From a virus, in IMG/VR virus record IMGVR_UViG_3300040811_000687: a DNA stretch of 64,000 nt; one strand, given 5' to 3'. Below the pieces are notes generated by a model that worked only from the letters and a program-made list of their open reading frames with translations, ran no database searches and was not told where the DNA came from. Position numbers and translations under genes: made by a program. This document shows positions 1 through 64,000 of the stretch, one piece after another; positions within the stretch are counted from its first letter, which is position 1; each line of letters begins with the position of its first letter.

Positions 1-395
1 ACACTGGATCAAAAGGTGACATTGGTTACACTGGATCTTTAGGTTTCACAGGATCAAAAGGTGATATAGGTTACACAGGATCAAAAGGTGACATTGGTTA
101 CACTGGATCTGAAGGTAATCTTGATATCACAACTTCATCTACTCCGCCAACATCTGGCGTAGGCGAAGGTGATATTTGGGTAGACAGCGCAACTGGTGTA
201 CAATACTTTTACTACAACGATGGTAACAGTACACAATGGGTAGAGCTTTCTAACCAAGGTGTTGTTGGATTTACAGGATCACAAGGTGCTCAAGTAGACA
301 CTGTTGATTCAAGTAACTTCAGCTCAGCTGTAACTTTACTAATCAAAAATAGTTCAGGTACTACATTAAAAACAATCATAGGTAACGCTACATAA
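1..395 (+). CDS. 3' end of collagen-like (G-X-Y, GYTGSKGDI repeats) tail fibre/virion protein, partial
   Basis: Frame 3 is open from the window start: TGSKGDIGYTGSLGFTGSKGDIGYTGSKGDIGYTGSEG...GDIWVDSATGVQYFYYNDGNSTQWV...GNAT, stop TAA 393-395. Not in the ORF track. Confidence 0.8.
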   Translation, partial: TGSKGDIGYTGSLGFTGSKGDIGYTGSKGDIGYTGSEGNLDITTSSTPPTSGVGEGDIWVDSATGVQYFYYNDGNSTQWVELSNQGVVGFTGSQGAQVDTVDSSNFSSAVTLLIKNSSGTTLKTIIGNAT

Positions 396-428
396 TAAGT
401 AGAGCAAATTAAAAGGAGAAAATAAATT

Positions 429-1358
429 ATGGCAACAAGAAACCCATTAGTATACAGCAGTGGAAATCTAGTTGAAATGACTTCAGCTCAAGTTGACGCA
501 GTTATAGATAATATTGTTTATCAATATTCTTTATCGCCGTCAGTTACGTTATCAGTAGTAGGTTCAAGTGGCTCTTTAGGAGCAATTTCTGATACAAGAT
601 TACAAGCAGGTGCTATTTCTAATAGTTCTACTAGTTTTCCAGGATCAGGTACAACACAAGACCCTCAAACTGTAACAACAAACTATGATAAAGTAAGTCA
701 AACAGTTGCTTCGGTTACGCCGACAACTGATACAGGTACAACATGGCCGGTATACTACACAAGTGGTGGTGAAATTCATGCTATGCCTTTAGCAGATATT
801 AAGGATACGTTCTTACATCCTGCTATTGATTTACTTACAGCAAGTACAACTACAACGCAACAAGGTGGTACATATTTTGTATCATCTTCAGCGTCTGTTA
901 GTGGTGCTACTGAAGTTAGTGGTTCAAACACACCTATATTCATTGACACAAGAGCCAACACTGGCGCTTATGCTGCTGGATCTATAGGTGACCACGCACA
1001 AGATAACCCAACTACGATTACTAGTTACTATTTACAGAGAGTAAATGGTGCTACGTCATCTTACGAAAATCTATTAAATATAGACGGTACAACTCACTTA
1101 CAACAAACTGGTTCATCTTTTGATACTTTGTGTCAAGAGTGGATTAGAGCGACTGCAAGTGCTTCAGTAGACGGATATACGATTAGATACAACTTTAATG
1201 GTTCAGGTACTACAAGAGGTACAGGTATGGCTAACACTATACTTGATGGCTCTAGTTACAATACTAGACAAGTTGGTGATGACTATAGAGCGCAAGAGTT
1301 TCCAGCAGGTTCGGTAACGACAGCTGCAACTCACACGCTAAAGATTGTTAAAGCATAA
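429..1358 (+). CDS. Ser/Thr-rich virion structural protein (fibre/baseplate region)
   Basis: AAGGAG RBS, S/T/G-rich composition, lies among fibre genes. Confidence 0.6.
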   Translation: MATRNPLVYSSGNLVEMTSAQVDAVIDNIVYQYSLSPSVTLSVVGSSGSLGAISDTRLQAGAISNSSTSFPGSGTTQDPQTVTTNYDKVSQTVASVTPTTDTGTTWPVYYTSGGEIHAMPLADIKDTFLHPAIDLLTASTTTTQQGGTYFVSSSASVSGATEVSGSNTPIFIDTRANTGAYAAGSIGDHAQDNPTTITSYYLQRVNGATSSYENLLNIDGTTHLQQTGSSFDTLCQEWIRATASASVDGYTIRYNFNGSGTTRGTGMANTILDGSSYNTRQVGDDYRAQEFPAGSVTTAATHTLKIVKA

Positions 1359-1387
1359 TAATCTATAGTAATCAAAGGTGCAAAATT

Positions 1388-1419
1388 AACCCCCGGAGCC
1401 TAGGTTTCGGGGGTTTTTT
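1388..1419 (+). terminator. Rho-independent terminator
   Basis: CCCCCGGAGCC-TA-GGTTTCGGGGG hairpin followed by a T run. Confidence 0.8.
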
Positions 1420-1445
1420 ATTGGAAAATAACTTGTTTAAAATGT

Positions 1446-1462
1446 TATAAATATTATAAATA
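1446..1462 (+). promoter_or_regulatory. Tandem T4-type late promoters (TATAAATA x2)
   Basis: TATAAATA at 1446-1453 and 1455-1462 upstream of the fibre gene. Confidence 0.75.
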
Positions 1463-1496
1463 TGGTGATAGAACAAATAGAAGGAACAAAATTTAA

Positions 1497-3968
1497 ATGC
1501 CAACAATAAACTTTCCATCAGGTCCGTCTCTAAACGATACATATAATTTAGGTTTACGTACATGGAAATGGAATGGGGACGCATGGGCTTTAGAACCATT
1601 AACAGGTGGATTTACAGGATCACAAGGTTATACAGGATCAGTTGGTATAGGTTATACAGGATCAGTTGGTATAGGTTACACTGGTTCATCAGGTTATACA
1701 GGATCTAATATTGTTTTATTAGACGAAACACAAACTTTAACAAATAAAACACTTACAACACCAGATGTTAATACATCATTGAAAATGGTTAGTAGTGGAC
1801 AATTACAATTCAGAGATAATCAATCGTATATTTCAGAAAATGGTGGAATTATGTTATTTAACGCCGCGGCAGGACGTGGAGTTAGAATGTTCTCTGCCGG
1901 TGCTGAAAGAGTTGCTGTATCATATGCTGGTGACTTAGAATTAAAAGCAGGTACAGATATAATCTTTGAAGGATCAACAGCAAACGATTTTGAAACAACA
2001 CTAACGGTTACTGACCCAACAGCAGACAGAAATATAACATTACCTGACTCAAGTGGTACAGTTGTACTAGCAGACACTACTGACACATTAACAAATAAAA
2101 CACTTACTAGTCCAAACATAAACGAAGCAGTTGCGTTGACTGCTACTGCTACGGAACTTAACTATTTGGATGGTGTTACTGGTATTACATTAGGTACTGC
2201 TAACGAATTACTTGTTGTTGGTAGTGATGGTTCTAGTATTGCAAGCGATAGCACTTTAGCAGTTGATACTAGCAATAATAGATTAGGTATCAATCAATCC
2301 TCACCTGAAGTAACATTACATATGACAGGCGAAGATGCTCAAACAGCACAAATTCGTATGGAACAGTACAATGATAGTGCTGACGCTCCAGATGTAAGAA
2401 CAAGAAGATACAGAGGTACAATTGCCTCACCAAGTGCCGTATCATCAGGCGATTATCTATTTAGAAGTAACCACGAATACTATAATGGTTCATCACTTAT
2501 TGTCGGTGGTAGTTTTGCTTTTGATAACACTAACAATGCCAATAGAACACAGTTTGCTGTTTCAGTTAACACAGATGGTACATCAGCGGATCCTAATATC
2601 GCAAGTAAAACACAATTTAAGATTGATGGTAATGATAGTGGTGCTATTACATTCAACAACGCATACAAGTTTCCAACAATTGATGGTAACGCTAATCAAG
2701 TTTTAAAAACAGATGGTTCAGGAAATTTATCTTTTACAGATGTTTCTGGTGGATCTGGTGGAACTTCTTGGCAATCAACTATCGTAACAGGAACAACTTT
2801 AACAGCAGTAGCTGGAAATGGTTATTGGATTAACACAACATCAAATGCTTGTACTGTTACACTTCCTGCTTCAGCAAGTGTTGGAGATTCAATTCAAATA
2901 GTAGATTACGCAGGTACTTTTGCCACAAACAATATTACATTAACTTCTAGTTTAAATATAGAAGGTGGAACAAGTGATAAATTTTTAACTACCAACAGAG
3001 AAGGCGTAACCATAACTTACGCAGATGCTACTCAAGGTTGGGTTGCAACATCTGGAGTTAATTCAGGCGACCAAGGAATAGACCCAACTAATTCAGCTAT
3101 TATAGCAGACTTTTTAGTTATTGCTGGAGGTGGTGGGGGTGGCTCAAGTGGTCAAGTTGATACAGCTGGTGGTGGTGGAGGTGCTGGTGGTTACAGAAAT
3201 TCTTATTCCACAGAAAGTTCTGGTGGAGGTGGTTCTTCTGAAACATCTTTAAATTTAACTACTGGAACAACTTATACAATAACAGTTGGTGCTGGTGGTG
3301 GAGGTGGTGCAGGAGGAGCTGCTGGCTCAGTTTGGAATCAAGGTGCTACTGGTTCTAATTCTATTATATCTGGTTCTGATATTACAACAATTACTTCATC
3401 AGGTGGTGGTGGAGGTGGAACATATTATGATGGTGGTATTGCTGGTGGTTCTGGTGGTGGTGGAGGTGCTTTTACTGCTCAAACAGGTGGAAGTGGAACA
3501 TCTAATCAAGGTTTTTCTGGTCAAACTACTTCTTCTCAAGGACAAAATTCAGGTCAAATAGCTGGTGGAGGAGGTGGAGCTTCTGAAGCTGGAGGTACAG
3601 ATGGTGCTGGTCATGGAGGAGATGGATTATCTTCTTCTATAACTGGTTCGTCAGTATCTAGAGGTGCTGGTGGTGGAGGTGCTGGAAACGTATCAAGTAG
3701 TGGAGGAACTGGTGGAGGTGGTGATGGAAAAAATTCATCTGGAGCTGGTAATGGTACTGCTGGAACAACAAATACTGGTAGTGGTGGAGGTGGTGCATAT
3801 ACAGGCAATTCAGGTAGTCATTCAGGAGGAGCAGGAGGTTCAGGTGTCGTAATTTTAAGATTACCAACATCACAATATTCTGGCACAACAACAGGTTCTC
3901 CAACTGTTACAACAGATGGAACAGACACAATATTAATTTATAACGCAAGTGGGAGTTACACAGCATAA
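1497..3968 (+). CDS. Mosaic tail fibre-like protein with GYTGS repeats and a C-terminal glycine-rich domain
   Basis: N-terminal NFPSGP..WKWNG module, GYTGS repeats, TLTNKTLT repeats, poly-Gly C-terminus ending in GGSGVVILR. Confidence 0.75.
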   Translation: MPTINFPSGPSLNDTYNLGLRTWKWNGDAWALEPLTGGFTGSQGYTGSVGIGYTGSVGIGYTGSSGYTGSNIVLLDETQTLTNKTLTTPDVNTSLKMVSSGQLQFRDNQSYISENGGIMLFNAAAGRGVRMFSAGAERVAVSYAGDLELKAGTDIIFEGSTANDFETTLTVTDPTADRNITLPDSSGTVVLADTTDTLTNKTLTSPNINEAVALTATATELNYLDGVTGITLGTANELLVVGSDGSSIASDSTLAVDTSNNRLGINQSSPEVTLHMTGEDAQTAQIRMEQYNDSADAPDVRTRRYRGTIASPSAVSSGDYLFRSNHEYYNGSSLIVGGSFAFDNTNNANRTQFAVSVNTDGTSADPNIASKTQFKIDGNDSGAITFNNAYKFPTIDGNANQVLKTDGSGNLSFTDVSGGSGGTSWQSTIVTGTTLTAVAGNGYWINTTSNACTVTLPASASVGDSIQIVDYAGTFATNNITLTSSLNIEGGTSDKFLTTNREGVTITYADATQGWVATSGVNSGDQGIDPTNSAIIADFLVIAGGGGGGSSGQVDTAGGGGGAGGYRNSYSTESSGGGGSSETSLNLTTGTTYTITVGAGGGGGAGGAAGSVWNQGATGSNSIISGSDITTITSSGGGGGGTYYDGGIAGGSGGGGGAFTAQTGGSGTSNQGFSGQTTSSQGQNSGQIAGGGGGASEAGGTDGAGHGGDGLSSSITGSSVSRGAGGGGAGNVSSSGGTGGGGDGKNSSGAGNGTAGTTNTGSGGGGAYTGNSGSHSGGAGGSGVVILRLPTSQYSGTTTGSPTVTTDGTDTILIYNASGSYTA
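1626..1673 (+). repeat. Exact 24-bp tandem duplication (GYTGSVGI x2)
   Basis: ggttatacaggatcagttggtata at 1626-1649 and 1650-1673. Confidence 0.9.
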
Positions 3969-4345
3969 TGGCACATTTCGCAAAATTAGGAGTTGGTAAT
4001 ATAATTGAAAGAGTTGAAGTAGTATCAAATGATATTGCAACAACTGAACAAGCAGGAATAGATTTTTTAAATAATTTATATAATTCAAGAGATGTTTGGA
4101 AACAGACTTCTTATAATACTTATGGTGGAGAACATAGATTAGGTGGAACACCATTTAGAAAAAATTATGCTGGAGTTGGTTATTCTTATGACCAAACTAG
4201 AGACGCTTTCATATCACCTAAACCTTTTAATAGTTGGATATTAAATGAAACAACTTGTCTTTGGGAAGCACCAGTTGCTTATCCAGATGATGATAACGAC
4301 TATACTTGGAATGAATCAACACAAACTTGGGATTTAGTTGAATAG
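3968..4345 (+). CDS. Conserved phage protein that follows Gly-rich fibre genes (possible fibre chaperone)
   Basis: MAHFAK...WKQTSYN...FRKNYAG.GY.YD...DAFI.PKP pattern; start overlaps the fibre gene stop. Confidence 0.65.
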   Translation: MAHFAKLGVGNIIERVEVVSNDIATTEQAGIDFLNNLYNSRDVWKQTSYNTYGGEHRLGGTPFRKNYAGVGYSYDQTRDAFISPKPFNSWILNETTCLWEAPVAYPDDDNDYTWNESTQTWDLVE

Positions 4346-4378
4346 TATAAAGGATTAAAAAAAAGGATAAATATAAAC

Positions 4379-5191
4379 ATGGCAACTCCAACAACAAGAG
4401 AAGAATTAAAAGACTACGCTTTAAGAGCATTAGGTCAACCTGTTATAGAAATTAACGTTGACAATGATCAATTAGAGGATAGATTAGATGAAGCTTTACA
4501 ATATTATTCTCAATATCATATGAATGCAATAAGAAGATGTTACTTAAAATATGAGTATACACAAGCTGATTATGATAGAATTGTTACTAACGGAGACGTA
4601 GCAGAATCACAAACTAAAAATTCGGTAACTACAACATGGAAAGAAAATCAAAATTTTATAGTAGTTCCTGAATCAGTTATATCTGTCACTAATTTATTTC
4701 CTTTTTCAAGTAAAGGAAGTTTGAATTTATTTGATGTAAGATATCAGATGAGACTAAATGATCTCTATGATTTTTCTTCAACATCGGTAGTTAACTATGA
4801 TCTTGTGATGAGACAGTTAGACTTTTTAGATCACATTTTAGTTGGTGAAAAACCATTAAGATTTAATCAAAACGATAATAAATTATTCATTGATATGGAT
4901 TGGAAAGAAGATTTACAAGTAGGTGAATTTTTAGTAATAGATTGTTTTAGAAAATTAGATCCAGAAACATTTACAGATGTATATAATGACCAATGGTTAA
5001 AAAGATATGTCACAACACTATTTAAAAAACAATGGGGAGCAAACCTATCTAAATTCAATGGCGTTGCTATGGTGGGTGGTGTGACTCTTAACGGAGGTCA
5101 AATATATTCTGAATCACTACAAGAGTGTGAAAAATTAGAAACAGAAATACGTACAACGTTTGAAGAGCCTCATAACTTTCTAATAGGATAA
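4379..5191 (+). CDS. gp13: Neck protein gp13
   Basis: LKDYALRALGQPVIEINV, KKQWGANLSKFNGV..GGVTLNG motifs; synteny. Confidence 0.93.
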   Translation: MATPTTREELKDYALRALGQPVIEINVDNDQLEDRLDEALQYYSQYHMNAIRRCYLKYEYTQADYDRIVTNGDVAESQTKNSVTTTWKENQNFIVVPESVISVTNLFPFSSKGSLNLFDVRYQMRLNDLYDFSSTSVVNYDLVMRQLDFLDHILVGEKPLRFNQNDNKLFIDMDWKEDLQVGEFLVIDCFRKLDPETFTDVYNDQWLKRYVTTLFKKQWGANLSKFNGVAMVGGVTLNGGQIYSESLQECEKLETEIRTTFEEPHNFLIG

Positions 5192-5196
5192 AAACT

Positions 5197-6003
5197 ATGG
5201 TAATAATGAATCCATACTTTCAGCACGGAGATGGCATCGGAAATGCATCCGAAAAATATCTATACGAAGATTTAATCATAGAAGGATTAAAAATATATGG
5301 TAATTTAATTTACTATATGCCGAGAGAAATTGTAAACAGAGATTTAGTATTAGGTGAAGACGTTAATAGTAAATTTAAAAATGCTTTTCCTATTGAAATG
5401 TATTTTGAAACTACTGAAGGATTTGCTGGTCAACAAGAATTAATCAATAAGTTTGGATTAGAAATTAGAGAAGATACTACATTGATGGTATCTAAAAGAC
5501 GTTTTCATAATAAGATAGACATTAAAACAGAATTAAATGTAAAAGGTAGACCAAACGAAGGAGATATATTATTTTTTCCTTTGATGAACAGTTTCTTTGA
5601 AATTCAATTTGTAGAAGATCAGGAACCTTTTTTTCAATTAGGTAACTTACCTGTTTACAAATTAAGAGTTACACGTTGGGAATATTCAAACGAAGAAATA
5701 GATGTCGGAATAAATGACATTGATAAAAGAGAAAGAGAAAATTCAGTTAATCTATTAGTAGACAGAGTGCGTTTAGAAAACGAAGCTGGTAGTATGCAAC
5801 TAGAACAAGATGATGAATCATCTGGTAATGCTAACTTCTTATTAAACGAAGAATATGACGCCACAGAAACTACAGTAGAAACTCAATCAGATTATGCACA
5901 AAATTTAGATTTAGATACAGCGGCCGGTTTTGATACTGCTTCTGTAGCAGATGACGTACTAGACTTTACAGAAAGAAATCCATTTGGGGAGGTAGACATT
6001 TAA
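5197..6003 (+). CDS. gp14: Neck protein gp14
   Basis: YMPRE, KFGLEIR, RPNEGDILFFP, PFFQLG, NPFGE motifs. Confidence 0.93.
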   Translation: MVIMNPYFQHGDGIGNASEKYLYEDLIIEGLKIYGNLIYYMPREIVNRDLVLGEDVNSKFKNAFPIEMYFETTEGFAGQQELINKFGLEIREDTTLMVSKRRFHNKIDIKTELNVKGRPNEGDILFFPLMNSFFEIQFVEDQEPFFQLGNLPVYKLRVTRWEYSNEEIDVGINDIDKRERENSVNLLVDRVRLENEAGSMQLEQDDESSGNANFLLNEEYDATETTVETQSDYAQNLDLDTAAGFDTASVADDVLDFTERNPFGEVDI

Positions 6004-6182
6004 TGGAAAGAGATAGACATAGACAATTACATGAGTTTCATAATAAAACTTTAAAACAAAAAAAACAAATGGAACTATCAAAAAATTTAAAAAAAGAAGT
6101 AAATACCGGTGCAAACGGCACACAAAAATATGTAATTAAAGAAGGAATTAACAAAGGTAAGATAGCCAATAAAGGACAATAA
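6003..6182 (+). CDS. Small basic hypothetical protein (59 aa)
   Basis: MERDRHRQLHEF...GINKGKIANKGQ; overlaps both neighbours via TAATG junctions; below the ORF-track cutoff. Confidence 0.65.
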   Translation: MERDRHRQLHEFHNKTLKQKKQMELSKNLKKEVNTGANGTQKYVIKEGINKGKIANKGQ

Positions 6183-7126
6183 TGTTTGGAACACCGTTTT
6201 ACAATGAAGGATTAAGAAAGATTATTATTGCTTTCGGACAACTATTTAATAATATAGTTATTGAAAGTACTAATAAGGATACTGGTGCTGTACTAAAAAG
6301 AATAAAAGTTCCTTTAGCATATGCTCCTAAAGAAAAGTTTTTAGTCCGTTTAGATGAACAAAAAGATTTAGATGATAGATCAATGGCATTAACTTTACCT
6401 AGAATAGGTTTTGAAATATCAGGATTATCATATGACCCTAGTAGAAAATTAACAAGGGTTCAAAAATATAGAACGGAAAAAACACCATTGACAAGAGATC
6501 AATCTGTTGCTAAAATGGACAGAGTATATATGGAAGATGATAGTGGTCATATTCAGTTTGAAAAAGCAAATGTTACAACAGGATATGCTGAATATCCATT
6601 ATTAGAAACATCGCCAACAGATTTTGAAGATTCAAAAAAACAAAGTTTTAATTATACACCTGTACCATATAACATAAGTTTAAATGTTTATGCTTTTACA
6701 GCAACTGCTGAAAATGGTTTACAAATTGTAGAACAAATATTACCTTTCTTTCAACCAGATTATACAGTAACAGTAAATGTTATGCCTGATATGAATATAA
6801 AAAGAGACGTACCTATTATTCTAAACAGTGTAAACTATGAAGACAGCTATGATGGTGCATTTACAAATAGAAGAGCAGTAATATACTCAATGAATTTCAC
6901 TGCTAAAACATATCTATTTGGGCCTACAACTAATCAAGGTGTTATTAAAAAAGTACAAGCAGATTTATATGCTGATACGGAAAACTCTCCGCCAAGAGAA
7001 GAAAGAATTACAGTTGTACCAGATCCAGTATCAGCTGATGTGAATGATGATTTTGGATTTACAACAACAATAGAAAATTTTACTGACGGTAAAAAATATA
7101 ACGTGAAGACAGGAAGTGATGAATAA
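6182..7126 (+). CDS. gp15: Tail sheath stabiliser/terminator gp15
   Basis: IKVPLAYAPKEKF, LPRIGFE, PVPYN, QIVEQILPFFQP motifs. Confidence 0.93.
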   Translation: MFGTPFYNEGLRKIIIAFGQLFNNIVIESTNKDTGAVLKRIKVPLAYAPKEKFLVRLDEQKDLDDRSMALTLPRIGFEISGLSYDPSRKLTRVQKYRTEKTPLTRDQSVAKMDRVYMEDDSGHIQFEKANVTTGYAEYPLLETSPTDFEDSKKQSFNYTPVPYNISLNVYAFTATAENGLQIVEQILPFFQPDYTVTVNVMPDMNIKRDVPIILNSVNYEDSYDGAFTNRRAVIYSMNFTAKTYLFGPTTNQGVIKKVQADLYADTENSPPREERITVVPDPVSADVNDDFGFTTTIENFTDGKKYNVKTGSDE

Positions 7127-7128
7127 TT

Positions 7129-7593
7129 ATGGCCAAACTAGAAGACAAGGTAAATGAAATTCTAGGTATTGAAAGTATACCTGAAGCTACACAACCAAAA
7201 GAATTTAAACCACCTGTGGAAAGACCAAAAGGTGATGTAGAAATAAAAACAGAAAAAGATATCAATCAAGATTACGCTTATAGTAGAGATAGTTATTACA
7301 ATCTAATAGATAAAGGTCAAGAAGCCATTGATGGAATATTAGAGATAGCAAAAGAAGGCCAACACCCTAGAGCATATGAGGTTGCAGGTCAATTGTTAGG
7401 ACAAGTTGCAACTACAGTTGATAAGTTACAAGACTTACAAAAAAAATTAAAAGATTTAAAAGAAGTACCAAAGTCTGCTAGTACAAATGTAAAAAATGCT
7501 CTTTTTGTTGGATCAACTGCCGAGTTACAGAAAATGTTAAATAGGAAAGATGATGATACAATTGAAAAAAATATTACTCCCAAAAAGGAGTAG
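7129..7593 (+). CDS. gp16: Terminase small subunit gp16
   Basis: HPRAYEVAGQL, NALFVGSTAELQKML. Confidence 0.92.
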   Translation: MAKLEDKVNEILGIESIPEATQPKEFKPPVERPKGDVEIKTEKDINQDYAYSRDSYYNLIDKGQEAIDGILEIAKEGQHPRAYEVAGQLLGQVATTVDKLQDLQKKLKDLKEVPKSASTNVKNALFVGSTAELQKMLNRKDDDTIEKNITPKKE

Positions 7594-7596
7594 AAA

Positions 7597-9228
7597 ATGA
7601 GTGAAGCATATTTAGGGAATCCTAACCTTAAAAAGGTTAATACTCCTGTTGAATACTCACAAGATCAAATAGTAGAATACCAGAAATGTGCTGGCAATCC
7701 AATATACTTTATGGAAAAATATATCCGTATTGTATCTCTTGATGAGGGTCTTGTGCCTTTTAAAATGTATGGATTTCAAAAAGATATTGTTCAAAAAATT
7801 CACGATAATAGATTTACTATATGTAAACTACCAAGACAATCAGGAAAATCTACAACAACTATTTCTTATCTATTGCATTATGCATTATTTAATCCAAACT
7901 CTAACATAGCCATACTTGCAAACAAAAGTTCTACTGCTAGAGATATATTGGGTAGACTGCAACTTGCATATGAAAATTTACCAAAATGGTTACAACAAGG
8001 TGTAATAAACTGGAACAAAGGTAATATAGAATTAGAAAATAAATCTACCATTGTTGCGGCTGCCACTTCTTCAAGTGCTATTCGGGGTGGTTCATTTAAT
8101 ATTATCTTTCTTGATGAGTTTGCTTTCGTACCTACTAACATTGCTGAAATGTTTTTTAGTTCAGTTTATCCTACAATATCTGCTGGTACAAGAACTAAAA
8201 TGATTATAGTATCTACACCTTATGGTATGAACATGTACTATAAGATTTGGATGGACGCTATCAATAAAAAAAATGATTACATTCCTATAGAGGTACATTG
8301 GAGTGAGGTGCCAGGCCGTGATGAAGATTGGAAAATACAAACAATACGTAACACAAGTGAAGAACAATTCCAACAAGAGTTTGAGTGTGAGTTTTTAGGT
8401 TCTGTAAATACTTTAATATCAGCTTCTAAAATTAAGGCAACGCCTTATATAACACCTATAAAGTCTGCTCAAGGCGTTGACATATATGAAGATAAAAAAG
8501 AAGGACACACTTATGTGGCTGCTGTTGATGTATCACGTGGTGTAGATAAAGATTATTCTGCCTTTTTAGTATTTGATGTAACTAGTATGCCTTATAAAGT
8601 TGTAGCAAAATATAGAAGTAACGAAATTAAACCTTTTGTATTTCCTAATATAATATCTAGAGTTTGCTTAGCATATAATCAAGCACATATATTAACAGAG
8701 GTAAATGATATAGGCCAACAAGTGGCTGAAGCCTTACAATTTGAAATTGAGTACCCTAATTTATTAATGACAACACAAAAAGGTCGTGCTGGTCAAATAT
8801 TAGGTGCTATGTATAGTGGTCGTGGTTCATCTATGGGTGTTCGTATGACAAAATCTATTAAAAAAGTAGGTTGTTCAAACTTAAAAACATTAATTGAGGG
8901 AGACAAAGTTGTTGTTAATGATTTCAATATCATACAGGAGATGTCAACATTTACTAAAAGAGGTCAAAGTTGGCAGGCCGAAGACGGTTCCAATGATGAT
9001 TTAATGATGTGTTTAGTCATTTTTGGTTGGTTATCTAATCAACCTTATTTTAAGGAGTTGACAAATACCAATGCACGTTTAAAAATGTATGAGGAACAAA
9101 AGAATTTGATAGAACAGGACATGGCACCATTTGGTTTTGTAGACGATGGAGTGACTGATCCTGAAGACGAGGAAGTAGTTGATGAGTACGGTACCAGATG
9201 GTTTCCTGTTTCTAGAAAGGGACAATAG
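7597..9228 (+). CDS. gp17: Terminase large subunit gp17
   Basis: Walker A PRQSGKST, FLDEFAF Walker B, VDVSRG nuclease, NDDLMM. Confidence 0.97.
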   Translation: MSEAYLGNPNLKKVNTPVEYSQDQIVEYQKCAGNPIYFMEKYIRIVSLDEGLVPFKMYGFQKDIVQKIHDNRFTICKLPRQSGKSTTTISYLLHYALFNPNSNIAILANKSSTARDILGRLQLAYENLPKWLQQGVINWNKGNIELENKSTIVAAATSSSAIRGGSFNIIFLDEFAFVPTNIAEMFFSSVYPTISAGTRTKMIIVSTPYGMNMYYKIWMDAINKKNDYIPIEVHWSEVPGRDEDWKIQTIRNTSEEQFQQEFECEFLGSVNTLISASKIKATPYITPIKSAQGVDIYEDKKEGHTYVAAVDVSRGVDKDYSAFLVFDVTSMPYKVVAKYRSNEIKPFVFPNIISRVCLAYNQAHILTEVNDIGQQVAEALQFEIEYPNLLMTTQKGRAGQILGAMYSGRGSSMGVRMTKSIKKVGCSNLKTLIEGDKVVVNDFNIIQEMSTFTKRGQSWQAEDGSNDDLMMCLVIFGWLSNQPYFKELTNTNARLKMYEEQKNLIEQDMAPFGFVDDGVTDPEDEEVVDEYGTRWFPVSRKGQ

Positions 9229-9244
9229 TCTATTTCTAGGTTAT

Positions 9245-9252
9245 TATAAATA
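9245..9252 (+). promoter_or_regulatory. Late promoter
   Basis: TATAAATA upstream of gp18. Confidence 0.75.
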
Positions 9253-9344
9253 TCAGTACTGGCTTTAAATATGGATGTAAGAAAACTTACAAAGATGTGA
9301 ATTATAATATATTAATAATTAGCTAATTAAGAGGAGAATAACCT

Positions 9345-11270
9345 ATGGCATTTCAAGTATCACCAGGTGTTCTTGTACAGGAAAGAGACTTAACTAGAAT
9401 CATTCCTGCTGTATCAACTTCAATAGGCGCTTTTGCTGGCGAGTTCAGAAAAGGTCCTTTAGATGAGATTACATCAATCTCTAGTGAACAAGAGTTAGTA
9501 AATGTTTTCGGCAAACCGGATAATTCAAATTTTGAATCATTCTTTTCAGCTGCAAACTTTTTACAATACTCTAACGCATTAAGAGTAGTACGAGTACAAA
9601 ATACTGGTTTAGCAAACGCAGCCGTTTCAGGCTCAGCAATTGCTATCAAAAATACACAAGACTACCAGGATAATTACAATACTGGTCAGGCGTCTGTCGG
9701 AGAATGGGCAGCTAGAACAGCGGGAGCATGGGGCAACGGCCTTAAAGTTTCTGCTTGTCACAGCGCAACAGCTTTCCAAGAGGATGCAAAAACAACAATA
9801 AGTGATTCTGCTATGTCTGTTGGTCACACAACAGTAACATTAGATGACGCAACTGGTTTTGCAGTCGGCGATATCGTTGAGTTTTCAACGAGTGCTGCTG
9901 GAACAGATTATGATGGCAGAAAATATAAAATAACAGGTGTTAACACTAACGACATAACTTTTGTTAGAGCGGATACACTACAAGGTGGTTTACATCAAGT
10001 ACCAGCTGATGGTGCAAACGTAAGAAGATTTTGGGAGTTCCATGAATTTGTTTCAGGTGCTCCAGGAACATCTCCTTACGCTGCTTCAAAAAGCGGAGTA
10101 AATGATGAAATGCACGTTGTCGTTGTAGACGAAGACGGTAATATCACAGGAAAAACTGGCGAAGTAATTGAAGTTTACGATAGAGTATCAAAAGCTTCAG
10201 ACGCTAAATCACCACAAGGCGATTCAAACTATGTAAGAGACGTAATTTATAATAAATCAAATTACATTTACTGGATGGATCATCACGCTTCAGGATCAAA
10301 CCATGGTTCAGCAGCTGCAGGAATAACTTTCACAGCAGTTGATACACCAAAAACTGATTCTTTAGTTAACGGTGCAGATGGTTCAGCAGCAACAGCTGGC
10401 GAAATCAAAACTGCTTACGAGTTGTTTGAAGACGCAGAAACAGTTGATGTAGGTTTAATCATCGGTGGATCTTGTAACGCTACACATGTAGACGATCTAA
10501 TAACAATTGCAGAAAAAAGAAAAGACGCTATCGCATTCGTATCTCCAGAGAGATCAGATGTTGCTGGTATCACTTCTTCAATCACTCAAACACAAAACGT
10601 ATTAGCATTTATGAACGGTATTCGTTCTTCATCTTACGTTATGTTAGATAGTGGTTACAAATACATGTACGACAGATATAATGACGTATATAGATTTGTT
10701 CCATTAAACGGTGACATTGCAGGCCTAGCAGCTAGAACTGACTTAATCGCAGATAGCTGGTTTTCTCCAGCAGGATTAAACAGAGGTGTTATCAGAGGTG
10801 CTGTTAAGTTAGCATATAATCCAAGTAAATCTCAAAGAGACGAATTGTACAAAGCAAGAATTAACCCAGTGGTTACATTCCCAGGCCAAGGTACAGTATT
10901 GTTTGGAGATAAAACTGGTTTATCTGCTCCTAGCGCATTTGATAGAATCAACGTTAGAAGATTGTTCATTGTTTTAGAGAAGGCAATATCAACTGCTTCT
11001 AAATTCCAACTTTTTGAATTCAATGATGAATTTACAAGAGCGAATTTCAGAAACATTGTAGAACCTTTTTTAAGAGAAGTACAAGGTAGACGAGGTATCA
11101 CAGACTTTTTAGTAGTATGTGATGAAACAAATAACACAGGTGAAGTAATTGATAGAAATGAATTTATTGCTGAGATATTTATTAAACCAGCAAGAAGTAT
11201 CAACTTTATTACATTACAATTCATCGCAACACGAACCGGCGTTTCTTTTGAAGAAGTCGCAGGCGGTTAA
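9345..11270 (+). CDS. gp18: Tail sheath protein gp18
   Basis: SPGVLVQERDLT, WFSPAGLNRG, FDRINVRRLF. Confidence 0.97.
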   Translation: MAFQVSPGVLVQERDLTRIIPAVSTSIGAFAGEFRKGPLDEITSISSEQELVNVFGKPDNSNFESFFSAANFLQYSNALRVVRVQNTGLANAAVSGSAIAIKNTQDYQDNYNTGQASVGEWAARTAGAWGNGLKVSACHSATAFQEDAKTTISDSAMSVGHTTVTLDDATGFAVGDIVEFSTSAAGTDYDGRKYKITGVNTNDITFVRADTLQGGLHQVPADGANVRRFWEFHEFVSGAPGTSPYAASKSGVNDEMHVVVVDEDGNITGKTGEVIEVYDRVSKASDAKSPQGDSNYVRDVIYNKSNYIYWMDHHASGSNHGSAAAGITFTAVDTPKTDSLVNGADGSAATAGEIKTAYELFEDAETVDVGLIIGGSCNATHVDDLITIAEKRKDAIAFVSPERSDVAGITSSITQTQNVLAFMNGIRSSSYVMLDSGYKYMYDRYNDVYRFVPLNGDIAGLAARTDLIADSWFSPAGLNRGVIRGAVKLAYNPSKSQRDELYKARINPVVTFPGQGTVLFGDKTGLSAPSAFDRINVRRLFIVLEKAISTASKFQLFEFNDEFTRANFRNIVEPFLREVQGRRGITDFLVVCDETNNTGEVIDRNEFIAEIFIKPARSINFITLQFIATRTGVSFEEVAGG

Positions 11271-11291
11271 TTAGTAGAGGAGAAATAAAAA

Positions 11292-11819
11292 ATGGCAAAC
11301 ATTAATGACTTCAAAGCTAAACTTGCAGGCGGTGGCGCAAGAGCCAATCAGTTTAAGGTTACAATGCCTTTTCCTGGTTATGCACAGGTTGGTGGAGAAA
11401 TAGAAGACTTAGCATTTTTATGTACAGCTACATCTATACCAGGTATGACCGTTGCTAATATCAACGTTCCATTTAGAGGTAGAGCAATTAAAATTGCAGG
11501 TGATAGAACAATTCCGTCATGGTCAATTACGGTACTAAACGATACAAATTTCAAAATCAGAAATGCTTTTGAAAGATGGCAGAATGGTATCAATAATATG
11601 ACTGATAACGAGGGGTTAACTAATCCAGTTGACTACCAAGTAGACGCTTTTGTTGATCATCTTGACAGAAATGGTAATAACGTTAAATCGTATACTTTGA
11701 GAGGACTGTTTCCTACAGAGATCGGTGGTATTGATTTAAGTATGGGCGAAGCAACAGAAATAGAAACTTTTGGTGTGACGTTTGAATATCAATACTTTGA
11801 AACAAATACTACAACGTAA
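11292..11819 (+). CDS. gp19: Tail tube protein gp19
   Basis: GGGARANQF, FRGRAIKIAGDRT, LNDTNFKIRNAFERW. Confidence 0.95.
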   Translation: MANINDFKAKLAGGGARANQFKVTMPFPGYAQVGGEIEDLAFLCTATSIPGMTVANINVPFRGRAIKIAGDRTIPSWSITVLNDTNFKIRNAFERWQNGINNMTDNEGLTNPVDYQVDAFVDHLDRNGNNVKSYTLRGLFPTEIGGIDLSMGEATEIETFGVTFEYQYFETNTTT

Positions 11820-11828
11820 TACAAAATT

Positions 11829-11871
11829 AGGAGGCGGCCTAAAAACCGCCTTCTTAAAACTATTATAAGTA
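11829..11871 (+). terminator. Hairpin (terminator-like) followed by late promoter variant TATAAGTA
   Basis: GGAGGCGG-CCTAAAAA-CCGCCTTC; TATAAGTA at 11864-11871. Confidence 0.6.
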
Positions 11872-11898
11872 GTAGTAGAACAAACAGGAGATAATATT

Positions 11899-13419
11899 AT
11901 GGCAGAGTTTTTTGGATTTAAGATTACACGAGATAAACCTAAATCCGATCCAAAACAAAACTTTAGTACACCACAAGCAGAGGACGGTACACAAGTAGTC
12001 GCTGCTGGAGGGTATTTTGCGTCTCACCTTGACATGGAAGGAAACGCAAAGACTGAAGCGGATCTAATAAGAAGATACAGAGAAATTTCAATACATCCAG
12101 AATGTGATATGGCGATTGAGGATATTGTCAATGAGGCAATAGTTTCAAACGAAAATAAACAGGCTGTTAGATTAATGACAGATAATGTTCCTTACAGTAG
12201 GGATATTAAGAGAAGACTTGAAGAAGAATTTACAGAGATATTAAGATTACTACAATTCAACAGTAGAGGCCACGAGTTGTTTAGACGTTGGTATGTTGAT
12301 GGTAGAATATACTTTCAAAAGATAATTGATACAGAATCAGGTAAGAAAGGTATTACAGAATTAAAATATCTTGATCCTCGGAAAATCAAAAAAATCAGAG
12401 AAGTAAGAAAGAGAAGACCTGACGGAGTTGCTCCATCGGCTACGAATTTAGTAGACGAAACTATGGAATACTTTTTGTATAATGAAAGAGGTGTAGGTGG
12501 TGCTAGTTTACAAGGTATTAAAATTGCCGTAGACACTATCGCATTTTGTCCATCAGGATTAATAGATCAAAACAAAAATTTAATTTTATCGTTTTTACAT
12601 AAAGCAATTAAACCAGTTAATCAATTAAGAATGATTGAAGACGCTGCTGTTATTTACAGAATAGCAAGAGCGCCTGAAAGACGTATATTCAAAATTGATG
12701 TTGGTAATTTGCCTAAAATGAAAGCTGAACAATATTTAAGAGACGTTATGGCAAGATACAGAAACAAACTTGTATATGACGCAGCTACTGGTGAAATCAG
12801 AGACGATAGAAATTATATGTCAATGTTAGAAGACTTTTGGTTACCAAGCAGAGAGGGTGGTAGAGGTACAGATATTACTACTTTACCAGGTGGTCAGAAT
12901 TTAGGTGAGATTACAGACATAGAATACTTTAGAGCAAAACTTTATAGATCATTGAATGTACCTTCAAGTAGATTAGAAGCTTCAACAGGTTTTAATTTAG
13001 GAAGATCAACAGAAATAACAAGAGACGAATTAAAATTTACTAAATTTGTTCAAAAATTAAGAAAAAAATTTATTGAACTATTTAATGATATTTTAAAAAC
13101 ACAATTAATATTAAAAGGAATCATTGCTGAAGAAGAATGGCCAATGATTAGAGATAATATTTTTTATGATTTTTTACAAGACGGTCACTTTGCAGAATTA
13201 AAGCAGGCTGAAATGTTAAAAGATAGAATACAACTGGCTAACGATGTAAGAGATTATGTTGGTAAGTATTTTTCAGTTGAGTATGTTAGAAAAAATATAC
13301 TAAAACAATCTGATCAAGATATAGAGAAGATTGATAGTCAAATCAAAAAAGAAATTGACGATGGAATTATATCATCACCACAAGATCAGGTTGTTGATAG
13401 TGAGGATTCGTTCAATTAA
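11899..13419 (+). CDS. gp20: Portal protein gp20
   Basis: RRWYVDGR, IYRIARAPERR, MLEDFWLP.REGGRGT.ITTLPGG. Confidence 0.97.
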   Translation: MAEFFGFKITRDKPKSDPKQNFSTPQAEDGTQVVAAGGYFASHLDMEGNAKTEADLIRRYREISIHPECDMAIEDIVNEAIVSNENKQAVRLMTDNVPYSRDIKRRLEEEFTEILRLLQFNSRGHELFRRWYVDGRIYFQKIIDTESGKKGITELKYLDPRKIKKIREVRKRRPDGVAPSATNLVDETMEYFLYNERGVGGASLQGIKIAVDTIAFCPSGLIDQNKNLILSFLHKAIKPVNQLRMIEDAAVIYRIARAPERRIFKIDVGNLPKMKAEQYLRDVMARYRNKLVYDAATGEIRDDRNYMSMLEDFWLPSREGGRGTDITTLPGGQNLGEITDIEYFRAKLYRSLNVPSSRLEASTGFNLGRSTEITRDELKFTKFVQKLRKKFIELFNDILKTQLILKGIIAEEEWPMIRDNIFYDFLQDGHFAELKQAEMLKDRIQLANDVRDYVGKYFSVEYVRKNILKQSDQDIEKIDSQIKKEIDDGIISSPQDQVVDSEDSFN

Positions 13420-13439
13420 TAAATTAATGGAGAACAATT

Positions 13440-13775
13440 ATGAGTAGTGAAGTAAAAAACTTTATAGATAAATTAAGTGCCGGTAAAAACGCAGAAGCCG
13501 GTGACGCTTTTAAAGACGCATTAAGAACAAAAGTAGGTGACGCATTAGACCAGAAAAGACAAGATGTTGCTGGCAATATGTTTAACGCAATTGGTGATAA
13601 AAAACCTGAAGTAGCAACTCCAGGACAATTCAATCAAGACGGAACAATTACAAATGCCGATGGTACACCAGGTCAAACAGGTGCAGAAATGTCAGCAGCT
13701 ACGGCTCCTGAAGTAACAGAACCATCTGTTGATTTAGCGCCAGAAACACCAGCAGTTGATACACCAGAGGTATAA
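13440..13775 (+). CDS. Prohead core protein, gp67-like
   Basis: Position after gp20; A.DAFKDAL..KV.DALD helix; acidic tail. Confidence 0.6.
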   Translation: MSSEVKNFIDKLSAGKNAEAGDAFKDALRTKVGDALDQKRQDVAGNMFNAIGDKKPEVATPGQFNQDGTITNADGTPGQTGAEMSAATAPEVTEPSVDLAPETPAVDTPEV

Positions 13776-13779
13776 TTAA

Positions 13780-14046
13780 ATGTTAAGAGTAAGTGACATT
13801 GTAGAAGAACAAAAACTATTTAATAGTAATGCATTTAAACAATTAACTCCTGTTTTACAAGACGCTGTTAAACAAATATACAAAACTATAGAAGAAGACG
13901 AAAATATTACTGTTGATAATTTGGCAGAAAAATTTGAACTTGCTGTAGATAATGTTGCTACTATTAACACGATAGAAAAAGAACAATTAGAGGGTTATTT
14001 TGATGATGAAATAACTGAACAATTAGAGAAATTAGGAGAAGAATAA
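13780..14046 (+). CDS. Acidic prohead core-like protein (gp68 position)
   Basis: Synteny between portal and protease; very acidic. Confidence 0.5.
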   Translation: MLRVSDIVEEQKLFNSNAFKQLTPVLQDAVKQIYKTIEEDENITVDNLAEKFELAVDNVATINTIEKEQLEGYFDDEITEQLEKLGEE

Positions 14047-14438
14047 TGGCAGATACAGTTACAACTCAAACCATATCAGATACATCTGGTATAAAGTATG
14101 TAGTTAAATTGACTAACATATCAGATGGTACTGGAGAAACTTTAGTAAAAAAAATAGACGCTTCAGCGTTAACTTTTATGACCGAAGATGGTAATAGAAA
14201 GTTAAGTAAGATATGGTATTCAGTAAATACTAACAATAATAAATCAGCAGTTGAGTTGTTATGGGACGGTACTGTAAATTCTACAATTGTTTTTTTATCT
14301 GGAAATGGTCATTGGGATTTAAGAACTTCTGGAAATGAGATTGGTAACAATTCTACAACGCCTACAGGTGACGTGTTGTTATCCACTAAAAATTTTGCAG
14401 CTGGAGATAATTATACGATTTTACTAGAGTTTAGATAA
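14046..14438 (+). CDS. Conserved hypothetical virion protein
   Basis: AGGAG RBS; TNISDGTGE...SGNGHWDL...TGDVLLST motif; head gene cluster. Confidence 0.6.
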   Translation: MADTVTTQTISDTSGIKYVVKLTNISDGTGETLVKKIDASALTFMTEDGNRKLSKIWYSVNTNNNKSAVELLWDGTVNSTIVFLSGNGHWDLRTSGNEIGNNSTTPTGDVLLSTKNFAAGDNYTILLEFR

Positions 14439-14445
14439 AAATTAT

Positions 14446-14453
14446 TATAAATA
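14446..14453 (+). promoter_or_regulatory. Late promoter
   Basis: TATAAATA upstream of gp21. Confidence 0.75.
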
Positions 14454-14482
14454 TAAGGAAGTTTTAAACATAGAGGGAATTT

Positions 14483-15127
14483 ATGAAATTAATATCTGAA
14501 GAAGTAACAAACGCAGAATATATCGTTGAAGAAAACAACGGTAAAAAGAATTACAAAATTAGAGGAATCTTCTTACAATCTGAAATCAAAAATAGAAATG
14601 GACGAGTATATGAAAAAGAGATTTTAGAGAAAGAAGTAAGAAGATATAACGCAGAATTTATTAATAAAAAAAGAGCATTTGGTGAACTTGGACATCCAGA
14701 CAGTCCAACAGTAAATTTAGAGAGAGTGTCACATATGATTACTACTCTTTATCCAGATGGTACTAATTTTATTGGTGAAGCTAAGATAATGAACACACCT
14801 TACGGTAAGATTGTAAAAGGTCTTATTGACGAAGGCGCTCAATTGGGTGTATCATCTAGAGGTATGGGTTCTTTATCACAAAGAGGTGGTGTTAATTATG
14901 TAGGTAGAGATTTTTATTTAGCTACAGCCGCTGACATTGTTGCAGATCCAAGCGCTCCAGACGCTTTCGTAGAAGGCATAATGGAGAACAAAAACTGGGT
15001 ATGGGACAATGGCGTTCTTGTTGAAAAGGACATTAGTGACTGGAAGACAAGTATTGAAAGAGCTAAAAGTATTGCCTTAGCAGAAGCTAAAGCAAAAGTC
15101 TTTAAGGACTTTCTTAAAAAACTCTAG
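14483..15127 (+). CDS. gp21: Prohead protease gp21
   Basis: NRNGRVY, GELGHP, GVSSRGMGS, DIVADPSAPDAFV. Confidence 0.97.
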   Translation: MKLISEEVTNAEYIVEENNGKKNYKIRGIFLQSEIKNRNGRVYEKEILEKEVRRYNAEFINKKRAFGELGHPDSPTVNLERVSHMITTLYPDGTNFIGEAKIMNTPYGKIVKGLIDEGAQLGVSSRGMGSLSQRGGVNYVGRDFYLATAADIVADPSAPDAFVEGIMENKNWVWDNGVLVEKDISDWKTSIERAKSIALAEAKAKVFKDFLKKL

Positions 15128-15130
15128 TTT

Positions 15131-15138
15131 TATAAATA
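15131..15138 (+). promoter_or_regulatory. Late promoter
   Basis: TATAAATA upstream of gp22/gp23. Confidence 0.75.
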
Positions 15139-15195
15139 TAACACGAGAATTTATAACTAGTTAAAGAATAAAATAAATAATAAGGAGATATCTCA

Positions 15196-16386
15196 ATGTC
15201 AGAAAACTTAAAGAACATTGAAGCAACAACAGATCAAAATACGGCAGTAGCTGAAAATGCTAACCCGAATGCTGATCTACCGAAAAAGAACGCTGTAGCG
15301 TCTGAACCAACTCATCTGAAAAACGATGCTGAGGATTTAGGTGCAGCTGTAGTTAAACCTACAGATAGCAATCCGGATGCTTCAAAATCAACTAAAGAAG
15401 TTTCTGGTCAGGCTCCTCAAAAATCTGAAGGTGCTCCCGAAGCTATGCCAAAATTAGCAGGACACAATACGAAATTAGAGTCTACAGAAACAAAAGCTGA
15501 CGATAAAGAAACAGTTAAAGAAGGCGAAATGCCAGCTGGTCTGAAAAAATACCTTGACAAGAAAAATGACAAGGAAGCTGATACTAAAAAAGAAGAAGTT
15601 GAAGCGAAAAAAGAAGACGAGAAGGCAGAGAACAAAGAGAAAGACATAGACGTAAAAGAACATGTTGAAGCTCTTGTTGCTGGAAATGCTGACTTATCGG
15701 AAGAATTTAAAGACAAAGCCGCAACTATTTTTGAAACAGCAATTAAATCTAAAGTAAAAGAAATCGCTGAAGAAATGGAAACGGATTACAATAAAAGATT
15801 CGAGGAAGAAACCTCTACAGCAAAAGCTGAGTTAGTGGAAAAAGTTGATTCTTACCTATCATACGTGGTAGAAGAATGGATGAAAGAAAACGAACTTGCT
15901 TTAGAAAGAGGAATCAAAGGCGAAATCGCTGAGGACTTCATAAGTGGTTTGAAAAAACTATTTGAAGATCACTACATTGATGTTCCAGACGAAAAATATA
16001 ATGTGTTAGAAGATCAAGCTTCAAAAATTGAAACGTTAGAAAAAAAACTTAACGAGTCAATAGAGAAGAATGTTGAATTAAGTAAGTTAGGTAATAAGTA
16101 CAAAGCAGCTGAAATTTTAGATGAAGCTTCTAAAGACTTAACTGAAACTGCAAAAGAAAAATTCAACAAACTTGCTGAAGAAGTAGATTATTCAACAGAA
16201 GCAGATTACAGAGAAAAAGTTAAGACAATTAAAGAGTCTTACTTTAAATCCAAAGACGTTTCTGGTGACGGTATAGATGAAGTAGCGGCTGGCGAAGGAA
16301 CTCCTAACGAGGACCTAAGCAATGCGATGGCTGCTTATAGTGCCGCTATAAGTCAAACAAAAGACATTAAATTGTCTAACAAATAA
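15196..16386 (+). CDS. gp22: Prohead scaffold protein gp22
   Basis: LSEEFKDKAATIFE, VDSYLSYVVEEWM, acidic coiled coil. Confidence 0.93.
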   Translation: MSENLKNIEATTDQNTAVAENANPNADLPKKNAVASEPTHLKNDAEDLGAAVVKPTDSNPDASKSTKEVSGQAPQKSEGAPEAMPKLAGHNTKLESTETKADDKETVKEGEMPAGLKKYLDKKNDKEADTKKEEVEAKKEDEKAENKEKDIDVKEHVEALVAGNADLSEEFKDKAATIFETAIKSKVKEIAEEMETDYNKRFEEETSTAKAELVEKVDSYLSYVVEEWMKENELALERGIKGEIAEDFISGLKKLFEDHYIDVPDEKYNVLEDQASKIETLEKKLNESIEKNVELSKLGNKYKAAEILDEASKDLTETAKEKFNKLAEEVDYSTEADYREKVKTIKESYFKSKDVSGDGIDEVAAGEGTPNEDLSNAMAAYSAAISQTKDIKLSNK

Positions 16387-16408
16387 TAATAATAGGGAGA
16401 TAAAAAAC

Positions 16409-17743
16409 ATGTATTTATCAGAACAATACGAAAAAAAATGGCAGCCAGTTTTAGAGCATCCTGATTTACCAAAAATCGGTGATTCTTACAAACGTGCCGT
16501 TACTGCTACGATCTTGGAAAACCAAGAAAGAGCTATGAAGGAAGACAGCGCATTTATGACTGAAGCTGCTCCTACAAACAATACTGGTGGAACTTCAAAT
16601 TGGGATCCAATTTTAATTTCATTAGTAAGAAGAGCAATGCCAAACCTTATCGCTTACGATATTGCTGGTGTTCAACCAATGACTGGTCCAACTGGACTTA
16701 TTTTCGCAATGAGATCAAGATATACTTCAGCAACTGGAGCAGAAGCTCTATTTGACGAAGCTGATACTGATTACTCATCTAGAAATGCTGCTGGTGATTC
16801 AAACGCATATGACGGAGTAACTGAGCACAGAGGATCTAATCCATCTGTACTTAATGACTCACCTGCTGGCGAATACACTAGAGGTCAAGGTATGACAACT
16901 GCTGAAGCTGAGGCTTTAGGCGACGCTTCTGCTAATCAGTTTGCTGAAATGGCTTTCTCAATTGAGAAAACTACAGTGACTGCAAGAAGCAGAGCTCTTA
17001 AAGCAGAATACACTATGGAACTTGCTCAAGATTTAAAAGCAATCCACGGTTTAGACGCTGAAACTGAATTAGCAAACATTCTATCTGCTGAAATCCTTGC
17101 GGAAATCAACAGAGAAGTTGTTAGATCAGTTTACATCAATTCAGAAAAAGGCGCTGCTACAAACACAACTACTGCTGGTGTATTTGATTTAGATACAGAC
17201 TCTAACGGTAGATGGTCAGTTGAGAGATTTAAAGGTCTTATGTTCCAATTGGAAAGAGACGCAAACAGAATCGCTCAAAGAACAAGAAGAGGTAAAGGGA
17301 ACATGATTATTTGTTCTGCTGATGTCGCTTCTGCTCTACAAATGGCTGGTGTTTTAGATTACACGCCTGCTTTAAACAACAATCTAAACGTTGATGACAC
17401 TGGTTCAACATTCGCTGGTGTATTAAACGGTAGATTCAAAGTATACATTGATCCATATAGTGCAAACTCAAGCGCTAACCAATACTACGTTGTTGGTTAC
17501 AAAGGTACTTCACCTTATGACGCTGGTATGTTCTATTGTCCATATGTTCCACTACAAATGGTGAGAGCAGTTGGTCAAGATACTTTCCAACCAAAAATTG
17601 GTTTCAAAACTAGATACGGTTTAGTTGCGAATCCTTTTGCGGAAACTGGTGCTGCTTCGGGTGCGGTTACAGGAATCACTGATTCAGGTACACCTAACTC
17701 AAACAGATACTACCAAAAAGTTAAAGTAGCAAACATCATGTAA
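16409..17743 (+). CDS. gp23: Major capsid protein gp23
   Basis: GVQPMTGPTGLIFAMR, SRALKAEYT.ELAQDLKAIHGLDAE, YCPYVPL. Confidence 0.99.
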   Translation: MYLSEQYEKKWQPVLEHPDLPKIGDSYKRAVTATILENQERAMKEDSAFMTEAAPTNNTGGTSNWDPILISLVRRAMPNLIAYDIAGVQPMTGPTGLIFAMRSRYTSATGAEALFDEADTDYSSRNAAGDSNAYDGVTEHRGSNPSVLNDSPAGEYTRGQGMTTAEAEALGDASANQFAEMAFSIEKTTVTARSRALKAEYTMELAQDLKAIHGLDAETELANILSAEILAEINREVVRSVYINSEKGAATNTTTAGVFDLDTDSNGRWSVERFKGLMFQLERDANRIAQRTRRGKGNMIICSADVASALQMAGVLDYTPALNNNLNVDDTGSTFAGVLNGRFKVYIDPYSANSSANQYYVVGYKGTSPYDAGMFYCPYVPLQMVRAVGQDTFQPKIGFKTRYGLVANPFAETGAASGAVTGITDSGTPNSNRYYQKVKVANIM

Positions 17744-17765
17744 TACGTTGTTTAGACGTTTTATT

Positions 17766-17796
17766 AAAAAAGGGGGCTTCGGTCCCCTTTTTTTTT
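17766..17796 (+). terminator. Rho-independent terminator after gp23
   Basis: AAAAAAGGGGGC-TTCG-GTCCCCTTTTTTTTT. Confidence 0.9.
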
Positions 17797-17823
17797 GGTC
17801 CTAATAATGGGATAAATAAAAGT

Positions 17824-18585
17824 ATGGAAAAAGTAATTATAGATGATAATGGTAATGAAATAACTGATGGTATGAAAATTAAAAGATCAGAATGGAATCT
17901 TTTACCTAATAAAAATAAAGTATATAAATCAACAAAAGTTAATTTAGATTTATCACATAGATGTCCTTTAGAGTGTTTACGTTGTCCTAGACAAACGTAT
18001 GATTATAAAGGTAAAATTCAATATAGAGGTGAATTAAAAAAAGAAGGTCTAAAAAAGAAACCAGTACCAGGCAGAGATATAACAATGGAAGAATTTGATA
18101 AAATTACAGATTATTTTGCTACGATACAATTTTGTGGACAATATTCTGATCCTATACATCATCCACATTTTATTGATATGTTAAAAATGATAAAAAGAAA
18201 AGGTTTAAGAAGTCAAGTACATTGTGCCTCTAATTATAAATCAGACGAATGGTTTAAAGAAGCATTTGAGGCCTGTCCTGAAGCACAATGGTGGTTTGGT
18301 ATAGATGGATTACCTAAAGATAGTCACAAGTATAGAATAAATCAAGATGGTGAAATGCATTTTAAAAGATTAAAAATGGCAAGACAGATATTAACTAGAA
18401 AACCTATATGGCAATATATTGTTTTTAGTTACAATCAACATGATATAGAAAAGGCTATGAAAATGGCTGAAGATATAGATGTTATTTTTAGTGTCATAAA
18501 CAGTGGTAGGTGGGACAACAAAGGTCCAGATAAACTAGCTCCTACAAACGGAAAAGGAATTAAAGCAAATGAATATGAAAAATAA
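17824..18585 (+). CDS. Radical SAM enzyme (core domain only)
   Basis: CxxxCxxC (CPLECLRC), FCGQYSDP, FGIDGL, WQYIVFSYN. Confidence 0.85.
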   Translation: MEKVIIDDNGNEITDGMKIKRSEWNLLPNKNKVYKSTKVNLDLSHRCPLECLRCPRQTYDYKGKIQYRGELKKEGLKKKPVPGRDITMEEFDKITDYFATIQFCGQYSDPIHHPHFIDMLKMIKRKGLRSQVHCASNYKSDEWFKEAFEACPEAQWWFGIDGLPKDSHKYRINQDGEMHFKRLKMARQILTRKPIWQYIVFSYNQHDIEKAMKMAEDIDVIFSVINSGRWDNKGPDKLAPTNGKGIKANEYEK

Positions 18586-19039
18586 AATTAAATTTAATTT
18601 TCCACACGTAAGCGAATATGAAGAAAAAGGAAAAATAGGAACTAATCATACTAAACTATATGATGATGACGGTAATATAATATCAGATGAAGAAAATGGT
18701 ATCAAAAGCAATGTTGGAATAAAACCTATGTGCATTAGAGGAAACATGAACTTGGCCGTAACTAATAGAGGTCAATTATTACCTTGTTGTAAATGTGATA
18801 CTCATAGAATGATGAAAGATCCGGAGTTTAAAAAATTAGTGGATAATAGTTATCTTACAGATTATGATAGTGTAAATGACCTATTGAATAATGATTATTA
18901 CAAAGCCTTTCAAGAGTCATTAGAACGCAATAGAGGTCCTTTTGCTTGTTGGGATCTTTGTAGAACTAATAAAGAAAAAGGTAGACAAGAAATGACAGTA
19001 GCCGTAAAAGGTGAATTAAAAATATGGGAAAGAAAATAA
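18569..19039 (+). CDS. Stand-alone SPASM/twitch-like Fe-S domain protein
   Basis: C...LAVTNRGQLLPCCKC...CWDLC; overlaps the radical SAM gene. Confidence 0.7.
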   Translation: MNMKNKIKFNFPHVSEYEEKGKIGTNHTKLYDDDGNIISDEENGIKSNVGIKPMCIRGNMNLAVTNRGQLLPCCKCDTHRMMKDPEFKKLVDNSYLTDYDSVNDLLNNDYYKAFQESLERNRGPFACWDLCRTNKEKGRQEMTVAVKGELKIWERK

Positions 19040-19052
19040 TATAAATAGTAGT

Positions 19053-19304
19053 ATGAAAAATTTATTAAGATCAATATTAGGTATATTAGTAGTAATAGTA
19101 TGTATTAAAGTTTTTGCTTTATTCGTATTCTTATGTTATATTGGTTTTTTTGTACCCGAATCACCAAATCCTCTAGAAAGTATTGAAGATAAAATAGAAC
19201 AGGTTGAGAAAAAAGAACGTGTTTTAACTGAAAACGAAAAAGAATTAGAGAAGAAATCTACAGAAAAAGACTGGGATGAAGTAGATAAGGAACGTAATAA
19301 ATAG
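19053..19304 (+). CDS. Small membrane protein
   Basis: Long hydrophobic N-terminus, charged C-terminus; own late promoter at 19040. Confidence 0.6.
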   Translation: MKNLLRSILGILVVIVCIKVFALFVFLCYIGFFVPESPNPLESIEDKIEQVEKKERVLTENEKELEKKSTEKDWDEVDKERNK

Positions 19305-19308
19305 TATT

Positions 19309-19929
19309 ATGACAACACTAAAAAACAGACAGCCTACAAAATTAGACTATGCAAGTCCAACACAATTTAAATTTAGTATAGTTAAATTGCCAAAAGTAGA
19401 ATATTTTTGTACAGCTGCAACAGTACCTGGAATATCATTAGCCAATACGCCAGCACAAGTAACACCACTTAAAGATATACCTCTACCTGGTGATAAGTTA
19501 GATTATGAAAAACTTGTTTGTACGTTTTTGGTAGATGAAAATTTAGAAAATTATCAAGAGATACACGGTTGGTTAAGAGGTTTAGGTTTTCCCGAAGATA
19601 ACAAAGAACATCAAAATCTTTTAGTAAGTGGTAACGATAGATTTCCTGGTAGTACAAGCAGTGTATTAGGTGAAGCAGGCCGAACAAAATATGCACCACC
19701 AAAAACAGGTGGTCTTTTTTCAGATGCTACGTTAAATGTGTTATCAAATAAAAATAATTCCGTAATAGAAGTTAGATTTAGAGACGTATTTCCTATTTCT
19801 CTAACTGGCCTCTCTTACAACCAACAAGCAACAGATGTTGATTATCTTACGGCAACTGTTACATTTGATTATAAGATATACGATTTTGCTACTAAAGGTG
19901 CAAGTCGGACAACAGTTACAACATCTTAA
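19309..19929 (+). CDS. gp3: Tail tube terminator/completion protein gp3
   Basis: SPTQFKF..KLPKVEYF, PGDKLDY, FLVDENLENYQEIHGW. Confidence 0.88.
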   Translation: MTTLKNRQPTKLDYASPTQFKFSIVKLPKVEYFCTAATVPGISLANTPAQVTPLKDIPLPGDKLDYEKLVCTFLVDENLENYQEIHGWLRGLGFPEDNKEHQNLLVSGNDRFPGSTSSVLGEAGRTKYAPPKTGGLFSDATLNVLSNKNNSVIEVRFRDVFPISLTGLSYNQQATDVDYLTATVTFDYKIYDFATKGASRTTVTTS

Positions 19930-19971
19930 TAAATAAGACTAGTAACAAAATGAAAGAAAAGTGGAGATATA

Positions 19972-20400
19972 ATGGACCTAGAACAATTACAAACAGAAGC
20001 AGATAAAGATTTAAAGATCAACGATATTGAATTAGATATTGAATCTTTAAAAACACCAGCGCTACATAACAAGTATTTAAAATATTTAACAAAATTTAAA
20101 TTACTATTAACACGTGCTGAAGATGAGTACAGAATTGTTAAAAGAGTAAAATGGGAATACTATACAGGCAAAGCCGATCAACAAGTATACGTAGATAGAC
20201 CTTTTAATTTTAAACTATTAAAGGTAGATGTACCACAATATATTGATTCCGATCCCGAAGTACAAAAGTTAAATCAAAAAGTAAAATATTTAGAGACGGT
20301 TGTTGACTTTTTAGATAGAACTTTAAGACAAATAACTAATAGAACTTTTACTATTAAGAACGCAATAGACTGGAAAAGATTTACCAGTGGAGCTGTATAG
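19972..20400 (+). CDS. uvsY: Recombination mediator UvsY
   Basis: ESLKTPALHNKY, WEYYTGKA, IKNAIDW. Confidence 0.9.
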   Translation: MDLEQLQTEADKDLKINDIELDIESLKTPALHNKYLKYLTKFKLLLTRAEDEYRIVKRVKWEYYTGKADQQVYVDRPFNFKLLKVDVPQYIDSDPEVQKLNQKVKYLETVVDFLDRTLRQITNRTFTIKNAIDWKRFTSGAV

Positions 20401-20960
20401 TGTATTTAACTAACAACAATTGTATTTCCGTATCAAAGTTTGAACCAGATTATTGTAACAAACTAATTGCATTGTGTGATACTTTAAAACTGGAAGAAGC
20501 AACTATACAAGACGGCAATGGTAAAAATCGTAGTAGTAGTGTTGCGTGGGTTAAACAAAATGATGAGTTATATCAATCTATAGAAGAAGTAATTTTTAAT
20601 CATAATGTAAAAGCAGAATGGAATTTTGATTTAAAAGAATTTGAACCTTTTCAGTATACAATATATGAAGAAGGAGACCACTATGATTGGCACATAGATT
20701 CACACACTAAGCCTTACCCTAATGGTTTTATTAGAAAGATAAGTTTTACTTTATGTTTAAATGAAGATTATGAAGGAGGAGAATTTGAAATTGCAAGTTT
20801 AAATCCTAAAGGAGTTAATCAAAATATAAAGTTTAAAGATAAATTTACGACAGGTACATTGATATCCTTTCCCTCATTTAGTTGGCATAAGGTACATCCG
20901 GTAACCAAAGGAACAAGAAAGGTTTTAGTAGGTTGGATTGTAGGTCCTTCTTTCGTGTAA
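20400..20960 (+). CDS. 2OG-Fe(II) oxygenase (PKHD/prolyl-hydroxylase-like)
   Basis: YDWHID (HxD), RKISF, YEGGEF, HKVHPVTKGTRKVLVGW. Confidence 0.92.
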   Translation: MYLTNNNCISVSKFEPDYCNKLIALCDTLKLEEATIQDGNGKNRSSSVAWVKQNDELYQSIEEVIFNHNVKAEWNFDLKEFEPFQYTIYEEGDHYDWHIDSHTKPYPNGFIRKISFTLCLNEDYEGGEFEIASLNPKGVNQNIKFKDKFTTGTLISFPSFSWHKVHPVTKGTRKVLVGWIVGPSFV

Positions 20961-22435
20961 TGCCCGATATAAGATACATCATAGTTGACAAGATAAACGA
21001 TGTCTATTTAAAAGTAGACGCTGACGCCTCTATACGTAGAGAGTTATCAGAGTATTTTTGTTTTGAGGTGCCAGGTTATAAGTTTGTTCCTGCATATAGG
21101 AACAGAGTATGGGACGGAAAAATAAGATTATTTTCTTATGCAACTGGTCAAATATATGCCGGTTTATATCCTTATATACTTAAATGGTGTGAAGATAATA
21201 AAATACAAGTAGTAGATGGTACTAAAACAGTTGATACTAAAGTTGATTTAAAATTAGTAGAGGCATTTACAAAAGCATTAAAGATACCTTTTGAAGTAAG
21301 AGATTATCAAAAAGAGGCATTTATTCATGCAACAACAAAGAGTAGATGTTTATTGTTATCTCCAACAGCCTCTGGTAAATCACTTATAGTATATCTATTA
21401 GTAAGATTTAATATGTTAAGACTAAAAGAAGAAAAGAAAAAGATACTTATTATAGTACCAACAACATCATTAGTAGAACAACTATTCAAAGACTTCAAAG
21501 ATTATGGTTGGAATCCAGACAAAAACGTACACAAAATATATCAAGGACATGATAAAGATACTAATAAAAATGTTATTATATCTACATGGCAATCAATATA
21601 CAATCAACCAAAAGTATGGTTTAAACAGTTTGGTATGGTCATAGGTGACGAAGCACACTTATTTAAGGCAGTTTCACTCACAAAGATAATGACCAAACTA
21701 GAAAAATGTAAGTATAGAATAGGTCTTACAGGTACTTTAGATGGTACTAAAACACACAAGTTGGTGTTAGAAGGATTATTTGGTGTTGTTAATAAGGTTA
21801 TATCTACAAGTGAATTGCAAGAGAACAAACAATTAGCCGAATTAAAAATTATATGTTTAGTATTACAACATGACAAAGAAGTAAGACATATGATGAAAGA
21901 TAAGAACTACCAAGAGGAGATGGATTACTTGGTACGAAATGAAAAAAGAAACAAATACATTAGAAACTTGGCCTCTAGTTTACAAGGAAATACTTTATGT
22001 TTATTTCAGTATGTTGAAAAACACGGTGATGAACTTGTAAAAATGATAAAAGAAAAGGCAGAGGATAAAAATGTATTCTATGTACACGGAGGAGTAGAAA
22101 CAGATGATAGAGAAAAGATTAGAGAAATTACGGAGAAAAGTGATAACGCCATTATTGTTGCTAGTTACGGCACTTTTTCAACCGGAATTAATATACGGAA
22201 TTTGCATAACATTATTTTTGCTAGTCCTTCTAAATCTCGTATAAGAAATTTACAAAGTATTGGTAGAGGTTTAAGATTAAAGGACAATGATTCAGCTGCG
22301 ACTTTATATGATATAGCAGACGACATAAGTTATAAAGACAAAGAAAATTACACGTTAGCACATTTTCGTGAACGGATAAATATTTACAATGGTGAAGATT
22401 TTAATTATGAGATACACAATATAGATTTGAAATGA
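20960..22435 (+). CDS. uvsW: DNA helicase UvsW (likely start ATG 20960)
   Basis: WDGKIRLF, SPTASGKS, GDEAH, QSIGRGLR. Confidence 0.95.
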   Translation: MPDIRYIIVDKINDVYLKVDADASIRRELSEYFCFEVPGYKFVPAYRNRVWDGKIRLFSYATGQIYAGLYPYILKWCEDNKIQVVDGTKTVDTKVDLKLVEAFTKALKIPFEVRDYQKEAFIHATTKSRCLLLSPTASGKSLIVYLLVRFNMLRLKEEKKKILIIVPTTSLVEQLFKDFKDYGWNPDKNVHKIYQGHDKDTNKNVIISTWQSIYNQPKVWFKQFGMVIGDEAHLFKAVSLTKIMTKLEKCKYRIGLTGTLDGTKTHKLVLEGLFGVVNKVISTSELQENKQLAELKIICLVLQHDKEVRHMMKDKNYQEEMDYLVRNEKRNKYIRNLASSLQGNTLCLFQYVEKHGDELVKMIKEKAEDKNVFYVHGGVETDDREKIREITEKSDNAIIVASYGTFSTGINIRNLHNIIFASPSKSRIRNLQSIGRGLRLKDNDSAATLYDIADDISYKDKENYTLAHFRERINIYNGEDFNYEIHNIDLK

Positions 22436-22908
22436 TATCAGATGAAGATTTTAGATTTTTGTTAGAAGAAAGTCGGTACGCCAAAAAGATATTAGAAATA
22501 GGTACTGGCACAGGTAAAAGTACAACTGCTTTAGTGGCAAACAGAGCAGAGGTATATACTATTGACAAAGACGATATATTTGAATATGTTGGTATTGAAG
22601 ATAACATAAACAGATTTCATTGTACAAGTGTTGATTATTGGAAAGAGTATGGTCATTTTGATTTTGATTTTGTGTTTGTTGACGGATCAATCGGCGTTTA
22701 TGATTGCGAAGAAATATTAAAAAGAACTAAGGATAATTTTAAAATTGTTTTCCATGATTATTTACCTAACGAAGAAAAATATCCTGGAAAAAATAAAGGT
22801 TGGTATAATATGAAAGTTTTTAAAGAAACTTCATTATTAACTTATGATATAATAACAAAAACTGGTGGTACTCATTGTGTATTGGCAGAGCTAAAGAAGG
22901 ATAAATAA
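22432..22908 (+). CDS. Class I SAM-dependent methyltransferase
   Basis: LEIGTGTGKST motif I, FDFVFVDG, VFHDY. Confidence 0.8.
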   Translation: MISDEDFRFLLEESRYAKKILEIGTGTGKSTTALVANRAEVYTIDKDDIFEYVGIEDNINRFHCTSVDYWKEYGHFDFDFVFVDGSIGVYDCEEILKRTKDNFKIVFHDYLPNEEKYPGKNKGWYNMKVFKETSLLTYDIITKTGGTHCVLAELKKDK

Positions 22909-22912
22909 TCAT

Positions 22913-23341
22913 ATGGAAAATAACATTAAGATTATTAAGTTGGTGAACGGAGACGATATCGTTTGCGTAGTTGACTTTACTAAAAGACAATTAGATCCAA
23001 AAAACAAAACAATCAATATAGAAAAGCCTTTACAAATAAAATACGTGCCACAAATAACAGTGCAAGGTTTTAAGGACTACATTGCATTGATTCGTTGGAC
23101 GGCCTATACTAACGATGAACAAATTACTATACCAAAAGATAAGATAATGACAATTACAAATGCTAATGATAGTATGAGTAAAAGTTATCTTGGTGTTGTT
23201 GATACATACGAAGATATTCCTCTGGCGGACAAAGATGTAAAAAAGTCGCAAGTTAAATTTACCACCACAGAGAATAAAGAAATTAATAGAATCTTTGATG
23301 ATTCAATATATGATGACGATGATGAAGGAACTTTGCATTAG
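22913..23341 (+). CDS. Conserved T4-like protein upstream of gp55 (possible Sm-like fold)
   Basis: IKIIKLVNGDDIVC...KPLQI...W pattern; acidic C-terminus. Confidence 0.6.
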   Translation: MENNIKIIKLVNGDDIVCVVDFTKRQLDPKNKTINIEKPLQIKYVPQITVQGFKDYIALIRWTAYTNDEQITIPKDKIMTITNANDSMSKSYLGVVDTYEDIPLADKDVKKSQVKFTTTENKEINRIFDDSIYDDDDEGTLH

Positions 23342-23386
23342 AGGAGACCAGTACCTGGAGCTTCTCCCCAAACGGCTACACCGTTC

Positions 23387-23414
23387 ATTATACATAAAAT
23401 TATCAAAAAGTCAA
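23387..23414 (-). promoter_or_regulatory. Antisense sigma70-type promoter
   Basis: Minus strand reads TTGACT-N16-TATAAT. Confidence 0.55.
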
Positions 23415-23447
23415 TGCTGATTTCGGCACAAACCGAAATTTTTTCAA

Positions 23448-23522
23448 GCGGGTGTAGCTCAGTGGTAGAGCGTCTCGTTGCCAACGAGAAGGCCGTCGGT
23501 CCGACCCCGATCACCCGCTCCA
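23448..23522 (+). tRNA. tRNA-Gly (GCC) with non-canonical T-loop TCCGACC
   Basis: GCGGGTG/CACCCGC acceptor stem, TCTCG-TTGCCAA-CGAGA anticodon arm, encoded CCA. Confidence 0.92.
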
Positions 23523-23536
23523 AAATGCTTAAAACA

Positions 23537-23565
23537 TTGACATTTAAACTGAAAGATGTTATATT
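23537..23565 (+). promoter_or_regulatory. Sigma70-type early promoter for gp55 (leaderless)
   Basis: TTGACA-N17-TATATT with TGn extension; predicted +1 = 23572 = A of ATG. Confidence 0.75.
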
Positions 23566-23571
23566 AAGAAT

Positions 23572-24153
23572 ATGAGTAAAACAAAAAAAGAACACTATGT
23601 TAATAACAAAGAGTTTTTAGAGGCAATGAATAAGTACAGAAAAGCTGTACGAAGAGCGGCCAGATTAAAACAAGATAAACCACTGGTAGGAGACTATCTT
23701 GGATCATGTTTTTTAAAGATTGCTAATCATTTGTCATACAGACCTAATTTTATAAATTATACTTTTAAAGATGACATGATATCAGATGGTATAGAAAACT
23801 GTCTACAATACCTTGACAACTTTGATGGTAAAAAATCAAATAATCCGTTTGCTTACTTCACTCAAATAATCTATTATGCATTTATACGTAGAATACAAAA
23901 AGAGAAAAAGCAAGTGACTATTAAACACAAATTAATCAGCAATTCTAATTTAGATGACTTTGCTTTGCAACCAGGTGATGATAGAGAGTTTAAGAATCAA
24001 ATGACTGAATATCTACAGAAAAATTTACCAATGGACGCACAAGAAAAGATTGCTGAAGAAGTTAAAAATAGTAAAAAGAAACGTAAGAAAAGAACAAGTA
24101 AGAATAGTTTAGATTATTTTTTTGAAAATTATGAAGATAGCCCTACTAAATGA
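23572..24153 (+). CDS. gp55: Late-transcription sigma factor gp55
   Basis: HYVNNKEFL, LSYRPNFINY, NPFAYFTQIIYYAFIRRIQKEKKQ. Confidence 0.96.
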   Translation: MSKTKKEHYVNNKEFLEAMNKYRKAVRRAARLKQDKPLVGDYLGSCFLKIANHLSYRPNFINYTFKDDMISDGIENCLQYLDNFDGKKSNNPFAYFTQIIYYAFIRRIQKEKKQVTIKHKLISNSNLDDFALQPGDDREFKNQMTEYLQKNLPMDAQEKIAEEVKNSKKKRKKRTSKNSLDYFFENYEDSPTK

Positions 24154-25177
24154 TACACACTTTGGTTGCCGTAATGATTCTCCACATTTTATAAATTATC
24201 AGAATAAGTTTTATGAGGAACAGTTTTTTCCTTATCTTATTAAGAATAATATTAAATGTTTAATACATTTAGGTGACGTAGTTGATAGACGAAAATTTAT
24301 TAATCATAATACAGCCCACAACTTTAAAAAAGTATTTTGGGATAGATTAAAAGAACTAGATATAGAAACTCACGTTATACTAGGTAATCACGATACATAT
24401 TACAAGAATACAAATGAAGTTAATGCTTTGGAAAATCTTAATATAGGTAACGAAGTTAAGATATACACTAAAGCCACCGAAATAACTTTAGATGGTTTAG
24501 ATGTATTGTTAATACCATGGATATGTGAAGACAATATGGAAGATACTCTATATAAATTAGATAACTCTACATCACAAATTGCCTTTGGTCATTTAGAAGT
24601 AAAAGGTTTTGAAATGCATAAAGGAGTTATGAATGAACATGGTCTAGAGAAACAAAATTTTAGAAGATTTGAAAAAGTATTTTCTGGTCACTTTCATAAG
24701 AAATCAGATGACGGACATATCTTTTATCTAGGTACACAATATCAAATTATGTGGTCAGACTATAACTGTCCTAAAGGTTTTCATATATTTGATACAGATA
24801 CTAGAGAACTAGAACGAATAGAGAACACTTTACCTATATTTAAAAAATTATCATATGACGATACTAAAGAAAACTATGACAATTTAGATTTATCTTCTTA
24901 TGAAAATTGTTTTGTAAAACTGTTTGTTAATAGAAAAACTAATCCAGAAATGTATGGTAATCTAATAGAAAGGTTTTACAACAATACAAATATACATGAG
25001 TTAATTATAAATGAAGATACAAATGACATAACACAAACAGTTAGAGTTGATACTATAGATCAAGGAGAAGATACACTGACATTTTTAGGTAATTATATTG
25101 AACAGGTAGATACTGATTTAGATAAACACAAACTAAAAGAATTTGCAAAAGAATTATATACGGAGGCCAGTGAGTAA
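24131..25177 (+). CDS. gp47: Recombination endonuclease gp47 (Mre11-like)
   Basis: DTHFG, HLGD, GNHD, SGHFH. Confidence 0.95.
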   Translation: MKIALLNDTHFGCRNDSPHFINYQNKFYEEQFFPYLIKNNIKCLIHLGDVVDRRKFINHNTAHNFKKVFWDRLKELDIETHVILGNHDTYYKNTNEVNALENLNIGNEVKIYTKATEITLDGLDVLLIPWICEDNMEDTLYKLDNSTSQIAFGHLEVKGFEMHKGVMNEHGLEKQNFRRFEKVFSGHFHKKSDDGHIFYLGTQYQIMWSDYNCPKGFHIFDTDTRELERIENTLPIFKKLSYDDTKENYDNLDLSSYENCFVKLFVNRKTNPEMYGNLIERFYNNTNIHELIINEDTNDITQTVRVDTIDQGEDTLTFLGNYIEQVDTDLDKHKLKEFAKELYTEASE

Positions 25178-25529
25178 ATATAAAAATCCATTTGAAGGAC
25201 CTTTTAAAGTAACTAAAGGTAAAAAAATTAAAATTGTAAAAAGAAAAAGTGCCTACAGTTCAAAACCTTTACCTAACAATTTACTTAATGAGAAAAGAAA
25301 AAAGAAAATATACATACATGTGAATCAACATGTGATCAGAGCGAACAAGAAAAACAATGACAACGATCCTGTGATAACAATCAAGCAAGGTAATAAGAAC
25401 ACCTACTGCCATGAAGTTGAGATCAAAGGACCAAGTCGTATGCTATACGGGGGCAACGACAAACCCATATTGAGCTGTGGTGCGAGAGTTGTGATAGAAA
25501 CAGAATCAGAGATAGAGGTGATTAAATGA
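25170..25529 (+). CDS. Hypothetical phage protein (GTG start)
   Basis: IHVNQHVIRAN...CHEVEIKGPS...LSCGARVVIET; GGAGG RBS. Confidence 0.65.
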   Translation: MSKYKNPFEGPFKVTKGKKIKIVKRKSAYSSKPLPNNLLNEKRKKKIYIHVNQHVIRANKKNNDNDPVITIKQGNKNTYCHEVEIKGPSRMLYGGNDKPILSCGARVVIETESEIEVIK

Positions 25530-27241
25530 TAGTATTTAAAAAGATAATGTATAAAAACTTCCTATCTACAGGTAATATACCTATAGAAGTTGAACTAGAT
25601 AAATCACACACAACACTAATAGTAGGTCAAAACGGATCAGGTAAATCTACTTTACTTGACGCATTATGTTTTGTTTTATTTAACAAACCATTTAGAATTA
25701 TAAAAAAAGATCAGATAGTAAACTCAATAAACAATGCTGATTGTATTGTAGAAATAGAATTTACTGTAGGACAAAAACAATACAAAATTATACGTGGCAT
25801 AAAACCTAACATATTTGAAATCTATTGCGATGGTACTCTTTTAAATCAAGACGCCAATAGTATAGACTATCAAAAATATCTAGAACAAAATATAATGAGA
25901 CTTAATTACAGGTCTTTTTTACAAGTAGTGTTATTAGGTGCTTCATCATACGAACCATTTATGAAAATGAAACCTAGATACAGACGAGAGGTTGTGGAAG
26001 AAATATTAGACATTAGAGTATTCGGACTTATGGATTTAATATTAAGAAGTCAACAATCAGACTTGGCTAAAAAGGTTGTAGAAATGAAACACCGTGCTGA
26101 TTTAATACAAACCAAGTACGAAACAGAGTTAAATCACTTCAATGCTATCTCCGACCTTAATATGAACGACCTAGATGGTAAGAAACAGCTGGTTAACAAA
26201 AACAAAGAAGATAGTAAAAACTATATTAAAAAGATAGAAGAATTAAACGAACAAATAGGTTATAAGAAAAAAGACATAGAAAACAAGGACAAGGTACAAA
26301 CAAAGGTAGGTCAACTATCTAAACTAGAAGCTAAAATAGAAACTAATCTATCTACCCACCAAAAGACATTAGAGTTTTTTGAGAATAATAATAACTGTCC
26401 TACGTGTACACAACCTATAGATCAAGAATTTAAAACAAAAAAAATAGAATCAACTAAACAAAAAGTAAAAACTTTATCAGATGGTATGAAAGAAATACTA
26501 AATGAGATAGCTAATACAGAATTAAAACTATCAGAAATGAATAAAGTATCACAAAAGATACATGAACTAAATATTGATATATCCAAATTTGAAACTTCTT
26601 TAGATGAGATAAATAAGTTTAGCAATAGAATACATGAAGAAATAAGATTGTTAGAAAACAAACAAGTTGATGGTAAAGAGATTGAGTCACAACTAGAAGA
26701 ACTTAATAAACAATTAGAAGAAACTAGAATTGAAAGAGATAGAATAGTTGAACAAAAAGATTACGTAGATATATTAAGAGAAATACTAAATGACAAAGGT
26801 GCCAAGGCACAGATTATACGTAAGTATGTTCCAATAATGAACAACTTAATTAATCAACATTTACAGGCCATGGATTTCTTTGTATCGTTTCATTTAGATG
26901 AGGAGTTTAATGAGACAGTAAAAAGTAGATTTAGAGATACTTTTAATTACAATAACTTTAGTGAGGGTGAAAAAATGAGAATAGACCTTGCATTGTTATT
27001 TACGTGGCGACATATCGCAAAAATGAAAAACAGTACAAATACCAATCTATTAATATTAGATGAGATATTTGATGGCAGTTTAGATGGCCAAGGTACAGAT
27101 GATTTCTTTAAGATAATAACACAACTTACAAAAGAAAACATTTTTATCATATCACATAAAGGCGATATAATGTTTGATAAATTTACAAATATAATCAAGT
27201 ATGAAAAGTACAAAAATTTCACTAGATTACAAGCAACATAA
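25526..27241 (+). CDS. gp46: Recombination ATPase gp46 (Rad50-like)
   Basis: GQNGSGKST, CPTC zinc hook, FSEGEKMRIDL, LILDE. Confidence 0.96.
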   Translation: MIVFKKIMYKNFLSTGNIPIEVELDKSHTTLIVGQNGSGKSTLLDALCFVLFNKPFRIIKKDQIVNSINNADCIVEIEFTVGQKQYKIIRGIKPNIFEIYCDGTLLNQDANSIDYQKYLEQNIMRLNYRSFLQVVLLGASSYEPFMKMKPRYRREVVEEILDIRVFGLMDLILRSQQSDLAKKVVEMKHRADLIQTKYETELNHFNAISDLNMNDLDGKKQLVNKNKEDSKNYIKKIEELNEQIGYKKKDIENKDKVQTKVGQLSKLEAKIETNLSTHQKTLEFFENNNNCPTCTQPIDQEFKTKKIESTKQKVKTLSDGMKEILNEIANTELKLSEMNKVSQKIHELNIDISKFETSLDEINKFSNRIHEEIRLLENKQVDGKEIESQLEELNKQLEETRIERDRIVEQKDYVDILREILNDKGAKAQIIRKYVPIMNNLINQHLQAMDFFVSFHLDEEFNETVKSRFRDTFNYNNFSEGEKMRIDLALLFTWRHIAKMKNSTNTNLLILDEIFDGSLDGQGTDDFFKIITQLTKENIFIISHKGDIMFDKFTNIIKYEKYKNFTRLQAT

Positions 27242-27252
27242 ATAGGAGTATT

Positions 27253-27975
27253 ATGGGAAGCACACAAAAAAATGTAATGAAGAAGCCAAAGGTGCAGATG
27301 AATAAACTTTCTGCTAATGCAAATAAACAGAGTCCTAAATCTTATACAAATAAGACTACAGAAAAAATAAATAAAGAATCAGAGACAGGTTTTCTTACGC
27401 CAAAAGATAACGTAGATGATGGTACTTTTAAACTAGTACCACCAAGAGACCCTAGAATACAATCAGCAATAGCACCTTTTTCAGATGACATGTTAGAAGA
27501 ACATGGTATCAAAGATAGACAAGAACTAACAGATAGAATGTTTAAAACAATGTTAAAGTATGGTGGTATAGGTCTTACAGCAAATCAAGTAGGATTACCT
27601 TTTAACATGTTTGTTTTAGGTGCCCACGATCATATAGAAAAAGGTTTAAAAATGGCATGTTTTAATCCATTTATAGTTACTAAAAGTGAGGAAGAAGTAG
27701 TAATGAAAGAGGGTTGTTTAACCTTTCCTTTTGTATTCATATCAAAAACTAGACCTAGAAAAGTGGTAGTTAAGTATGAAGACGAGAACGGTGCCTTACA
27801 AGAAGGCCACCTTGATGGTGTTGTTAGTAGAGTATTCCAACATGAGTATGAACACACGTTAGGCAAGACTTTTATAGATGGTGTATCTAAAATGAAACTA
27901 GATATGGCATACAAAAAGGCAGGAAAACAAATGAAAGCCTATCAAAAACACAAGGCGGAGATGGAAAAAGCCTAG
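27253..27975 (+). CDS. def: Peptide deformylase with N-terminal extension
   Basis: GIGLTANQVG, EGCLT, QHEYEH motifs. Confidence 0.9.
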   Translation: MGSTQKNVMKKPKVQMNKLSANANKQSPKSYTNKTTEKINKESETGFLTPKDNVDDGTFKLVPPRDPRIQSAIAPFSDDMLEEHGIKDRQELTDRMFKTMLKYGGIGLTANQVGLPFNMFVLGAHDHIEKGLKMACFNPFIVTKSEEEVVMKEGCLTFPFVFISKTRPRKVVVKYEDENGALQEGHLDGVVSRVFQHEYEHTLGKTFIDGVSKMKLDMAYKKAGKQMKAYQKHKAEMEKA

Positions 27976-27977
27976 GC

Positions 27978-28006
27978 TTGACAATCAGGATACTTTATGA
28001 TACCTT
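27978..28006 (+). promoter_or_regulatory. Sigma70-type promoter (leaderless)
   Basis: TTGACA-N17-TACCTT with TGn; predicted +1 = 28013 = ATG. Confidence 0.6.
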
Positions 28007-28012
28007 TATATT

Positions 28013-29353
28013 ATGACAGCAGTACAAAAAGACGAATTTGATATACACGCAAAACAAGATTTAGAAGGCGTTGAAAAAAAGTGGCAACAGTTTCAAGACG
28101 AAAATGATATATCTAATTTAGAAGATATAGATGAGAAAGTACTTAAAGAAGCTATAGAAAAAGACCTTGGTTACGTGTCTAAAATGACAGTACAAGAGTA
28201 TACACTATTTCAAAAGTGGCAAGAAGTACATAGAAAATATCCTACGGTAGAAACTACTACCTTATATGGTACTGAAAGATTACTTAAATCTCCCGAACAA
28301 AAACATCAAATAGAATCAGTTAGAAAAAATATCTGGATACCAGAATCACCTGAAGATTATGATAAACTAGAACCTGTATTAGAATTTACAGATGATAGTA
28401 CTAAAAATTTTAAAGGCAAAGCAGTAAGAACTCAACAATTATCAGAGAACTGGAATACATTAAGAACTTTCTTATCTACTATGAAAAACAATAGTAATAT
28501 TGGTAGACAGTTATTCTTTAATGTAAATGACAATAGATCAGGTAAACATCTAGGTGTCATTTGTATATCTGGTGACTTTATGGATTTAACACCTAGAGAC
28601 AGTGCTATTGGCTGGGATAGACAGAGTAAAACTTTTGGTGGTATGATTAATCATACAGCAATTGGTTCTTCTATTGTACCAACACAACCACTAGGTTATA
28701 GTTACACAGGTGGTAAACTATTAGCATATCTATGTTTATCAGATGACGTACAAAGAATATGGCAAGAAAAGTATGGTGACAAACTAGTTGGTGTTACCAC
28801 AACATCTTTATATGGTAAAGCAAAAGCAAATACATTAAGTCAATATGATGGTTTAAAATACTGGAAACGTATGGGTTTTACTATGGGGTCAGTATCATAT
28901 GAACCACAACCAGAAACTAAAAAACTAATTAAACAATGGTTAAAGAAAAATCATACTAAAAAATACTTTGAGTGGTATGAGGCAACAAGAGCCAACGGCC
29001 AACCATTAAAGAGAGATCATAAGAATAGATCATATATGTTTACCTATTCTAAAATGGGTATAGATAAAAAACTAATTAAAACAGATCACGCTAGAGGTAT
29101 CTATTTTGCAAGATTATATGAAAACACTTATGAGTATTTAAGAGGCGAAGTAAAAGATGACGGTCTAATATCTAGATTTGATTCGTCTACCGAAGCATTA
29201 GTTAAAGTATGGAAAGATAAACATGCCTCTAAAAGAATTAAAAACTTACTAGCAACCGATAGATTCTCTAAAGAATCACACTTCTATGATGATTTAATAT
29301 ACCTTGATTGGGAACAGTGCAAGGAAAAGTACTTGAATCAGGTAGGGAGATAA
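28013..29353 (+). CDS. DUF4338/DruA-family protein (probable Mom-like GNAT fold), paralog 1
   Basis: PRDSAIGW, IVPTQPLGY..GGKLLA, TTTSLYG, SQYDG, W..MGFT.G. Confidence 0.7.
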   Translation: MTAVQKDEFDIHAKQDLEGVEKKWQQFQDENDISNLEDIDEKVLKEAIEKDLGYVSKMTVQEYTLFQKWQEVHRKYPTVETTTLYGTERLLKSPEQKHQIESVRKNIWIPESPEDYDKLEPVLEFTDDSTKNFKGKAVRTQQLSENWNTLRTFLSTMKNNSNIGRQLFFNVNDNRSGKHLGVICISGDFMDLTPRDSAIGWDRQSKTFGGMINHTAIGSSIVPTQPLGYSYTGGKLLAYLCLSDDVQRIWQEKYGDKLVGVTTTSLYGKAKANTLSQYDGLKYWKRMGFTMGSVSYEPQPETKKLIKQWLKKNHTKKYFEWYEATRANGQPLKRDHKNRSYMFTYSKMGIDKKLIKTDHARGIYFARLYENTYEYLRGEVKDDGLISRFDSSTEALVKVWKDKHASKRIKNLLATDRFSKESHFYDDLIYLDWEQCKEKYLNQVGR

Positions 29354-29429
29354 CGAATCTACCATGAAAAATATAATGTTCTGGTTGTGTTCTTTCAAAA
29401 AGTAAGTAAAATCAACGATATTTAATGGC

Positions 29430-29458
29430 TTGACTTTTCTGTATTTTCCATATAGGAT
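29430..29458 (+). promoter_or_regulatory. Early promoter
   Basis: TTGACT-N17-TAGGAT. Confidence 0.65.
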
Positions 29459-29466
29459 AAGTGTAT

Positions 29467-31752
29467 ATGAAAAAAAATACCACTACAAATATTAGCCTTG
29501 ACCAAAAAAGTCAACTAGCTAAACTTATCGCTACAGAAAATATAACTATTCAACATAACAATGTACGTACTGCTTCGTTTGATGTAAAAAACAGAGTACT
29601 TACATTACCAATATTCAAAACAAAATCGCCAGATGTTTATGACATGCTTATCGCCCACGAGTGTGCTCATGCTCTCTTTACTCCTTATAAGTCGTGGGCA
29701 AAAATTCAAGATGATGAGCTACGTGCTTATGTAAATGTTCTAGAAGATTGTAGAATAGATAAAAAAATACAAACACAATATCCTGGTGTAGTTAGAAACT
29801 ACATTAATGGTTTTGATATTCTTAACAAAGCAAATTTCTTTGGTACTAAAGACAAAGATATTAATAAAGACTACATGTTAATTGATAAGATCAATATGTT
29901 TTATAAGTCTTCAAAAAGACTACCAATATTTTTCTCTACTTTAGATAATATCTGGATTAATAAAGTTAATGCTTTAAAATCATTTAAAGATGTTGTTGAG
30001 TTAGCCAAGAAGATGTTAGATTGGCAGAAAAAAGAAACTAAAAAACAAGAAAAAAATAGTGACTTTTCTGGTAGTAATCTAGATAAACTTTACAAACAAC
30101 CAGATGACCATCAAAAACCTGATGAGTCAGATAGTGAAGAACAAAATGAAGATCAAGAGTCTGCTGAAAAACAAGATGATGAAAAGCAAGACGGTGATCA
30201 AGAAGATGGTAACAACGAGTCGCAACAATCAACTACTCATGGTGATGGTGCAGCTACAGTAGATGGTTCAGGTCTAGACTCTAGAAAATTTATTGCTATT
30301 ACTGATAAGAAGTATCAAGAAAACACAGCAAATATTACAGAGACAAAATACGATTACAGTTATGTTACTTTACCAGATTCTAATCTAGAAAAAATTGTTG
30401 TTAGAAATAAAACTTTCTTAAAAGAAATGAGAGATTATATCAAAACAGAAACTTACAGTTATTCTAGTACAATTCAATATCTAAACTGGTTAAGAAATGA
30501 TTTTAAAAAGTATCAAAGTGATAACATGAAAACTGTTAACTATCTTGTTAAAGAGTTTGAAATGAAAAAATCTGCTACTGCTTACAAAAGAGCAAGTACT
30601 GATAAAACAGGTACTATTGATCCTCTTAAATTAAAAGATTATAGATTCAGTGATGATATATTCAAAAGATTAACTGTACTACCTACAGAAAAAAACCATG
30701 GTATGATGATGTTGTTAGATTGGTCTGGTAGTATGTGTGCTGATCTTAAAAAAACTATTGATCAATTAATTAATCTAGTAATGTTTTGTAGAAAAATTAA
30801 TATACCTTTTAAAGTATATGCATTTACAACTGAATATTGCAATAAACAAGGTATGGATCATAGAGATACGGATCCAACAAAGTCTAGTTGGAAATACAAA
30901 GCAAATGATATGTATCTAGAAAATTATAATTTAATTGAAATGGCAGATCATACTCTTAAAAAGAAAGATTTAGAAGAGTCTCTTATGTATCTTTACAACA
31001 TGGGTTTATGTTATGATAATCACACTAGAGCTTCATATTGGGATACTAAACCACAATACGAGGGTAGTAGATTTCATATGCCTAGTCAATACAGTTTAGG
31101 TACTACTCCACTTAACGAAGCTTTAGTTAGTTGTTTAAAACTAGTACCTTTGTTTAAGAAAAAATACAATATTGAAAAGATGACTTTTATTACCTTAACA
31201 GACGGTGGTGCCAATTACAGTGGTGATAGTAAACTAGTTGATGTTGATGGTAAACTTACTAAAAAACATAAAGATGATTTAAGAGGTTCTTTAAATACTA
31301 ATGAGCCGTATATACCAGTTAGAACTGTTATTAAAGTTGGTAAAAAACAATATGTTAACGAAGATGGCAGATCACAATTAACTAATCAGTTGTTACGTAT
31401 GATTCAAAAAGAACATAACATTAAGACAATTGGTTTCTTTGTATTAAAACAAATTAAATGGTGGACAATTGGTGACTATGTTAGACATTGTAAAACATAT
31501 GAGCAAAGAGAAAAAGCTATGGCTGATATTAAGAAGAAATTTCTTAAAGAGAAGTGTGCCGTTGTAACTCATAAAGGTTACAATAGATATTTCTTACTTA
31601 ATGGTAAGACTATGAAAGTTGAGAATACTGATCTTTCTACAATTAAAGATGACGCCAAACCAGGTCAGATTAAAAACGTATTTAGTAAAAGTATGAAAGG
31701 ACGAATCACTTCTAGAACACTTTTAAACAAATTCATAGAGGAGGTTGCCTAG
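29467..31752 (+). CDS. CobT-like metallopeptidase/vWA protein (partner of the MoxR AAA+ ATPase)
   Basis: HECAH (HExxH)...NVLED.R, acidic linker, MIDAS DWSGS, TPLNEAL, LTDG. Confidence 0.85.
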   Translation: MKKNTTTNISLDQKSQLAKLIATENITIQHNNVRTASFDVKNRVLTLPIFKTKSPDVYDMLIAHECAHALFTPYKSWAKIQDDELRAYVNVLEDCRIDKKIQTQYPGVVRNYINGFDILNKANFFGTKDKDINKDYMLIDKINMFYKSSKRLPIFFSTLDNIWINKVNALKSFKDVVELAKKMLDWQKKETKKQEKNSDFSGSNLDKLYKQPDDHQKPDESDSEEQNEDQESAEKQDDEKQDGDQEDGNNESQQSTTHGDGAATVDGSGLDSRKFIAITDKKYQENTANITETKYDYSYVTLPDSNLEKIVVRNKTFLKEMRDYIKTETYSYSSTIQYLNWLRNDFKKYQSDNMKTVNYLVKEFEMKKSATAYKRASTDKTGTIDPLKLKDYRFSDDIFKRLTVLPTEKNHGMMMLLDWSGSMCADLKKTIDQLINLVMFCRKINIPFKVYAFTTEYCNKQGMDHRDTDPTKSSWKYKANDMYLENYNLIEMADHTLKKKDLEESLMYLYNMGLCYDNHTRASYWDTKPQYEGSRFHMPSQYSLGTTPLNEALVSCLKLVPLFKKKYNIEKMTFITLTDGGANYSGDSKLVDVDGKLTKKHKDDLRGSLNTNEPYIPVRTVIKVGKKQYVNEDGRSQLTNQLLRMIQKEHNIKTIGFFVLKQIKWWTIGDYVRHCKTYEQREKAMADIKKKFLKEKCAVVTHKGYNRYFLLNGKTMKVENTDLSTIKDDAKPGQIKNVFSKSMKGRITSRTLLNKFIEEVA

Positions 31753-31782
31753 ATGGTACTGGTATCAACAGTTATTTTAGGC

Positions 31783-31811
31783 TTGCTTTCTATGGTAAAA
31801 CCTGATAGGAT
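31783..31811 (+). promoter_or_regulatory. Early promoter
   Basis: TTGCTT-N17-TAGGAT. Confidence 0.6.
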
Positions 31812-31847
31812 AAAGGATAAAAACAACGTAACAAAAAGGATAACACT

Positions 31848-33062
31848 ATGTTAAACACTAAACAAACACAATTTGTTGAACATGCTTATGCTATGTTTAA
31901 CAAAAAAGAATTAACTGTAGAGCAGTTAAAGAAAGCCAATGTAAAATTTGGTTGTAAGTATGCTCCACAATGGTTGATTAAAAATAAAGATTACAAGTTA
32001 GGTAAATCTTTGTTCAAATTACCTGTAGATGGTGAGGACGTTTCAGTACCCACAAAATCTGTAGTTAAAAGTAAAAAGACCACAGCAGTTGCTGAAGAAA
32101 CTAAAAGTGAGGCTGCTTATATTGTTTCATCTTTAGTTGGCGATATTGTTCCTAAAAAGGATCCTATATTCGTTCCTTTTGGTAACTATACAGATATAAA
32201 ATCTATCATAAAATCTGGTAGATTCTACCCTATATTCATAACTGGTTTATCTGGTAATGGTAAAACTATGGGTGTAATTCAATCTTGTGCTGAGGCCAAA
32301 AAAGAATTAATCAGAGTTAACGTAACAATTGAAACCGATGAGGACGATCTATTAGGTGGTTATAGACTTAAAGATGGCCAAACTGTTTGGCAAAACGGTC
32401 CTGTTATTGAGGCAATGGAAAGAGGCGCTCTTTTATTATTAGATGAAGTTGATTTAGCTTCTAATAAAATCATGTGTCTACAACCAATACTTGAAGGATC
32501 AGGTGTGTACGTTAAAAAGATAAACAAGTTTGTTAAACCTGCTTCAGGTTTCAACATCGTTGCTACTGCCAATACTAAAGGTCAAGGTAGTGAAGACGGT
32601 AAGTTTATCGGAACTAACATTCTTAACGAAGCTTTTCTTGAAAGATTTCCTGTTACATTAGAACAGAAATATCCAAGTACGGCTATTGAGAAAAAAATAT
32701 TAACCAATACGTTAAAAGCGGCTGGTAAATCAGACAAAGGCTTCATTGAGAAGTTGACTACATGGGCTGATGTTATCAGAAAAACTTATTTTGACGGTGG
32801 TGTAGACGAGATTATCTCAACAAGAAGATTAGTCCACATAACACAAGCTTATGCTATATTTAATAATAAAGTTAAAGCTATTCAAATGTGTACTAATAGA
32901 TTTGATGATGATACAAAAAATTCGTTTGTAGAGTTATATACTAAAGTCGATTCTGGTTCAAGTGTTGAAGACATTATGGAACAAAATAGACAACAGGATT
33001 TAGCTGCTCAATCGGATACTGACGAGGATAAAGATGAGTCGGAAGATTCTGACAATATCTAA
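31848..33062 (+). CDS. CobS-like MoxR-family AAA+ ATPase
   Basis: GLSGNGKT, ETDEDDLLGG, LLLDEVD, ATANTKG, EAFLERF, ISTRRL. Confidence 0.92.
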   Translation: MLNTKQTQFVEHAYAMFNKKELTVEQLKKANVKFGCKYAPQWLIKNKDYKLGKSLFKLPVDGEDVSVPTKSVVKSKKTTAVAEETKSEAAYIVSSLVGDIVPKKDPIFVPFGNYTDIKSIIKSGRFYPIFITGLSGNGKTMGVIQSCAEAKKELIRVNVTIETDEDDLLGGYRLKDGQTVWQNGPVIEAMERGALLLLDEVDLASNKIMCLQPILEGSGVYVKKINKFVKPASGFNIVATANTKGQGSEDGKFIGTNILNEAFLERFPVTLEQKYPSTAIEKKILTNTLKAAGKSDKGFIEKLTTWADVIRKTYFDGGVDEIISTRRLVHITQAYAIFNNKVKAIQMCTNRFDDDTKNSFVELYTKVDSGSSVEDIMEQNRQQDLAAQSDTDEDKDESEDSDNI

Positions 33063-33081
33063 ATCGTTTAGTGTAATCCTT

Positions 33082-33105
33082 GTGGGTGGTGTAGTGGCCA
33101 CCCAC
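33082..33105 (+). terminator. GC-rich hairpin after the AAA gene (no U-tract)
   Basis: GTGGGTGGT-GTAGTG-GCCACCCAC. Confidence 0.45.
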
Positions 33106-33136
33106 GTTATAAGGCAATCACTACAGAAAGGAATAG

Positions 33137-33343
33137 ATGTCAGGAATTAAAATTGATGTTAGAAATGGAAATGTGGAACAAGCATTACGTGTATTAAAAC
33201 GTAAGCACCTTAAAGATAATTTCCTTAAAACATATAAAGAAAAAATGTATTTTGAAAAGCCTTCAGAAAAAAAACGAAGGAAGAAAAAAGAAATGACTGC
33301 TAATAGCAGGAAAGCTAAGAAGTTACGTGAAAGAAATTTATAG
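33137..33343 (+). CDS. rpsU: Ribosomal protein bS21
   Basis: VRNGNVEQALRVLKRK...YFEKPSEKKRRKK. Confidence 0.9.
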   Translation: MSGIKIDVRNGNVEQALRVLKRKHLKDNFLKTYKEKMYFEKPSEKKRRKKKEMTANSRKAKKLRERNL

Positions 33344-33344
33344 A

Positions 33345-33533
33345 TTTAACGCTACATTTGATATATATATTATGGTCAAGGCTGCTCGTAAGTCCTTTTG
33401 ACAGCGTTAAAGGAAGCTTATAAGCTTCGGATATGGACTAACGTTTTTGGTGTTTTTATGGTCCTTAAATAAACGAAAACACCACTTATTGATATTCACT
33501 AGGGAACTGGTAGGGATCCTCAGCCTAGTGAAT
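33345..33533 (+). ncRNA. Candidate structured ncRNA (four stems) between rpsU and hsp20
   Basis: TTTAACGCT/AGCGTTAAA, GTCAA/TTGAC, GAAGCTTATAAGCTTC palindrome, TGGTGTTTT/AAAACACCA, ATTCACTAGG/CCTAGTGAAT; no ORF. Confidence 0.55.
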
Positions 33534-33547
33534 TTCTATAAGTAGGG

Positions 33548-33604
33548 TTGACAAATAAAATATCGTACTTATATAAATAACTGTAGACGCCATAATGGGT
33601 CTAC
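33548..33604 (+). promoter_or_regulatory. Overlapping early/late promoter and 5' leader hairpin of hsp20
   Basis: TTGACA 33548, TATAAATA 33572-33579, GTAGAC-GCCATAATGG-GTCTAC stem. Confidence 0.6.
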
Positions 33605-33635
33605 TTAAATTAACTTGCTTAACAAAGGAGATAAT

Positions 33636-34085
33636 ATGACTAATAAAGCAATTTCAATTTTCAATCAATTAAGACCACTATCAGTAGGATTTGATGATGT
33701 GTTTGACCATTTCCAAGGAATGTTTGATCACCAATATGATTCTATAAATACTTCAAACTATCCACCATATAATATCATTAAGACAGGTAAATATACCTAT
33801 GATATTCAGGTTGCTCTTGCAGGCTATGGTAAGAAGGACGTAGATGTGTCTTTTGAAAATAACATCTTAACTATTAAATCTGTTAAAGACGAATCAGAAA
33901 AAGAGGTTGAGGAAAACGATGGTATACTACACAAAGGTATTGCCAAACGTATGTTTACTAAATCTTTTACTATTGCCGATGATGTAGAAATCAAAGGTGC
34001 TGAACTAAAAGATGGTCTTTTAAGTGTTTCTATGGAACGAATCATACCAGAGAACAAAAAGGCTAGAAAAATACAGATAAAATAA
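33636..34085 (+). CDS. hsp20: Small heat-shock protein Hsp20
   Basis: NYPPYNI, ALAG, HKGIAKR.F, GAELKDGLL; AAAGGAG RBS. Confidence 0.95.
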   Translation: MTNKAISIFNQLRPLSVGFDDVFDHFQGMFDHQYDSINTSNYPPYNIIKTGKYTYDIQVALAGYGKKDVDVSFENNILTIKSVKDESEKEVEENDGILHKGIAKRMFTKSFTIADDVEIKGAELKDGLLSVSMERIIPENKKARKIQIK

Positions 34086-34094
34086 ACTAAAAAA

Positions 34095-34138
34095 AAGTGG
34101 AAGGGAGCATTGACTTCCTTCCTCTTTTATTATATAAT
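34095..34138 (+). promoter_or_regulatory. Terminator-like hairpin overlapping a sigma70 promoter for prx
   Basis: GGAAGGGAG...CTTCCTTCC stem plus T run; TTGACT(34110)-N17-TATAAT(34133). Confidence 0.6.
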
Positions 34139-34149
34139 GAGAGTATATT

Positions 34150-34698
34150 ATGAAAATACCAAATATAACATTTAAGACTAGAGTTGGTGACCTGACCGAA
34201 TCAGGAGAATGTAACTTTGAAGACGGCAAATGGGTTGATGTAACATCAGCTAATCTCTTTGACAATAAAAGAGTTGTTTTGTTTAGTTTACCAGGTGCTT
34301 TTACACCTACATGTACATCACAACAACTACCTGGTTTTGAATCAAGTACAAAAGCTTTTAAGATTTCTCACAACATAGATGAAGTTTATTGTGTTTCAGT
34401 AAATGATTCGTTTGTGATGAATGCGTGGGCTCATGCTTCAAATATAAAAAACGTTAAGATGATACCAGATGGTAACGGAGAACTAACAAAGGCATTAGAT
34501 ATGTTAGTTAACAAAGAAGCCATTGGTTTTGGTTATCGTTCTTGGAGATATGCAGCTATAATAAATGACGGTGAGATAGAGAAAATGTTTGTAGAACCTG
34601 GTAGAGATATCAATGATCCTTCGGATCCATATGGTGTTTCTTCTCCAGAAAATGTTTTATCTTACTTACAAAGTGAAGAAATTAAGAGGTCAGTTTAA
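34150..34698 (+). CDS. Peroxiredoxin (Prx5/redoxin family)
   Basis: LPGAFTPTC, CVSVNDSFVMNAW, RSWRYA. Confidence 0.95.
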   Translation: MKIPNITFKTRVGDLTESGECNFEDGKWVDVTSANLFDNKRVVLFSLPGAFTPTCTSQQLPGFESSTKAFKISHNIDEVYCVSVNDSFVMNAWAHASNIKNVKMIPDGNGELTKALDMLVNKEAIGFGYRSWRYAAIINDGEIEKMFVEPGRDINDPSDPYGVSSPENVLSYLQSEEIKRSV

Positions 34699-34701
34699 GG
34701 C

Positions 34702-34730
34702 TTGACTTTTTATTTGATCTGTAGTAGGAT
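34702..34730 (+). promoter_or_regulatory. Early promoter driving tRNA-Gly and the gp45 operon
   Basis: TTGACT-N17-TAGGAT; predicted +1 about 34737. Confidence 0.65.
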
Positions 34731-34737
34731 CAATAAT

Positions 34738-34811
34738 GCGGATATAGTATAAAAGTATTATGAGAGATTTCCAATCTTTAGAACTTGGGGCAGTACCAAG
34801 TATCCGCTCCA
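34738..34811 (+). tRNA. tRNA-Gly (TCC) with GGCAGTA T-loop and D-loop lacking GG
   Basis: GCGGATA/TATCCGC acceptor stem, AGAGA-TTTCCAA-TCTTT anticodon arm, CTTGG-GGCAGTA-CCAAG T-arm, CCA. Confidence 0.88.
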
Positions 34812-34839
34812 TTAAACAATGAAAAAAGGTGAATATATA

Positions 34840-35502
34840 ATGAACTTGTCAACAGAAACAATTGCTATGTTAAAAAACTTTTCTGATATTAATCAGAATA
34901 TTTTAATTAAGCCAGGAAATAAAATACAAACTATTTCCAATATGAGAAATATTTTAGCAGAAGCTGAAATAAAAGAAAAATTTGATAGCGAATTTGCTAT
35001 CTATGATCTACCACAATTTTTAAGATCACTAGACTTATTTAAAAGTCCTGAACTTAAATTTAATGGTGGTGCTAGCATGACAATCAGTGAGGCTAAATCT
35101 AGTAAATCAGTTAAGTATTTCTTTTCTGATAAATCTACTATATTTACACCTAACAAGATTAACATGCCAGATAATCATGTCACATTTACATTAAAGAATG
35201 ATGACTTGGTAGAATTACACAAAGGTGTTACAACTTTAAATTTACCAGATGTATCTGTAATAGGTGATGGTAAAAACATTAAACTTGTTGCAACAGATAA
35301 AAAGAATAAATCTTCTAACGAAGTATCTACTGTAATTGGCGAATCAGATATTAAGTTTACTGCTTACTTTAAATCAGAAAACTTTAAAATGATACCAGAT
35401 GATTACGATGTAGCAATCTCAAAAGCAAAAATATCTAGTTTTATTTCTAGAGGTAAGAACGTACAATATTGGATCGCATTAGAACCTGACTCTGAATTTT
35501 AA
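34840..35502 (+). CDS. gp45: Sliding clamp gp45
   Basis: LKNFSDINQNILI, FAIYDLPQFL, YWIALEPDS. Confidence 0.95.
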   Translation: MNLSTETIAMLKNFSDINQNILIKPGNKIQTISNMRNILAEAEIKEKFDSEFAIYDLPQFLRSLDLFKSPELKFNGGASMTISEAKSSKSVKYFFSDKSTIFTPNKINMPDNHVTFTLKNDDLVELHKGVTTLNLPDVSVIGDGKNIKLVATDKKNKSSNEVSTVIGESDIKFTAYFKSENFKMIPDDYDVAISKAKISSFISRGKNVQYWIALEPDSEF

Positions 35503-35513
35503 GGAGTTAGACA

Positions 35514-36458
35514 ATGACAGATTTTTTATGGGTTGAACAATACCGACCTAAAACAATAAACGATTGTATCTTACCAGAGGAAACAAAGAAAACATTTCTA
35601 GAGTTTCTATCTAAAAAAGAACTACCAAACATGTTATTAACTGGTACTGCCGGTACTGGTAAAACAACTGTAGCACGAGCCTTGTGTGAAGAATTAAATC
35701 TTGATTATATTATAATCAATGGTTCAGATGAGGGTCGTCAAATAGATACCTTGAGGTATAAGATTAAAAACTTTGCAACAACTGTATCTTTCAATACAGA
35801 ATCAAAACATAAAGTAGTCATAATTGACGAGGCAGATTATATGAACGCCGAGTCTGTACAGCCTGCTTTAAGAAACTTCATAGAAAGTTTTTATAACAAC
35901 TGTAGATTCATATTTACTTGTAACTATAAGAACAAAATCATACCAGCTTTACATAGTCGTTGTACTGTTATTGACTTTAAGGTCACTAATGGTCAAGTTA
36001 AGAAGACAGCTATAGCATTTATGCAACGTATGGAGGGTATCTTAAAAGAACAAGAGATTGAGTATGATAAGAAGACATTGGCTCAGTTAATTGAGAAACA
36101 TTATCCAGACTTTAGAAGAACTATAAACGAACTTCAAAGGTATTCTGTACGTGGTAAGATTGACAGTGGTATTCTATTCAATTTAAAAGAGACCGACTAC
36201 AAAAATCTTATGATTCATTTGAAGAAAAAAGAGTTTGATAGTATGAGAAAGTGGGTAATTCAACATTTAGATATGGACGCTACTGATTTATTCAGAGGTG
36301 TCTATGATATTTTATATGAAACCCTAGAACCTAAATCCGTACCACAAGCAATACTGATCATCGCCGGATATCAGTATAAGGCGGCTTTTGTAGCAGACCA
36401 TGAGATCAATACAATAGCTTGCTTAACTGAAATCATGGCCAACTGTAAATTCAAATGA
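35514..36458 (+). CDS. gp44: Clamp loader large subunit gp44
   Basis: LWVEQYRP, GTGKTT, IIDEAD, LHSRC. Confidence 0.96.
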   Translation: MTDFLWVEQYRPKTINDCILPEETKKTFLEFLSKKELPNMLLTGTAGTGKTTVARALCEELNLDYIIINGSDEGRQIDTLRYKIKNFATTVSFNTESKHKVVIIDEADYMNAESVQPALRNFIESFYNNCRFIFTCNYKNKIIPALHSRCTVIDFKVTNGQVKKTAIAFMQRMEGILKEQEIEYDKKTLAQLIEKHYPDFRRTINELQRYSVRGKIDSGILFNLKETDYKNLMIHLKKKEFDSMRKWVIQHLDMDATDLFRGVYDILYETLEPKSVPQAILIIAGYQYKAAFVADHEINTIACLTEIMANCKFK

Positions 36459-37120
36459 TTGCTTGGTTATACGGTTTCTTTCAGTTAGACATGAAATCAG
36501 GAATATATTTCCTGACAGTAGGTAAAACGAAAGATAAAAAAGAACGAGTAGACAATTATAAAACTACAAACGCCAATATTACTTTTGAATACTTAAAAGA
36601 AGTTAAACCTAACTTCTTAACCAAAGCTGAAGGCGAGCTTTTAGAACACTTAAAGAAATACTATAAATTGTGGAAGACCTCTACCGAACAGTTTGAGATA
36701 GGTACTACAATAGAAGATGTACAAAAAGCAGAGAAGATATTATTAAAAGTGATGGACAAGGTCAAAACTAAAAGTAATGATGTTAAAGATATCACGTATG
36801 AATATGGTACTATTGATGGTGTGAAAGATATCAGAGATTTGAGAAAACCTTGTACTTTTATTCCAGGACAAGTGGCTATGATAGTCACTAGAGCTGGTGT
36901 CTATGCTAGAGGTAAAAAATATACTACAGAACGCTCAAGAACTTATTTAACTAAATACCAGAAAAAAGGCAGACGCCTTATAGAATTAAAGCAAGAACAG
37001 CGAGTACCGATTAGCAACTATGCTTGGGATATAATACAAGTTGTGCAAGCAAACGAAAGAGAAAAACAAAAACAACAAGAAGAATTTGAGAAGAAATATG
37101 GCAAAAAGAACGCTGTTTAG
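36455..37120 (+). CDS. Putative GIY-YIG (T5orf172-like) nuclease/DNA-binding protein
   Basis: VGKT....R...YKTTN...AE..L.......EQF pattern; inserted between gp44 and gp62. Confidence 0.45.
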   Translation: MIAWLYGFFQLDMKSGIYFLTVGKTKDKKERVDNYKTTNANITFEYLKEVKPNFLTKAEGELLEHLKKYYKLWKTSTEQFEIGTTIEDVQKAEKILLKVMDKVKTKSNDVKDITYEYGTIDGVKDIRDLRKPCTFIPGQVAMIVTRAGVYARGKKYTTERSRTYLTKYQKKGRRLIELKQEQRVPISNYAWDIIQVVQANEREKQKQQEEFEKKYGKKNAV

Positions 37121-37262
37121 AGTGTGTTTAGTAAAATTGAGAATGCTTTGGGCTGACATAAGAGGTCATCATGGAAAAGTTTGGGATTATGAGCCAGGCG
37201 AGTACTACTTGGGCATGAATAAAGGCAAAAGAGACCACGAAAAACGACACGGAATTAGATGA
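37098..37262 (+). CDS. Small hypothetical protein (54 aa)
   Basis: MAKRTLFR...ADIRGHHGKVWDYEPGEYYLG. Confidence 0.6.
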   Translation: MAKRTLFRVCLVKLRMLWADIRGHHGKVWDYEPGEYYLGMNKGKRDHEKRHGIR

Positions 37263-37270
37263 AAGGAATA

Positions 37271-37346
37271 GCCCTTTTAGCTCAGCTGGTAGAGCAACTG
37301 ATTTGTAATCAGTAGGTCGTCTGTTCGACTCGGACAAAGGGCACCA
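37271..37346 (+). tRNA. tRNA-Thr (TGT)
   Basis: GCCCTTT/AAAGGGC acceptor, ACTGA-TTTGTAA-TCAGT, canonical TTCGA T-loop, CCA. Confidence 0.95.
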
Positions 37347-37355
37347 GAATTTATT

Positions 37356-37748
37356 ATGTACGAATTGAAAGATTATTTAAAAGCTATTAACGAGACAAAA
37401 GTCAACCTTTTGGACACCACGGATATCGCCTGGTCTAAAAAATACCCTCCATATATCATTAATAAGTGTTTATCTATGTTTTGGGACACACTTCCACATG
37501 CCAATGAAATGAATGGTTATCACTTCTTGGACAAAGATATACAGTTTACCTTTTTACTAAATAGTATCAGACCAAAGAAACGTTTTGGAGGCAAATGGCT
37601 TAAGCAAACAAAACTAAATGACTTGGAATATGTTAAAGAGTATTATGGTTATAGTAATGAAAAAGCAAAACAGGCCTTAACCATACTCACAAAAGAACAA
37701 ATTAATAAAATTAAAGAAGCCACATATAAAGGCGGGAGAACTAGATGA
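37356..37748 (+). CDS. gp62: Clamp loader small subunit gp62
   Basis: YPPYIINKCLS, ANEMN, VKEYYGYSNEKA. Confidence 0.93.
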   Translation: MYELKDYLKAINETKVNLLDTTDIAWSKKYPPYIINKCLSMFWDTLPHANEMNGYHFLDKDIQFTFLLNSIRPKKRFGGKWLKQTKLNDLEYVKEYYGYSNEKAKQALTILTKEQINKIKEATYKGGRTR

Positions 37749-38188
37749 ATGAAGAAGTAAAGTGGTCGCAGGATAGTATGTTAGAAGTAACTCTAACTCA
37801 ACCAGATGATTTTTTAAAAGTCAGAGAAACACTTACTAGAATAGGTGTCGCAAGTAGAAAAGATAAAACATTATTTCAATCTTGTCATATTCTACATAAA
37901 CAAGGAAAATATTACATAGTACATTTTAAAGAGTTATTTGCTTTAGACGGCAAGAAAGCAACTCTAATTAACAACGATATTCAACGTAGAAATACTATTG
38001 CTATATTGTTACAAGACTGGAATTTAATAGATATTGTTGAAAAAGAAACAGCAATATCAAACAAGGCACCATTATCACAAATTAAAGTATTACCATTTAA
38101 AGAAAAAAAAGAGTGGATATTATCTGCTAAATATAACATAGGTAAAAAGGTAGTAAAAGAGACTGATAATGCAAATACCGAAGTTTAG
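37745..38188 (+). CDS. regA: Translational repressor RegA
   Basis: DDFLKVRETLTRIGVA, CHILHKQGKYYIVHFKELF. Confidence 0.96.
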   Translation: MNEEVKWSQDSMLEVTLTQPDDFLKVRETLTRIGVASRKDKTLFQSCHILHKQGKYYIVHFKELFALDGKKATLINNDIQRRNTIAILLQDWNLIDIVEKETAISNKAPLSQIKVLPFKEKKEWILSAKYNIGKKVVKETDNANTEV

Positions 38189-39650
38189 AGATTACATAAC
38201 AGAGAATACAAAGTCACGTAAGGGTAAAGCAATGACAGTTGCTATCCTAACTATAAACGATTCAAATAAACCTAACAAGGATTCAACTGTTGAACTTATA
38301 GAAAAAGCTTGTATCAAAAAAAAGATCAAGTGTATTATAGTCAATACAAAAACAACCATTATTACAGGTAAAGATGAAGATAAGAACACCCTAACAGTGT
38401 TTAACTACGATGGTAAGAATGGTGAACATACTTTCGTAGGTAAAGATACTGCCTGTATAACAAGAGGTGGTGCAGTGGAAGACGAAGCTGGACTGTCTTT
38501 AATATCTGCCTTTCAAAATTCACAATCTTTTATGATGAATACAAGAGCTTCTATGCTTACTTGTGATAATAAATTAACATCAGCTTTACTATTTGAAAAA
38601 AATGGTATACCTACACCAAGAACTGCTTTTATATCTAACGAAAAAAATATAAAAACAGGTTTAGATTTAATTGGTGGTAAGTTTCCTGTCATATTAAAAA
38701 CACTAACAGGTACACAAGGTGTCGGTGTAGTTAAAATAGAAAGTTATGAAGGCCTGGTTGCTACTGTACAAGCTATGTGGAAATTAGGTGCTGAACTTTT
38801 AATACAAGAATTTATGGAAACAAAGTTTGATGTAAGAACTTTTGTAGTAGATAATAAAGTTATTGCAAGTACAAAAAGAGTACATAGCTCATATGACTTT
38901 AGATCAAATACACACAGAGGTGCCGAGGCAATGCCTTATATTTTAAGTGATGAAGAACACGAACTAGTTTTAAAAACTTCAAGAGCTTCAAAAGCATATA
39001 TGGTAGGAGTTGACCATATAGTAAACAATAAAAAACCATACATTTTAGAAATCAATGGTAGTCCAGGATCAGGTGCTGATTATCAAGGTTACCAATATAA
39101 AGATTATTATTCTGATCCAGAACCATCTGGTAGAATAGACGGTGAAAAAATGATGGAATATCTAGTAGATTATATATCAGATAGAACTAATTGGGACAGA
39201 CAATCTTTAGTAGAGAGTGGTTGGTTAGAAACGGTAGAACTAGAAGATGGTTTAAAAGTCAGAGCAAAATTTGATACAGGTAACGGTGCTAAAGCATGTG
39301 CTTTACACGCCGATGATATTTTAAGTAAAGACAAAATTGTTAAATGGACATATGATGGTAAAACTTATAGTAAACCAAGACATGGTATAAGTAAAGTATT
39401 CAGAGCAAATGCTGAAGGAGAAGAACCATCAGAAACAAGACCAACAATTCTTATGGATATTACATTTAATGGTTTTACATATAAAGATGTAGAAGTAGGT
39501 TTAGATAATAGACCAAGAGCACATTCCGATTTGTTGGTGAATCGTGAGATAATGAGACAAATGAACATTAGTGTCAACCCTAATAGAACGTTTGTATTAA
39601 GTAAAAGACTAAAGCCGGTTGACAAAGACTACGATAAAGATGAAGAATAA
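38169..39650 (+). CDS. RimK-like ATP-grasp ligase fused to a RimB-like/retropepsin-type protease domain
   Basis: FPVILKTLTGTQGVGV, LIQEF, FRSN.HRG, GVD, LEINGSPG; C-terminal GWLE...AKFDTGN..ALHA...RP. Confidence 0.85.
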   Translation: MQIPKFRDYITENTKSRKGKAMTVAILTINDSNKPNKDSTVELIEKACIKKKIKCIIVNTKTTIITGKDEDKNTLTVFNYDGKNGEHTFVGKDTACITRGGAVEDEAGLSLISAFQNSQSFMMNTRASMLTCDNKLTSALLFEKNGIPTPRTAFISNEKNIKTGLDLIGGKFPVILKTLTGTQGVGVVKIESYEGLVATVQAMWKLGAELLIQEFMETKFDVRTFVVDNKVIASTKRVHSSYDFRSNTHRGAEAMPYILSDEEHELVLKTSRASKAYMVGVDHIVNNKKPYILEINGSPGSGADYQGYQYKDYYSDPEPSGRIDGEKMMEYLVDYISDRTNWDRQSLVESGWLETVELEDGLKVRAKFDTGNGAKACALHADDILSKDKIVKWTYDGKTYSKPRHGISKVFRANAEGEEPSETRPTILMDITFNGFTYKDVEVGLDNRPRAHSDLLVNREIMRQMNISVNPNRTFVLSKRLKPVDKDYDKDEE

Positions 39651-39701
39651 CGCTTGCCTTTTGATAGGCAATCATATATAATTAACAACATAGGAGATAT
39701 T

Positions 39702-40007
39702 ATGGAAGAAGTGAAAATATTAAGACTATCTACAGGTGAAGATGTAATTGCCAAGGTAGGAGAAAACGATCAAGGCATAAGTTTAAAAAATCCATTCGTG
39801 ATTATACCTCAACAAAGAGGACCAGGACAACCAATACAATTAATGATGTCACTGTACAATGCCTTTGGTAAAAAAGATACGGTAACTGTTAGTAAAGACA
39901 AAGTTGTTTTTATGACAGAACCAAAAGATGAGATAAGATCATCTTACGAGCAAAACACAAGCTCAATCATAACAAAAAACAGTAAACTTATAACAGAAGC
40001 AACGTGA
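39702..40007 (+). CDS. Conserved hypothetical protein (possible Sm-like fold)
   Basis: VKILRLSTGEDVIA...LKNP; AGGAG RBS; upstream TTGCCT-N17-TATAAT promoter. Confidence 0.6.
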   Translation: MEEVKILRLSTGEDVIAKVGENDQGISLKNPFVIIPQQRGPGQPIQLMMSLYNAFGKKDTVTVSKDKVVFMTEPKDEIRSSYEQNTSSIITKNSKLITEAT

Positions 40008-40336
40008 TAACGGTAAATTTTATTAGGACAAATAATGAAAAAGTCCAAGTAAAAGTGCCACCAGGTTTCACTGTTATGGAGGCAGCCAAAGAGGCTGATC
40101 TAGAGGAGATTCCTGCTAGTTGTGGTGGTTGTTGTGCTTGTGGTACTTGTCACGTATATGTAAACAATGCCTGGATTGCCAAATTAGGTGAAATAGATTA
40201 TAATAGTACTGAACAATCAATATTAGAATATGAAAAATCTTATAAGAAAGGCATAAGCAGATTAAGTTGTCAACTATCATTAACAGAGGAACTTGACGGC
40301 ATAACTTTACATTTACTTGATGATGAACTTTTATAA
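40004..40336 (+). CDS. fdx: 2Fe-2S ferredoxin (adrenodoxin/ISC type)
   Basis: CGGCCACGTCHVY...SRLSCQ. Confidence 0.92.
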   Translation: MITVNFIRTNNEKVQVKVPPGFTVMEAAKEADLEEIPASCGGCCACGTCHVYVNNAWIAKLGEIDYNSTEQSILEYEKSYKKGISRLSCQLSLTEELDGITLHLLDDELL

Positions 40337-42812
40337 ATCAGTTATAGAACATAAAGGTAAACTTCTTGTTAGAGGTATACACGATGGCAAAGACTATAAA
40401 GAAAAGATAGATTTTGGTCCTACTCTATATTCTTTAACACAAAAAGATAGTAAGTTTAAAACATTAGATAATAGAAATCTAAATCCTATAAAATTTAAAA
40501 ACATCAATGACGCTAGAAGATTTAGACGTGATGTTGCAACTCAAAACTCTCCGATATATGGTCTAGAAAGATTTCATTATCAATATATCAACGAACAATT
40601 TCCAGAAAACATCAAGTGGGATAAAAAGTATATTAAAATATTTACAATAGATATTGAAACTACAGTAACAGATGGTTTTCCAGATGTAGAAAACCCTACC
40701 GAAGAAATAATTTGTATCACTGTTAAGAATCAAACTAACAAACAAATTCTAACGTGGGCTGCTGGAGATTTCAAAACAGATAGAACTGATATTACTTTTA
40801 TTAAATGTAAAAACGAAAACGTTTTACTTATGGAGTTTATGAAGTTTTGGCTTAAGAATTATCCAGATGTTGTTACTGGTTGGAATACTAAATTCTTTGA
40901 TTTACCTTACTTGATGAATAGAATTAAACTAGTTGCAGGTGAAAAGGTTGCAAATAAAATGTCGCCGTGGGGTATGATTGAAAAGATTGAAGTCATGGTA
41001 AGAGGTAGACCACAAACATCATATATTTTAAAAGGTACAGTGATGTTAGATTATCTTGATCTGTACAGATGGTTTATACCTACTAGACAAGAGAGTTATA
41101 AACTAGATTATATTGGTGAAGTAGAACTTGGTCAAAACAAAAACGTAAACCCTTATTCTACTTTCAGAGAATTTTATGAGAAAGACTTTCAAAAATTTAT
41201 TGATTATAACATACAAGACGTTGAGATTGTTGACGCATTAGAAGATAAACTTGGTTTAATTGAGTTAGCATTAACTGTTGCTTATGAATCTAAAGTAAAC
41301 TATGATGATATATTTTCACAAGTAAGAGTGTGGGATACTTTGATTGCTAATCATCTATTGGCAAAAAACATATGTATACCACCAAGAGAAGAACATAGTA
41401 AAGATACAAAATATGAAGGCGCTTATGTAAAAGACCCTATAGTTGGCCAGCACAAGTGGGTATGTTCTTTTGATATTAACTCACTATATCCACATATCAT
41501 TATACAATATAATATTTCTCCTGAAAAGATAATAGGTCAGGATAATTCTGGTATTTCTGTAAACAAAATGTTAAAACGTAATTTAGATTTATCTCATTTA
41601 AAAAATGAAAATGCCTGTGTTACACCTAACGGTGCAAAGTTTAAAAATGATAGTCAAGGTTTCCTACCTGAAATGATGGAAACAATGTACAATGAACGTG
41701 TGATCTATAAGAAAAGAATGATCAAGGCTAAAAAAGAATACGAGAAAACAAAAGAACCACATTTACTAAAAGAAATTGCAAGATGTCATAACATTCAATG
41801 GGCAAGAAAGATTGCTTTGAACTCAGCCTATGGTGCAGTTGGTAATCAATACTTTAGATTTTATGATGTAAGACAAGCAAGTGCTATTACAACAGCAGGT
41901 CAATTCATTATCAGATTCATTGAAGAAAAGGTCAATGGTTATATGAATAAGATATTAAAACAAGATGAAGACTTTGATTATATTGTTGCCTCTGATACAG
42001 ATTCAATCTATGTAACATTAGATAAACTAGTTGAGAAGACTTGTAAAGGTAAAGACAATGAACAAATATGTAACTTTATTGATAAGGTCGTTAACAGTAG
42101 ACTAGAGCCGTATATTGAAAAATGTTTTGATGAATTATCCGAATATACAAATGCATTTAAGAACTGTATGGTAATGAAACGTGAAGTAATTGCCAACAAA
42201 GGTATATGGGTTGCAAAGAAAAGATATATGTTAAACGTATTAGACGATGAGGGTGTAAGACTTTCTGACCCTAAACTAAAGATCATGGGTATTGAGGCAG
42301 TTAAATCATCTACACCACAAGTTTGCAGAGGTAAAATTAAAGAAGCAATCAAAATTATTATGAATAAAGATGAAGATACTTTACAAAAATTTATTGCTGA
42401 TTTTAAAACAGAGTTTAATACTCTATCTGCTGAAGCTATATCTTTTCCTAGATCATGTAATAATATTAAAAAGTATAAAAACCCAGCAACTATATTCAGT
42501 AAAGGTACACCGATACATGTAAAAGGTTCTTTGATATATAATCACAAACTAAAAGAACTTAAATTACATAAACAATATCCTTATATACGAGAGGGTGATA
42601 AGATTAAATTTTTAAAACTAATAGAAGCAAACCCATTTAGATTTGATGTGATTAGTTATATTACAACATTACCTAAAGAGTTTGAATTAGACAAATATAT
42701 AGATCGTGAAACACAATTTGAAAAAACATTCCTTGACCCTATGCGATTTATATTACAAGCAATAGGTTGGTCACAGGAAAAGAAAGCAAGTTTGGAGGCA
42801 TTTTTCGGATGA
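40323..42812 (+). CDS. gp43: Family B DNA polymerase gp43
   Basis: IDIET exonuclease, SFDINSLYP, KIALNSAYG, SDTDS, KKRY. Confidence 0.98.
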   Translation: MNFYKSVIEHKGKLLVRGIHDGKDYKEKIDFGPTLYSLTQKDSKFKTLDNRNLNPIKFKNINDARRFRRDVATQNSPIYGLERFHYQYINEQFPENIKWDKKYIKIFTIDIETTVTDGFPDVENPTEEIICITVKNQTNKQILTWAAGDFKTDRTDITFIKCKNENVLLMEFMKFWLKNYPDVVTGWNTKFFDLPYLMNRIKLVAGEKVANKMSPWGMIEKIEVMVRGRPQTSYILKGTVMLDYLDLYRWFIPTRQESYKLDYIGEVELGQNKNVNPYSTFREFYEKDFQKFIDYNIQDVEIVDALEDKLGLIELALTVAYESKVNYDDIFSQVRVWDTLIANHLLAKNICIPPREEHSKDTKYEGAYVKDPIVGQHKWVCSFDINSLYPHIIIQYNISPEKIIGQDNSGISVNKMLKRNLDLSHLKNENACVTPNGAKFKNDSQGFLPEMMETMYNERVIYKKRMIKAKKEYEKTKEPHLLKEIARCHNIQWARKIALNSAYGAVGNQYFRFYDVRQASAITTAGQFIIRFIEEKVNGYMNKILKQDEDFDYIVASDTDSIYVTLDKLVEKTCKGKDNEQICNFIDKVVNSRLEPYIEKCFDELSEYTNAFKNCMVMKREVIANKGIWVAKKRYMLNVLDDEGVRLSDPKLKIMGIEAVKSSTPQVCRGKIKEAIKIIMNKDEDTLQKFIADFKTEFNTLSAEAISFPRSCNNIKKYKNPATIFSKGTPIHVKGSLIYNHKLKELKLHKQYPYIREGDKIKFLKLIEANPFRFDVISYITTLPKEFELDKYIDRETQFEKTFLDPMRFILQAIGWSQEKKASLEAFFG

Positions 42813-43306
42813 AAAAATTTAAAGATAATATAAACGACTTTTTTAAATGGGTTAAAGGTACAGAATTAGTTGAACTAGATGACATTGATGTATCAGAGGA
42901 TCCTGTAAGACCTGAACTTACTCTTGGTTTTCGTATCATGCATGGCCGAAAAATATTTGGTCTAAAATATGATAATGAAATTGAGGCGATTGTTTGTGTT
43001 GCATATTGTCCTGAAGTACCATATACTGTAAGAGAAATGGATTACATGTCACAAGCTGCCAATCAAGACGGCCAAAGAGGTGAAATAATTGTAGCATATA
43101 CTGTATGGTCTCGTAAAAGAGGTGCAGGTAAAGAGATAATTAAAAAGTTAGCTGAGTATGCAAAACAAAATCATTTTAAAAGAGTGGTAACCTTATCGCC
43201 ATTAACACCAATGGCTACAAGTTTTCATATAAAAAATGGTGCAAAACAAATTAAAGTAAGTGAAGATACTCAAAATTTTGAATATGATCTCAACAAAAAA
43301 ATATAA
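42809..43306 (+). CDS. GNAT-like hypothetical protein
   Basis: AYTVWSRKRGAGKEII (acyl-CoA loop-like), TLSP...A..FH..NGA. Confidence 0.55.
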   Translation: MKKFKDNINDFFKWVKGTELVELDDIDVSEDPVRPELTLGFRIMHGRKIFGLKYDNEIEAIVCVAYCPEVPYTVREMDYMSQAANQDGQRGEIIVAYTVWSRKRGAGKEIIKKLAEYAKQNHFKRVVTLSPLTPMATSFHIKNGAKQIKVSEDTQNFEYDLNKKI

Positions 43307-43835
43307 TATAATCTACGCTGATCCTCCATGGCATTTTCAAAACTATAATAATGATAAGGCACAAACTAATCCTGCCAATCATTATCCTACTATGACAATG
43401 AAAGATATAGAAAATTTACCGATAGGTGACCTAGCAGACAAAGATTGTGTATTGTTTATGTGGTGTACCGATCCTTTACTACACAAACAAATACCATTGG
43501 TAGAGAAGTGGGGCTTTGAGTATAAGACAGTAGGTTTCACGTGGGCGAAGACGAATAAGAATAGAATAAACAATTACTTTTTCAAAGGTCCAGGATACTG
43601 GACTAGGGCCAACACCGAGACATGTATACTTGCAACAAAAGGTAAACCAAAAAGAGTTGATGGTAATGTAGATAGATTAGTTGTGAGTGAACGTAGAGAA
43701 CATAGCAGAAAACCAGATAGAATCAGAGACGATATAGTAAAATTATGTGGTGATTTGCCACGTATAGAACTATTTGCTAGAACTTCTATGCCTGGTTGGG
43801 ATGTATGGGGAAACCAGGTTGACAAATTTAGTTGA
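43284..43835 (+). CDS. MT-A70-family (N6-adenine) DNA methyltransferase
   Basis: YADPPW, LFMW, WGFEYKT, HSRKP, IELFAR, GWDVWGN. Confidence 0.92.
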   Translation: MISTKKYNIIYADPPWHFQNYNNDKAQTNPANHYPTMTMKDIENLPIGDLADKDCVLFMWCTDPLLHKQIPLVEKWGFEYKTVGFTWAKTNKNRINNYFFKGPGYWTRANTETCILATKGKPKRVDGNVDRLVVSERREHSRKPDRIRDDIVKLCGDLPRIELFARTSMPGWDVWGNQVDKFS

Positions 43836-43847
43836 ACGTGATATAAT
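43819..43847 (+). promoter_or_regulatory. Consensus sigma70 promoter (leaderless)
   Basis: TTGACA-N17-TATAAT with TGn; predicted +1 = 43854 = second ATG. Confidence 0.8.
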
Positions 43848-43853
43848 ATGAAG

Positions 43854-44951
43854 ATGAAAACATTAACAAATGATCAGGCCTTACACTGTGCCAATATATT
43901 CAATGACTATTTTGAAAAGTTTAGTCGTATAGATGAATATATGAGAGATCAAAAGTTATCTCAAATAATAGATGTACCATCTGCTTTGCCTGGTATGGGT
44001 CTAGAGGGTAGTATATTTTCTAATTTTGATATGTCGCCTAAAGATATGGACTTTGAAATACTAGAGCCAGATAATGAAACATATGATACATTATTAAACA
44101 TGACTTCTTCTCATACTAATATGTCAAGTGTACCTGGTAAAAATTTAAAGATTGCAGTAAGAGAAAAAAATAGTGGTCAATGGGTAGGTTTTATAAGATG
44201 TGGTTCTCCTGTTATAAACATGAAACCAAGAAACGATTTGTTAACTCATGTACCAGAATTAGTAAGTTTTAATAAGACTTCTATCATGGGATTTGTAATA
44301 GTACCAACTCAACCTTTCGGTTATAATTATCTAGGTGGTAAACTATTGGCTGCCATATGTTGTAGTCATACAATAAGAGAAAAACTAAATGTAAAATATG
44401 GTATGAATTTAGCATTGTTTGAGACTACAAGTTTATATGGTAATAGTAAATCATCTAGTCAATACGATGGTATGAAACCATATTTAAGATATAAAGGTTT
44501 AACTGATAGTGATTTTATACCTTTGATACATGGTAAACCTTTTCACGACCTTGCAACATTTGTTGAAAACAATGTAGGTAAACTTATTAAAGATGACGCC
44601 TCTAGTAGAAAGTTAAAACTAACTACAGCCATTATTGGTTTAGTAAAAAGAAGTTTAGACAAAAGTAATTTAGAAAGATTTAATACAACTATAAGTAATG
44701 CTAAGAAATTAACTGAAAGAAAAAGATATTATGTTAGTGACTATGGTATTAAGAACTATCTAGATGTAGTAAAAGATAACAAGACAAAAATTATTAAAGG
44801 TGAGAATTGGGATAAATTTAACCTAAATAATATCATAGATTGGTGGAAGAAAAAGGCCGAGTCTCGTTATAATAAACTGAAACAAGAAGATAGATTAAGG
44901 AGTGAGTTAGAGGTATGGACACCAGACGCAAAAATAGATATAATAAGATAA
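43854..44951 (+). CDS. DUF4338/DruA-family protein (probable Mom-like GNAT fold), paralog 2
   Basis: KPRN, IVPTQPFGYNYLGGKLLA, ETTSLYG, SQYDGMK, KGLT. Confidence 0.7.
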   Translation: MKTLTNDQALHCANIFNDYFEKFSRIDEYMRDQKLSQIIDVPSALPGMGLEGSIFSNFDMSPKDMDFEILEPDNETYDTLLNMTSSHTNMSSVPGKNLKIAVREKNSGQWVGFIRCGSPVINMKPRNDLLTHVPELVSFNKTSIMGFVIVPTQPFGYNYLGGKLLAAICCSHTIREKLNVKYGMNLALFETTSLYGNSKSSSQYDGMKPYLRYKGLTDSDFIPLIHGKPFHDLATFVENNVGKLIKDDASSRKLKLTTAIIGLVKRSLDKSNLERFNTTISNAKKLTERKRYYVSDYGIKNYLDVVKDNKTKIIKGENWDKFNLNNIIDWWKKKAESRYNKLKQEDRLRSELEVWTPDAKIDIIR

Positions 44952-45253
44952 TGGCTATTACAGAGGAATCATACAAAGACTTAAAAGAATATTGGGACTT
45001 TCAACGTATAAGAGAGTACAATTGGGAGAAACTATGTGAGGTTTGTGCTAACGTAGAATCAAACTTTGCATTTACAAATGGTAAATCTGGTGACGAGTTA
45101 AGAGATACATTATGGAATAAGATTGACCAATCTGAATTTGAAAAACCACCTAAAGATTGGGTACCACAAGACGAAAAATATAGGTTATGGAACGAGGGTG
45201 AGCCTAAACCTATAAAGATTAAATTTAAAGCAGTAAAAACAATACAAGCTTGA
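44951..45253 (+). CDS. Hypothetical protein
   Basis: MAITEESY..LKEYWDFQR...PPKDWVP; coupled to the upstream stop. Confidence 0.6.
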   Translation: MAITEESYKDLKEYWDFQRIREYNWEKLCEVCANVESNFAFTNGKSGDELRDTLWNKIDQSEFEKPPKDWVPQDEKYRLWNEGEPKPIKIKFKAVKTIQA

Positions 45254-45300
45254 CAAGATTGAACGGATATGTTATAGTAAGTGATAATTAAGGAGAAAAT

Positions 45301-46320
45301 ATGAGTGATTTTTTAAAAGATATAATTAAAGAGAGTGGCAATGAATATGCAGGTTTAGTAAGTGACGGTATGGATAGTGATGTTACAAGTTTTGTAGACA
45401 CAGGTTCGTATTCATTTAATGCTCTATTATCAGGATCAATATACGGTGGTATGCCAGCAAATAAGATTACTGCTATTGCAGGTGAGGCTGCTACAGGTAA
45501 AACATTCTTCGCATTAGGTATTGTAAAAGCATTTTTAGATAAAGACAAAGACGCAGGTGTTATCTATTTTGAATCAGAAAGTGCCGTATCAAAAGACATG
45601 ATTGAAAGTCGTGGTGTTGATGGTAAAAGAATGGTTGTAGTACCAGTTGCTACAGTACAAGAATTTAGAAATCAATCAATAAAAATTATAGACAAATATT
45701 TAGAACAACCAGAGGCGAAAAGAAAACCTATGATGTTTGTATTAGATAGTTTAGGTATGTTATCTACTACAAAAGAAATGGAAGACACGGCTGCTGGTAA
45801 AGAAACAAGAGATATGACTAGATCACAAATAGTCAAATCTACATTTAGAGTTTTAACATTGAAACTAGGTAAAGCAAATATACCTATGATTATGACCAAT
45901 CATACGTATGATGTTATTGGTTCAATGTTCCCTCAAAAAGAAATGGGAGGTGGTTCAGGATTAAAATACGCTGCCTCATCAATCATCTATTTAAGTAAAC
46001 GTAAAGAAAAAGACGGTACCGAAGTAGTTGGTAATATTATACATTGTAAAAATTACAAATCTAGATTAACAAAAGAAAACGCCATGATAGACGTTAAATT
46101 AACCTACAAACACGGACTTGATAAACATTATGGTCTTTTGGATATGGCTGAAGCAGCTGGTATCTTTAAGAAAGTATCAACAAGGTTTGAAACACCACAA
46201 GGTAAGGTGTTTGGTAAATCTATCAATGACGATCCAGAGAAGTATTTTACAAAAGAGATATTACAAAAAATAGATGAATACGCCAACAAAAAATTCAAAT
46301 ACGGATCAGACGAAGAATAA
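45301..46320 (+). CDS. uvsX: Recombinase UvsX
   Basis: [28 protein letters not shown]; upstream TTGACA-N17-TATAGT. Confidence 0.96.
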
Positions 46321-46597
46321 AAGGTACGTTTTTGCACAAAAGACAGGTGCAGATTACACGGCCATAAAATTGCTTGAGACGAAATACCGTAACGTAATCT
46401 ACAAGTATGGTAAGGTTAGATTTGCTAAAGAAGAAAAAGCAGATGGCACCTTGCCAATGAAGTTTGATTATGATATACTATCCAATCCAGAATCAAAAGA
46501 TATAGAAAGCCAAGAGTTTGTAGATTACATTGGTGACATATTATTAGAAGTAATGGAACAACAATTAAATGATGGAAAGGTAGAGTTTGGTGAATAA
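46274..46597 (+). CDS. Conserved protein at the gp40 position
   Basis: Between uvsX and gp41; IYKYGKV..IGDILLE. Confidence 0.55.
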
Positions 46598-47957
46598 CGA
46601 AAGAATAGAACAAACAATATTAAGAAACTTAATGTACAATGAGTCGTACATGAGAAAGTCAATACCTTTTTTAAAAGATATATATTTTTCTAAAAGAGAA
46701 GAACATATTTTATTTTCAGAAATACATAAATTCATTGCAAAATATAATAATCTTCCTACTAAAGAAACTGTACTCGTTGAAATGGGTAACAGAAAAGACC
46801 TTAACGATGAAGAAGTTAGGTCAGTAAAAGATTTACTAGAAGTATTAAATCCTGAAGATGTTGATCAAAATTGGTTAATAGATACTACAGAAAAGTTTTG
46901 TAAAGACAGAGCAGTACACAACGCAGTACTAGAAGGTATTAAGATACTAGATAAGAAAGATAAAGAAAGATCGCCAGAGGCAATACCAAGTATATTGGCT
47001 GACGCCTTAGCAGTATCATTTGACAATCATATTGGTCACGATTATTTAAATGACAGTGAAGAAAGATATAACTGGTATCATACTAAAGAGAAAAAGTTTC
47101 AATTTGATTTAAGTTATTTCAACAAGATTACCAAAGGTGGTGTACCAAGTAAAACATTAAACATTGCTCTTGCAGGTACAGGTGTTGGTAAATCTTTGTT
47201 TATGTGTCACGTAGCTGCTAGTTTTCTTGCACAAGGCCAAAATGTATTGTACATAACTTTAGAAATGTCAGAGGAAAGAATTGCAGAAAGAATAGACGCT
47301 AATTTATTAGATGTAACTATGGACGATTTACATGCCTTACCTAAAGATGTATACAATGATAGACTAAAAAAAGTACAAGATAAAACTAAAGGTCAATTAA
47401 TTATTAAAGAATATCCAACAGCTTCTGCTCATAGTGGTCACTTTAGAGCATTGTTAAATGAACTTGCATTAAAGAAATCTTTTAAACCACAAGTGGTGTT
47501 TATTGATTATTTAAATATATGTTCATCAAGTAGATTTAAAGGTGGTAATATATCATCTTATTTTTATATTAAAGCCATCGCTGAAGAATTAAGAGGTCTA
47601 GCAGTAGAGTTTGATTTACCTATATTCAGTGCTACACAAACAACTAGAACTGGTTTTGTTTCTACAGATATTGGTCTAGAAGATACCTCTGAATCATTTG
47701 GTCTTCCGGCAACTGCTGACTTTATGTTTGCCTTGATGTCAAATGAAGAACTAGAACAACTAGGTCAGATGAAAGTAAAACAGTTGAAGAATAGATATAA
47801 TGATCCTTCTTTTCATAGATCATTTATTCTAGGTGTAGATAGATCAAAAATGAAATTATATGATGTAGAAAACAACGCACAAAATATAGTAGACAAGGGA
47901 ACTGAAACAAAAAAGGAAATAAATCCTTATGATAAGTTTTCAGATTTTAAAGTATAA
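46587..47957 (+). CDS. gp41: Replicative helicase gp41
   Basis: AGTGVGKSL, TLEM, IKEYPT, IDYLN, ESFGLPATAD. Confidence 0.96.
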   Translation: MVNNERIEQTILRNLMYNESYMRKSIPFLKDIYFSKREEHILFSEIHKFIAKYNNLPTKETVLVEMGNRKDLNDEEVRSVKDLLEVLNPEDVDQNWLIDTTEKFCKDRAVHNAVLEGIKILDKKDKERSPEAIPSILADALAVSFDNHIGHDYLNDSEERYNWYHTKEKKFQFDLSYFNKITKGGVPSKTLNIALAGTGVGKSLFMCHVAASFLAQGQNVLYITLEMSEERIAERIDANLLDVTMDDLHALPKDVYNDRLKKVQDKTKGQLIIKEYPTASAHSGHFRALLNELALKKSFKPQVVFIDYLNICSSSRFKGGNISSYFYIKAIAEELRGLAVEFDLPIFSATQTTRTGFVSTDIGLEDTSESFGLPATADFMFALMSNEELEQLGQMKVKQLKNRYNDPSFHRSFILGVDRSKMKLYDVENNAQNIVDKGTETKKEINPYDKFSDFKV

Positions 47958-48217
47958 TGGCTAAGAAACAAAAAGTAAGATTTAATAAATCTGATAGAAG
48001 ACCGAAGGCTGATAAAGAATACGATAAACTACACTATTCTAAAAAGATGGTTAAGAAAGGTCGTAAGATTATTTGGCAAGTAAAAGAAAAACCTACTAAT
48101 AATATAATAGGTACATATTTCTTTGAGGAAGACGCAGATAAATTAGTTAAATTTCAAAACGAACATAGAGTTTGGGAAATGAATGGTGGTATACCTAGAT
48201 TTTTATGGAATAATTAA
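47957..48217 (+). CDS. Hypothetical basic protein
   Basis: Coupled ORF ending NGGIPRFL. Confidence 0.55.
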   Translation: MAKKQKVRFNKSDRRPKADKEYDKLHYSKKMVKKGRKIIWQVKEKPTNNIIGTYFFEEDADKLVKFQNEHRVWEMNGGIPRFLWNN

Positions 48218-48230
48218 CTTGCCTCTTTCT

Positions 48231-48238
48231 TATAAATA
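48231..48238 (+). promoter_or_regulatory. Late promoter
   Basis: TATAAATA. Confidence 0.7.
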
Positions 48239-48255
48239 TGTTATGAGAGAGAAAT

Positions 48256-49677
48256 ATGGCTTATAATTTAGCAACACTATCAACACTAACACAACACGTA
48301 CCGTCTAATATAAAGAAAGACTTTACTTCTTTATTAAATATGATGGTAGAGGGTGCATATTATGGCGATGATTCTCCTGTCACAAAATCTAAAGTCTACA
48401 TAGTAAAAGTATCTCCAGACAATTTAAAAAAAGTCCTACCTACACTAGAAAAAAAGTATACTGCTAAGATACAATCAGGTGCTAAAAAACAAGCAGACTT
48501 TATAGTACAAGGTTATAAGATTAAATTTATAGAAACAGGTAAGAAGTCTGTAAAACAACTAGACGCACAAGTCACAGCAAAACAAGAAAATGCCTCACTA
48601 TGGATTATAAGAAGAGCATTGAAAGACAATATTAGATATACTTGTCCTGAAGACATATCTAAAGACAAAAAATTTAAAGAACTAGTTAGAATATATCCAG
48701 ATGTGGTAGAAGATGAGTGGTTACAAAATTTTTATGCACAACAGAAAAAAATGTTAGAAGTGTTTAGAGGTAAATCATGGACAGAATATAACAGAGACGG
48801 TGGTTTTATGAATTATATCTCTAACGTAATAAGAGATAAGTTTAAGATTTCAAAAAAAGATAGTTGGAATCCTGCTGACATATGGTTAATTAAAAATGAA
48901 AATGATGTTAGAAGAACTATTGACAATGCAATGAAAGGTAACTCTGTATCTATATCTAAACTAAATGACGTAATGAAAACTTTATATAGTCAATACAAAT
49001 TGGCAGGTATATCATTAAAAAAAGTTTCAGGTAAAGAAGCAAAGTATGAAGAAGTAAATACTAAAAATGCATTGATGAAGGACTCCAAGTTTACAATGAA
49101 GTTAGATAGATCAGTTATGAAAATGGGTAACAAAACTGACAAGACATTAGTATCTGCTGATATGAGAATAGATATAAAGTCTGCTAACGATGTTTGCGAA
49201 TTTCAGATAAGACAAAACGGAAAAGGATTTAATCAGAATTTAAAATTTGATGGCAAATTCAAAGGTTCTGGTGCAGCTCGTATAGGAAAAGTACCAGTAG
49301 ACTTATTAGCAAGATTAATGGCCGAATATGGTGTAGGAAATAATAATAGATTATTTTTTGTAAATGATCATAATCAATATCCTAAATCATTGGCTGCCTT
49401 TGATAAGGTAAAATCGGTATACCTAAAACGATTTAAATTAGTAAACCGATATACTGATACGGGTATTACAGATAGTAAATTTATTGAAAGTATGATAAAA
49501 TCATATAACAGTAATGATCTAAAGAACGGTGTATCACATACTAAACTAATGGAACTAGATTTTTTATACTGTATTTACTCTATATCACCAGCAAAAAGAA
49601 ACAAAATGCTAACAGATATGGTGTTTTTAGCTGAGAAAAGAGGGTCACAATTTGGTCCTTTTGGCAAGTTATATTAG
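48256..49677 (+). CDS. Putative PD-(D/E)xK-like nuclease
   Basis: QE...DSWNPADIWLI...GISLKK pattern. Confidence 0.5.
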   Translation: MAYNLATLSTLTQHVPSNIKKDFTSLLNMMVEGAYYGDDSPVTKSKVYIVKVSPDNLKKVLPTLEKKYTAKIQSGAKKQADFIVQGYKIKFIETGKKSVKQLDAQVTAKQENASLWIIRRALKDNIRYTCPEDISKDKKFKELVRIYPDVVEDEWLQNFYAQQKKMLEVFRGKSWTEYNRDGGFMNYISNVIRDKFKISKKDSWNPADIWLIKNENDVRRTIDNAMKGNSVSISKLNDVMKTLYSQYKLAGISLKKVSGKEAKYEEVNTKNALMKDSKFTMKLDRSVMKMGNKTDKTLVSADMRIDIKSANDVCEFQIRQNGKGFNQNLKFDGKFKGSGAARIGKVPVDLLARLMAEYGVGNNNRLFFVNDHNQYPKSLAAFDKVKSVYLKRFKLVNRYTDTGITDSKFIESMIKSYNSNDLKNGVSHTKLMELDFLYCIYSISPAKRNKMLTDMVFLAEKRGSQFGPFGKLY

Positions 49678-49685
49678 TATAAATA
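49678..49685 (+). promoter_or_regulatory. Late promoter of the 49745-59439 operon
   Basis: TATAAATA. Confidence 0.75.
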
Positions 49686-49744
49686 TAAGTACTTGATATA
49701 TTGAATGAGAAAGTGAATTAATTTATGGATAAAATGAAAGAAAA

Positions 49745-50965
49745 ATGTTTAATTTTAAAGGTTTCATAACTAAAGAAAAAAACACACATTTAGAACATCT
49801 AGAAGACGATATAATTAATAGAGGTTCAAAAGGTGGCGATAATGCTATAAAGTTTCTAAAATCAATTAGAAACATGCTGGTAGGGTCATCTGGTGCCAAA
49901 GTAAATATGTCTGTCAAATGGGATGGTGCGCCTGCTATTGTGTGTGGTGTCAATCCAGAAAACGGTAAATTCTTTGTTGGTACTAAATCTGTATTCAACG
50001 CAACTCCAAAAATCAATTATACACCAGGTGATATTAGAAGTAATCATAGTGGACCTGTTGCAGATAAACTAAACGTTTGTTTAAGAGAATTAAAAAAATT
50101 AAGAATTACAGGTATCTATCAAGGAGATTTACTCTTTACAAACGATACTAAAATACAAAATATAGATGGTGAGGCCATGATAACTTTCACACCAAACACA
50201 ATTACATATGCAACACCAGTAAACTCTACTCTAGGTAAAAAAATTAGAAGAGCAAGAATGGGAATAGTATTTCATACAAGTTATACAGGTAAAGACATGA
50301 AAAGTTTAGGTGCTGGATTTGGTACAATATCTGGTAGATCAGGATCATCGGCAGTATTTTTAGCAAGTGCTGGTTATACAGATACTTCCGGTTCATCAAC
50401 ATTTACTAGTGGTGAACTATCTAGATTTGACGCCTTAATTAGAATGGCAGAGGGATCACTTTCAAAAGCTGCAACAATATTAAATGAAATGTCAAGATCA
50501 ACTGATTCTTTATCAGTTGGTTTCAGACTAAAGTCTTTTTTTAATCACTATATTAGAAACACACAAGGCCATATGGGTAAGGTTAAACAATTACAAAAAA
50601 TGTTTAGAGATTACTACGAGAATATTTTAACGGAAGAAATAGCAAATAGAAAAACAGAAAAAGGTAAACAAAAGTATAGAGATATATTAGATACTAACTT
50701 AAAATTTATAGATAGAAACGAACAAGCATTATATTTTACCATAGCTTCTCATGTAAGTTTAGGTAATGCAAAGAACTTTCTAATTCAAAAACTATCTCAA
50801 ATACAAAGTATCGGACATTTTATTAGAACATCAAGTGGTTACAGAGTAACTAATCCAGAGGGTTATGTTGCAGTAAGTAGAGCTGCTGGTGCAATTAAAT
50901 TAGTAGACAGATTAGAATTTAGTAGAGCAAACTTTACTATTGCTAAAGATTGGGTAAAAGGATAA
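49745..50965 (+). CDS. Conserved marine-phage protein with ATP-dependent ligase-like motifs
   Basis: KNTHLEHLED, KWDG (motif I-like), QGDLL, EGYV, KLVDRLEFS; N-terminal FKGFITKE. Confidence 0.6.
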   Translation: MFNFKGFITKEKNTHLEHLEDDIINRGSKGGDNAIKFLKSIRNMLVGSSGAKVNMSVKWDGAPAIVCGVNPENGKFFVGTKSVFNATPKINYTPGDIRSNHSGPVADKLNVCLRELKKLRITGIYQGDLLFTNDTKIQNIDGEAMITFTPNTITYATPVNSTLGKKIRRARMGIVFHTSYTGKDMKSLGAGFGTISGRSGSSAVFLASAGYTDTSGSSTFTSGELSRFDALIRMAEGSLSKAATILNEMSRSTDSLSVGFRLKSFFNHYIRNTQGHMGKVKQLQKMFRDYYENILTEEIANRKTEKGKQKYRDILDTNLKFIDRNEQALYFTIASHVSLGNAKNFLIQKLSQIQSIGHFIRTSSGYRVTNPEGYVAVSRAAGAIKLVDRLEFSRANFTIAKDWVKG

Positions 50966-51570
50966 TGAAAACATTTAAACAGTACGTTACAGAGGTAGAT
51001 AACAAATATGTTTATGCAGTTGAACAACCAAAGATTGTTTTAATTGGTGGTCCAGGTTCGGGTAAATCTACTTATGCAAAATTTTTAGTAAAAGAATTTA
51101 ATATAAAACATATCTATCCTGGTGATTTATTGAGAGCAGAAAAGGCCAAAGGTGGTGATATTGCAGATAGATTATCTGATTTAGGTAAAGGTGGTTTTGC
51201 ACCTAATGATATTGTTTTAGAACTAGTATTCAAGGCTGTTGCAGAGGCGAAAGGTGGTTTTGTATTTGATGGCTTTCCTAGATATATGCAACAAGTAAGA
51301 GATTTACAACACAAAAAGATTAGCATAAACAATGTGGTCTTTCTAAATGTAAGTGAAAAGGAAGTTATTAGAAGATTGACTGCTAGAGGTCGGGCTGATG
51401 ATAAACCAGAAATTATAAAGAATAGAATATCTTTATATAAAAAAGAAACCGGTCCTGTAATTGATTATTACAGAGATAAACAAGGATTCATAGAAATAAA
51501 AGCTGAAGGTGGAGAACCGGAAGAGATAGCAAATACAATAATAAATAAGGTTAAAAATGAAAACATTTAA
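50965..51570 (+). CDS. adk: Adenylate kinase-like NMP kinase (short LID)
   Basis: GGPGSGKST, GDLLR, FDGFPR, RGRADD. Confidence 0.88.
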   Translation: MKTFKQYVTEVDNKYVYAVEQPKIVLIGGPGSGKSTYAKFLVKEFNIKHIYPGDLLRAEKAKGGDIADRLSDLGKGGFAPNDIVLELVFKAVAEAKGGFVFDGFPRYMQQVRDLQHKKISINNVVFLNVSEKEVIRRLTARGRADDKPEIIKNRISLYKKETGPVIDYYRDKQGFIEIKAEGGEPEEIANTIINKVKNENI

Positions 51571-51913
51571 ACAGTACGAAAACAAAGTAGAAGAAATTGA
51601 TTCTATTTGTGAAAATATGAAATACGATGACCTTGTGGTAGAAGAAGCCGAACATCAAGGTAAAAAAGTAAAATTAAATAACCCTACCAGATCAAATGAT
51701 GGTAAAAAGAAGTTTTACGTATATGTAAAAAATGAAAAGGGTAATATAGTTAAGGTTGGATTTGGTGATCCGAATATGGAAATAAAAAGAGACGACCCTA
51801 ATAGAAGAAAGAATTTTAGAGCAAGGCACAACTGTGCTAATCCAGGTCCTAAATGGAAAGCAAGATACTGGAGTTGTTATCAGTGGAGAGCTGGCGCTAA
51901 GGTGGACAATTAA
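51557..51913 (+). CDS. Conserved basic phage protein
   Basis: KKFYVYV...FGDPNM...RRKNFRARHNC...ARYWSC; MKTFKQY N-terminus. Confidence 0.7.
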   Translation: MKTFKQYENKVEEIDSICENMKYDDLVVEEAEHQGKKVKLNNPTRSNDGKKKFYVYVKNEKGNIVKVGFGDPNMEIKRDDPNRRKNFRARHNCANPGPKWKARYWSCYQWRAGAKVDN

Positions 51914-51924
51914 AAGGAGATATA

Positions 51925-52584
51925 ATGTATATAAAAGGTGGAATGAAAAAACTAGGCAAAGCAATAGCAAAATCTACTAAAGAGAGTTTAGATAGAGAAA
52001 TAGCTATCGCAGAAGAGGAACAAAGAATAATGGATGAAGAAAATGGTATCAAATTTCCTACAAATCCGGAAATAGACCAAACATATGAAGCGCCTGAACC
52101 TATATTAAATGAAGATAGAAAGTTAGTTGAGTTGGCTGATGGTTCAAAATTAGAAGAAATGTCAATCAAAGAAAAGATTGGTACATGGTCACATAATTTT
52201 AATCAATTAGACCCACACAATAAATTTTTCTACTTGTTAGAACAAGGTAAAGGTATCGTTGAACTAGATGATACAAAAAGAATAAATGGATATAGAATAT
52301 ACGGATGTGTTAGTCAAGTATGGGTATTGCCGTCACTAAAAGATGAGAAGATGATCTTTGAAGTAGACGCTGACTCACATGAGGCTAGAGGTGTAATGTA
52401 TATTTTACAATCAATATTTTCAGGTCACTCACCATCTGAAATTTTAGAAGTAACAGATCAAGAAATAATTGATATAGGTTTCTTTGAAACATTGAACGAA
52501 AAAAGACGACATGGTACTTTTGCAGTAGTCAATGCTATAAGAACATATGCCAAAGATATGGTTGAAATGTTATCAGGCGAATAA
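51925..52584 (+). CDS. SufE-family sulfur-acceptor domain protein with acidic N-terminal extension
   Basis: GCVSQVWV, DADSHEARG, SPSEIL, L...RRHG. Confidence 0.8.
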   Translation: MYIKGGMKKLGKAIAKSTKESLDREIAIAEEEQRIMDEENGIKFPTNPEIDQTYEAPEPILNEDRKLVELADGSKLEEMSIKEKIGTWSHNFNQLDPHNKFFYLLEQGKGIVELDDTKRINGYRIYGCVSQVWVLPSLKDEKMIFEVDADSHEARGVMYILQSIFSGHSPSEILEVTDQEIIDIGFFETLNEKRRHGTFAVVNAIRTYAKDMVEMLSGE

Positions 52585-52596
52585 AACGGAACAGCA

Positions 52597-53289
52597 ATGA
52601 AAAATTTACAAGAAGTAAAAGCATTTTTAAATGAGGGTGTCTATGACAAAGGCATTTTCAAGGCCTTCTTCTTGGCGGGAGGACCTGGATCAGGTAAATC
52701 TTTCGTTACGCAAACCGCTTTTGCCGGTATAGGATTAAAAGTAGTAAACTCTGATACAATTTTTGAAAGAGAATTGTTAAAAGCAAACATGTCACTAAAA
52801 ATGCCAGATGAGGAAGCATACTTTAGAGATAAGATAAGAGCAAAAGCAAAAGTTACAGCAGGTTCACAATTAGACGCCTATGTAAAAGGAAGATTAGGAC
52901 TTGTTATTGACGCAACAGGTCGTGATAAAACTGTTATCAGTAGACAATATTCTATGTTAAAAGCAATAGGTTATGATTGTTATATGATCTTTGTAAACAC
53001 AAGTTTAGATGTGGCCTTAATGAGAAATGAATTAAGACCTAGATCAGTGCCAGAATATCTTGTAAAGAATAGTTGGAACAAAGTACAATCTAATATAGGT
53101 TCTTTTCAACAAATATTCAGACCAAGTAATATACTAATTGTTGATAACAATAGATCAGAAAAAGAATTAGTAACCAATACCATTCAAACTGCTTCAAAAT
53201 ATATTAGAAGACAAATGAATAAACAGCCAGATAATTATCTAGCAAAACAATGGATAGCAAGAGAACTAGCAGCTAAGAAAAGAATATGA
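52597..53289 (+). CDS. P-loop kinase (zeta-toxin/AAA_33-like)
   Basis: FLAGGPGSGKS, VNSD..FE, VIDATG, FVNTSL..A..RN. Confidence 0.8.
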   Translation: MKNLQEVKAFLNEGVYDKGIFKAFFLAGGPGSGKSFVTQTAFAGIGLKVVNSDTIFERELLKANMSLKMPDEEAYFRDKIRAKAKVTAGSQLDAYVKGRLGLVIDATGRDKTVISRQYSMLKAIGYDCYMIFVNTSLDVALMRNELRPRSVPEYLVKNSWNKVQSNIGSFQQIFRPSNILIVDNNRSEKELVTNTIQTASKYIRRQMNKQPDNYLAKQWIARELAAKKRI

Positions 53290-55595
53290 TTAAAAAATTT
53301 AAAGATTATTTAATTAAAGAAAGTATCATAGATATACCTAGAAAAACATATGCTCCTGGTGTATTTGATAAGGCTGATAGTAAAGACCCTATAATAAAAC
53401 CTAGTGTCAAAAAACAAATACAAGATCAGATTAAAGAATTTGAAAAAGAATATCCTGTTATTAAGATAGCATTAATAGGATCAATACTAACAAAGAGATA
53501 TAGAAATGACGCTGATCTTGACATTAATGTATTGTTTGATGTGCCAAAAGAAAAACAAGAACAAGAAAGAGTTGATCTTTCTCAAAAGTATTTGTCAGCA
53601 AAGAACCCAAAAAATATTCAAGGTAAGTTAATACCTGGTACACAACACCCTATCAACTATTATTTTTTAACTGATCAATCAACTTATGATGATCAAAATA
53701 AAAAAGCAGACGCAGTGTTTGATATAGAAAACGATAAGTTTATTAAAAGACCAGACGACTTTACTTTTGATACAAACTTATATGTAAAAGAATTTGAAAG
53801 AAAAGTACAAGAGTTAGATGTAATTAAAGGTGAATTAAAAAGAGATATAATAGATTACAATGAATTAGTTGAATTACAACCAGATGATATCTTAAACTTA
53901 CAAGACAAAATTAATACAAAGTTAGAAGAAATAGAAGATAGTATTTCAGATATAATAAAGATAGGTGATGGTGTTGACGCAGAAAGAAGATCAGCATTTA
54001 ATAGTGATATGACACCAGATCAAATAAGAAAGTATGGTGTTAAAAATAGATTACCTAAAAATGTTATCTATAAAATGTTAGAGAAATACCACTATTTAAA
54101 ATTTTATAAAAAATGTAAACAGATTTTAGATGATGGTAAAGTTACAGACGATGAGATAAAAAGTTTGACTAACGAACAAATAGATGAAATGAATTTAGAA
54201 TCTATTGCTTCAGCATGGAACGACATAATTAGAAGAACAATTAAAGCACCTCAAATGAAAAGAGGTGTACAATTATATTTAAAATATTTAAGACAAGGTA
54301 TGAAAGACGCTAAGAACAAGGCGGCTCAACATGCTGGTATAGACTACAATGAATTTGGTAAGGCAGTTAGAGACGCTGGTTTACCTGAAGAAGTAAACGA
54401 AGAAATAAGAAGACCAAGAAAATCAGTTGCATTTACTTTTGGTAGATTTAATCCACCAACTATAGGACATGAAAAACTTATTAGAAAAGTTAAGTCAGTA
54501 AGAGCAAATGATCACAAAATTTATTTGAGTAGAAGTGAAGACAGTAAGAAAAATCCATTATCGCCAAGTCAAAAACTAGCGTATATGAAAAAGATGTTTC
54601 CTTCTCACGCAAGAAATATAGAGATTAATAAAACTAATATGATATTAGATATAGCTACTACTTTACATAATAAAGGTTATACAGAGGTGTTTATGGTAGT
54701 AGGCAGTGACAGAGTAAGTGAATTTACAACCATATTAAACAAATACAACGATGTAAAATCAAGACATGGTTACTATAACTTTGACAACATCAATGTATTA
54801 TCAGCAGGTGAAAGAGATCCAGACGCAGAGGGAGCTTCAGGTATGAGTGCAAGTAAAATGAGAGCTGCAGCTGCCAAAGACGATATAGGTTCTTTTAAGA
54901 AAGGTTTACCTAGTGGTGTAAACGCTGCTGATCTAATGAAAGATGTTAGAAAAGGTATGAGATTAGAAAATTTAGTTGATCAACCATCTACAAAAATGTT
55001 AACTATGGAACAATTTGATCAACAACAAATAAGAGACTTATATTTGAGAGATATGATATTTAATATCGGAGAAAAGGTAGACTATACCAAACAAGATATA
55101 AAAGGAACAGTTAAAAGAAAAGGTACAAACTATATTGTACTAGAAGATAACAATAATAATTTACATAAAGCCTGGATATGGGATTGTATACCAATCGCCA
55201 GTGATAAAGAGGTTGCAGTTAGAGAACATAATTTAAATGTAGACTATGGCTTTAAGGCTGTATCTGAAAAGAAATATAATAAGATATTTGCCGACTTAAA
55301 GAAAGAAATTACGATGAAATTAGAGAAAGAAGCACATGAAATAGGCGCCGATTATGCCAATCATACTAAAGAAGTAACACCTGGTGAGGTTCCAGAAGCT
55401 AAACCAGTTGACGCAAAAAAGAGAGGGTGGCCTACACAAGGTTACAAAGAGATTAAGACAGAGGAAATATCTGAAAAAGATGTAAATAATTGGGCAAGTG
55501 AAGCAGATACAATAGATAAATATAAACAAAGATTTAAGGAGGAGTGGAAAATCAAGTTAGATGAGGCTGTGGCCAAAATGATCAGAGACTTGTAA
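53286..55595 (+). CDS. Multidomain protein: Pol-beta-type nucleotidyltransferase + HxGH (cytidylyltransferase-like) nucleotidyltransferase + C-terminal domain
   Basis: IGS.......DADLDI; FGRFNPPTIGH...VGSDR...SAGERDPD...MSASKMR. Confidence 0.8.
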   Translation: MIKKFKDYLIKESIIDIPRKTYAPGVFDKADSKDPIIKPSVKKQIQDQIKEFEKEYPVIKIALIGSILTKRYRNDADLDINVLFDVPKEKQEQERVDLSQKYLSAKNPKNIQGKLIPGTQHPINYYFLTDQSTYDDQNKKADAVFDIENDKFIKRPDDFTFDTNLYVKEFERKVQELDVIKGELKRDIIDYNELVELQPDDILNLQDKINTKLEEIEDSISDIIKIGDGVDAERRSAFNSDMTPDQIRKYGVKNRLPKNVIYKMLEKYHYLKFYKKCKQILDDGKVTDDEIKSLTNEQIDEMNLESIASAWNDIIRRTIKAPQMKRGVQLYLKYLRQGMKDAKNKAAQHAGIDYNEFGKAVRDAGLPEEVNEEIRRPRKSVAFTFGRFNPPTIGHEKLIRKVKSVRANDHKIYLSRSEDSKKNPLSPSQKLAYMKKMFPSHARNIEINKTNMILDIATTLHNKGYTEVFMVVGSDRVSEFTTILNKYNDVKSRHGYYNFDNINVLSAGERDPDAEGASGMSASKMRAAAAKDDIGSFKKGLPSGVNAADLMKDVRKGMRLENLVDQPSTKMLTMEQFDQQQIRDLYLRDMIFNIGEKVDYTKQDIKGTVKRKGTNYIVLEDNNNNLHKAWIWDCIPIASDKEVAVREHNLNVDYGFKAVSEKKYNKIFADLKKEITMKLEKEAHEIGADYANHTKEVTPGEVPEAKPVDAKKRGWPTQGYKEIKTEEISEKDVNNWASEADTIDKYKQRFKEEWKIKLDEAVAKMIRDL

Positions 55596-55606
55596 TACAC
55601 CGTACT

Positions 55607-57259
55607 ATGACTAAATACAGAAAAACAATGGCAGAAGCCTGGAACGAGGCAAATTTAATAGAGAGTGGTCTAATGGGAACTATGACCGATACTCAATTAG
55701 CAAACATCAAAAAAGTGTGGGCTAAAAAGACTATGAGAGACGTAACACCAGGCATAAAAAGTATGCTTGATAAAATGGATATGCCAACTAAAGTTGCTGT
55801 AAAACATGCTGGTATTAATATTCTTTCTAAAATAGTATTAAAAGATGAAGTAGATATGTCAGTTGATGTTTCAGAAACATACACTGTAGTTATCACTAAA
55901 AAAGATGGTTCAAAAATGGAACTAGGCAAGTATAATACTCCTGCTGAGGCACAAAAATATGTTGACATGTATGGTAAAGGTGCTAAGATTAAAAAAGAAG
56001 AACTTCAAGGTCAAAAAGAAAAGAATAAAGACGAACTAGAAGAAGGCAAAATGTCAGACATTGACGCCATGCAAAAAGATGGTGCCTCTGCTAAAGACAT
56101 TGCTAAAGCATTAAAGATTTCAGTAGCAACAGTTAAAGATATACTAGGCGAAGACGAACAACAAAACAAAGAAGATTTAGAAGAGTCTTTTAGTCCTGCT
56201 ATGTTACAAAAATTAAAAACAGAATTTGGTCCTTTAAAAGGCAAAACTATTACAGCTGCTAGAGCAAAACAGTTGATGAATATTTTAGACAAATTAAAAG
56301 ATAAAGATTTAGAAACTTTAAAAGGTGCAGGTATACCTTTTGTTTCTGGTGGTGCAATGTCTAAACTGTCAGTAAGAAAAATGAAATTCAAAGTAACTAC
56401 AATTACTCCTTTCGGAGAAGAAACAATTGAAGAATCTTATACAGTAAAATATGTAGACCCTTTAAATAAAAAGAACTTACGTATGAAACATGCTAATGAA
56501 AAAGACGCTCAAGATATGATGGATAGATTAAAAAAAGCTGGCGTTAAAGATATTAAAGTCGTAAAAGAAGAAGACGCTTACGATAAAGATGATGAGAAAC
56601 CAAAAAAACCTAAACCTAAAAAAGAAGATTTAGACGAGGATTCATTTGAAGAAGCATGTTGGGTAGGTTTTAAACAAGTAGGTATGAAAGATAAAGGTGG
56701 TAAACAAGTACCTAATTGTGTACCTGAAGAAAACGATTTAGACGAAGAAGTATTAGATGAAATGGCTGCTTTAAGAAAAAAAGCAGATAAGTCTGGTATA
56801 TCGTATAGTATTCTAAAGAAAGTATTTGATAGAGGTATGGCTGCTTGGAAAGGTGGTCACAGACCAGGTGCAAGTCAGCACCAATGGGCTTACGCTAGAG
56901 TAAATTCATTTATCACAAAAGGTAGTGGTACATGGGGTGGCGCAGATAAAGATTTAGCTAAACAAGCAAGAGGTCAAAAAGAAGACCTTGACGCAGTGCC
57001 ACAAGATAGAGACGTTAAGAAAAAAGATGGTACTCAACCTAAAAAATACTATAAAGGTTTAAGTAAAGATGTTAAAGACGCAAGAGCTTCACACTTTAAG
57101 AACAATGATTCTAACAAAGAGGCACCAGGAGATAAAGAAGCAAAAACTAAACCATCTATTCACACACAAAAATATAAAAAGATGTATGGTGAGGGTGCAA
57201 GAGAATTAGTATTAAAATTTTTAAAACAAAAAATGCAAACTTCCAAGGAGGAAAAATAA
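55607..57259 (+). CDS. Modular charged polyprotein, probable internal head protein
   Basis: Small modules separated by LEE/IEE/LDE linkers: HTH-like, CWVGFKQVG..VPNCV, RGMAAW..GHRPG..QWAYARVNSF. Confidence 0.65.
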   Translation: MTKYRKTMAEAWNEANLIESGLMGTMTDTQLANIKKVWAKKTMRDVTPGIKSMLDKMDMPTKVAVKHAGINILSKIVLKDEVDMSVDVSETYTVVITKKDGSKMELGKYNTPAEAQKYVDMYGKGAKIKKEELQGQKEKNKDELEEGKMSDIDAMQKDGASAKDIAKALKISVATVKDILGEDEQQNKEDLEESFSPAMLQKLKTEFGPLKGKTITAARAKQLMNILDKLKDKDLETLKGAGIPFVSGGAMSKLSVRKMKFKVTTITPFGEETIEESYTVKYVDPLNKKNLRMKHANEKDAQDMMDRLKKAGVKDIKVVKEEDAYDKDDEKPKKPKPKKEDLDEDSFEEACWVGFKQVGMKDKGGKQVPNCVPEENDLDEEVLDEMAALRKKADKSGISYSILKKVFDRGMAAWKGGHRPGASQHQWAYARVNSFITKGSGTWGGADKDLAKQARGQKEDLDAVPQDRDVKKKDGTQPKKYYKGLSKDVKDARASHFKNNDSNKEAPGDKEAKTKPSIHTQKYKKMYGEGARELVLKFLKQKMQTSKEEK

Positions 57260-58113
57260 TGAGTTATTTAAAAAATAAGCCAAACTCTTTAGAAGATATG
57301 GCAAAACAAATGCAGATACACACTAATGAATCTGATTACAAAGATAAGTTTAAAAAAGAATTAGACAAAGCCGGCAAAGGTATAGGTTCTATGACGCCAA
57401 AAGAAAAAAAAGATTTTTTTAATAAGATAGACAAAATGCATACGGCAAAAACAGAAAACGTTAAAGAAGAAGTTAATTGGACAGAAGCTGCTGAAGAACA
57501 AGAGAAAAGATCAGACGAAGCTAAGTATTATAAACCTGAAGAAGTTGAAGAAGCAACATATGGTTGGACTTTAGTTTCAAAAGCAAAAGATATTGCTAAA
57601 AAATTCAAAGATAATATATCAAAAGCTGTGGCAGAAATAGAAAAAATAGAAAAAGGTTTATCTAAAAATCCTACAGTTGACGCAGAGTTAAGAAAGTACA
57701 ATGAAAATTTAGAAGAAAAATACGAAGAAAAAGAAAAAAAAGATGATAGCTCAAAGGAAAAAGAACTAAAGATCAAACTAGATAAAGAAAAAGATACAGA
57801 CGCTTTAGAAAAACAGAATATAACTTTACAAGGTCAAGTCAATATTCTGAAACAAAAATTAGAAAACGAAAAGAATAAAGCTCTTAAGCCAGCACCTAAT
57901 AAAGATACAGGCGAAGTACCTTTATCTGTTGGTATTGCTTACAAACATCTAAAAGATAAGATGAAAACTGAAGCTGCTAAGTATAAAAAAGAACAAAAAA
58001 AAGACGAAACTCAAACTAGAGATCAAGAAATGGCAGACCCTAAAGGTAAAACTGATACAGGCCAGCCTAAAACTCCAGTTGAAATGAATCCAAAAATTAA
58101 CCACTCGTTTTAA
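57259..58113 (+). CDS. Lys/Glu-rich probable internal head protein
   Basis: Highly charged; VKE/VEE/LEE sites; KKDFFNKIDK module. Confidence 0.55.
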   Translation: MSYLKNKPNSLEDMAKQMQIHTNESDYKDKFKKELDKAGKGIGSMTPKEKKDFFNKIDKMHTAKTENVKEEVNWTEAAEEQEKRSDEAKYYKPEEVEEATYGWTLVSKAKDIAKKFKDNISKAVAEIEKIEKGLSKNPTVDAELRKYNENLEEKYEEKEKKDDSSKEKELKIKLDKEKDTDALEKQNITLQGQVNILKQKLENEKNKALKPAPNKDTGEVPLSVGIAYKHLKDKMKTEAAKYKKEQKKDETQTRDQEMADPKGKTDTGQPKTPVEMNPKINHSF

Positions 58114-58124
58114 GGAGAATATAG

Positions 58125-58952
58125 ATGGCGTGGGTAGATATCGCAGGATTAAAAAATACATTTGAACATTCAGAGGAGTTTAACGACTCTTATTGGACAA
58201 AAAACGAATGTACTATTACTGCTAATGCTACAACAGCACCAGACGGTACTCTAACAGCTGATAAACTAACAGAAAGTGCAACTGCTAATAAGGGACATAG
58301 TGTTAGTAGATATGTCGGTGGTAGTGGTACTACAAACGGTTGCTCTTATAGTGTATATGTGAAACCAGATACACGAACTAAATTCGCTATAGGTTTAGCT
58401 TTTAGTCCAGATAGTCTAACAGTTAATGCAAAATTTGATTTAACAGCAGGTACAGTTATTAGCAAAGGTAATCCTTATGGTCATGCTGTAACAGAGGCCT
58501 CTATACAAAAAATTGGTGATGATGGTTGGTTTAGATGTATTATACAAAATGGAACAAGTGGAGGAGCTTTTAATCCTAGTTGTTATCTAACAACAATGGA
58601 CGACAGTAATGACACCACGCCAGCTTCAGGTTCAGGAAGTATTTTTATCTGGGGTGCAATGTGGCAATTAGAACATGAAACTGTTGTTAATGGTACTAAC
58701 GCTGGTAGATATGTTTATAGTGGTGGTTCTTCAGGTGTTGAAGGAAGTTTATGGCAATATGAAAATGCTGCTACAGCAGCTAATACATATCCTGATTCCG
58801 CTGACGGTGCAAACTCAACTGTGTCTGGTGGAATAAGAACACACACAAGACCAGGAACTAGTGCTGTTACAAAAACATATTTAAGAACTAGAAAAAAAGG
58901 AACTACAGTTGAGAGAGGTGAGTTGTCACATACTTACTATCATGGACAATAA
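58125..58952 (+). CDS. Virion protein with a carbohydrate-binding/fibre-type domain
   Basis: SEEF..SYWTK..TITANATTAPDGTLTADKL...GWFRC...IFIWGA module; AAGGAG RBS. Confidence 0.55.
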   Translation: MAWVDIAGLKNTFEHSEEFNDSYWTKNECTITANATTAPDGTLTADKLTESATANKGHSVSRYVGGSGTTNGCSYSVYVKPDTRTKFAIGLAFSPDSLTVNAKFDLTAGTVISKGNPYGHAVTEASIQKIGDDGWFRCIIQNGTSGGAFNPSCYLTTMDDSNDTTPASGSGSIFIWGAMWQLEHETVVNGTNAGRYVYSGGSSGVEGSLWQYENAATAANTYPDSADGANSTVSGGIRTHTRPGTSAVTKTYLRTRKKGTTVERGELSHTYYHGQ

Positions 58953-59439
58953 AAAAACAAGAATATATTGTGACATGGATGGTGTCCTTTGCGACTTTGT
59001 AAAGGGTGTTGAGAAACTACATGGTATAACTATTAATAACTGGTCATACGGAAGTAAAACTGAAAAGTGGGCTAAAGTAAAAGCAACACCTAAATTTTGG
59101 CATACGTTACCATGGCATACTGGTGGTAGACAACTCTGGTCTTTCATATCAAAGTATAAGGCACATATACTATCAGCATACGTAGAGGAAAGTTTTGATC
59201 CTAATTGTATACCAGGCAAGACACATTGGGCAAGAACAAATTTAGGTATATCAGGTAATAGAATTAATCTAGTTAAACGAGTGCAAAAACAAAATTACGC
59301 AAGGGTCATGGGCAGTCCTGCCATTCTAATAGATGACTATAAGAAGAATACAGATCAATTTAAAGCAAAGGGTGGTATAGGCATACACCATACAACAGTA
59401 GGTAACACTTTAAGAGAGTTAAGATCACTAGGTTTCTAA
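58942..59439 (+). CDS. HAD-family 5'(3')-nucleotidase-like phosphatase
   Basis: IYCDMDGVLCDF, ILS, GK..W, LIDD, GGIGI.H. Confidence 0.85.
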   Translation: MDNKKTRIYCDMDGVLCDFVKGVEKLHGITINNWSYGSKTEKWAKVKATPKFWHTLPWHTGGRQLWSFISKYKAHILSAYVEESFDPNCIPGKTHWARTNLGISGNRINLVKRVQKQNYARVMGSPAILIDDYKKNTDQFKAKGGIGIHHTTVGNTLRELRSLGF

Positions 59440-59450
59440 CTTATTTCCGT

Positions 59451-59458
59451 TATAAATA
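59451..59458 (+). promoter_or_regulatory. Late promoter
   Basis: TATAAATA. Confidence 0.75.
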
Positions 59459-59506
59459 GTGTTAGTTATAACAACAAAGTTAATTAATTAATTAAGGAGA
59501 AAAACA

Positions 59507-60079
59507 ATGGCTTTATGGGGAAACGATATTAAACCCAAAAACTTAACCGAAGCTGAGAAGAAGGAAGTATACGCTACTGCTTCAGGCTGGGTTAGAGAAG
59601 CGGGTTCAATTCTTTCAGGTAATGATAACACAGCTGCTACACCAGAAGTTTTGGTTGCAGTTGGTCAACTTGCTACTAATATGGGTGCAGGTGACATTAC
59701 TGAAATAGAATTTATTACGACAGCATTTGATAAATCTGCTGGCGGAACACTACAAGTAAGAGTAAGATTTAATGAAGACGTAACTGTAACAGGTACACCA
59801 CAATTATCAGTAACAAATGGTAACGAAGGTACTGGTACAGGTAGAGGTCCTCATGTATTATCTTATACTTCAGGATCAAATACTAACGAATTGGTATTCG
59901 GCTTGACTATAGGTGCTGCTGACGCTGCTACCGAGGCTGACGATGTACTAACAATTGGTGCTAACGCAATGTCACTTAACGGTGGTACAGTAAAAGATAG
60001 AGGTACGGCAACGAACTCTACTATTACTAACGCTTCATCAATAGGTACAGCTGCTGGTTCAATTACAGTTGTAGCATAA
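59507..60079 (+). CDS. Virion structural protein with Ig-like C-terminal domain
   Basis: MALWG..., FNEDVTVTGTPQL, Y.SGS.TNELVF; AAGGAG RBS. Confidence 0.65.
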   Translation: MALWGNDIKPKNLTEAEKKEVYATASGWVREAGSILSGNDNTAATPEVLVAVGQLATNMGAGDITEIEFITTAFDKSAGGTLQVRVRFNEDVTVTGTPQLSVTNGNEGTGTGRGPHVLSYTSGSNTNELVFGLTIGAADAATEADDVLTIGANAMSLNGGTVKDRGTATNSTITNASSIGTAAGSITVVA

Positions 60080-60091
60080 TAATAATAAATT

Positions 60092-60117
60092 TATAGGGGT
60101 CCTAAAAAGCCCCTATA
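60092..60117 (+). terminator. Hairpin with CCTAAAAA loop
   Basis: TATAGGGGT-CCTAAAAA-GCCCCTATA. Confidence 0.5.
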
Positions 60118-60186
60118 TAATAATAACAATTGATGTAGTCAAATGGCTACAGTAGCATTCCCGAAAGGGTTTAAAAAGGAGAAAAA

Positions 60187-60648
60187 ATGGCAGACAAAAA
60201 AGTAACACAATTAACTGATCTAGGCGACGCTCTAGATACAGCAGATTTATTTCACGTAATAGATGACCCGAGTGGCACACCTATTAACAAAAAAATTTCA
60301 GCTGAAAATGTATTCAACAATATTCCAAGTTGGATTGCATTAAAACAAACAGCACAAACAATTACAGCAAGTGGTTCAACTCAAGCAGCTGATCTAACTT
60401 CAGCAGTGACTTTGATTGACGCTACTTCAAACACAGCACCAACAACACTAGCAGCTGCTTCAACAGATGGACAAATTAAAACAATTTTAAATTCATCTAC
60501 AAGTGGTACAAATGCAGTGACAATTACACCATCAAACTTTAAACAAGGTACAACAGTTACGTTAAACGCTCCAGGTGAGTCAGTAACTATGATTTACAAG
60601 TCAAGTTTTTGGTATATAATCGGTGGTGAGGGTTACGTAGTAGCTTAA
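60187..60648 (+). CDS. Virion structural protein
   Basis: MADKKVTQLT...DDPSGTPINKKIS, DGQIKTI; AAGGAG RBS. Confidence 0.65.
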   Translation: MADKKVTQLTDLGDALDTADLFHVIDDPSGTPINKKISAENVFNNIPSWIALKQTAQTITASGSTQAADLTSAVTLIDATSNTAPTTLAAASTDGQIKTILNSSTSGTNAVTITPSNFKQGTTVTLNAPGESVTMIYKSSFWYIIGGEGYVVA

Positions 60649-60682
60649 TATATAATATAATATAATATAATAGGAGTATATA

Positions 60683-60880
60683 ATGATAATTGATGAGAAA
60701 TTATTACTAGAGGAAAAAGAGAAGTTAACAAAAGAGTTTAATGATCTTGCCTCTAAAATTAAGAGTGTTGAGTTAAATGTAGGTACTATGAAAGCAAATT
60801 TAAATGCAATTAATGGTGCTATACAACAAACAGACAATCTTTTAAATAAGGTAAAAGAACAAAAAAATGAAAAAATTTAA
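60683..60880 (+). CDS. Small coiled-coil protein
   Basis: LNAINGAIQ heptads; AGGAG RBS. Confidence 0.6.
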   Translation: MIIDEKLLLEEKEKLTKEFNDLASKIKSVELNVGTMKANLNAINGAIQQTDNLLNKVKEQKNEKI

Positions 60881-61004
60881 ATCATTCATAAAAGAAGAAG
60901 ATTTAAAAGACTTTGAGGAAGATTGTTTAGCAGGCAAAAAACCTGTTAAACAACCGACCGAAGAAACAGAAAAAAAGGAAACTAAAGAAGATGAAAACAT
61001 TTAA
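60867..61004 (+). CDS. 45-aa acidic peptide with capsid-targeting-like N-terminus
   Basis: MKKFKSFIKEEDLKDFEED...ENI; overlaps both neighbours; not in the ORF track. Confidence 0.55.
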   Translation: MKKFKSFIKEEDLKDFEEDCLAGKKPVKQPTEETEKKETKEDENI

Positions 61005-61419
61005 GAAGTACTTAAACGAACAACATGGAATAGGCGTTGGTACACCGGAAGTTAACTCTGTAGAAGATGGTAGCATTGGTGTTCACAATATACATGATCC
61101 TGAAGTTTTAAAAAGAGTAAATGCTTTTGTGGGATCAATAGGCGAAAGAGAATACATTAAACCAGGTTTTGCAATTGACGAGCTGAGAACAAAATTATCT
61201 AAAATAGGATTAGAAGTTAGTCCTTGTGCTATGGATGGTGACAGCGGAACAGTTAATTGTGAAGTTACTGCTTACGGCGGAAGATTTGGTAAAGATATAG
61301 ATGGTTCTGATATTAATGATGATGGTATATCACACAAAAAAGAGGGTGGCCTTAAACTAGAGGTTAAGTACGAAACATTAAAAACAGGAACATCAAAAGT
61401 CTACGCTAAATTAGTATAG
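60991..61419 (+). CDS. Conserved hypothetical protein
   Basis: MKTFKKYLNE...RVNAFVG...YGGRFGKD. Confidence 0.65.
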   Translation: MKTFKKYLNEQHGIGVGTPEVNSVEDGSIGVHNIHDPEVLKRVNAFVGSIGEREYIKPGFAIDELRTKLSKIGLEVSPCAMDGDSGTVNCEVTAYGGRFGKDIDGSDINDDGISHKKEGGLKLEVKYETLKTGTSKVYAKLV

Positions 61420-61425
61420 GTTATA

Positions 61426-61788
61426 ATGTTCAAAGAAATAACCAAAGAAAACTGGTTGCTTTTTGCACAGCATAATTATGATAATCCTACTCTAGAAGAT
61501 GAGAAGGAATTCTATGAAGATATTAAAAGAATAAGATATCTAAAAAGGTTATTTCGTAAGTATAGTGTAACAGGTAAACTAAAAGTTAGATTAGTAGTTA
61601 ATCACTTGATAGTATTACAAAACGTATTCGGAGTTGAATGTGCCGTTTCACTATTACTGTTTAAAATAGATAGTAAATATTGGGGAATATTAAAATCTTT
61701 TTTAGAGTACCTTGAATACTTATATCCACACGAGTTAAAAAGTATTGAAAGAGATTCTGAAATACAAAGATTATTAGAGGAACTATAA
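61426..61788 (+). CDS. Conserved T4-like hypothetical protein
   Basis: FAQHNYDNP, EFYEDIKRIRYLKRLF, NHLIVLQNVFG. Confidence 0.75.
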   Translation: MFKEITKENWLLFAQHNYDNPTLEDEKEFYEDIKRIRYLKRLFRKYSVTGKLKVRLVVNHLIVLQNVFGVECAVSLLLFKIDSKYWGILKSFLEYLEYLYPHELKSIERDSEIQRLLEEL

Positions 61789-62264
61789 TGAATAGAGGTG
61801 TAGATTTATTAATAACATATAGAATTATCAAGATGTTATCAACACCATTTAATAAGCAAGACGCTTTTAAATATGGTATCATTGACGACAAAGGTACTGT
61901 ATTAAGAAAGTTTAGAACTATCACAAGTCCAAAAGAAAAGAGAGCATATACTTTACTTCATAGATTTGTATTCAATCTAAAAAGACTACTAGCCAAAGCA
62001 GGAGTTAGAGGTGCTTTAGGTTCTTTTGCAGTTGCAGCCGCTCTTTTATTTAAAGAAAATAAAGAGGCTAAAAAACATCAATTAATAATAGAATCCGCTG
62101 TGATCACATACTTAAAACAAACAGATCAGTATGACTCTATGTTATCAGAAAACATAAATATACCAGACATACAGGAGACGCCAATTATGAATTGTTTTGG
62201 TGTTGACGTGTTTGAACAAAACGGAGAATTAATAAGCGAGTACGATTATGACAAAACATTATAA
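61788..62264 (+). CDS. Conserved T4-like hypothetical protein
   Basis: YRIIKMLSTPF..DAFKYGIIDDKG, YTLLHRFVFNLKR. Confidence 0.75.
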   Translation: MNRGVDLLITYRIIKMLSTPFNKQDAFKYGIIDDKGTVLRKFRTITSPKEKRAYTLLHRFVFNLKRLLAKAGVRGALGSFAVAAALLFKENKEAKKHQLIIESAVITYLKQTDQYDSMLSENINIPDIQETPIMNCFGVDVFEQNGELISEYDYDKTL

Positions 62265-62616
62265 AGCAATGATGGATGAACTCATCAATAAGATGGACGA
62301 AGACGCTCCAACTAACGCCACAGGTACAGCCGTTGCAGGTACAGGTGATGACAATACGGTACATGCTTTAACAAAATCACATAACAAATATAAAAGGGAT
62401 AACTTATCTACAGCAAAAGGATATGTTGGTTCTGTTGTACCTTTATCAACAAAAATTAAAGAAAGTGATGACAATAATAATGTAGTATTAAAAGGTGTAC
62501 TAGATAAAATTGATAGTATAGAAATTAAAATAGATGAAATGACAGAAACACCTACGGAGATTGTTGAAGAACAAGAACCACAATACAAAACATTTAGGGA
62601 CAAATACAATGCGTAA
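62248..62616 (+). CDS. Hypothetical protein
   Basis: MDEDAPTNATG.AVAGTG motif. Confidence 0.6.
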   Translation: MTKHYKAMMDELINKMDEDAPTNATGTAVAGTGDDNTVHALTKSHNKYKRDNLSTAKGYVGSVVPLSTKIKESDDNNNVVLKGVLDKIDSIEIKIDEMTETPTEIVEEQEPQYKTFRDKYNA

Positions 62617-62932
62617 TTTCAAATCATTTAAAGAATATTTTACTGGTCAAATAAATGCAAATAAAGAATATGATTTAAAAGACAAAGCTTTATATTACAA
62701 ACTTGTAAGGCAGGCTATGTCAGTTATGCCTGGTTCTGAAAAGCAAAAACAAATTAAAAAAGAAATTGAAAGAGTACAAAAAAGATTGGGTATTAAAGAA
62801 TATGTAGGTGGGTCTATCGGTGGCCAAAGAGGACCAGGTCTAGGAAATTTTAGACCAATGGCCAGTATGAAAAAACAAGAAGGCACAGCACTACATGGAT
62901 ACCTAATCAAAGCAGGTATCTTAAAAAAATAA
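62609..62932 (+). CDS. Hypothetical protein
   Basis: MRNFKSFKEY...AM..MPGSEKQK. Confidence 0.55.
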   Translation: MRNFKSFKEYFTGQINANKEYDLKDKALYYKLVRQAMSVMPGSEKQKQIKKEIERVQKRLGIKEYVGGSIGGQRGPGLGNFRPMASMKKQEGTALHGYLIKAGILKK

Positions 62933-62940
62933 GGAGAAAA

Positions 62941-63546
62941 ATGGAATATATAGATTTATTAATACAACTAGCAACAAAATTCTGGCAGTTTACAGTATTA
63001 GGTATCTTAATAATTATAGGTGCAATAATAAATTGGTCAGATAAAATACATCTTAAAGGTAGAGATAGAAGATTCTCTTACGAAGAAATGCCACATATGC
63101 AACCAATAACAATACCTACTAAAAATAGAGGATTTTGGGGTGCAATAATATTGTGGATGTTATCAGTAAGAACTTGGAAACTATCAAGAGATTTTAAATA
63201 CAAACTAGATGGTCAAAGTTATATTATACCAGAAGGATTTGTATTTGATGGTGCAAGTGTACCAAAATTCTTAGCTTCATTCTTATCACCAGTAGGAGTT
63301 TTATTAATTGGTGGTTTAGTACATGATTATGCTTACAAGTACACAGCTTTAAGAAAAGTTGGTGCAAAGAAAGGCGAAATCTTATTACTAGACAAAGCAG
63401 AAGCAGATAGAATATTCAGAGACATTAATATAGAAGTTAACGGTTTTCATCTACTAAACTATTTAACGTATTGGACATTAAGAGCGTTTGGTTTTGTAGC
63501 ATGGAATAAACACCGAAAGGTAAACGCTAAAATAAATCTTTTGTAA
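62941..63546 (+). CDS. DUF1353-family membrane-anchored protein
   Basis: IPEGFVFDGASVP, LVHDYAY, EADRIF; N-terminal TM. Confidence 0.8.
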   Translation: MEYIDLLIQLATKFWQFTVLGILIIIGAIINWSDKIHLKGRDRRFSYEEMPHMQPITIPTKNRGFWGAIILWMLSVRTWKLSRDFKYKLDGQSYIIPEGFVFDGASVPKFLASFLSPVGVLLIGGLVHDYAYKYTALRKVGAKKGEILLLDKAEADRIFRDINIEVNGFHLLNYLTYWTLRAFGFVAWNKHRKVNAKINLL

Positions 63547-63583
63547 TAGAGATATATTTTAGACTATAAAAAAGGAGAAGAAT

Positions 63584-63742
63584 ATGGAATGGTTAAAAGG
63601 AAGAATGAAGGAACTATCATCACTACATGGTGGTGCTTTAATTGCAGTAGGATTAGTAATCTTATTTGCAAGTCCATTTGCTAAAATGGCGGCTTGGGCT
63701 GCTATAGCTTATGGAGCGTGGGCAATCTGGAAAAAAGACTGA
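63584..63742 (+). CDS. Small two-TM protein (holin-like)
   Basis: MEWLKGRMKELSSLHGGALIAVGLVILFASPFAKMAAWAAIAYGAWAIWKKD; AAGGAG RBS; not in the ORF track. Confidence 0.55.
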   Translation: MEWLKGRMKELSSLHGGALIAVGLVILFASPFAKMAAWAAIAYGAWAIWKKD

Positions 63743-63751
63743 TAGCAATCC

Positions 63752-64000
63752 ATGGGATTTAGATTATTTTTTATAGGCATAATACTCAGCACCCTTTTGG
63801 GTGCTGGCGCCTATGTTATGAAGTTACAAAAAGATAACGCTATCTTAAAAGGTAATGTTATCAAAATGGAATCAGCCATCGCTGATCAAAAGAATTTAAT
63901 TGAAAATCAAAAGAAAGACTTTGCTGAAATACTAGAAGCAAACAAAAAGATAAACGAATTAGTTGGTAATCTTAAAAAAGATTTAGACGATTTAGACAAA
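63752..64000 (+). CDS. TM + coiled-coil protein (i-spanin-like), partial
   Basis: MGFRLFFIGIILSTLLGAGAY then heptad repeats; open to the window end. Confidence 0.55.
   Translation, partial: MGFRLFFIGIILSTLLGAGAYVMKLQKDNAILKGNVIKMESAIADQKNLIENQKKDFAEILEANKKINELVGNLKKDLDDLDK

What the first reader, a model, noticed from the sequence alone, without database searches (positions are those of the whole stretch)
28013..44951. Two DUF4338/Mom-like paralogs plus aberrant tRNA-Gly genes: candidate aminoacyl-tRNA-dependent DNA hypermodification system
Seen: paralogs at 28013 and 43854 share IVPTQP.GY...GGKLLA..C.S...KYG..L...TTSLYG.....SQYDG.K......G.T. Each has its own leaderless sigma70 promoter. Paralog 2 lies in a gp43-GNAT-MT-A70-DUF4338 run. 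The window also encodes two tRNA-Gly with non-canonical T-loops, while tRNA-Thr is canonical. Knowledge/inference: the DUF4338 C-terminal pattern resembles Mu Mom-type GNAT-fold proteins. Mom makes N6-carbamoylmethyl-adenine and, as I recall (verify), was shown to use Gly-tRNA-Gly as donor. Staphylococcal non-proteinogenic tRNA-Gly used by Fem transferases likewise have altered D/T loops. Hypothesis: the phage supplies dedicated Gly-tRNA to a (possibly heterodimeric) Mom-like enzyme that modifies its DNA against restriction. No Druantia partner genes are present in this window.
Basis: inference. Interest (0 to 1): 0.8.

Follow-up and report, generated by a model that had tools for sequence, protein, structure and literature searches.

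The report
Phage Mom-like enzymes with private tRNA-Gly
A marine T4-like phage of SAR11 bacteria carries two DruA-family enzymes whose nearest solved structure is phage Mu's Mom, plus an unannotated, oddly built glycine tRNA that stays linked to one of them across related phages; this points to an untested system that brings its own activated glycine, most likely to modify DNA.

Summary
The window is a T4-like pelagimyophage related to HTVC008M and Mosig. It has two DruA/DUF4338 paralogs: P1 (28013-29353) and P2 (43848-44951). It also has tRNA-Gly(GCC) with a U55C T-loop, and tRNA-Gly(UCC) at 34738-34811 that lacks the D-loop GG and the T-loop TPsiC.

The new evidence is genomic linkage:
- All 20 closer P1 contigs with enough flank carry the odd tRNA-Gly 3.9-7.2 kb downstream.
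- In a more distant lineage, 24 of 43 P1 genes are followed within 7-73 nt by a 63-69 nt mini tRNA-Gly. It has its own promoter, invariant GlyRS identity marks and an encoded CCA, but a 4-5 nt "anticodon" loop that cannot decode.

The tRNA tracks P1, not P2. Mosig has P1 only, and cyanophages have P2 only. The donor role and the DNA target are inferred, not shown. This scan reached the same reading on eight other genomes, and I found no publication of it.

The parts
23448..23522 (+). tRNA-Gly(GCC) with encoded CCA. Near-canonical except for T-loop UCCGACC (U55 to C). It reads GGU/GGC, which make up 80% of the window's glycine codons.
   Evidence: ARAGORN; Rfam 67.5 bits; relatives show this T-loop drifting between canonical and odd forms; codon usage
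27978..28012 (+). Promoter-like site for P1: TTGACA-N17-TACCTT, ending 6 nt before the ATG, which would give a leaderless or near-leaderless mRNA.
   Evidence: Read from the sequence; not listed by the consensus scanner because the -10 element is weak
28013..29353 (+). Paralog 1 (P1), a 446-aa DruA/DUF4338-family GNAT with an extra N-terminal domain (residues 1-110). This is the paralog linked to tRNA-Gly genes in relatives.
34702..34730 (+). Promoter-like site TTGACT-N17-TAGGAT, ending 7 nt before G1 of the odd tRNA-Gly.
34738..34811 (+). Odd tRNA-Gly(UCC), 74 nt with encoded CCA. It keeps G1-C72, C2-G71, G3-C70, U73, C35 and C36. It lacks the D-loop GG (AAAAGUA) and the T-loop TPsiC (GGCAGUA). 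ARAGORN misses it.
   Evidence: Rfam 43.4 bits; family model R1 96.5 bits; covariation across 12 distinct relatives, 96.4% of cells paired and 11 of 21 pairs with compensatory changes, 0 of 500 shuffles as high
42809..43306 (+). Small viral GNAT, 165 aa. The likely start is ATG 42809, overlapping the gp43 stop codon. Membership in the system is uncertain.
   Evidence: Pfam Acetyltransf_1 E 7e-4, below cut-off; Atlas viral GNAT clusters at 0.98-0.99; the Mosig homolog (86% identity) sits elsewhere in that genome
43260..43835 (+). MT-A70-family DNA methyltransferase directly upstream of P2.
   Evidence: Pfam MT-A70 120.9 bits and phrog_359; the adjacency to P2 recurs in roughly two thirds of P2 contigs with readable upstream flank
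43819..43847 (+). Consensus sigma70-type promoter TTGACA-N17-TATAAT with an upstream TG. It abuts the P2 ATGs at 43848 and 43854, which suggests a leaderless mRNA.
   Evidence: Read from the sequence
43848..44951 (+). Paralog 2 (P2), a 367-aa DruA-like GNAT in the replication module. Orthologs occur in HTVC008M and 25 Synechococcus T4-like phage records.

Best explanation
P1, and probably P2, are GNAT-fold transferases of the DruA family that work like phage Mu Mom. They would take the glycyl group from a charged tRNA-Gly and put it on a nucleic-acid target, most likely an adenine in the phage's own double-stranded DNA. The phage supplies the donor itself. A tRNA-Gly keeps every mark needed for charging by the host's bacterial GlyRS (G1-C72, C2-G71, G3-C70, U73, C35, C36 and an encoded CCA). 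Its elbow (D-loop and T-loop) has been rebuilt. In a sister lineage it has shrunk to a 63-69 nt mimic that cannot read codons. This would keep activated glycine away from the ribosome, as staphylococci do for their Fem transferases.

Shown here: the genes, the predicted fold, the RNA structure and its covariation, and the linkage.
Inferred: charging by GlyRS, use of the tRNA as donor, DNA as acceptor, and the chemistry.

For: (2) Precedent. Mom transfers glycine from Gly-tRNA-Gly to N6 of adenine in dsDNA (PMC13219725).

(3) Linkage in two different arrangements. In 20 of 20 P1 contigs at 66% identity or more with at least 7.3 kb of flank, the odd tRNA-Gly lies 3.9-7.2 kb downstream. In 24 of 43 P1 contigs at 58-62% identity, a mini tRNA-Gly lies 7-73 nt after the P1 stop. 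It has its own TTGACA/TATAAT promoter, and an intrinsic terminator follows it in at least some contigs (read in L133 and L156). None occurs elsewhere in those loci.

(4) The RNAs are under selection for structure and for GlyRS identity, not for decoding. The mini forms have 8 of 14 pairs with compensatory changes, invariant GCGG...CCGC-U-CCA, and loops of 4-5 nt that keep CC. In the odd forms, 11 of 21 pairs covary, the non-canonical D- and T-loops are conserved, position 34 varies between U and A, and C35 and C36 are invariant.

(5) DNA context. Relatives of P1 are fused to UDG-superfamily and ParB_N domains. DUF4338 fused to DndF has been described as a GNAT domain (PMC10853773). P2 sits between gp43 and the clamp-loader genes, and an MT-A70 DNA methyltransferase often lies directly upstream.

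(6) HTVC008M's only tRNA is this odd tRNA-Gly, and Mosig has one too. The published count of tRNAs for HTVC008M is 0 (PMC7029224).
Against: - There is no sequence relation to Mom. hhalign probability is under 1.5% in all three comparisons, and there is no PF25680 hit. Mom's essential R111, S124, D149 and R151 have no demonstrable counterparts.
- The conserved IVPTQP.GY...GGK stretch resembles the acyl-CoA-binding beta4-alpha3 motif of ordinary GNATs, so an acyl-CoA donor is not excluded.
- In this window the odd tRNA is full-size with a normal 7-nt anticodon loop and could still decode. The ACC anticodon of Mosig and HTVC008M matches GGU, which is 70% of the window's glycine codons.
- The 20 of 20 figure comes from one lineage with conserved gene order.
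- About 19 distant P1 contigs have no mini tRNA. Four of the five long contigs I checked have tRNA arrays instead (25-27 tRNA matches in three, 8 in one), and one has none.
- P2-only cyanophages show no tRNA-Gly link.
- SAR11 hosts rarely carry restriction systems (PMC7029224).
- No chemical data exist.
Confidence: 0.45

Rival explanations
1. P1 and P2 are ordinary acyl-CoA-dependent GNATs with unknown substrates. The tRNA-Gly genes are plain codon-supplementing phage tRNAs that have drifted in an AT-rich genome. The linkage is inherited gene order.
For: - Many acetyl-CoA GNATs score within 1 Z unit of Mom.
- The beta4-alpha3 stretch is glycine-rich.
- The window's tRNA-Gly(UCC) has a normal anticodon arm.
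- The GCC and ACC anticodons match the dominant GGU codon.
- tRNA-Gly also occurs in cyanophages that lack P2.
Against: - The mini forms have 4-5 nt loops and reduced D-arms and cannot decode. Yet they keep the GlyRS identity set, CCA and their own promoter, and they sit only next to P1.
- The non-canonical D- and T-loops are conserved while the stems covary.
- Two different gene arrangements link P1 with a tRNA-Gly.
Confidence: 0.2
2. P1 uses Gly-tRNA as donor, but the acceptor is not DNA. It could be a protein N-terminus or side chain, a cell-wall or lipid precursor, or a small molecule, as with FemX/FemA, L/F-transferase, MprF or PacB.
Against: Mom outranks FemA in every search and shares the beta6-beta7 helical insertion. 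The fusions are to UDG and ParB_N, which are DNA-related domains. P2 lies in the replication module next to a DNA methyltransferase.
Confidence: 0.15
3. The tRNA-like RNA is the enzyme's substrate, decoy or regulator rather than its donor. For example, P1 could be a TacT-like enzyme that acetylates Gly-tRNA-Gly, with the adjacent mimic acting as pseudo-substrate or RNA antidote. Alternatively, the mimic could soak up a host tRNA-targeting defence.
Against: Lytic T4-like phages have no obvious use for such a pair. In the pelagimyophage lineage the tRNA is several kb away. The DNA-related fusions and Mom being the best structural match fit a DNA role better.
Confidence: 0.12

Closest known systems
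Mom of bacteriophage Mu (Pfam PF25680; PDB 8bv8), the Gly-tRNA-Gly-dependent N6-adenine modifier of dsDNA
   Different: No detectable sequence relation (hhalign probability under 1.5%). The conserved residues differ: K235, Y278, QP.G, GGK and TTSLYG here, against R111, S124, D149 and R151 in Mom. The proteins here are larger and carry extra domains. Mom uses host tRNA, whereas these phages encode their own odd or mini tRNA-Gly. The promoters here are early sigma70-type, whereas Mom is expressed late.
DruA (DUF4338, PF14236) of the type I Druantia anti-phage system
   Same: P1 is a sequence-level member of the family (62.4 bits). P2 is a divergent member. DruA-like CDS in Synechococcus phages have been noted by structure (Phold preprint).
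   Different: The genes are phage-borne, with no DruB-E partners in the window. DruA's own biochemical function is unknown, so membership explains nothing mechanistically.
Staphylococcal non-proteinogenic tRNA-Gly that feeds FemX/FemA/FemB (recalled knowledge; Villet 2007 is cited in PMC13219725)
   Same: Dedicated tRNA-Gly species with altered D- and T-loop nucleotides. They keep GlyRS identity and serve a GNAT-fold transferase outside translation.
   Different: Those are cellular, full-size, and feed peptidoglycan synthesis. Here the RNAs are viral, range down to 63 nt with non-decoding loops, and pair with a different enzyme family.

Membership tests
DruA / DUF4338 (Pfam PF14236) | Score above the Pfam gathering cut-off (27 bits) | tested here: met
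   P1 scores 62.4 bits. P2 alone scores 24.1 bits, below the cut-off. P2 joins P1 by BLASTP at E 2e-23 and by the shared phrog_19197.
Druantia type I defence system | DruA together with DruB, DruC, DruD and the DruE helicase | tested here: not met
   None of the 10 large ORFs scanned matched a DruB-E PADLOC model. The only hits were generic helicase and SMC matches. The window is a lytic T4-like phage genome.
Mom family (Pfam PF25680) | Sequence membership in the Mom profile | tested here: not met
   No PF25680 hit at E 0.01. hhalign of the DruA-like profiles against Mom alone or a 37-sequence Mom profile gives probability 0.2-1.3%.
Mom family (Pfam PF25680) | GNAT core with a helical (HTH-like) insertion between beta6 and beta7 | tested here: met
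   Predicted models only. 8bv8 is the top hit with 172-184 residues aligned against about 145 for other GNATs. The models place three helices between beta6 and beta7.
Mom family (Pfam PF25680) | Essential residues R111, S124, D149 and R151 | tested here: inconclusive
   No residue-level superposition was available. The family-invariant residues differ. The only hint is a shared R-G-(V/I)-Y after the insertion, in a non-significant hhalign match.
Mom family (Pfam PF25680) | Gly-tRNA-Gly as co-substrate and dsDNA adenine as acceptor | not testable with these tools
   Only genomic linkage to tRNA-Gly genes and DNA-related fusions and neighbours.
GNAT superfamily | GNAT fold | tested here: met
GNAT superfamily | Acyl-CoA-binding Q/R-x-x-G-x-G/A motif at beta4-alpha3 | tested here: inconclusive
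   The conserved TQP.GY...GGK stretch is glycine-rich, but it is longer than the canonical motif and differs from it. No ligand modelling was possible.
tRNA (Rfam RF00005) | Score above the gathering cut-off (29 bits) and a cloverleaf supported by covariation | tested here: met
   43.4 bits for 34738-34808. Across relatives, 96.4% of cells are paired and 11 of 21 pairs covary.
Canonical elongator tRNA | G18-G19 in the D-loop and T54-Psi55-C56 in the T-loop | tested here: not met
   The D-loop is AAAAGUA and the T-loop is GGCAGUA, both conserved in relatives. tRNA-Gly(GCC) has C at position 55.
Non-proteinogenic tRNA-Gly (staphylococcal type) | GlyRS identity set kept while ribosome and EF-Tu features are weakened | tested here: inconclusive
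   The identity set (G1-C72, C2-G71, G3-C70, U73, C35, C36) is invariant. T-stem pair 51-63 is always A-U, U-A or G-U. The mini relatives cannot decode. Charging and EF-Tu binding were not measured.

The most novel reading that the evidence does not exclude
The DruA/DUF4338 family as a whole, including DruA of type I Druantia, consists of aminoacyl-tRNA-dependent nucleic-acid-modifying enzymes. Abundant marine and freshwater T4-like phages would use two of them, fed by a virus-encoded non-decoding tRNA-Gly mimic, to install a glycine-derived hypermodification on their DNA that has not been described before.
Probability: 0.25. Interest if true: 0.9.

Novelty: new variant of a known kind. Interest (0 to 1): 0.78.

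Why it matters
- It would be a second, sequence-unrelated enzyme family doing tRNA-dependent DNA modification.
- It would be the first case of a virus encoding its own non-translating aminoacyl carrier.
- It would give a testable biochemical function to DruA, the unexplained signature protein of type I Druantia.
- It concerns some of the most abundant phages in the ocean. Two cultured isolates, HTVC008M and Mosig, carry P1 and the odd tRNA, so the idea can be tested directly by nucleoside mass spectrometry.
- It shows that standard tRNA finders and published annotations miss these RNAs. HTVC008M is listed with 0 tRNAs, and in Mosig the tRNA lies under an annotated "hypothetical protein".

Tried and rejected
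- Sequence routes to Mom found nothing: phmmer against PDB, Pfam, and hhalign against Mom alone and against a Mom family profile.
- ARAGORN misses the odd tRNA and the Mosig copy.
- blastn of the odd tRNA against 50,697 phage records found only Mosig.
- A link between P2 and tRNA-Gly in cyanophages is rejected. S-SSM7's tRNA-Gly is canonical, and tRNA-Gly occurs in P2-less S-CAM1, S-SKS1 and S-CAM4.
- An obligatory P1-P2 heterodimer is rejected as a requirement, because each paralog occurs alone. AF-multimer was not available.
- Reverse test, from tRNA to P1: of 14 contigs found through the tRNA pattern, 9 have P1 or P2. Four of the other five have too little flank. One (G002, 31% complete) has tandem odd tRNA-Gly genes near gp59, gp32 and thyX with no DruA-like gene within 20 kb on either side. 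This is inconclusive.
- The UDG-DruA fusion contig has no tRNA mimic.
- The Atlas search on the N-terminal domain of P1 gave nothing.
- A scan of bacterial genomes for DruA loci, to look for tRNA mimics beside cellular druA, failed because the alignment was too diverse.
- The small GNAT at 42809 shows no relation to Mom.
Full report
IDENTITY OF THE WINDOW. All large genes lie on the + strand. They are T4-like replication and recombination genes: family B DNA polymerase, gp45 clamp, a clamp loader, a Rad50-like ATPase, a UvsW-like helicase, and pelagiphage hallmarks such as peptide deformylase. The best phage matches to both paralogs are Pelagibacter phages Mosig and HTVC008M, followed by Synechococcus T4-like phages. 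The window's own assembly is not held. An IMG/VR fragment shares 59% of its k-mers and carries the same three tRNAs. GC content is 32.6%.

THE OBSERVATION. Two ORFs are paralogs: P1 (28013-29353, 446 aa) and P2 (43848-44951, 367 aa). P1 is a clear Pfam DruA (DUF4338) member at 62.4 bits. P2 falls just under the cut-off at 24.1 bits, but it matches phrog_19197 at E 5e-147, and P1 matches the same family.

P2 follows gp43, a small viral GNAT (real start probably ATG 42809, overlapping the gp43 stop codon) and an MT-A70 DNA methyltransferase. ARAGORN sees tRNA-Gly(GCC) and tRNA-Thr(UGU) only. Rfam adds a third tRNA at 34738-34808 with anticodon UCC, D-loop AAAAGUA and T-loop GGCAGUA. tRNA-Gly(GCC) has C in place of U55. 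tRNA-Thr is canonical.

P2 has a consensus TTGACA-N17-TATAAT promoter touching its ATG. P1 has TTGACA-N17-TACCTT. The odd tRNA has TTGACT-N17-TAGGAT ending 7 nt before G1.

FOLD. I predicted both proteins with alignments of 72 and 76 diverse homologs. The models have pLDDT 91.4 (P1) and 89.2 (P2). Foldseek alone gives only weak GNAT hits.

The Z margins are below 1, so this is formally a tie within the GNAT superfamily. The extra 30-40 aligned residues fit the three-helix insertion that the models place between beta6 and beta7. Mom has its essential HTH-like, putatively DNA-binding insertion at the same place.

At sequence level there is no relation. hhalign of the DruA-like profiles against Mom or a 37-sequence Mom profile gives probabilities of 0.2-1.3%. 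The families conserve different residues. DruA-like proteins keep G181, K235, Y278 and the stretches TQP.GY..GGK, TTSLYG and SQY. Mom keeps R111, S124, D149 and R151. The glycine-rich beta4-alpha3 stretch leaves an acyl-CoA donor possible.

LITERATURE. Silva et al. (bioRxiv 2023; Nat Commun 2026, PMC13219725) show that Mom transfers glycine from Gly-tRNA-Gly to N6 of adenine in dsDNA, followed by an on-base rearrangement. An NAR 2024 comparative-genomics paper calls DUF4338 a GNAT domain and reports fusions to DndF (PMC10853773). The Phold preprint notes DruA-like CDS in six Synechococcus phages by structure and assigns no function. Only four papers mention DUF4338, and none links it to tRNA. 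The pelagimyophage survey lists HTVC008M with 0 tRNAs (PMC7029224).

THE tRNA-Gly FAMILY. Mosig carries a homolog of the odd tRNA under an annotated "hypothetical protein". It has anticodon ACC and compensatory changes in the anticodon stem. HTVC008M's only tRNA is another homolog, with anticodon ACC and T-loop AGCGUUA.

Twelve distinct family members give 96.4% paired cells, and 11 of 21 pairs carry compensatory changes (0 of 500 shuffles reach this). The first four acceptor pairs, U73, CCA, C35, C36 and the non-canonical D- and T-loops are invariant or nearly so. Position 34 varies between U and A. This is a genuine, selected RNA. It keeps what I recall as the bacterial GlyRS identity set, while the elbow that the ribosome, EF-Tu and tRNA-processing enzymes use is rebuilt.

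LINKAGE TO P1. A covariance model of the family and a pattern scan were run over 80 IMG/VR loci found through P1. Every one of the 20 loci at 66% P1 identity or more with at least 7.3 kb of downstream flank has the odd tRNA-Gly 3.9-7.2 kb after P1. That is one lineage with conserved gene order, so it counts as about one evolutionary event.

The independent evidence comes from the 58-62% identity group. In 24 of 43 loci with readable downstream sequence, a 63-69 nt RNA lies 7-73 nt after the P1 stop codon. It has its own TTGACA/TATAAT promoter, and an intrinsic terminator follows it in at least some contigs (read in L133 and L156). It folds into an acceptor stem, a 3-bp remnant of the D-arm, a long "anticodon" stem with a 4-5 nt loop that keeps CC, and a T-arm. 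Eight of 14 consensus pairs show compensatory changes, and GCGG...CCGC-U-CCA is invariant. A second model built from these RNAs finds them only at that position. Such loops cannot decode.

Five long contigs from the P1 loci without a mimic were checked. Three carry 25-27 tRNA matches, one carries 8, and one carries none.

The tRNA follows P1 rather than P2. Mosig has P1 and the tRNA but no P2. Cyanophages have P2 only. S-SSM7's nearby tRNA-Gly is canonical, and tRNA-Gly also occurs in cyanophages without P2.

In the reverse test, 9 of 14 contigs found through the tRNA pattern have P1 or P2. The other five are fragments without decisive flanks, including one with tandem odd tRNA-Gly genes elsewhere in a T4-like genome.

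WHAT THE TARGET MIGHT BE. Several observations point to DNA:
- Relatives of P1 are fused to a UDG-superfamily domain and to ParB_N domains.
- P2 sits in the replication module in pelagiphages and cyanophages.
- An MT-A70 methyltransferase directly precedes P2 in roughly two thirds of P2 contigs with readable flank.
- Bacterial DruA partners with the DruE helicase-nuclease.
- Mom is the best structural match.

None of this is chemistry.

COUNTER-EVIDENCE SPECIFIC TO THIS WINDOW. Its odd tRNA is full-size with a 7-nt anticodon loop. GGU makes up 70% of glycine codons, GGC 10% and GGA 19%. So the GCC tRNA, and the ACC variants in relatives, make translational sense. SAR11 genomes rarely carry restriction systems, so an anti-restriction purpose is not obvious.

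VERDICT.
- The GNAT fold closest to Mom holds.
- The Mom and Gly-tRNA precedent holds.
- The co-occurrence holds for P1.
- Family membership in Mom fails.
- An obligatory heterodimer is unlikely.
- The donor role, the DNA target and the function are inferred.

My best reading, at about 0.45, is a Mom-like, Gly-tRNA-dependent transferase with a phage-encoded private glycyl carrier that probably acts on DNA. The rivals are ordinary acyl-CoA GNATs plus translational tRNAs (0.2), glycyl transfer to a non-DNA acceptor (0.15), and the RNA acting as substrate, decoy or regulator (0.12).

After I had reached this reading, the scan's notebook showed eight earlier AI notes on other genomes with the same idea. 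They agree with it, but they are not independent evidence. I found no publication of the enzyme-tRNA link.

Noticed in passing
L005:16805-16878 (Mosig MT647606) and L009:1501-1574 (HTVC008M KC465899): Both cultured pelagimyophages carry the odd tRNA-Gly with the rare anticodon ACC, and neither copy is annotated. In Mosig it lies under CDS Mosig_000011. HTVC008M is published as having 0 tRNAs.
   Followed up: yes
L161, L162, L172-L176, just downstream of P1: Where other relatives have the mini tRNA-Gly, these contigs have a strong promoter followed only by a short hairpin and a U-run. This could be a remnant or a replacement small RNA. The phages behind L161 and L162 carry about 25 tRNA genes elsewhere.
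   Followed up: partly
G002:C1:23046-23201 (locus L297): Two odd tRNA-Gly genes lie in tandem in a different region of a T4-like genome, near gp59, gp32, thyX and phoH. No DruA-like gene lies within 20 kb. The same contig encodes a CHASE2-adenylate/guanylate cyclase protein.
   Followed up: partly
BFVD hits to the P1 model: DruA-like proteins with strong structural matches (E 8e-20 to 7e-9) occur in giant viruses (Faunusvirus, Yasminevirus, Dasosvirus), partly as proteins of 1,150-1,260 aa.
   Followed up: no
window 38169-39650: A RimK-type ATP-grasp ligase is fused to a putative ATP-dependent zinc-protease domain, sitting between the clamp-loader genes and gp43.
   Followed up: no
window 40004-40336 and 34150-34698: A 2Fe-2S ferredoxin gene lies directly upstream of the DNA polymerase. 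A peroxiredoxin-like (Redoxin/AhpC) gene lies directly upstream of the odd tRNA-Gly.
   Followed up: no
L062, L063, L073, L074 (P2 loci at about 66% identity): These contigs carry a structurally canonical tRNA-Gly with the unusual anticodon ACC. L074 carries it together with the odd tRNA-Gly(UCC).
   Followed up: partly
L104-L107, about 4.35 kb upstream of P1: In these relatives the second tRNA-Gly(GCC) has itself acquired the AAAAGUA D-loop and a non-canonical T-loop. The GCC copy therefore drifts between canonical and odd forms within the lineage.
   Followed up: partly

Follow-up and report, generated by a model that had tools for sequence, protein, structure and literature searches.

Unrelated enzymes encoded in a late operon of a pelagiphage share an N-terminal leader. 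The DNA analyzed (the window, 64,000 nucleotides of IMG/VR record IMGVR_UViG_3300040811_000687) is that of a T4-like pelagimyophage, a marine phage whose hosts are SAR11 bacteria. The observed leader pattern was confirmed to be real, and its best explanation, a reasonably likely one, is that these proteins begin with a T4-type capsid targeting sequence (CTS), which acts by the load-cleave-eject scheme described below. Since a T4 head-loading tag would then be present on unrelated late-operon enzymes, the virion probably carries a ready-made enzyme kit. As judged from sequence, this would be a new instance, in a pelagiphage, of a known T4 mechanism.

All eight N-termini listed in the original prediction were confirmed, each being the start of a + strand ORF at the given coordinate, and most of the start codons of the leader genes overlap the stop of the preceding gene. 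A strict pattern, [FYW]xx[FYW][ILVM]x(1-3)E beginning within the first 7 residues, matched 6 of the 80 genes in the window against 0.21 expected from its internal frequency, while the looser pattern F[KR]x[FY] matched nine (0.45 expected). These numbers, together with the conservation in orthologues, bear out the claim that unrelated proteins have a common leader. Among 132 T4 ORFs the strict pattern matched ipII and ipIII only. In the Mosig record (199 ORFs), where the enzyme block is missing, its sole match was the orthologue of a RimK-like gene.

The CTS of the T4 internal proteins (IPs) was described by Mullaney and Black in 1996 (reviewed in PMC9026906 and PMC3012670); its residues 4 and 7 serve targeting, and residues 8 and 10 serve processing (PMC9026906). 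The T4 N-termini (NC_000866) are M-K-T-F-K-E-F in IPI and M-K-T-Y-Q-E-F-I-A-E in IPII and IPIII. The window leader agrees with the three of them at positions 4, 7, 8, and 10: like the T4 sequence, it is about 10 residues long and begins with Met1, positions 4 and 7 are aromatic, position 8 is aliphatic, and position 10 is Glu. Over residues 1 to 7 it is almost the same as IPI. As in T4, the tag is found on unrelated proteins, and gp21 and gp22 homologues and T4-type late promoters are present in the window. Unlike the T4 CTS, several leaders of this lineage deviate by having Glu at position 11 or Asp, a shifted register, or no aliphatic-x-Glu.

All features described here are on the + strand. 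DUF6267, an RNA-ligase-like nucleotidyltransferase (49745..50965; PF19782, 9e-120), begins with M-F-N-F-K-G-F-I-T-K-E. Its Glu is at position 11, where about half of the orthologues have Asp (54% of the distinct orthologue N-termini), and the leader was present in 74 of 77 orthologues. The adenylate kinase (50965..51570; PF00406, 8e-34, from residue 26) has the canonical leader M-K-T-F-K-Q-Y-V-T-E and a linker ahead of the P-loop; all its orthologues carry the leader, some of them with a GTG or TTG start codon. The leader had been predicted to sit in front of the catalytic domain, and the matches indeed start behind it, at residues 23-26 in the adenylate kinase (Pfam, NCBIfam) and at residue 13 in DUF6267 (Pfam). 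A 118-aa protein of phrog_7595 with no assigned function (51557..51913) has the variant M-K-T-F-K-Q-Y-E. The leader of a P-loop, PNK-like kinase (52597..53289; AAA_33, Zeta_toxin, phrog_505 polynucleotide kinase) is a variant ending in L-N-E, ahead of G, that is weak in the window phage and clear in orthologues, where M-K-T-F-x-x-I...[LI]-x-E directly precedes G-[LV]-Y-D. A Pol-beta-type nucleotidyltransferase fused to an HxGH cytidylyltransferase-like domain (53286..55595; PF01909, PF01467, phrog_395, phrog_3041) starts with M-I-K-K-F-K-D-Y-L-I-K-E, a canonical leader shifted by one or two residues, which was found in 119 of 120 close cyanophage homologues.

Further downstream, canonical leaders are carried by a 45-aa acidic peptide conserved in related loci (60867..61004; M-K-K-F-K-S-F-I-K-E) and by a 142-aa protein with no assigned function (60991..61419; M-K-T-F-K-K-Y-L-N-E), all canonical orthologues of which have Glu at position 10. 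A 107-aa protein (62609..62932), for which no orthologue was found in the related loci retrieved, has the partial leader M-R-N-F-K-S-F-K-E. In this protein and in 51557 the aromatic pair is kept and the in-register aliphatic-x-Glu is absent. A ninth leader, absent from the original list, was observed outside the late block in a RimK-type ATP-grasp ligase fused to a retropepsin/Zn_protease-like domain (38169..39650; PF08443, 1e-38; TIGR00768). This leader, M-Q-I-P-K-F-R-D-Y-I-T-E, also canonical with a shift of one or two residues, is kept by the orthologue from Mosig and by one from IMG/VR.

The description of DUF6267 as ligase-like holds. Residues K58, D60, E372, G373, and K385, the KxDG motif among them, are invariant, and the top nine structural matches (VIA) are RNA ligases (Z 7.7-6.5). 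In the AlphaFold2 model, the mean pLDDT is 91 and residues 1-10 alone are below 50, i.e., unstructured. The kinase at 52597 had been called zeta-like, but PNK-like fits it better (phrog_505; hhalign against the kinase domain of T4 PseT, E 4e-4 across 133 columns, probability 33%). Several features recall the two RNA repair enzymes of T4, Pnk (PseT) and Rnl1. Ligase motifs I, IV, and V are present in DUF6267, whose top structural matches include T4 Rnl1 and Rnl2, the kinase family aligns to the Pnk kinase domain, and a HAD phosphatase is encoded in the same operon; the likeness is remote (Z below 8, the low hhalign probability) and the RNA-repair role putative. Unlike the window enzymes, T4 Pnk and Rnl1 lack a CTS and are not known to be packaged. 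The combination of an RNA-ligase-like protein and a PNK-like kinase suggests an RNA-repair kit, and the most likely use of the cargo would be as a pre-made RNA-repair and nucleotide kit, active before any phage gene expression.

The late promoters proposed at 49678 and 59451 were both confirmed as exact copies of TATAAATA. The first (49678..49685) lies 67 nt ahead of the start of the enzyme operon, and the second (59451..59458), conserved in 9/9 related loci, lies 56 nt ahead of 59507, in the second operon. Another exact copy (48231..48238; conserved in 6/6 related loci) is located 25 nt before a 473-aa gene without leader (48256-49677; phrog_1462). In 780 kb, all 142 occurrences of TATAAATA were on the coding strand and none was on the opposite one. 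A copy lies no more than 130 nt ahead of DUF6267 in 62 of 72 related loci and ahead of 0 of 47 gp41 genes; a conserved late promoter of T4 type heads the enzyme block. Unlike the T4 IP genes, the pelagiphage leader genes lie together in a single late block, flanked by gp41 and gp61.

This block also includes leaderless genes. A SufE-like protein (51925..52584; PF02657, 5e-24) was found in only 4 of 80 related loci. The remainder of the operon (55607..59439) encodes a 550-aa DUF5824 protein, a 284-aa charged protein, a 275-aa tail-protein-like protein, and a HAD 5'-nucleotidase-like phosphatase, and none of their orthologues carries a leader. Two structural-looking proteins follow (59507..60648): 59507 is a homologue of S-SM1 SSM1_195 (T4-GC425), which was flagged as a virion protein, and 60187 has a weak Phage_depo_C match. 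The argument that late metabolic enzymes would make little sense unless packaged was overstated, since the leaderless SufE-like and HAD nucleotidase enzymes share the operon and the leader-bearing RimK-like gene sits among replication genes, where no exact late promoter was found near it.

In a comparison across related genomes, the leader was essentially confined to the late enzyme block and, apart from the RimK-like gene, was absent from neighboring and replication genes. Diverged orthologues of several unrelated families keep it, and none of the orthologues of leaderless neighbors has one; these counts refer to related sequences, not to independent events. The leader also behaves as a module. 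Of the 102 sequences that represent DUF6267 clusters, about 55 to 60 have it and nine start exactly at the predicted mature end, and in one whole lineage a DUF6267 without leader adjoins a cytidylyltransferase with leader. In the HTVC008M isolate the same enzymes bear degenerate versions.

The window encodes the corresponding head machinery. The gp21-type prohead protease, the presumed leader processor (14483..15127; PF03420, 1.9e-34; phrog_207), is 36% identical to T4 gp21, retains the G-E-L-x-H-P and G-V-S-S-R-G stretches, and has TATAAATA 37 nt upstream of its gene. The presumed docking partner, a gp22-type scaffolding core protein (15196..16386; PF25623 T4_CASP, 6e-70), is the top outlier of the window in [ILVM]xE density (21 sites versus 10.5 expected, z 4.0). 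In the major capsid protein (16409..17743; 86% identical to the Mosig capsid protein) the T4-type maturation site is conserved, with ...F-M-T-E/A-A (cut at /) aligned to ...F-L-T-E/A-E of T4 gp23.

By analogy, we infer docking, cleavage, packaging of the enzymes besides the cytidylyltransferase, ejection, and physiological role. The leader genes would be transcribed late from gp55-type TATAAATA promoters, and leader residues 4 and 7 would dock the new proteins on the gp22-type core of the growing prohead. The gp21-type protease would then cut after the Glu of aliphatic-x-Glu, freeing the mature enzymes in the head, and these would exit with the DNA at the next infection, as T4 IPI-III and Alt do. 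The predicted cargo comprises the RNA-ligase-like DUF6267, the adenylate kinase, the PNK-like kinase, the nucleotidyltransferase fusion, the RimK-like ligase, and several small proteins.

Virion evidence covers one cargo family. The cytidylyltransferase homologues S-SM1 T4-GC190 (gp190), flagged as a virion protein (PMC3037559), and S-CREM2 gp154, detected in virions (PMC10665884), both begin with the same leader as 53286; the authors of the S-CREM2 work themselves raise possible co-purification (PMC10665884). The C-terminal domain of 53286 is homologous to these proteins and lies in the same neighborhood, and TATAAATA is found 28 nt upstream of gp154; unlike in the cyanophage homologues, the window domain is fused to a Pol-beta nucleotidyltransferase. 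The S-SM1 DUF6267 has no leader and is not among the proteins flagged in the virion. The S-SM1 block encodes other virion proteins without a canonical leader, indicating that the leader is not the sole way into the particle. In our literature search no paper was found that ties a CTS to cyanophages or pelagiphages, and the S-SM1 and S-CREM2 papers name no targeting signal. The original interpretation of an injected payload is partly supported, with virion association reported for the cytidylyltransferase family in two cyanophages.

The leader could target the prohead while the proteins work only in the head or its assembly, as core or scaffold accessories or in DNA condensation, with no delivery as enzymes. 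T4 likewise targets purely morphogenetic core proteins that are cut by gp21, the acidic peptide 60867 and the other small leader proteins are closer to T4 internal peptides than to enzymes, and the S-SM1 block includes clearly structural virion proteins. We consider this unlikely because the catalytic residues of DUF6267 are invariant family-wide, the P-loop and HxGH motifs are preserved, T4 ejects Alt and the IPs, which then function in the host, and enzymes with nucleotide substrates have no obvious job in a DNA-filled head.

It also seems improbable that the leader is no capsid signal at all and was selected for another reason, such as helping translation to start in an AT-rich genome, being recognized by a chaperone or a modifying enzyme, controlling degradation, or directing the proteins to another site in the cell. 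The weak Shine-Dalgarno sequences and A/T-rich first codons (ATG AAA ACA TTT AAA) of the leader genes would fit, as would the location of the RimK-like gene. However, the synonymous codon variation inside the leader indicates that selection acts on the protein; what is conserved is residue class, with synonymous and cross-family serine codons, and not nucleotide identity. Moreover, the pattern falls on the T4 CTS positions that were mapped by experiment, it is missing from about 250 further genes in the composite genome, highly expressed structural ones included, and homologues that have it occur in virions. A functionless relic of cassette shuffling, by recombination at a conserved 5' segment, is already disfavored and very improbable. 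The first 21 nt of 50965 and 51557 are identical and T-even IP loci are polymorphic behind a conserved CTS, but orthologues that are only about 36-48% identical still have the leader, as do pelagiphage and three cyanophage clusters, and its position-specific constraints, with position 9 varying freely, point to purifying selection.

Under the favored reading, a T4-type CTS, the cargo would differ from the T4 IPs, which are small basic anti-restriction proteins, in consisting mostly of large enzymes. Its predicted fate resembles that of Alt, the ADP-ribosyltransferase that T4 packages and injects (PMC5694885): this large enzyme is taken into the head, shortened there by gp21 cleavage after Glu, and passed on together with the DNA. 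The propeptide of Alt, which also undergoes a second, C-terminal cut, is 6 residues long and is removed at I-T-E, whereas the enzymes described here have an IP-type leader.

The eight N-termini named in the original prediction, at 49745, 50965, 51557, 52597, 53286, 60867, 60991 and 62609, proved to be genuine ORF starts, most of them coupled to the stop codon of the gene before, and the presence of a shared leader was confirmed. The sequence aromatic-x-x-aromatic-aliphatic-x(1-3)-Glu begins in the first seven residues in 6 of the 80 window genes, compared with 0.21 expected from its internal frequency, and F-[KR]-x-[FY] occurs in the first seven residues of nine genes (0.45 expected). The leader-bearing proteins are otherwise unrelated and belong to different Pfam families. 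In a T4 control, the strict pattern matched ipII and ipIII only, among 132 ORFs of two T4 regions, and in the Mosig record, which does not include the block of late enzyme operons, it matched the RimK orthologue only, among 199 ORFs. Two other T4 proteins are matched by a looser pattern only: 57B, encoded directly beside ipI, begins M-M-E-F-K-D-F, a leader-like F-K-x-F, and rnlB begins M-F-K-K-Y.

The leaders closely recall those of the T4 internal proteins (IPs). In T4 (NC_000866), IPII and IPIII begin M-K-T-Y-Q-E-F-I-A-E and IPI begins M-K-T-F-K-E-F; the window leaders include M-K-T-F-K-Q-Y-V-T-E, M-K-T-F-K-K-Y-L-N-E and M-K-K-F-K-S-F-I-K-E. In the T4 capsid targeting sequence (CTS), residues 4 and 7 govern targeting and residues 8 and 10 govern processing, and an Asp at position 10 stops cutting, not targeting (PMC9026906). 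Position 4 in the window proteins and their orthologues is Phe and position 7 is Phe or Tyr (or His), matching the T4 targeting determinants, which are hydrophobic or aromatic residues at both positions. The processing determinants, aliphatic-x-Glu, are present in the adenylate kinase (50965), the 45-aa peptide (60867), the 142-aa protein (60991), the nucleotidyltransferase-cytidylyltransferase protein (53286, hereafter NTase-CT) and the RimK-like protein (38169), as well as in 100% of the cyanophage cytidylyltransferases. They are out of register in the 118-aa (51557) and 107-aa (62609) proteins, and the leader of the DUF6267 protein (49745) has Glu or Asp at position 11. Several window leaders are non-canonical, and HTVC008M carries degenerate versions.

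Every gene of the window is on the + strand. The window's major capsid protein (16409-17743) shares 86% identity with its counterpart in Pelagibacter phage Mosig and 71% with that of HTVC008M, which identifies the window as a T4-like pelagimyophage of the Kyanoviridae. One IMG/VR record with 98% identity spans positions 7466-51505, and megablast of the block against isolate phages gave no match. Counterparts of the T4 proteins presumed to dock and process the leader are encoded here. A gp21-type prohead protease is encoded at 14483-15127 (PF03420 above cut-off); it is 36% identical to T4 gp21 and keeps the His and Ser stretches. The gp22-type scaffolding core is encoded at 15196-16386 (PF25623 above cut-off) and is the strongest outlier in [ILVM]xE density in the window (z 4.0). 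The cleavage site of T4 gp23, F-L-T-E|A, has F-M-T-E|A as its positional equivalent in the window capsid protein. The capsid site and the excess of [ILVM]xE in the scaffold fit a retained gp21 specificity. In the window and in HTVC008M the DUF6267 block lies between DNA polymerase and gp61. The Mosig deposit (MT647606.1) has partial genes at both ends and does not include uvsX, gp41 or the entire DUF6267 block; it is probably not a complete genome and is, therefore, unusable as a whole-genome test of the block.

Conservation of the leader was assessed in 80 IMG/VR loci whose DUF6267 proteins are 66-99% identical to that of the window. The pattern was found in 74 of 77 DUF6267 orthologues and in all adenylate kinase orthologues, four of them on GTG or TTG starts, and it recurs on orthologues of the kinase (52597), the NTase-CT protein and the 118-aa, 45-aa and 142-aa proteins. 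In the same loci it was never found on orthologues of 47957, 48256, 55607, 57259, 58942, 59507, 60187 or 61426, nor on replication genes. Synonymous changes are seen within the leader (four different codons for Gly6, TCN as well as AGY for Ser3, GAA as well as GAG for Glu), indicating selection on the peptide. Further small leader proteins with no window counterpart occur in the related loci. The expected restriction of the leader over related genomes held for the most part: 160 of 500 ORFs at or downstream of DUF6267 matched, versus 4 of 398 upstream, counts that are not independent events, and the RimK-like gene 38169 bears the leader outside the late block.

The leader also behaves as a separable module. 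When full-length DUF6267 proteins were clustered at 50% identity, about 55 to 60 of the 102 representatives had it, and nine began at the predicted mature end, with M-x(1-4)-N-T-H-L-E-H. In another lineage of T4-like phages DUF6267 is always leaderless, starting M-A-K-N-T-H-L-E-H, and the adjacent cytidylyltransferase retains the leader; in some of these loci the latter seems to be read from a non-ATG start. The AlphaFold2 model of DUF6267 (mean pLDDT 91, pTM 0.88) falls below pLDDT 50 at residues 1-10 only. Natural controls exist in related phages, which carry a given enzyme either with or without the tag.

The late promoters that had been placed at 49678 and 59451 were recovered as TATAAATA, the motif of T4-like, gp55-dependent late genes, and are conserved in relatives. 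The window has 11 copies of the exact motif, all on the coding strand; 10 of them fall between genes, 13-100 nt ahead of one. They precede structural genes and are also found at 48231, 49678 and 59451. About 13 copies would be expected by chance on the + strand and 7 on the - strand, so the coding-strand count is near chance, and what is notable is the absence from the other strand together with the intergenic placement. Copies with one mismatch are depleted relative to shuffles (206 versus 271 expected); hence, the exact motif alone is informative. Over the 80 related loci (780 kb) there are 142 copies on the coding strand versus none on the other, located upstream of DUF6267 in 62 of 72 loci and upstream of 59507 in 9 of 9, and never upstream of gp41 or 47957. 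A late sigma factor gene (23572-24153) encodes a protein 47% identical to S-CREM2 gp55. Behind 49678 the genes overlap or adjoin one another and lack promoters of their own, and their arrangement gives good support to a predicted late operon. A scan for sigma-70 promoters found 58 sites versus 80 expected, below chance and, therefore, uninformative on early transcription. The best sigma-70-like site of the region (60593-60620; TTTACA, 16 nt spacer, TATAAT, 11/12) lies just before gene 60683, within the second late operon.

A link to the virion comes from the cytidylyltransferase family, which forms the C-terminal domain of 53286. The T4-GC190 cytidylyltransferase is a cyanophage core gene whose product was detected in purified S-SM1 virions (PMC3037559), and S-CREM2 gp154, of the same family, was also detected in virions (PMC10665884). 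The authors of the latter study noted that cyanophage virions frequently contain cytidylyltransferases and kinases, that these may pass into the host, and cautioned about co-purification (PMC10665884). The N-termini of these proteins are M-K-K-F-S-A-F-L-N-E|A in S-SM1, M-K-K-F-S-A-F-L-S-E|A in Syn9 gp184 and M-K-N-F-S-S-F-L-T-E|A in S-CREM2, where the gene has TATAAATA 28 nt upstream. The leader is present in 119 of the 120 closest database homologues, and position 9 alone varies freely. The leaderless DUF6267 of S-SM1 (T4-GC71) carries no virion-protein flag. Five other proteins of the corresponding S-SM1 block are flagged, which indicates that the block is a virion-protein module and that the leader is not the sole way in. 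For these assignments the last column of File S1 of Sullivan 2010, which in the copy used is offset by one row at high cluster numbers, was re-registered using the T4-GC notes in the S-SM1 GenBank record. The cytidylyltransferase of PMC7238727 was considered as a source of timing for the family and rejected because it is a different, LPS-type orthologue.

Capsid targeting is the best explanation of the leader, and we consider it fairly probable. The analogy of T4 Alt and the IPs makes it plausible that injection and an enzymatic role in the next host would follow. The principle is not new, since T4 packages the IPs and Alt likewise; within the literature collection searched, no paper ties the CTS to cyanophages or pelagiphages. 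If correct, the leader would explain the recurrence of cytidylyltransferases and kinases in cyanophage virions (2010, 2023), which has so far lacked a mechanism, and sequence alone would tell which proteins the most abundant myophages of the ocean package and probably inject.

In the predicted cargo, DUF6267 is the enzyme that had been described as ligase-like. This description stands: across 98 sequences K58, D60, E372, G373 and K385 never vary and G61 hardly does, giving the ligase motif I lysine (KxDG), motif IV (EG) and motif V (K), and T4 Rnl1 can be aligned over the motif IV/V region. A VIA-align comparison with 48,161 chains put RNA ligases in the top nine places, followed by DNA ligases. 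The best match was 5cot, a Naegleria nick-sealing ligase (Z 7.7, rmsd 4.0, 185 aligned), and others included fungal Trl1 (Z 7.4) and T4 Rnl1 (Z 7.0). Since all Z scores are below 8, a nucleotidyltransferase (ligase) fold is rated as likely rather than proven from the model. Foldseek of the model against the PDB found no match at E 0.001 or better, hhalign against T4 Rnl2 gave nothing, and phmmer searches of PDB sequences with DUF6267, the kinase and the NTase-CT protein yielded no useful hit. In BFVD the family includes a fusion to cytidylyltransferase in S-PM2.

The adenylate kinase (50965) matches PF00406 at 117 bits (cut-off 26.8); NCBIfam adenylate kinase models match below their stricter cut-offs. 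For the 230-aa kinase family at 52597-53289, a Pnk-type assignment would call for profile similarity across the kinase domain together with the P-loop, N-x-D acceptor site and Arg-rich lid. The family can be aligned over 133 columns to the entire T4 PseT (Pnk) kinase domain (hhalign E 4e-4, probability 33%), and the protein also matches phrog_505 (3.5e-8), AAA_33 and Zeta_toxin. The RimK-type ATP-grasp ligase at 38169-39650 is fused to a retropepsin/Zn_protease-like domain and overlaps the end of regA. It is the sole leader-bearing gene outside the late block and has no exact late promoter nearby; the Mosig orthologue ('putative glutathione synthetase') and one IMG/VR locus share its leader. 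Leaderless enzymes, such as a HAD phosphatase, are found in the same operon. Together, on an inferred functional reading, DUF6267, the kinase, the Pol-beta nucleotidyltransferase, the HxGH domain and the HAD phosphatase resemble a heal-and-seal RNA-repair kit, and the adenylate kinase is set beside these enzymes in the operon.

We tentatively propose a wider reading, possible at this stage, in which marine T4-like phages of SAR11 and picocyanobacteria would routinely package and inject sequence-predictable working enzymes by means of a T4-type leader, among them the RNA-ligase-like enzyme, the PNK-like kinase, nucleotidyltransferases, the adenylate kinase and the RimK-like ligase. RNA repair and control of the nucleotide pool would thus begin before phage gene expression in slow, ribosome-poor hosts. 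The tag would be gained or lost gene by gene, as in DUF6267, so that the injected arsenal would vary by lineage. If true, this suggests a pre-positioned RNA-repair and nucleotide kit against host defences that target RNA or deplete nucleotides.

Other genes of the block were also inspected. Within the late operon, 51925-52584 encodes a SufE-like sulfur-acceptor domain extended at its N-terminus by 90 residues, found in only 4 of the 80 related loci. Two leaderless proteins are encoded at 55607-58113, a DUF5824 protein of 550 aa that contains an HTH-like stretch and a protein of 284 aa rich in Lys and Glu. The possibility that these two are polyproteins rich in protease sites was unsupported, as their [ILVM]xE densities (z 1.0 and -1.0) are not above shuffles. 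Their S-SM1 counterpart, by position alone, is SSM1_191, a flagged virion protein. The 45-aa ORF at 60867-61004 joins a canonical leader to a highly acidic tail of 35 residues, and recalls the acidic internal peptides of the T4 head; its relatives are 41-69 aa long.

Follow-up and report, generated by a model that had tools for sequence, protein, structure and literature searches.

Introduction

Parts of the locus described here resemble several known systems. ATP-dependent RNA ligases (Rnl2/REL1, Rnl5 (NgrRnl), Rnl1/Trl1 and Rnl3) carry a KxDG motif I, whose lysine ends a strand, and motifs III, IV (EG) and V (K) in canonical order on strands. In the tRNA heal-and-seal system of T4, Pnkp acts with Rnl1. 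T4 IPI/II/III and Alt, which are packaged in the capsid and injected, start with a leader of about 10 residues in which positions 4 and 7 are aromatic and the end reads (L/I/V)xE; these two positions are the critical ones of the T4 signal (PMC9026906). The adenylyltransferases NadM/NadD (NMNAT) and CoaD (PPAT) have a Rossmann-type domain with (T/H)xGH and SxSxxR-like motifs, and the virions of S-SZBM1, S-CREM2, S-SCSM1 and S-CBWM1 were found to contain homologous cytidylyltransferase/NMNAT-like proteins (PMC9146016, PMC10665884, PMC9602691). The block compared with these systems lies in a window of 64,000 nucleotides (virus record IMGVR_UViG_3300040811_000687), the whole stretch of DNA analysed, whose source is a T4-like marine myovirus related to Pelagibacter phage HTVC008M.

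Layout and probable late transcription of the block

Ten plus-strand genes, taken from the open reading frames of the window with their family matches, fill positions 49745–59439 (Table 1), neighbouring genes overlapping or being separated by gaps of at most 12 nt. The block is flanked exactly by two copies of the late-promoter-like motif TATAAATA, the first of which lies one base past the stop of the upstream gene (49677) and 60 nt ahead of the ATG. The window holds 11 copies, all on the plus strand (11/11) and all intergenic (11/11), and terminator-like sites on the plus strand were not found within the block. The arrangement supports a single late transcription unit with a promoter assigned by motif match, and agrees with the first-pass annotation, which had placed the genes in one operon. 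In HTVC008M, the exact motif was not found before its DUF6267 copy.

Table 1. Features of the ten-gene block and its flanking motifs (positions refer to the window)
Position	Strand	Feature	Evidence
49678..49685	+	T4-type late-promoter-like motif TATAAATA, heads the block	motif match
49745..50965	+	DUF6267 protein, 406 aa, candidate RNA-ligase-like lysine nucleotidyltransferase	PF19782, E 9e-120
50965..51570 (ORF from 50950)	+	adenylate kinase (Adk), short-LID type	PF00406, E 8e-34
51557..51913	+	118-aa protein, no assigned function	phrog_7595
51925..52584	+	SufE-domain protein, domain at residues 91–207	PF02657
52597..53289	+	P-loop kinase, AAA_33/zeta/PNK-like group	AAA_33, E 4e-10; Zeta_toxin, E 8e-8
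53286..55595	+	769-aa protein, Pol-beta-type NTase and HxGH PPAT/NMNAT-like adenylyltransferase	PF01909, CTP_transf_like
55607..57259	+	550-aa protein, HTH and DUF5824	family matches
57259..58113	+	284-aa protein	family searches without match
58125..58952	+	275-aa protein, phage head spike fibre domain (structural)	GTA_spike_fiber NF048003, 95.9 bits (cut-off 36 bits); phrog_5939, tail protein
58909..59439	+	HAD-type phosphatase, 5'(3')-deoxyribonucleotidase-like	phrog_2643 '5'-3' deoxyribonucleotidase', E 8e-27
59451..59458	+	next late-promoter-like TATAAATA, end of transcription unit	motif match

All domains named in the first-pass annotation are there; it had left out four genes for proteins other than nucleotide enzymes (SufE-like, HTH/DUF5824, unmatched and head-spike-fibre-like). 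The adenylate kinase likely starts at the ATG at 50965, which overlaps the preceding stop as TAATG, and its motifs GGPGSGKS, GDLLR and DGFPR are all intact. For the HAD protein, the ATG at 58942 is the likely start. The 118-aa protein, the P-loop kinase and the HAD protein are 61%, 53% and 39% identical, respectively, to proteins of HTVC008M.

Predicted structure and motifs of the DUF6267 protein

The AlphaFold (AF2) model of the DUF6267 protein (pLDDT 90.7) consists of a beta-strand core (residues 54–207 and 357–387) with a five-helix insertion (222–351); it has no OB domain, and the protein stops about 20 residues past motif V. When 48,161 chains were searched against the model, 9 of the best 11 were RNA ligases. 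These RNA ligases included 1xdn (Z 7.5, 193 aa), 9r3w (7.0), 5cot (7.0), 6n0t (6.9), 1s68 (6.6), 2hvq (6.5) and 9do4 (6.4), and REL1, Trl1, NgrRnl, T4 Rnl2 and Rnl1 are the nearest folds; the scores of the RNA ligase families (Z 6.2–7.5 over 172–199 residues) are moderate and lie below 8, a range in which, according to the tool, only a shared arrangement may be meant. DNA ligases ranked lower (Z 5–5.7). A Foldseek search of viral models returned RNA ligases directly behind the members of the family itself; a Foldseek search of the PDB gave no matches.

In the translation, the motifs from which a ligase had been proposed are found as KWDG (58–61), QGD (126–128), EGYV (372–375) and K385, and they are conserved across 101 diverse relatives (34–48% identity). 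No substitutions occur at K58, D60, G373 and K385, and conservation reaches 90% or more at G61, Q126, G127, D128 and E372; the motifs are therefore not chance occurrences. As in the RNA ligases, the motif I lysine ends a strand, motifs III, IV and V follow on strands in canonical order, and an OB domain is absent. The EGYVAV...K segment aligns with E227/G228...K240 of T4 Rnl1 at an identical 13-residue spacing. Significant sequence or profile matches to any ligase Pfam family were not obtained for DUF6267; PF09511 was matched weakly by 4 of the 101 relatives (best E 6e-4), and a profile–profile comparison with the Rnl1 family gave a match of 21 residues only (P 0.027). Unlike the RNA ligases, the protein has QGD at motif III, where ligases carry DGE-like residues, one motif V lysine rather than two, and, in place of a domain added at either terminus, a bundle of helices (about 130 aa) inserted between motifs IIIa and IV. 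Further differences are a 'HLEHLED' segment with extra invariant residues (H15/H18/E20) and an N-terminal capsid-targeting-like leader. Model and motifs together support the predicted ligase-type (covalent nucleotidyltransferase) fold with conserved motif residues, as the first-pass annotation had anticipated.

The protein might instead be the DNA ligase otherwise missing from Kyanoviridae-type phages, replacing T4 gp30, with the NMNAT-like partner supplying or regenerating the adenylyl donor (NAD+ or ATP-derived); we regard this as quite unlikely. PF01068, PF01653, PF09414 and PF09511 are unmatched in the complete genomes of HTVC008M, S-WAM1, S-PM2 and S-SZBM1, the T4 control having three, and a published list places gp30 among the core genes of non-cyanophages (PMC5349666). 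Among 2644 phage records with gp30-like matches, Synechococcus phages fall outside the ten commonest organisms (<63 records), and DUF6267 occurs in 369 Synechococcus-phage records; its gene also directly follows gp43-UvsX-gp41. Yet the missing OB domain, the end shortly after motif V and the lower scores of DNA ligases speak against such a role, and neither the late-promoter motif nor the capsid-targeting-like leader suits a replisome enzyme. Moreover, a Stenotrophomonas phage record contains a DUF6267 match, and gp30 was reported in Stenotrophomonas phage DLP6, not necessarily the same phage.

Coupling to the HxGH adenylyltransferase

The 769-aa protein contains a Pol-beta NTase domain at about residues 42–105 (PF01909 match 48–98, GS..DADLD) and an HxGH domain at about 376–560 (CTP_transf_like match 384–488, 'PPTIGH'), downstream of which a conserved beta domain and a C-terminal tail follow. 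Foldseek places the HxGH domain with NadM, PPAT and NadD (probability 1.0, E 4e-6); it shares their Rossmann-type architecture and motifs, and is homologous to the virion-associated 'cytidylyltransferase' of cyanophages. It differs from NadM/NadD/CoaD by its fusion to the N-terminal Pol-beta NTase and to extra conserved C-terminal domains, and it remains under the NCBIfam cut-offs for NMNAT and PPAT equivalogs.

The DUF6267 and HxGH genes adjoin in HTVC008M, S-WAM1, S-PM2 and S-SZBM1, and the two are also found naturally fused, in either order and through clean linkers, a 591-aa S-PM2 protein being one such fusion. Because of this adjacency and these fusions, a functional tie of DUF6267 to the HxGH nucleotidyltransferase is supported at the level of gene organisation. 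Only these two genes of the block, with DUF5824, which in other phages is fused to the C-terminus of a cytidylyltransferase, are co-conserved; the kinase and the HAD gene are shared only with HTVC008M, where they are near DUF6267, and the adenylate kinase, SufE and Pol-beta domains are lineage-specific.

The first-pass annotation had proposed a heal/seal/recycle pathway, in which the kinase and the HAD phosphatase heal RNA ends in the cytoplasm, DUF6267 seals them and the adenylate kinase and NTases restore ATP/NAD pools, comparable to T4 Pnkp/Rnl1 acting against anticodon nucleases or NADases. Its ligase-like component and the DUF6267-HxGH tie stand, and, as in T4, one phage does encode all three kinds of enzyme (P-loop kinase, HAD phosphatase, ligase-like protein); the triad of kinase, phosphatase and ligase is not conserved as a set, cyanomyoviruses having only DUF6267 and the HxGH enzyme, adjacent to each other. 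The fold of DUF6267 is closest to RNA ligases, tRNA-repair enzymes included, the nearest folds of the HxGH domain would suit NAD recycling, and motif I of the HAD protein is intact (CDMDGV). However, the HAD gene stands on its own some 6 kb further downstream, unfused to the kinase, and its product best matches deoxyribonucleotidases. PNK and PSTK affinities of the kinase are weak (phrog_505 'polynucleotide kinase', E 3.5e-8; TIGR03574, E 3e-5), and its BLAST alignment with T4 PseT covers the P-loop only (E 0.038). Action on RNA ends is not indicated, unrelated genes (those of the four proteins passed over earlier) share the operon, and late-promoter control would be odd for an early-acting defence unless the proteins were packaged. 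We consider this pathway unlikely.

N-terminal leaders and probable virion packaging

Late-promoter control, T4 capsid-targeting-like leaders and virion proteomics of HxGH homologues had all gone unremarked in this part of the first-pass annotation; another part of it, on the same window, flagged them. Capsid-targeting-like leaders begin four enzymes and one small protein of the block: DUF6267 (residues 1–11, MFNFKGFITKE, where the end ITKE is not a clean (L/I)xE), the adenylate kinase (MKTFKQYVTE), the P-loop kinase (leader-like, MKNLQEVKAFLNE), the 769-aa protein (MIKKFKDYLIKE) and the 118-aa protein, the first 20 nt of whose gene are identical to the adenylate kinase start (MKTFKQY...). The SufE-domain and HAD proteins have no leader. 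The leaders are likewise aromatic at residues 4 and 7 and resemble T4 ipI (MKTFKEF) and ipII/III (MKTYQEFIAE). In the window, 5 ORF N-termini fit a strict leader pattern, where shuffled sequences predict 0.1, and 0 of 516 other Met positions fit it; the pattern also occurs in 41 of 150 diverse DUF6267 representatives vs 0 of 120 T4 Rnl1 relatives. As for T4 IPI/II/III and Alt, the leader DNA is conserved from gene to gene, the genes follow a late-promoter motif and a gp21-type protease (PF03420) is encoded within the window. The cargo differs, since sizeable enzymes (adenylate kinase, kinase, NTases, ligase-like) replace small basic proteins, and experimental packaging concerns only the cyanophage homologues of the HxGH enzyme. 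In the S-SZBM1 virion proteome, DUF6267 is not listed although its neighbour was detected; in that of S-CREM2, ORF153, just upstream of the cytidylyltransferase and a DUF6267 candidate by position only, is not listed. The authors of these proteomes consider carry-over of abundant proteins possible.

Late-promoter control, leaders and the virion proteomics of HxGH homologues thus indicate virion packaging, and with a T4-style leader on several of them, the enzymes are probably shipped inside the virion. Conversely, the genes could be mere late-region neighbours whose N-termini are translation-initiation or recombination-linker sequences, DUF6267 being a structural or morphogenetic factor past needing catalysis. 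Structural and enzymatic genes are indeed mixed in the block, three gene starts share an identical 20-nt sequence, as expected of recombination linkers, and T4 Rnl1 (gp63) is annotated both as RNA ligase and as tail-fibre attachment catalyst. Invariance of the candidate catalytic residues over more than 100 divergent relatives, recurrent DUF6267-HxGH fusions in both orders, and retention of the aromatic residues at the T4-critical positions and of the (L/I/V)xE site in very divergent DUF6267 leaders make this explanation improbable.

Proposed role of the block

With slightly better than even confidence, we read the block as coding for a set of enzymes that are made late and probably packaged in the virion, with the ligase-like/adenylyltransferase pair at its centre; this reading fits the data better than the heal/seal/recycle pathway. 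In this scheme, in which we infer packaging of these proteins, their catalysis, substrate and biological role, the enzymes would be produced late and loaded into the prohead, their leaders would be trimmed by the gp21-type protease, and the trimmed enzymes would enter the next host cell along with the DNA. The conserved heart would be the two-enzyme module of DUF6267 and the PPAT/NMNAT-like HxGH adenylyltransferase: DUF6267 may form a Lys58-NMP intermediate followed by transfer to a phosphorylated end or acceptor, and its partner may make or recycle an adenylylated small molecule. The adenylate kinase, P-loop kinase, Pol-beta NTase, SufE-like and HAD proteins would be lineage-specific additions rather than fixed pathway steps. 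A counter-defence role of the block is possible, and DUF6267 is a candidate for a branch of the lysine-nucleotidyltransferase superfamily (RNA/DNA ligase, capping enzyme) that had gone unrecognised, with RNA ligases as the nearest predicted fold.

Layout of the putative late gene block

All genes of the window, which belongs to a T4-like marine myovirus, lie on the + strand, and a head module of the T4 type is present, comprising a gp21-type prohead protease (PF03420), a scaffold protein and gp23. Among cultured phages, Pelagibacter phage HTVC008M (Kyanoviridae) is closest; it shares with the window the gene order gp43 - UvsX - gp41 - phrog_1462 protein - DUF6267 (Pfam PF19782), with 49% identity in the DUF6267 protein. 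The ten genes at 49745-59439 are closely packed: in TAATG, for example, the stop codon of DUF6267 overlaps the start codon of Adk. The window has 11 copies of the T4 late-promoter octamer TATAAATA, all of them intergenic and on the + strand, and the copies at 49678 and 59451 flank the block exactly. Since no terminator-like site was found on the + strand inside the block, the region between these two motifs looks like one late transcription unit, in line with the first-pass annotation, which had called it an operon. From the 11 octamers, candidate late transcription units can be mapped directly across the window. Searched with Megablast in its entirety, the block matched no phage record.

The same annotation had proposed a toolkit of nucleotide enzymes. 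Every domain it listed was recovered, namely the ligase-like protein, Adk, the P-loop kinase, the Pol-beta and HxGH nucleotidyltransferase (NTase) domains and the HAD protein, and the catalytic signatures of Adk, the P-loop kinase, the Pol-beta NTase (GS...DADLD), the HxGH domain (PPTIGH, GMSASKMR) and the HAD protein (CDMDGV) are intact. The description holds for these genes but not for the block as a whole, which also encodes proteins with SufE, HTH/DUF5824 and head-spike-fibre domains and one protein that matched no family. The observation was solid, and the interpretation placed on it, a heal, seal and recycle pathway in counter-defence, was partly right.

Features of the window, with positions and N-terminal leaders
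Feature	Position	Strand	Remarks
T4 late-promoter octamer TATAAATA	1446, 1455, 9245, 14446, 15131, 19040, 33572, 33743, 48231, 49678, 59451	+	octamer match
RimK ATP-grasp/Zn-protease fusion	38169-39650	+	PF08443 + PF05618; same capsid-targeting-like leader, MQIPKFRDYITE
DUF6267 protein	49745	+	leader MFNFKGFITKE, near but inexact; exact forms in many relatives
HLEHLED segment of DUF6267	49745-49810		residues 15-21; H15-x-x-H18-x-E20
Adk	50965	+	leader MKTFKQYVTE
Start sequence ATGAAAACATTTAAACAGTA (20 nt)	50965-50984, 51557-51576, 60991-61010		0, 0 and 2 mismatches
118-aa protein	51557	+	leader MKTFKQY...
SufE/CsdE-like sulfur-acceptor domain protein	51925-52584	+	90-aa N-terminal extension; within late enzyme block
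P-loop kinase	52597	+	leader MKNLQEVKAFLNE
NTase (Pol-beta + HxGH)	53286	+	leader MIKKFKDYLIKE
Head-spike-fibre domain protein	58125-58952	+	NF048003 GTA_spike_fiber, 95.9 bits; between enzymes and HAD gene
142-aa protein	60991	+	leader MKTFKKYLNE

DUF6267 as a probable divergent nucleotidyltransferase

The protein encoded at 49745 was assigned to DUF6267 (E 9e-120). This viral family is very large: clustering at 50% identity leaves 2709 representatives, and 469 phage records contain a member; a full-text literature search found no mention of it by name. An alignment of 101 relatives (34-48% identity) was used for conservation analysis and for an AlphaFold2 model (pLDDT 90.7, pTM 0.87), in which a beta-rich core (54-207 and 357-387) is interrupted by a five-helix bundle (222-351) and residues 1-10 are disordered. 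Invariant positions are H18, K58, D60, G68, P71, F77, Y155, G173, H177, G373, K385 and N396; conservation is 90% or more at G61, Q126, G127, D128, E372, V387, D388 and R389. In this alignment the four motifs that had been read as ligase-type (KWDG, QGD, EGYV and K) are the most conserved positions of the family, and in the model they follow the canonical order on strands: motif I is KWDG at 58-61, with K58 as candidate nucleotidylated lysine, followed by Q126-G127-D128 on strand 124-131 (III), E372-G373 on 373-378 (IV) and K385 on 382-387 (V), which bears out the earlier reading, motifs III and V being atypical in detail.

Sequence comparison gave little beyond these motifs. The window protein matched PF19782 only, with no significant match to the Pfam ligase families PF01068, PF09414 and PF09511; weak PF09511 matches were obtained for 4 of the 101 relatives (best E 6e-4). 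Phmmer and profile searches against PDB sequences returned only spurious low-complexity matches (eS8, coiled coils). With hhalign, DUF6267 against 30 Rnl1 sequences reached a probability of 1.8%, and in comparisons with T4 Rnl1 alone, T4 gp30 alone and the 30 aligned Rnl1 sequences nothing beyond the motif IV-V segment was recovered, even under relaxed settings and in alternative alignments. This sole profile-profile match places E372/G373/K385 in register with E227/G228/K240 of T4 Rnl1 at identical spacing, so that homology of DUF6267 to ligases rests on fold and motifs. By its sequence, DUF6267 is outside every defined ligase Pfam family.

Foldseek of the model against the PDB returned nothing meaningful (carbonic anhydrase and CorA noise), and the ESM Atlas only unnamed viral clusters; against viral models (BFVD), weak RNA-ligase matches came directly after the family's own members. 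In an exhaustive structural alignment to 48,161 representative chains, RNA ligases made up 9 of the 11 best neighbours, with 172-199 residues aligned at Z 6.2-7.5, which is within the range (Z <8) that the alignment tool warns about, so that the evidence for the fold of the lysine nucleotidyltransferase superfamily is moderate, the matches coming from that single superfamily. The RNA ligases included REL1 (1xdn, Z 7.5, 193 aa), Trl1 (7.0 and 6.9), NgrRnl (7.0), T4 Rnl2 (6.6 and 6.5), T4 Rnl1 (6.4) and Rnl3 (6.2), and DNA ligases ranked below them (Z 5.0-5.7). No OB-fold domain was found after motif V, the protein ending 21 residues past K385 with a single helix (389-398). This is more in keeping with an RNA ligase than with a DNA ligase or a capping enzyme, and the latter two identities were ranked low on this ground. 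We think it probable that DUF6267 is an RNA-ligase-type member, though a divergent one, of the lysine nucleotidyltransferases.

Two further features of the family were recorded. An invariant segment, HLEHLED, directly follows the leader; we know of no counterpart in RNA ligases, and the segment may have been added for binding a metal or a nucleotide. In many cyanophages (Syn9 gp183, S-RIM2, S-RIM8, S-SSM7, ACG-2014a/b), either only residues 13-181 are matched or the protein is about 110 aa shorter, so that in some parts of DUF6267 the helical insertion and C-terminal region seem to vary or to have diverged strongly.

The HxGH partner and conserved gene context

The HxGH domain of the NTase carries the conserved motifs FGRFNPPTIGH and GMSASKMR, matched PF01467 (E 7.6e-6) and in Foldseek retrieved NadM (2qjo), PPAT and NadD (probability 1.0, E about 4e-6). 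In S-WAM1, S-PM2 and S-SZBM1, DUF6267 is directly followed by a gene annotated as 'cytidyltransferase' and then by one for a 450-590-aa protein. Natural DUF6267-HxGH fusions occur in both orders, some with DUF5824, and their junctions are clean linkers; in the 1325-aa metagenomic protein P0251, a RimK ATP-grasp and Zn-protease part follows DUF6267 and the HxGH domain in one chain. In the older S-PM2 record (NC_006820, 6013-7792), DUF6267 is split and its C-terminal part is joined to the cytidyltransferase ORF; since the S-PM2 protein of 591 aa (BFVD A0A0M6VVW4) is a DUF6267-HxGH fusion, that record probably carries a frameshift.

That the kinase, the HAD protein and DUF6267 heal and seal RNA ends in the manner of T4 Pnkp and Rnl1 has some appeal, as the nearest folds of DUF6267 are RNA ligases. 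The triad of kinase, phosphatase and ligase is, however, not co-conserved: in S-WAM1, S-PM2 and S-SZBM1, DUF6267 and the cytidylyltransferase occur with neither the kinase nor the HAD phosphatase. HTVC008M does have the P-loop kinase (53%), the 118-aa protein (61%) and the HAD protein (39%), and is without Adk, SufE and the Pol-beta domain. The window enzymes, moreover, resemble Pnkp only in the P-loop and the DxD motif; the kinase aligned with T4 PseT at the P-loop only (E 0.038), and the HAD protein matched phrog_2643, a deoxyribonucleotidase family. Whereas T4 Pnkp joins kinase and phosphatase, no PNK 5'-kinase joined to a DxDxT 3'-phosphatase was found in the window, where the two are separate genes about 5.6 kb apart. 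Adjacency in relatives and fusion in both orders instead point to DUF6267 plus the HxGH adenylyltransferase as the robust functional unit, with the remainder of the block accessory.

Capsid-targeting-like leaders

Several of the proteins begin with leaders resembling those of the T4 internal proteins (MKTYQEFIAE in ipII and ipIII, MKTFKEF in ipI). A strict leader pattern was found at 5 ORF N-termini of the window, against 0.1 expected from shuffles, and at 0 of 516 other Met positions. In T4, residues 4 and 7 of the signal are the most important (PMC9026906), and both are aromatic in the window proteins; Adk, the NTase and the 142-aa protein combine these key residues with a putative (L/I)xE cleavage site. 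No leader was found on the HAD or the SufE-like protein. Across the divergent DUF6267 family the leader takes the form M(K/I)(S/T)F(K)Q(F/Y)(L/I)xE, and the strict pattern was present in 41 of 150 DUF6267 representatives and in none of 120 T4 Rnl1 relatives, counts that refer to these two sets, the HxGH homologues being mostly truncated fragments. At the DNA level, the start sequence ATGAAAACATTTAAACAGTA is shared by three gene starts, with 0.09 chance matches expected. T-even internal-protein genes likewise have leader DNA conserved between genes, which is thought to permit cassette exchange.

A cytidylyltransferase/NMNAT-like homologue has been listed in the virion proteomes of S-SZBM1, S-CREM2, S-SCSM1 and S-CBWM1, together with its downstream neighbour in S-SZBM1 and with ORF155 and ORF156 in S-CREM2, and was proposed by the authors to enter the host (PMC9146016, PMC10665884, PMC9602691); carry-over contamination is possible in such proteomes. 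DUF6267 is not listed in the published S-SZBM1 proteome, nor is the gene just upstream of the cytidylyltransferase, which may be a DUF6267, in that of S-CREM2. We take the leaders and these proteomes as evidence that several block enzymes may be capsid cargo.

Significance for marine T4-like phages

New here are the placing of a major viral DUF in the ligase superfamily, its close pairing with an adenylyltransferase, and the evidence of several block enzymes as capsid cargo.

DUF6267 might also be the missing DNA ligase of Kyanoviridae-type phages. PF01068, PF01653, PF09414 and PF09511, three of which T4 has, are absent from HTVC008M, S-WAM1, S-PM2 and S-SZBM1, the four complete relatives on which, rather than on the window's own genome, ligase absence was scored; gp30 and DUF6267 are distributed complementarily among phage records, and gp30 is listed as a non-cyanophage core gene (PMC5349666). 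A replisome enzyme would not be expected to lack an OB domain or to have this late promoter and leader, and this reading was ranked low. We also think it improbable, if worth stating, that DUF6267 and the HxGH enzyme form a self-supplying sealing module and the sole ligase of these phages, in which an adenylyl donor made by the HxGH enzyme (NAD+ or another AMP-X) would charge Lys58 of a new ligase class and the capsid-borne pair would mend phage or host nucleic-acid ends at the onset of infection.

DUF6267 has more than 2700 clusters at 50% identity; few unannotated genes of marine T4-like phages are as widespread, and its assignment to the ligase superfamily leads to a direct biochemical test. 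The phages that bear it are otherwise without a recognisable ligase, which makes it a candidate answer to how they join nucleic-acid ends. The leaders suggest that marine T4-like phages may load enzymes (Adk, kinase, nucleotidyltransferases and the ligase-like protein) into their capsids. If so, the recurrent 'cytidylyltransferase' of cyanophage virion proteomes would be explained, and the idea of T4 internal proteins, which concerned small anti-restriction proteins, would widen to take in a metabolic first-strike kit.
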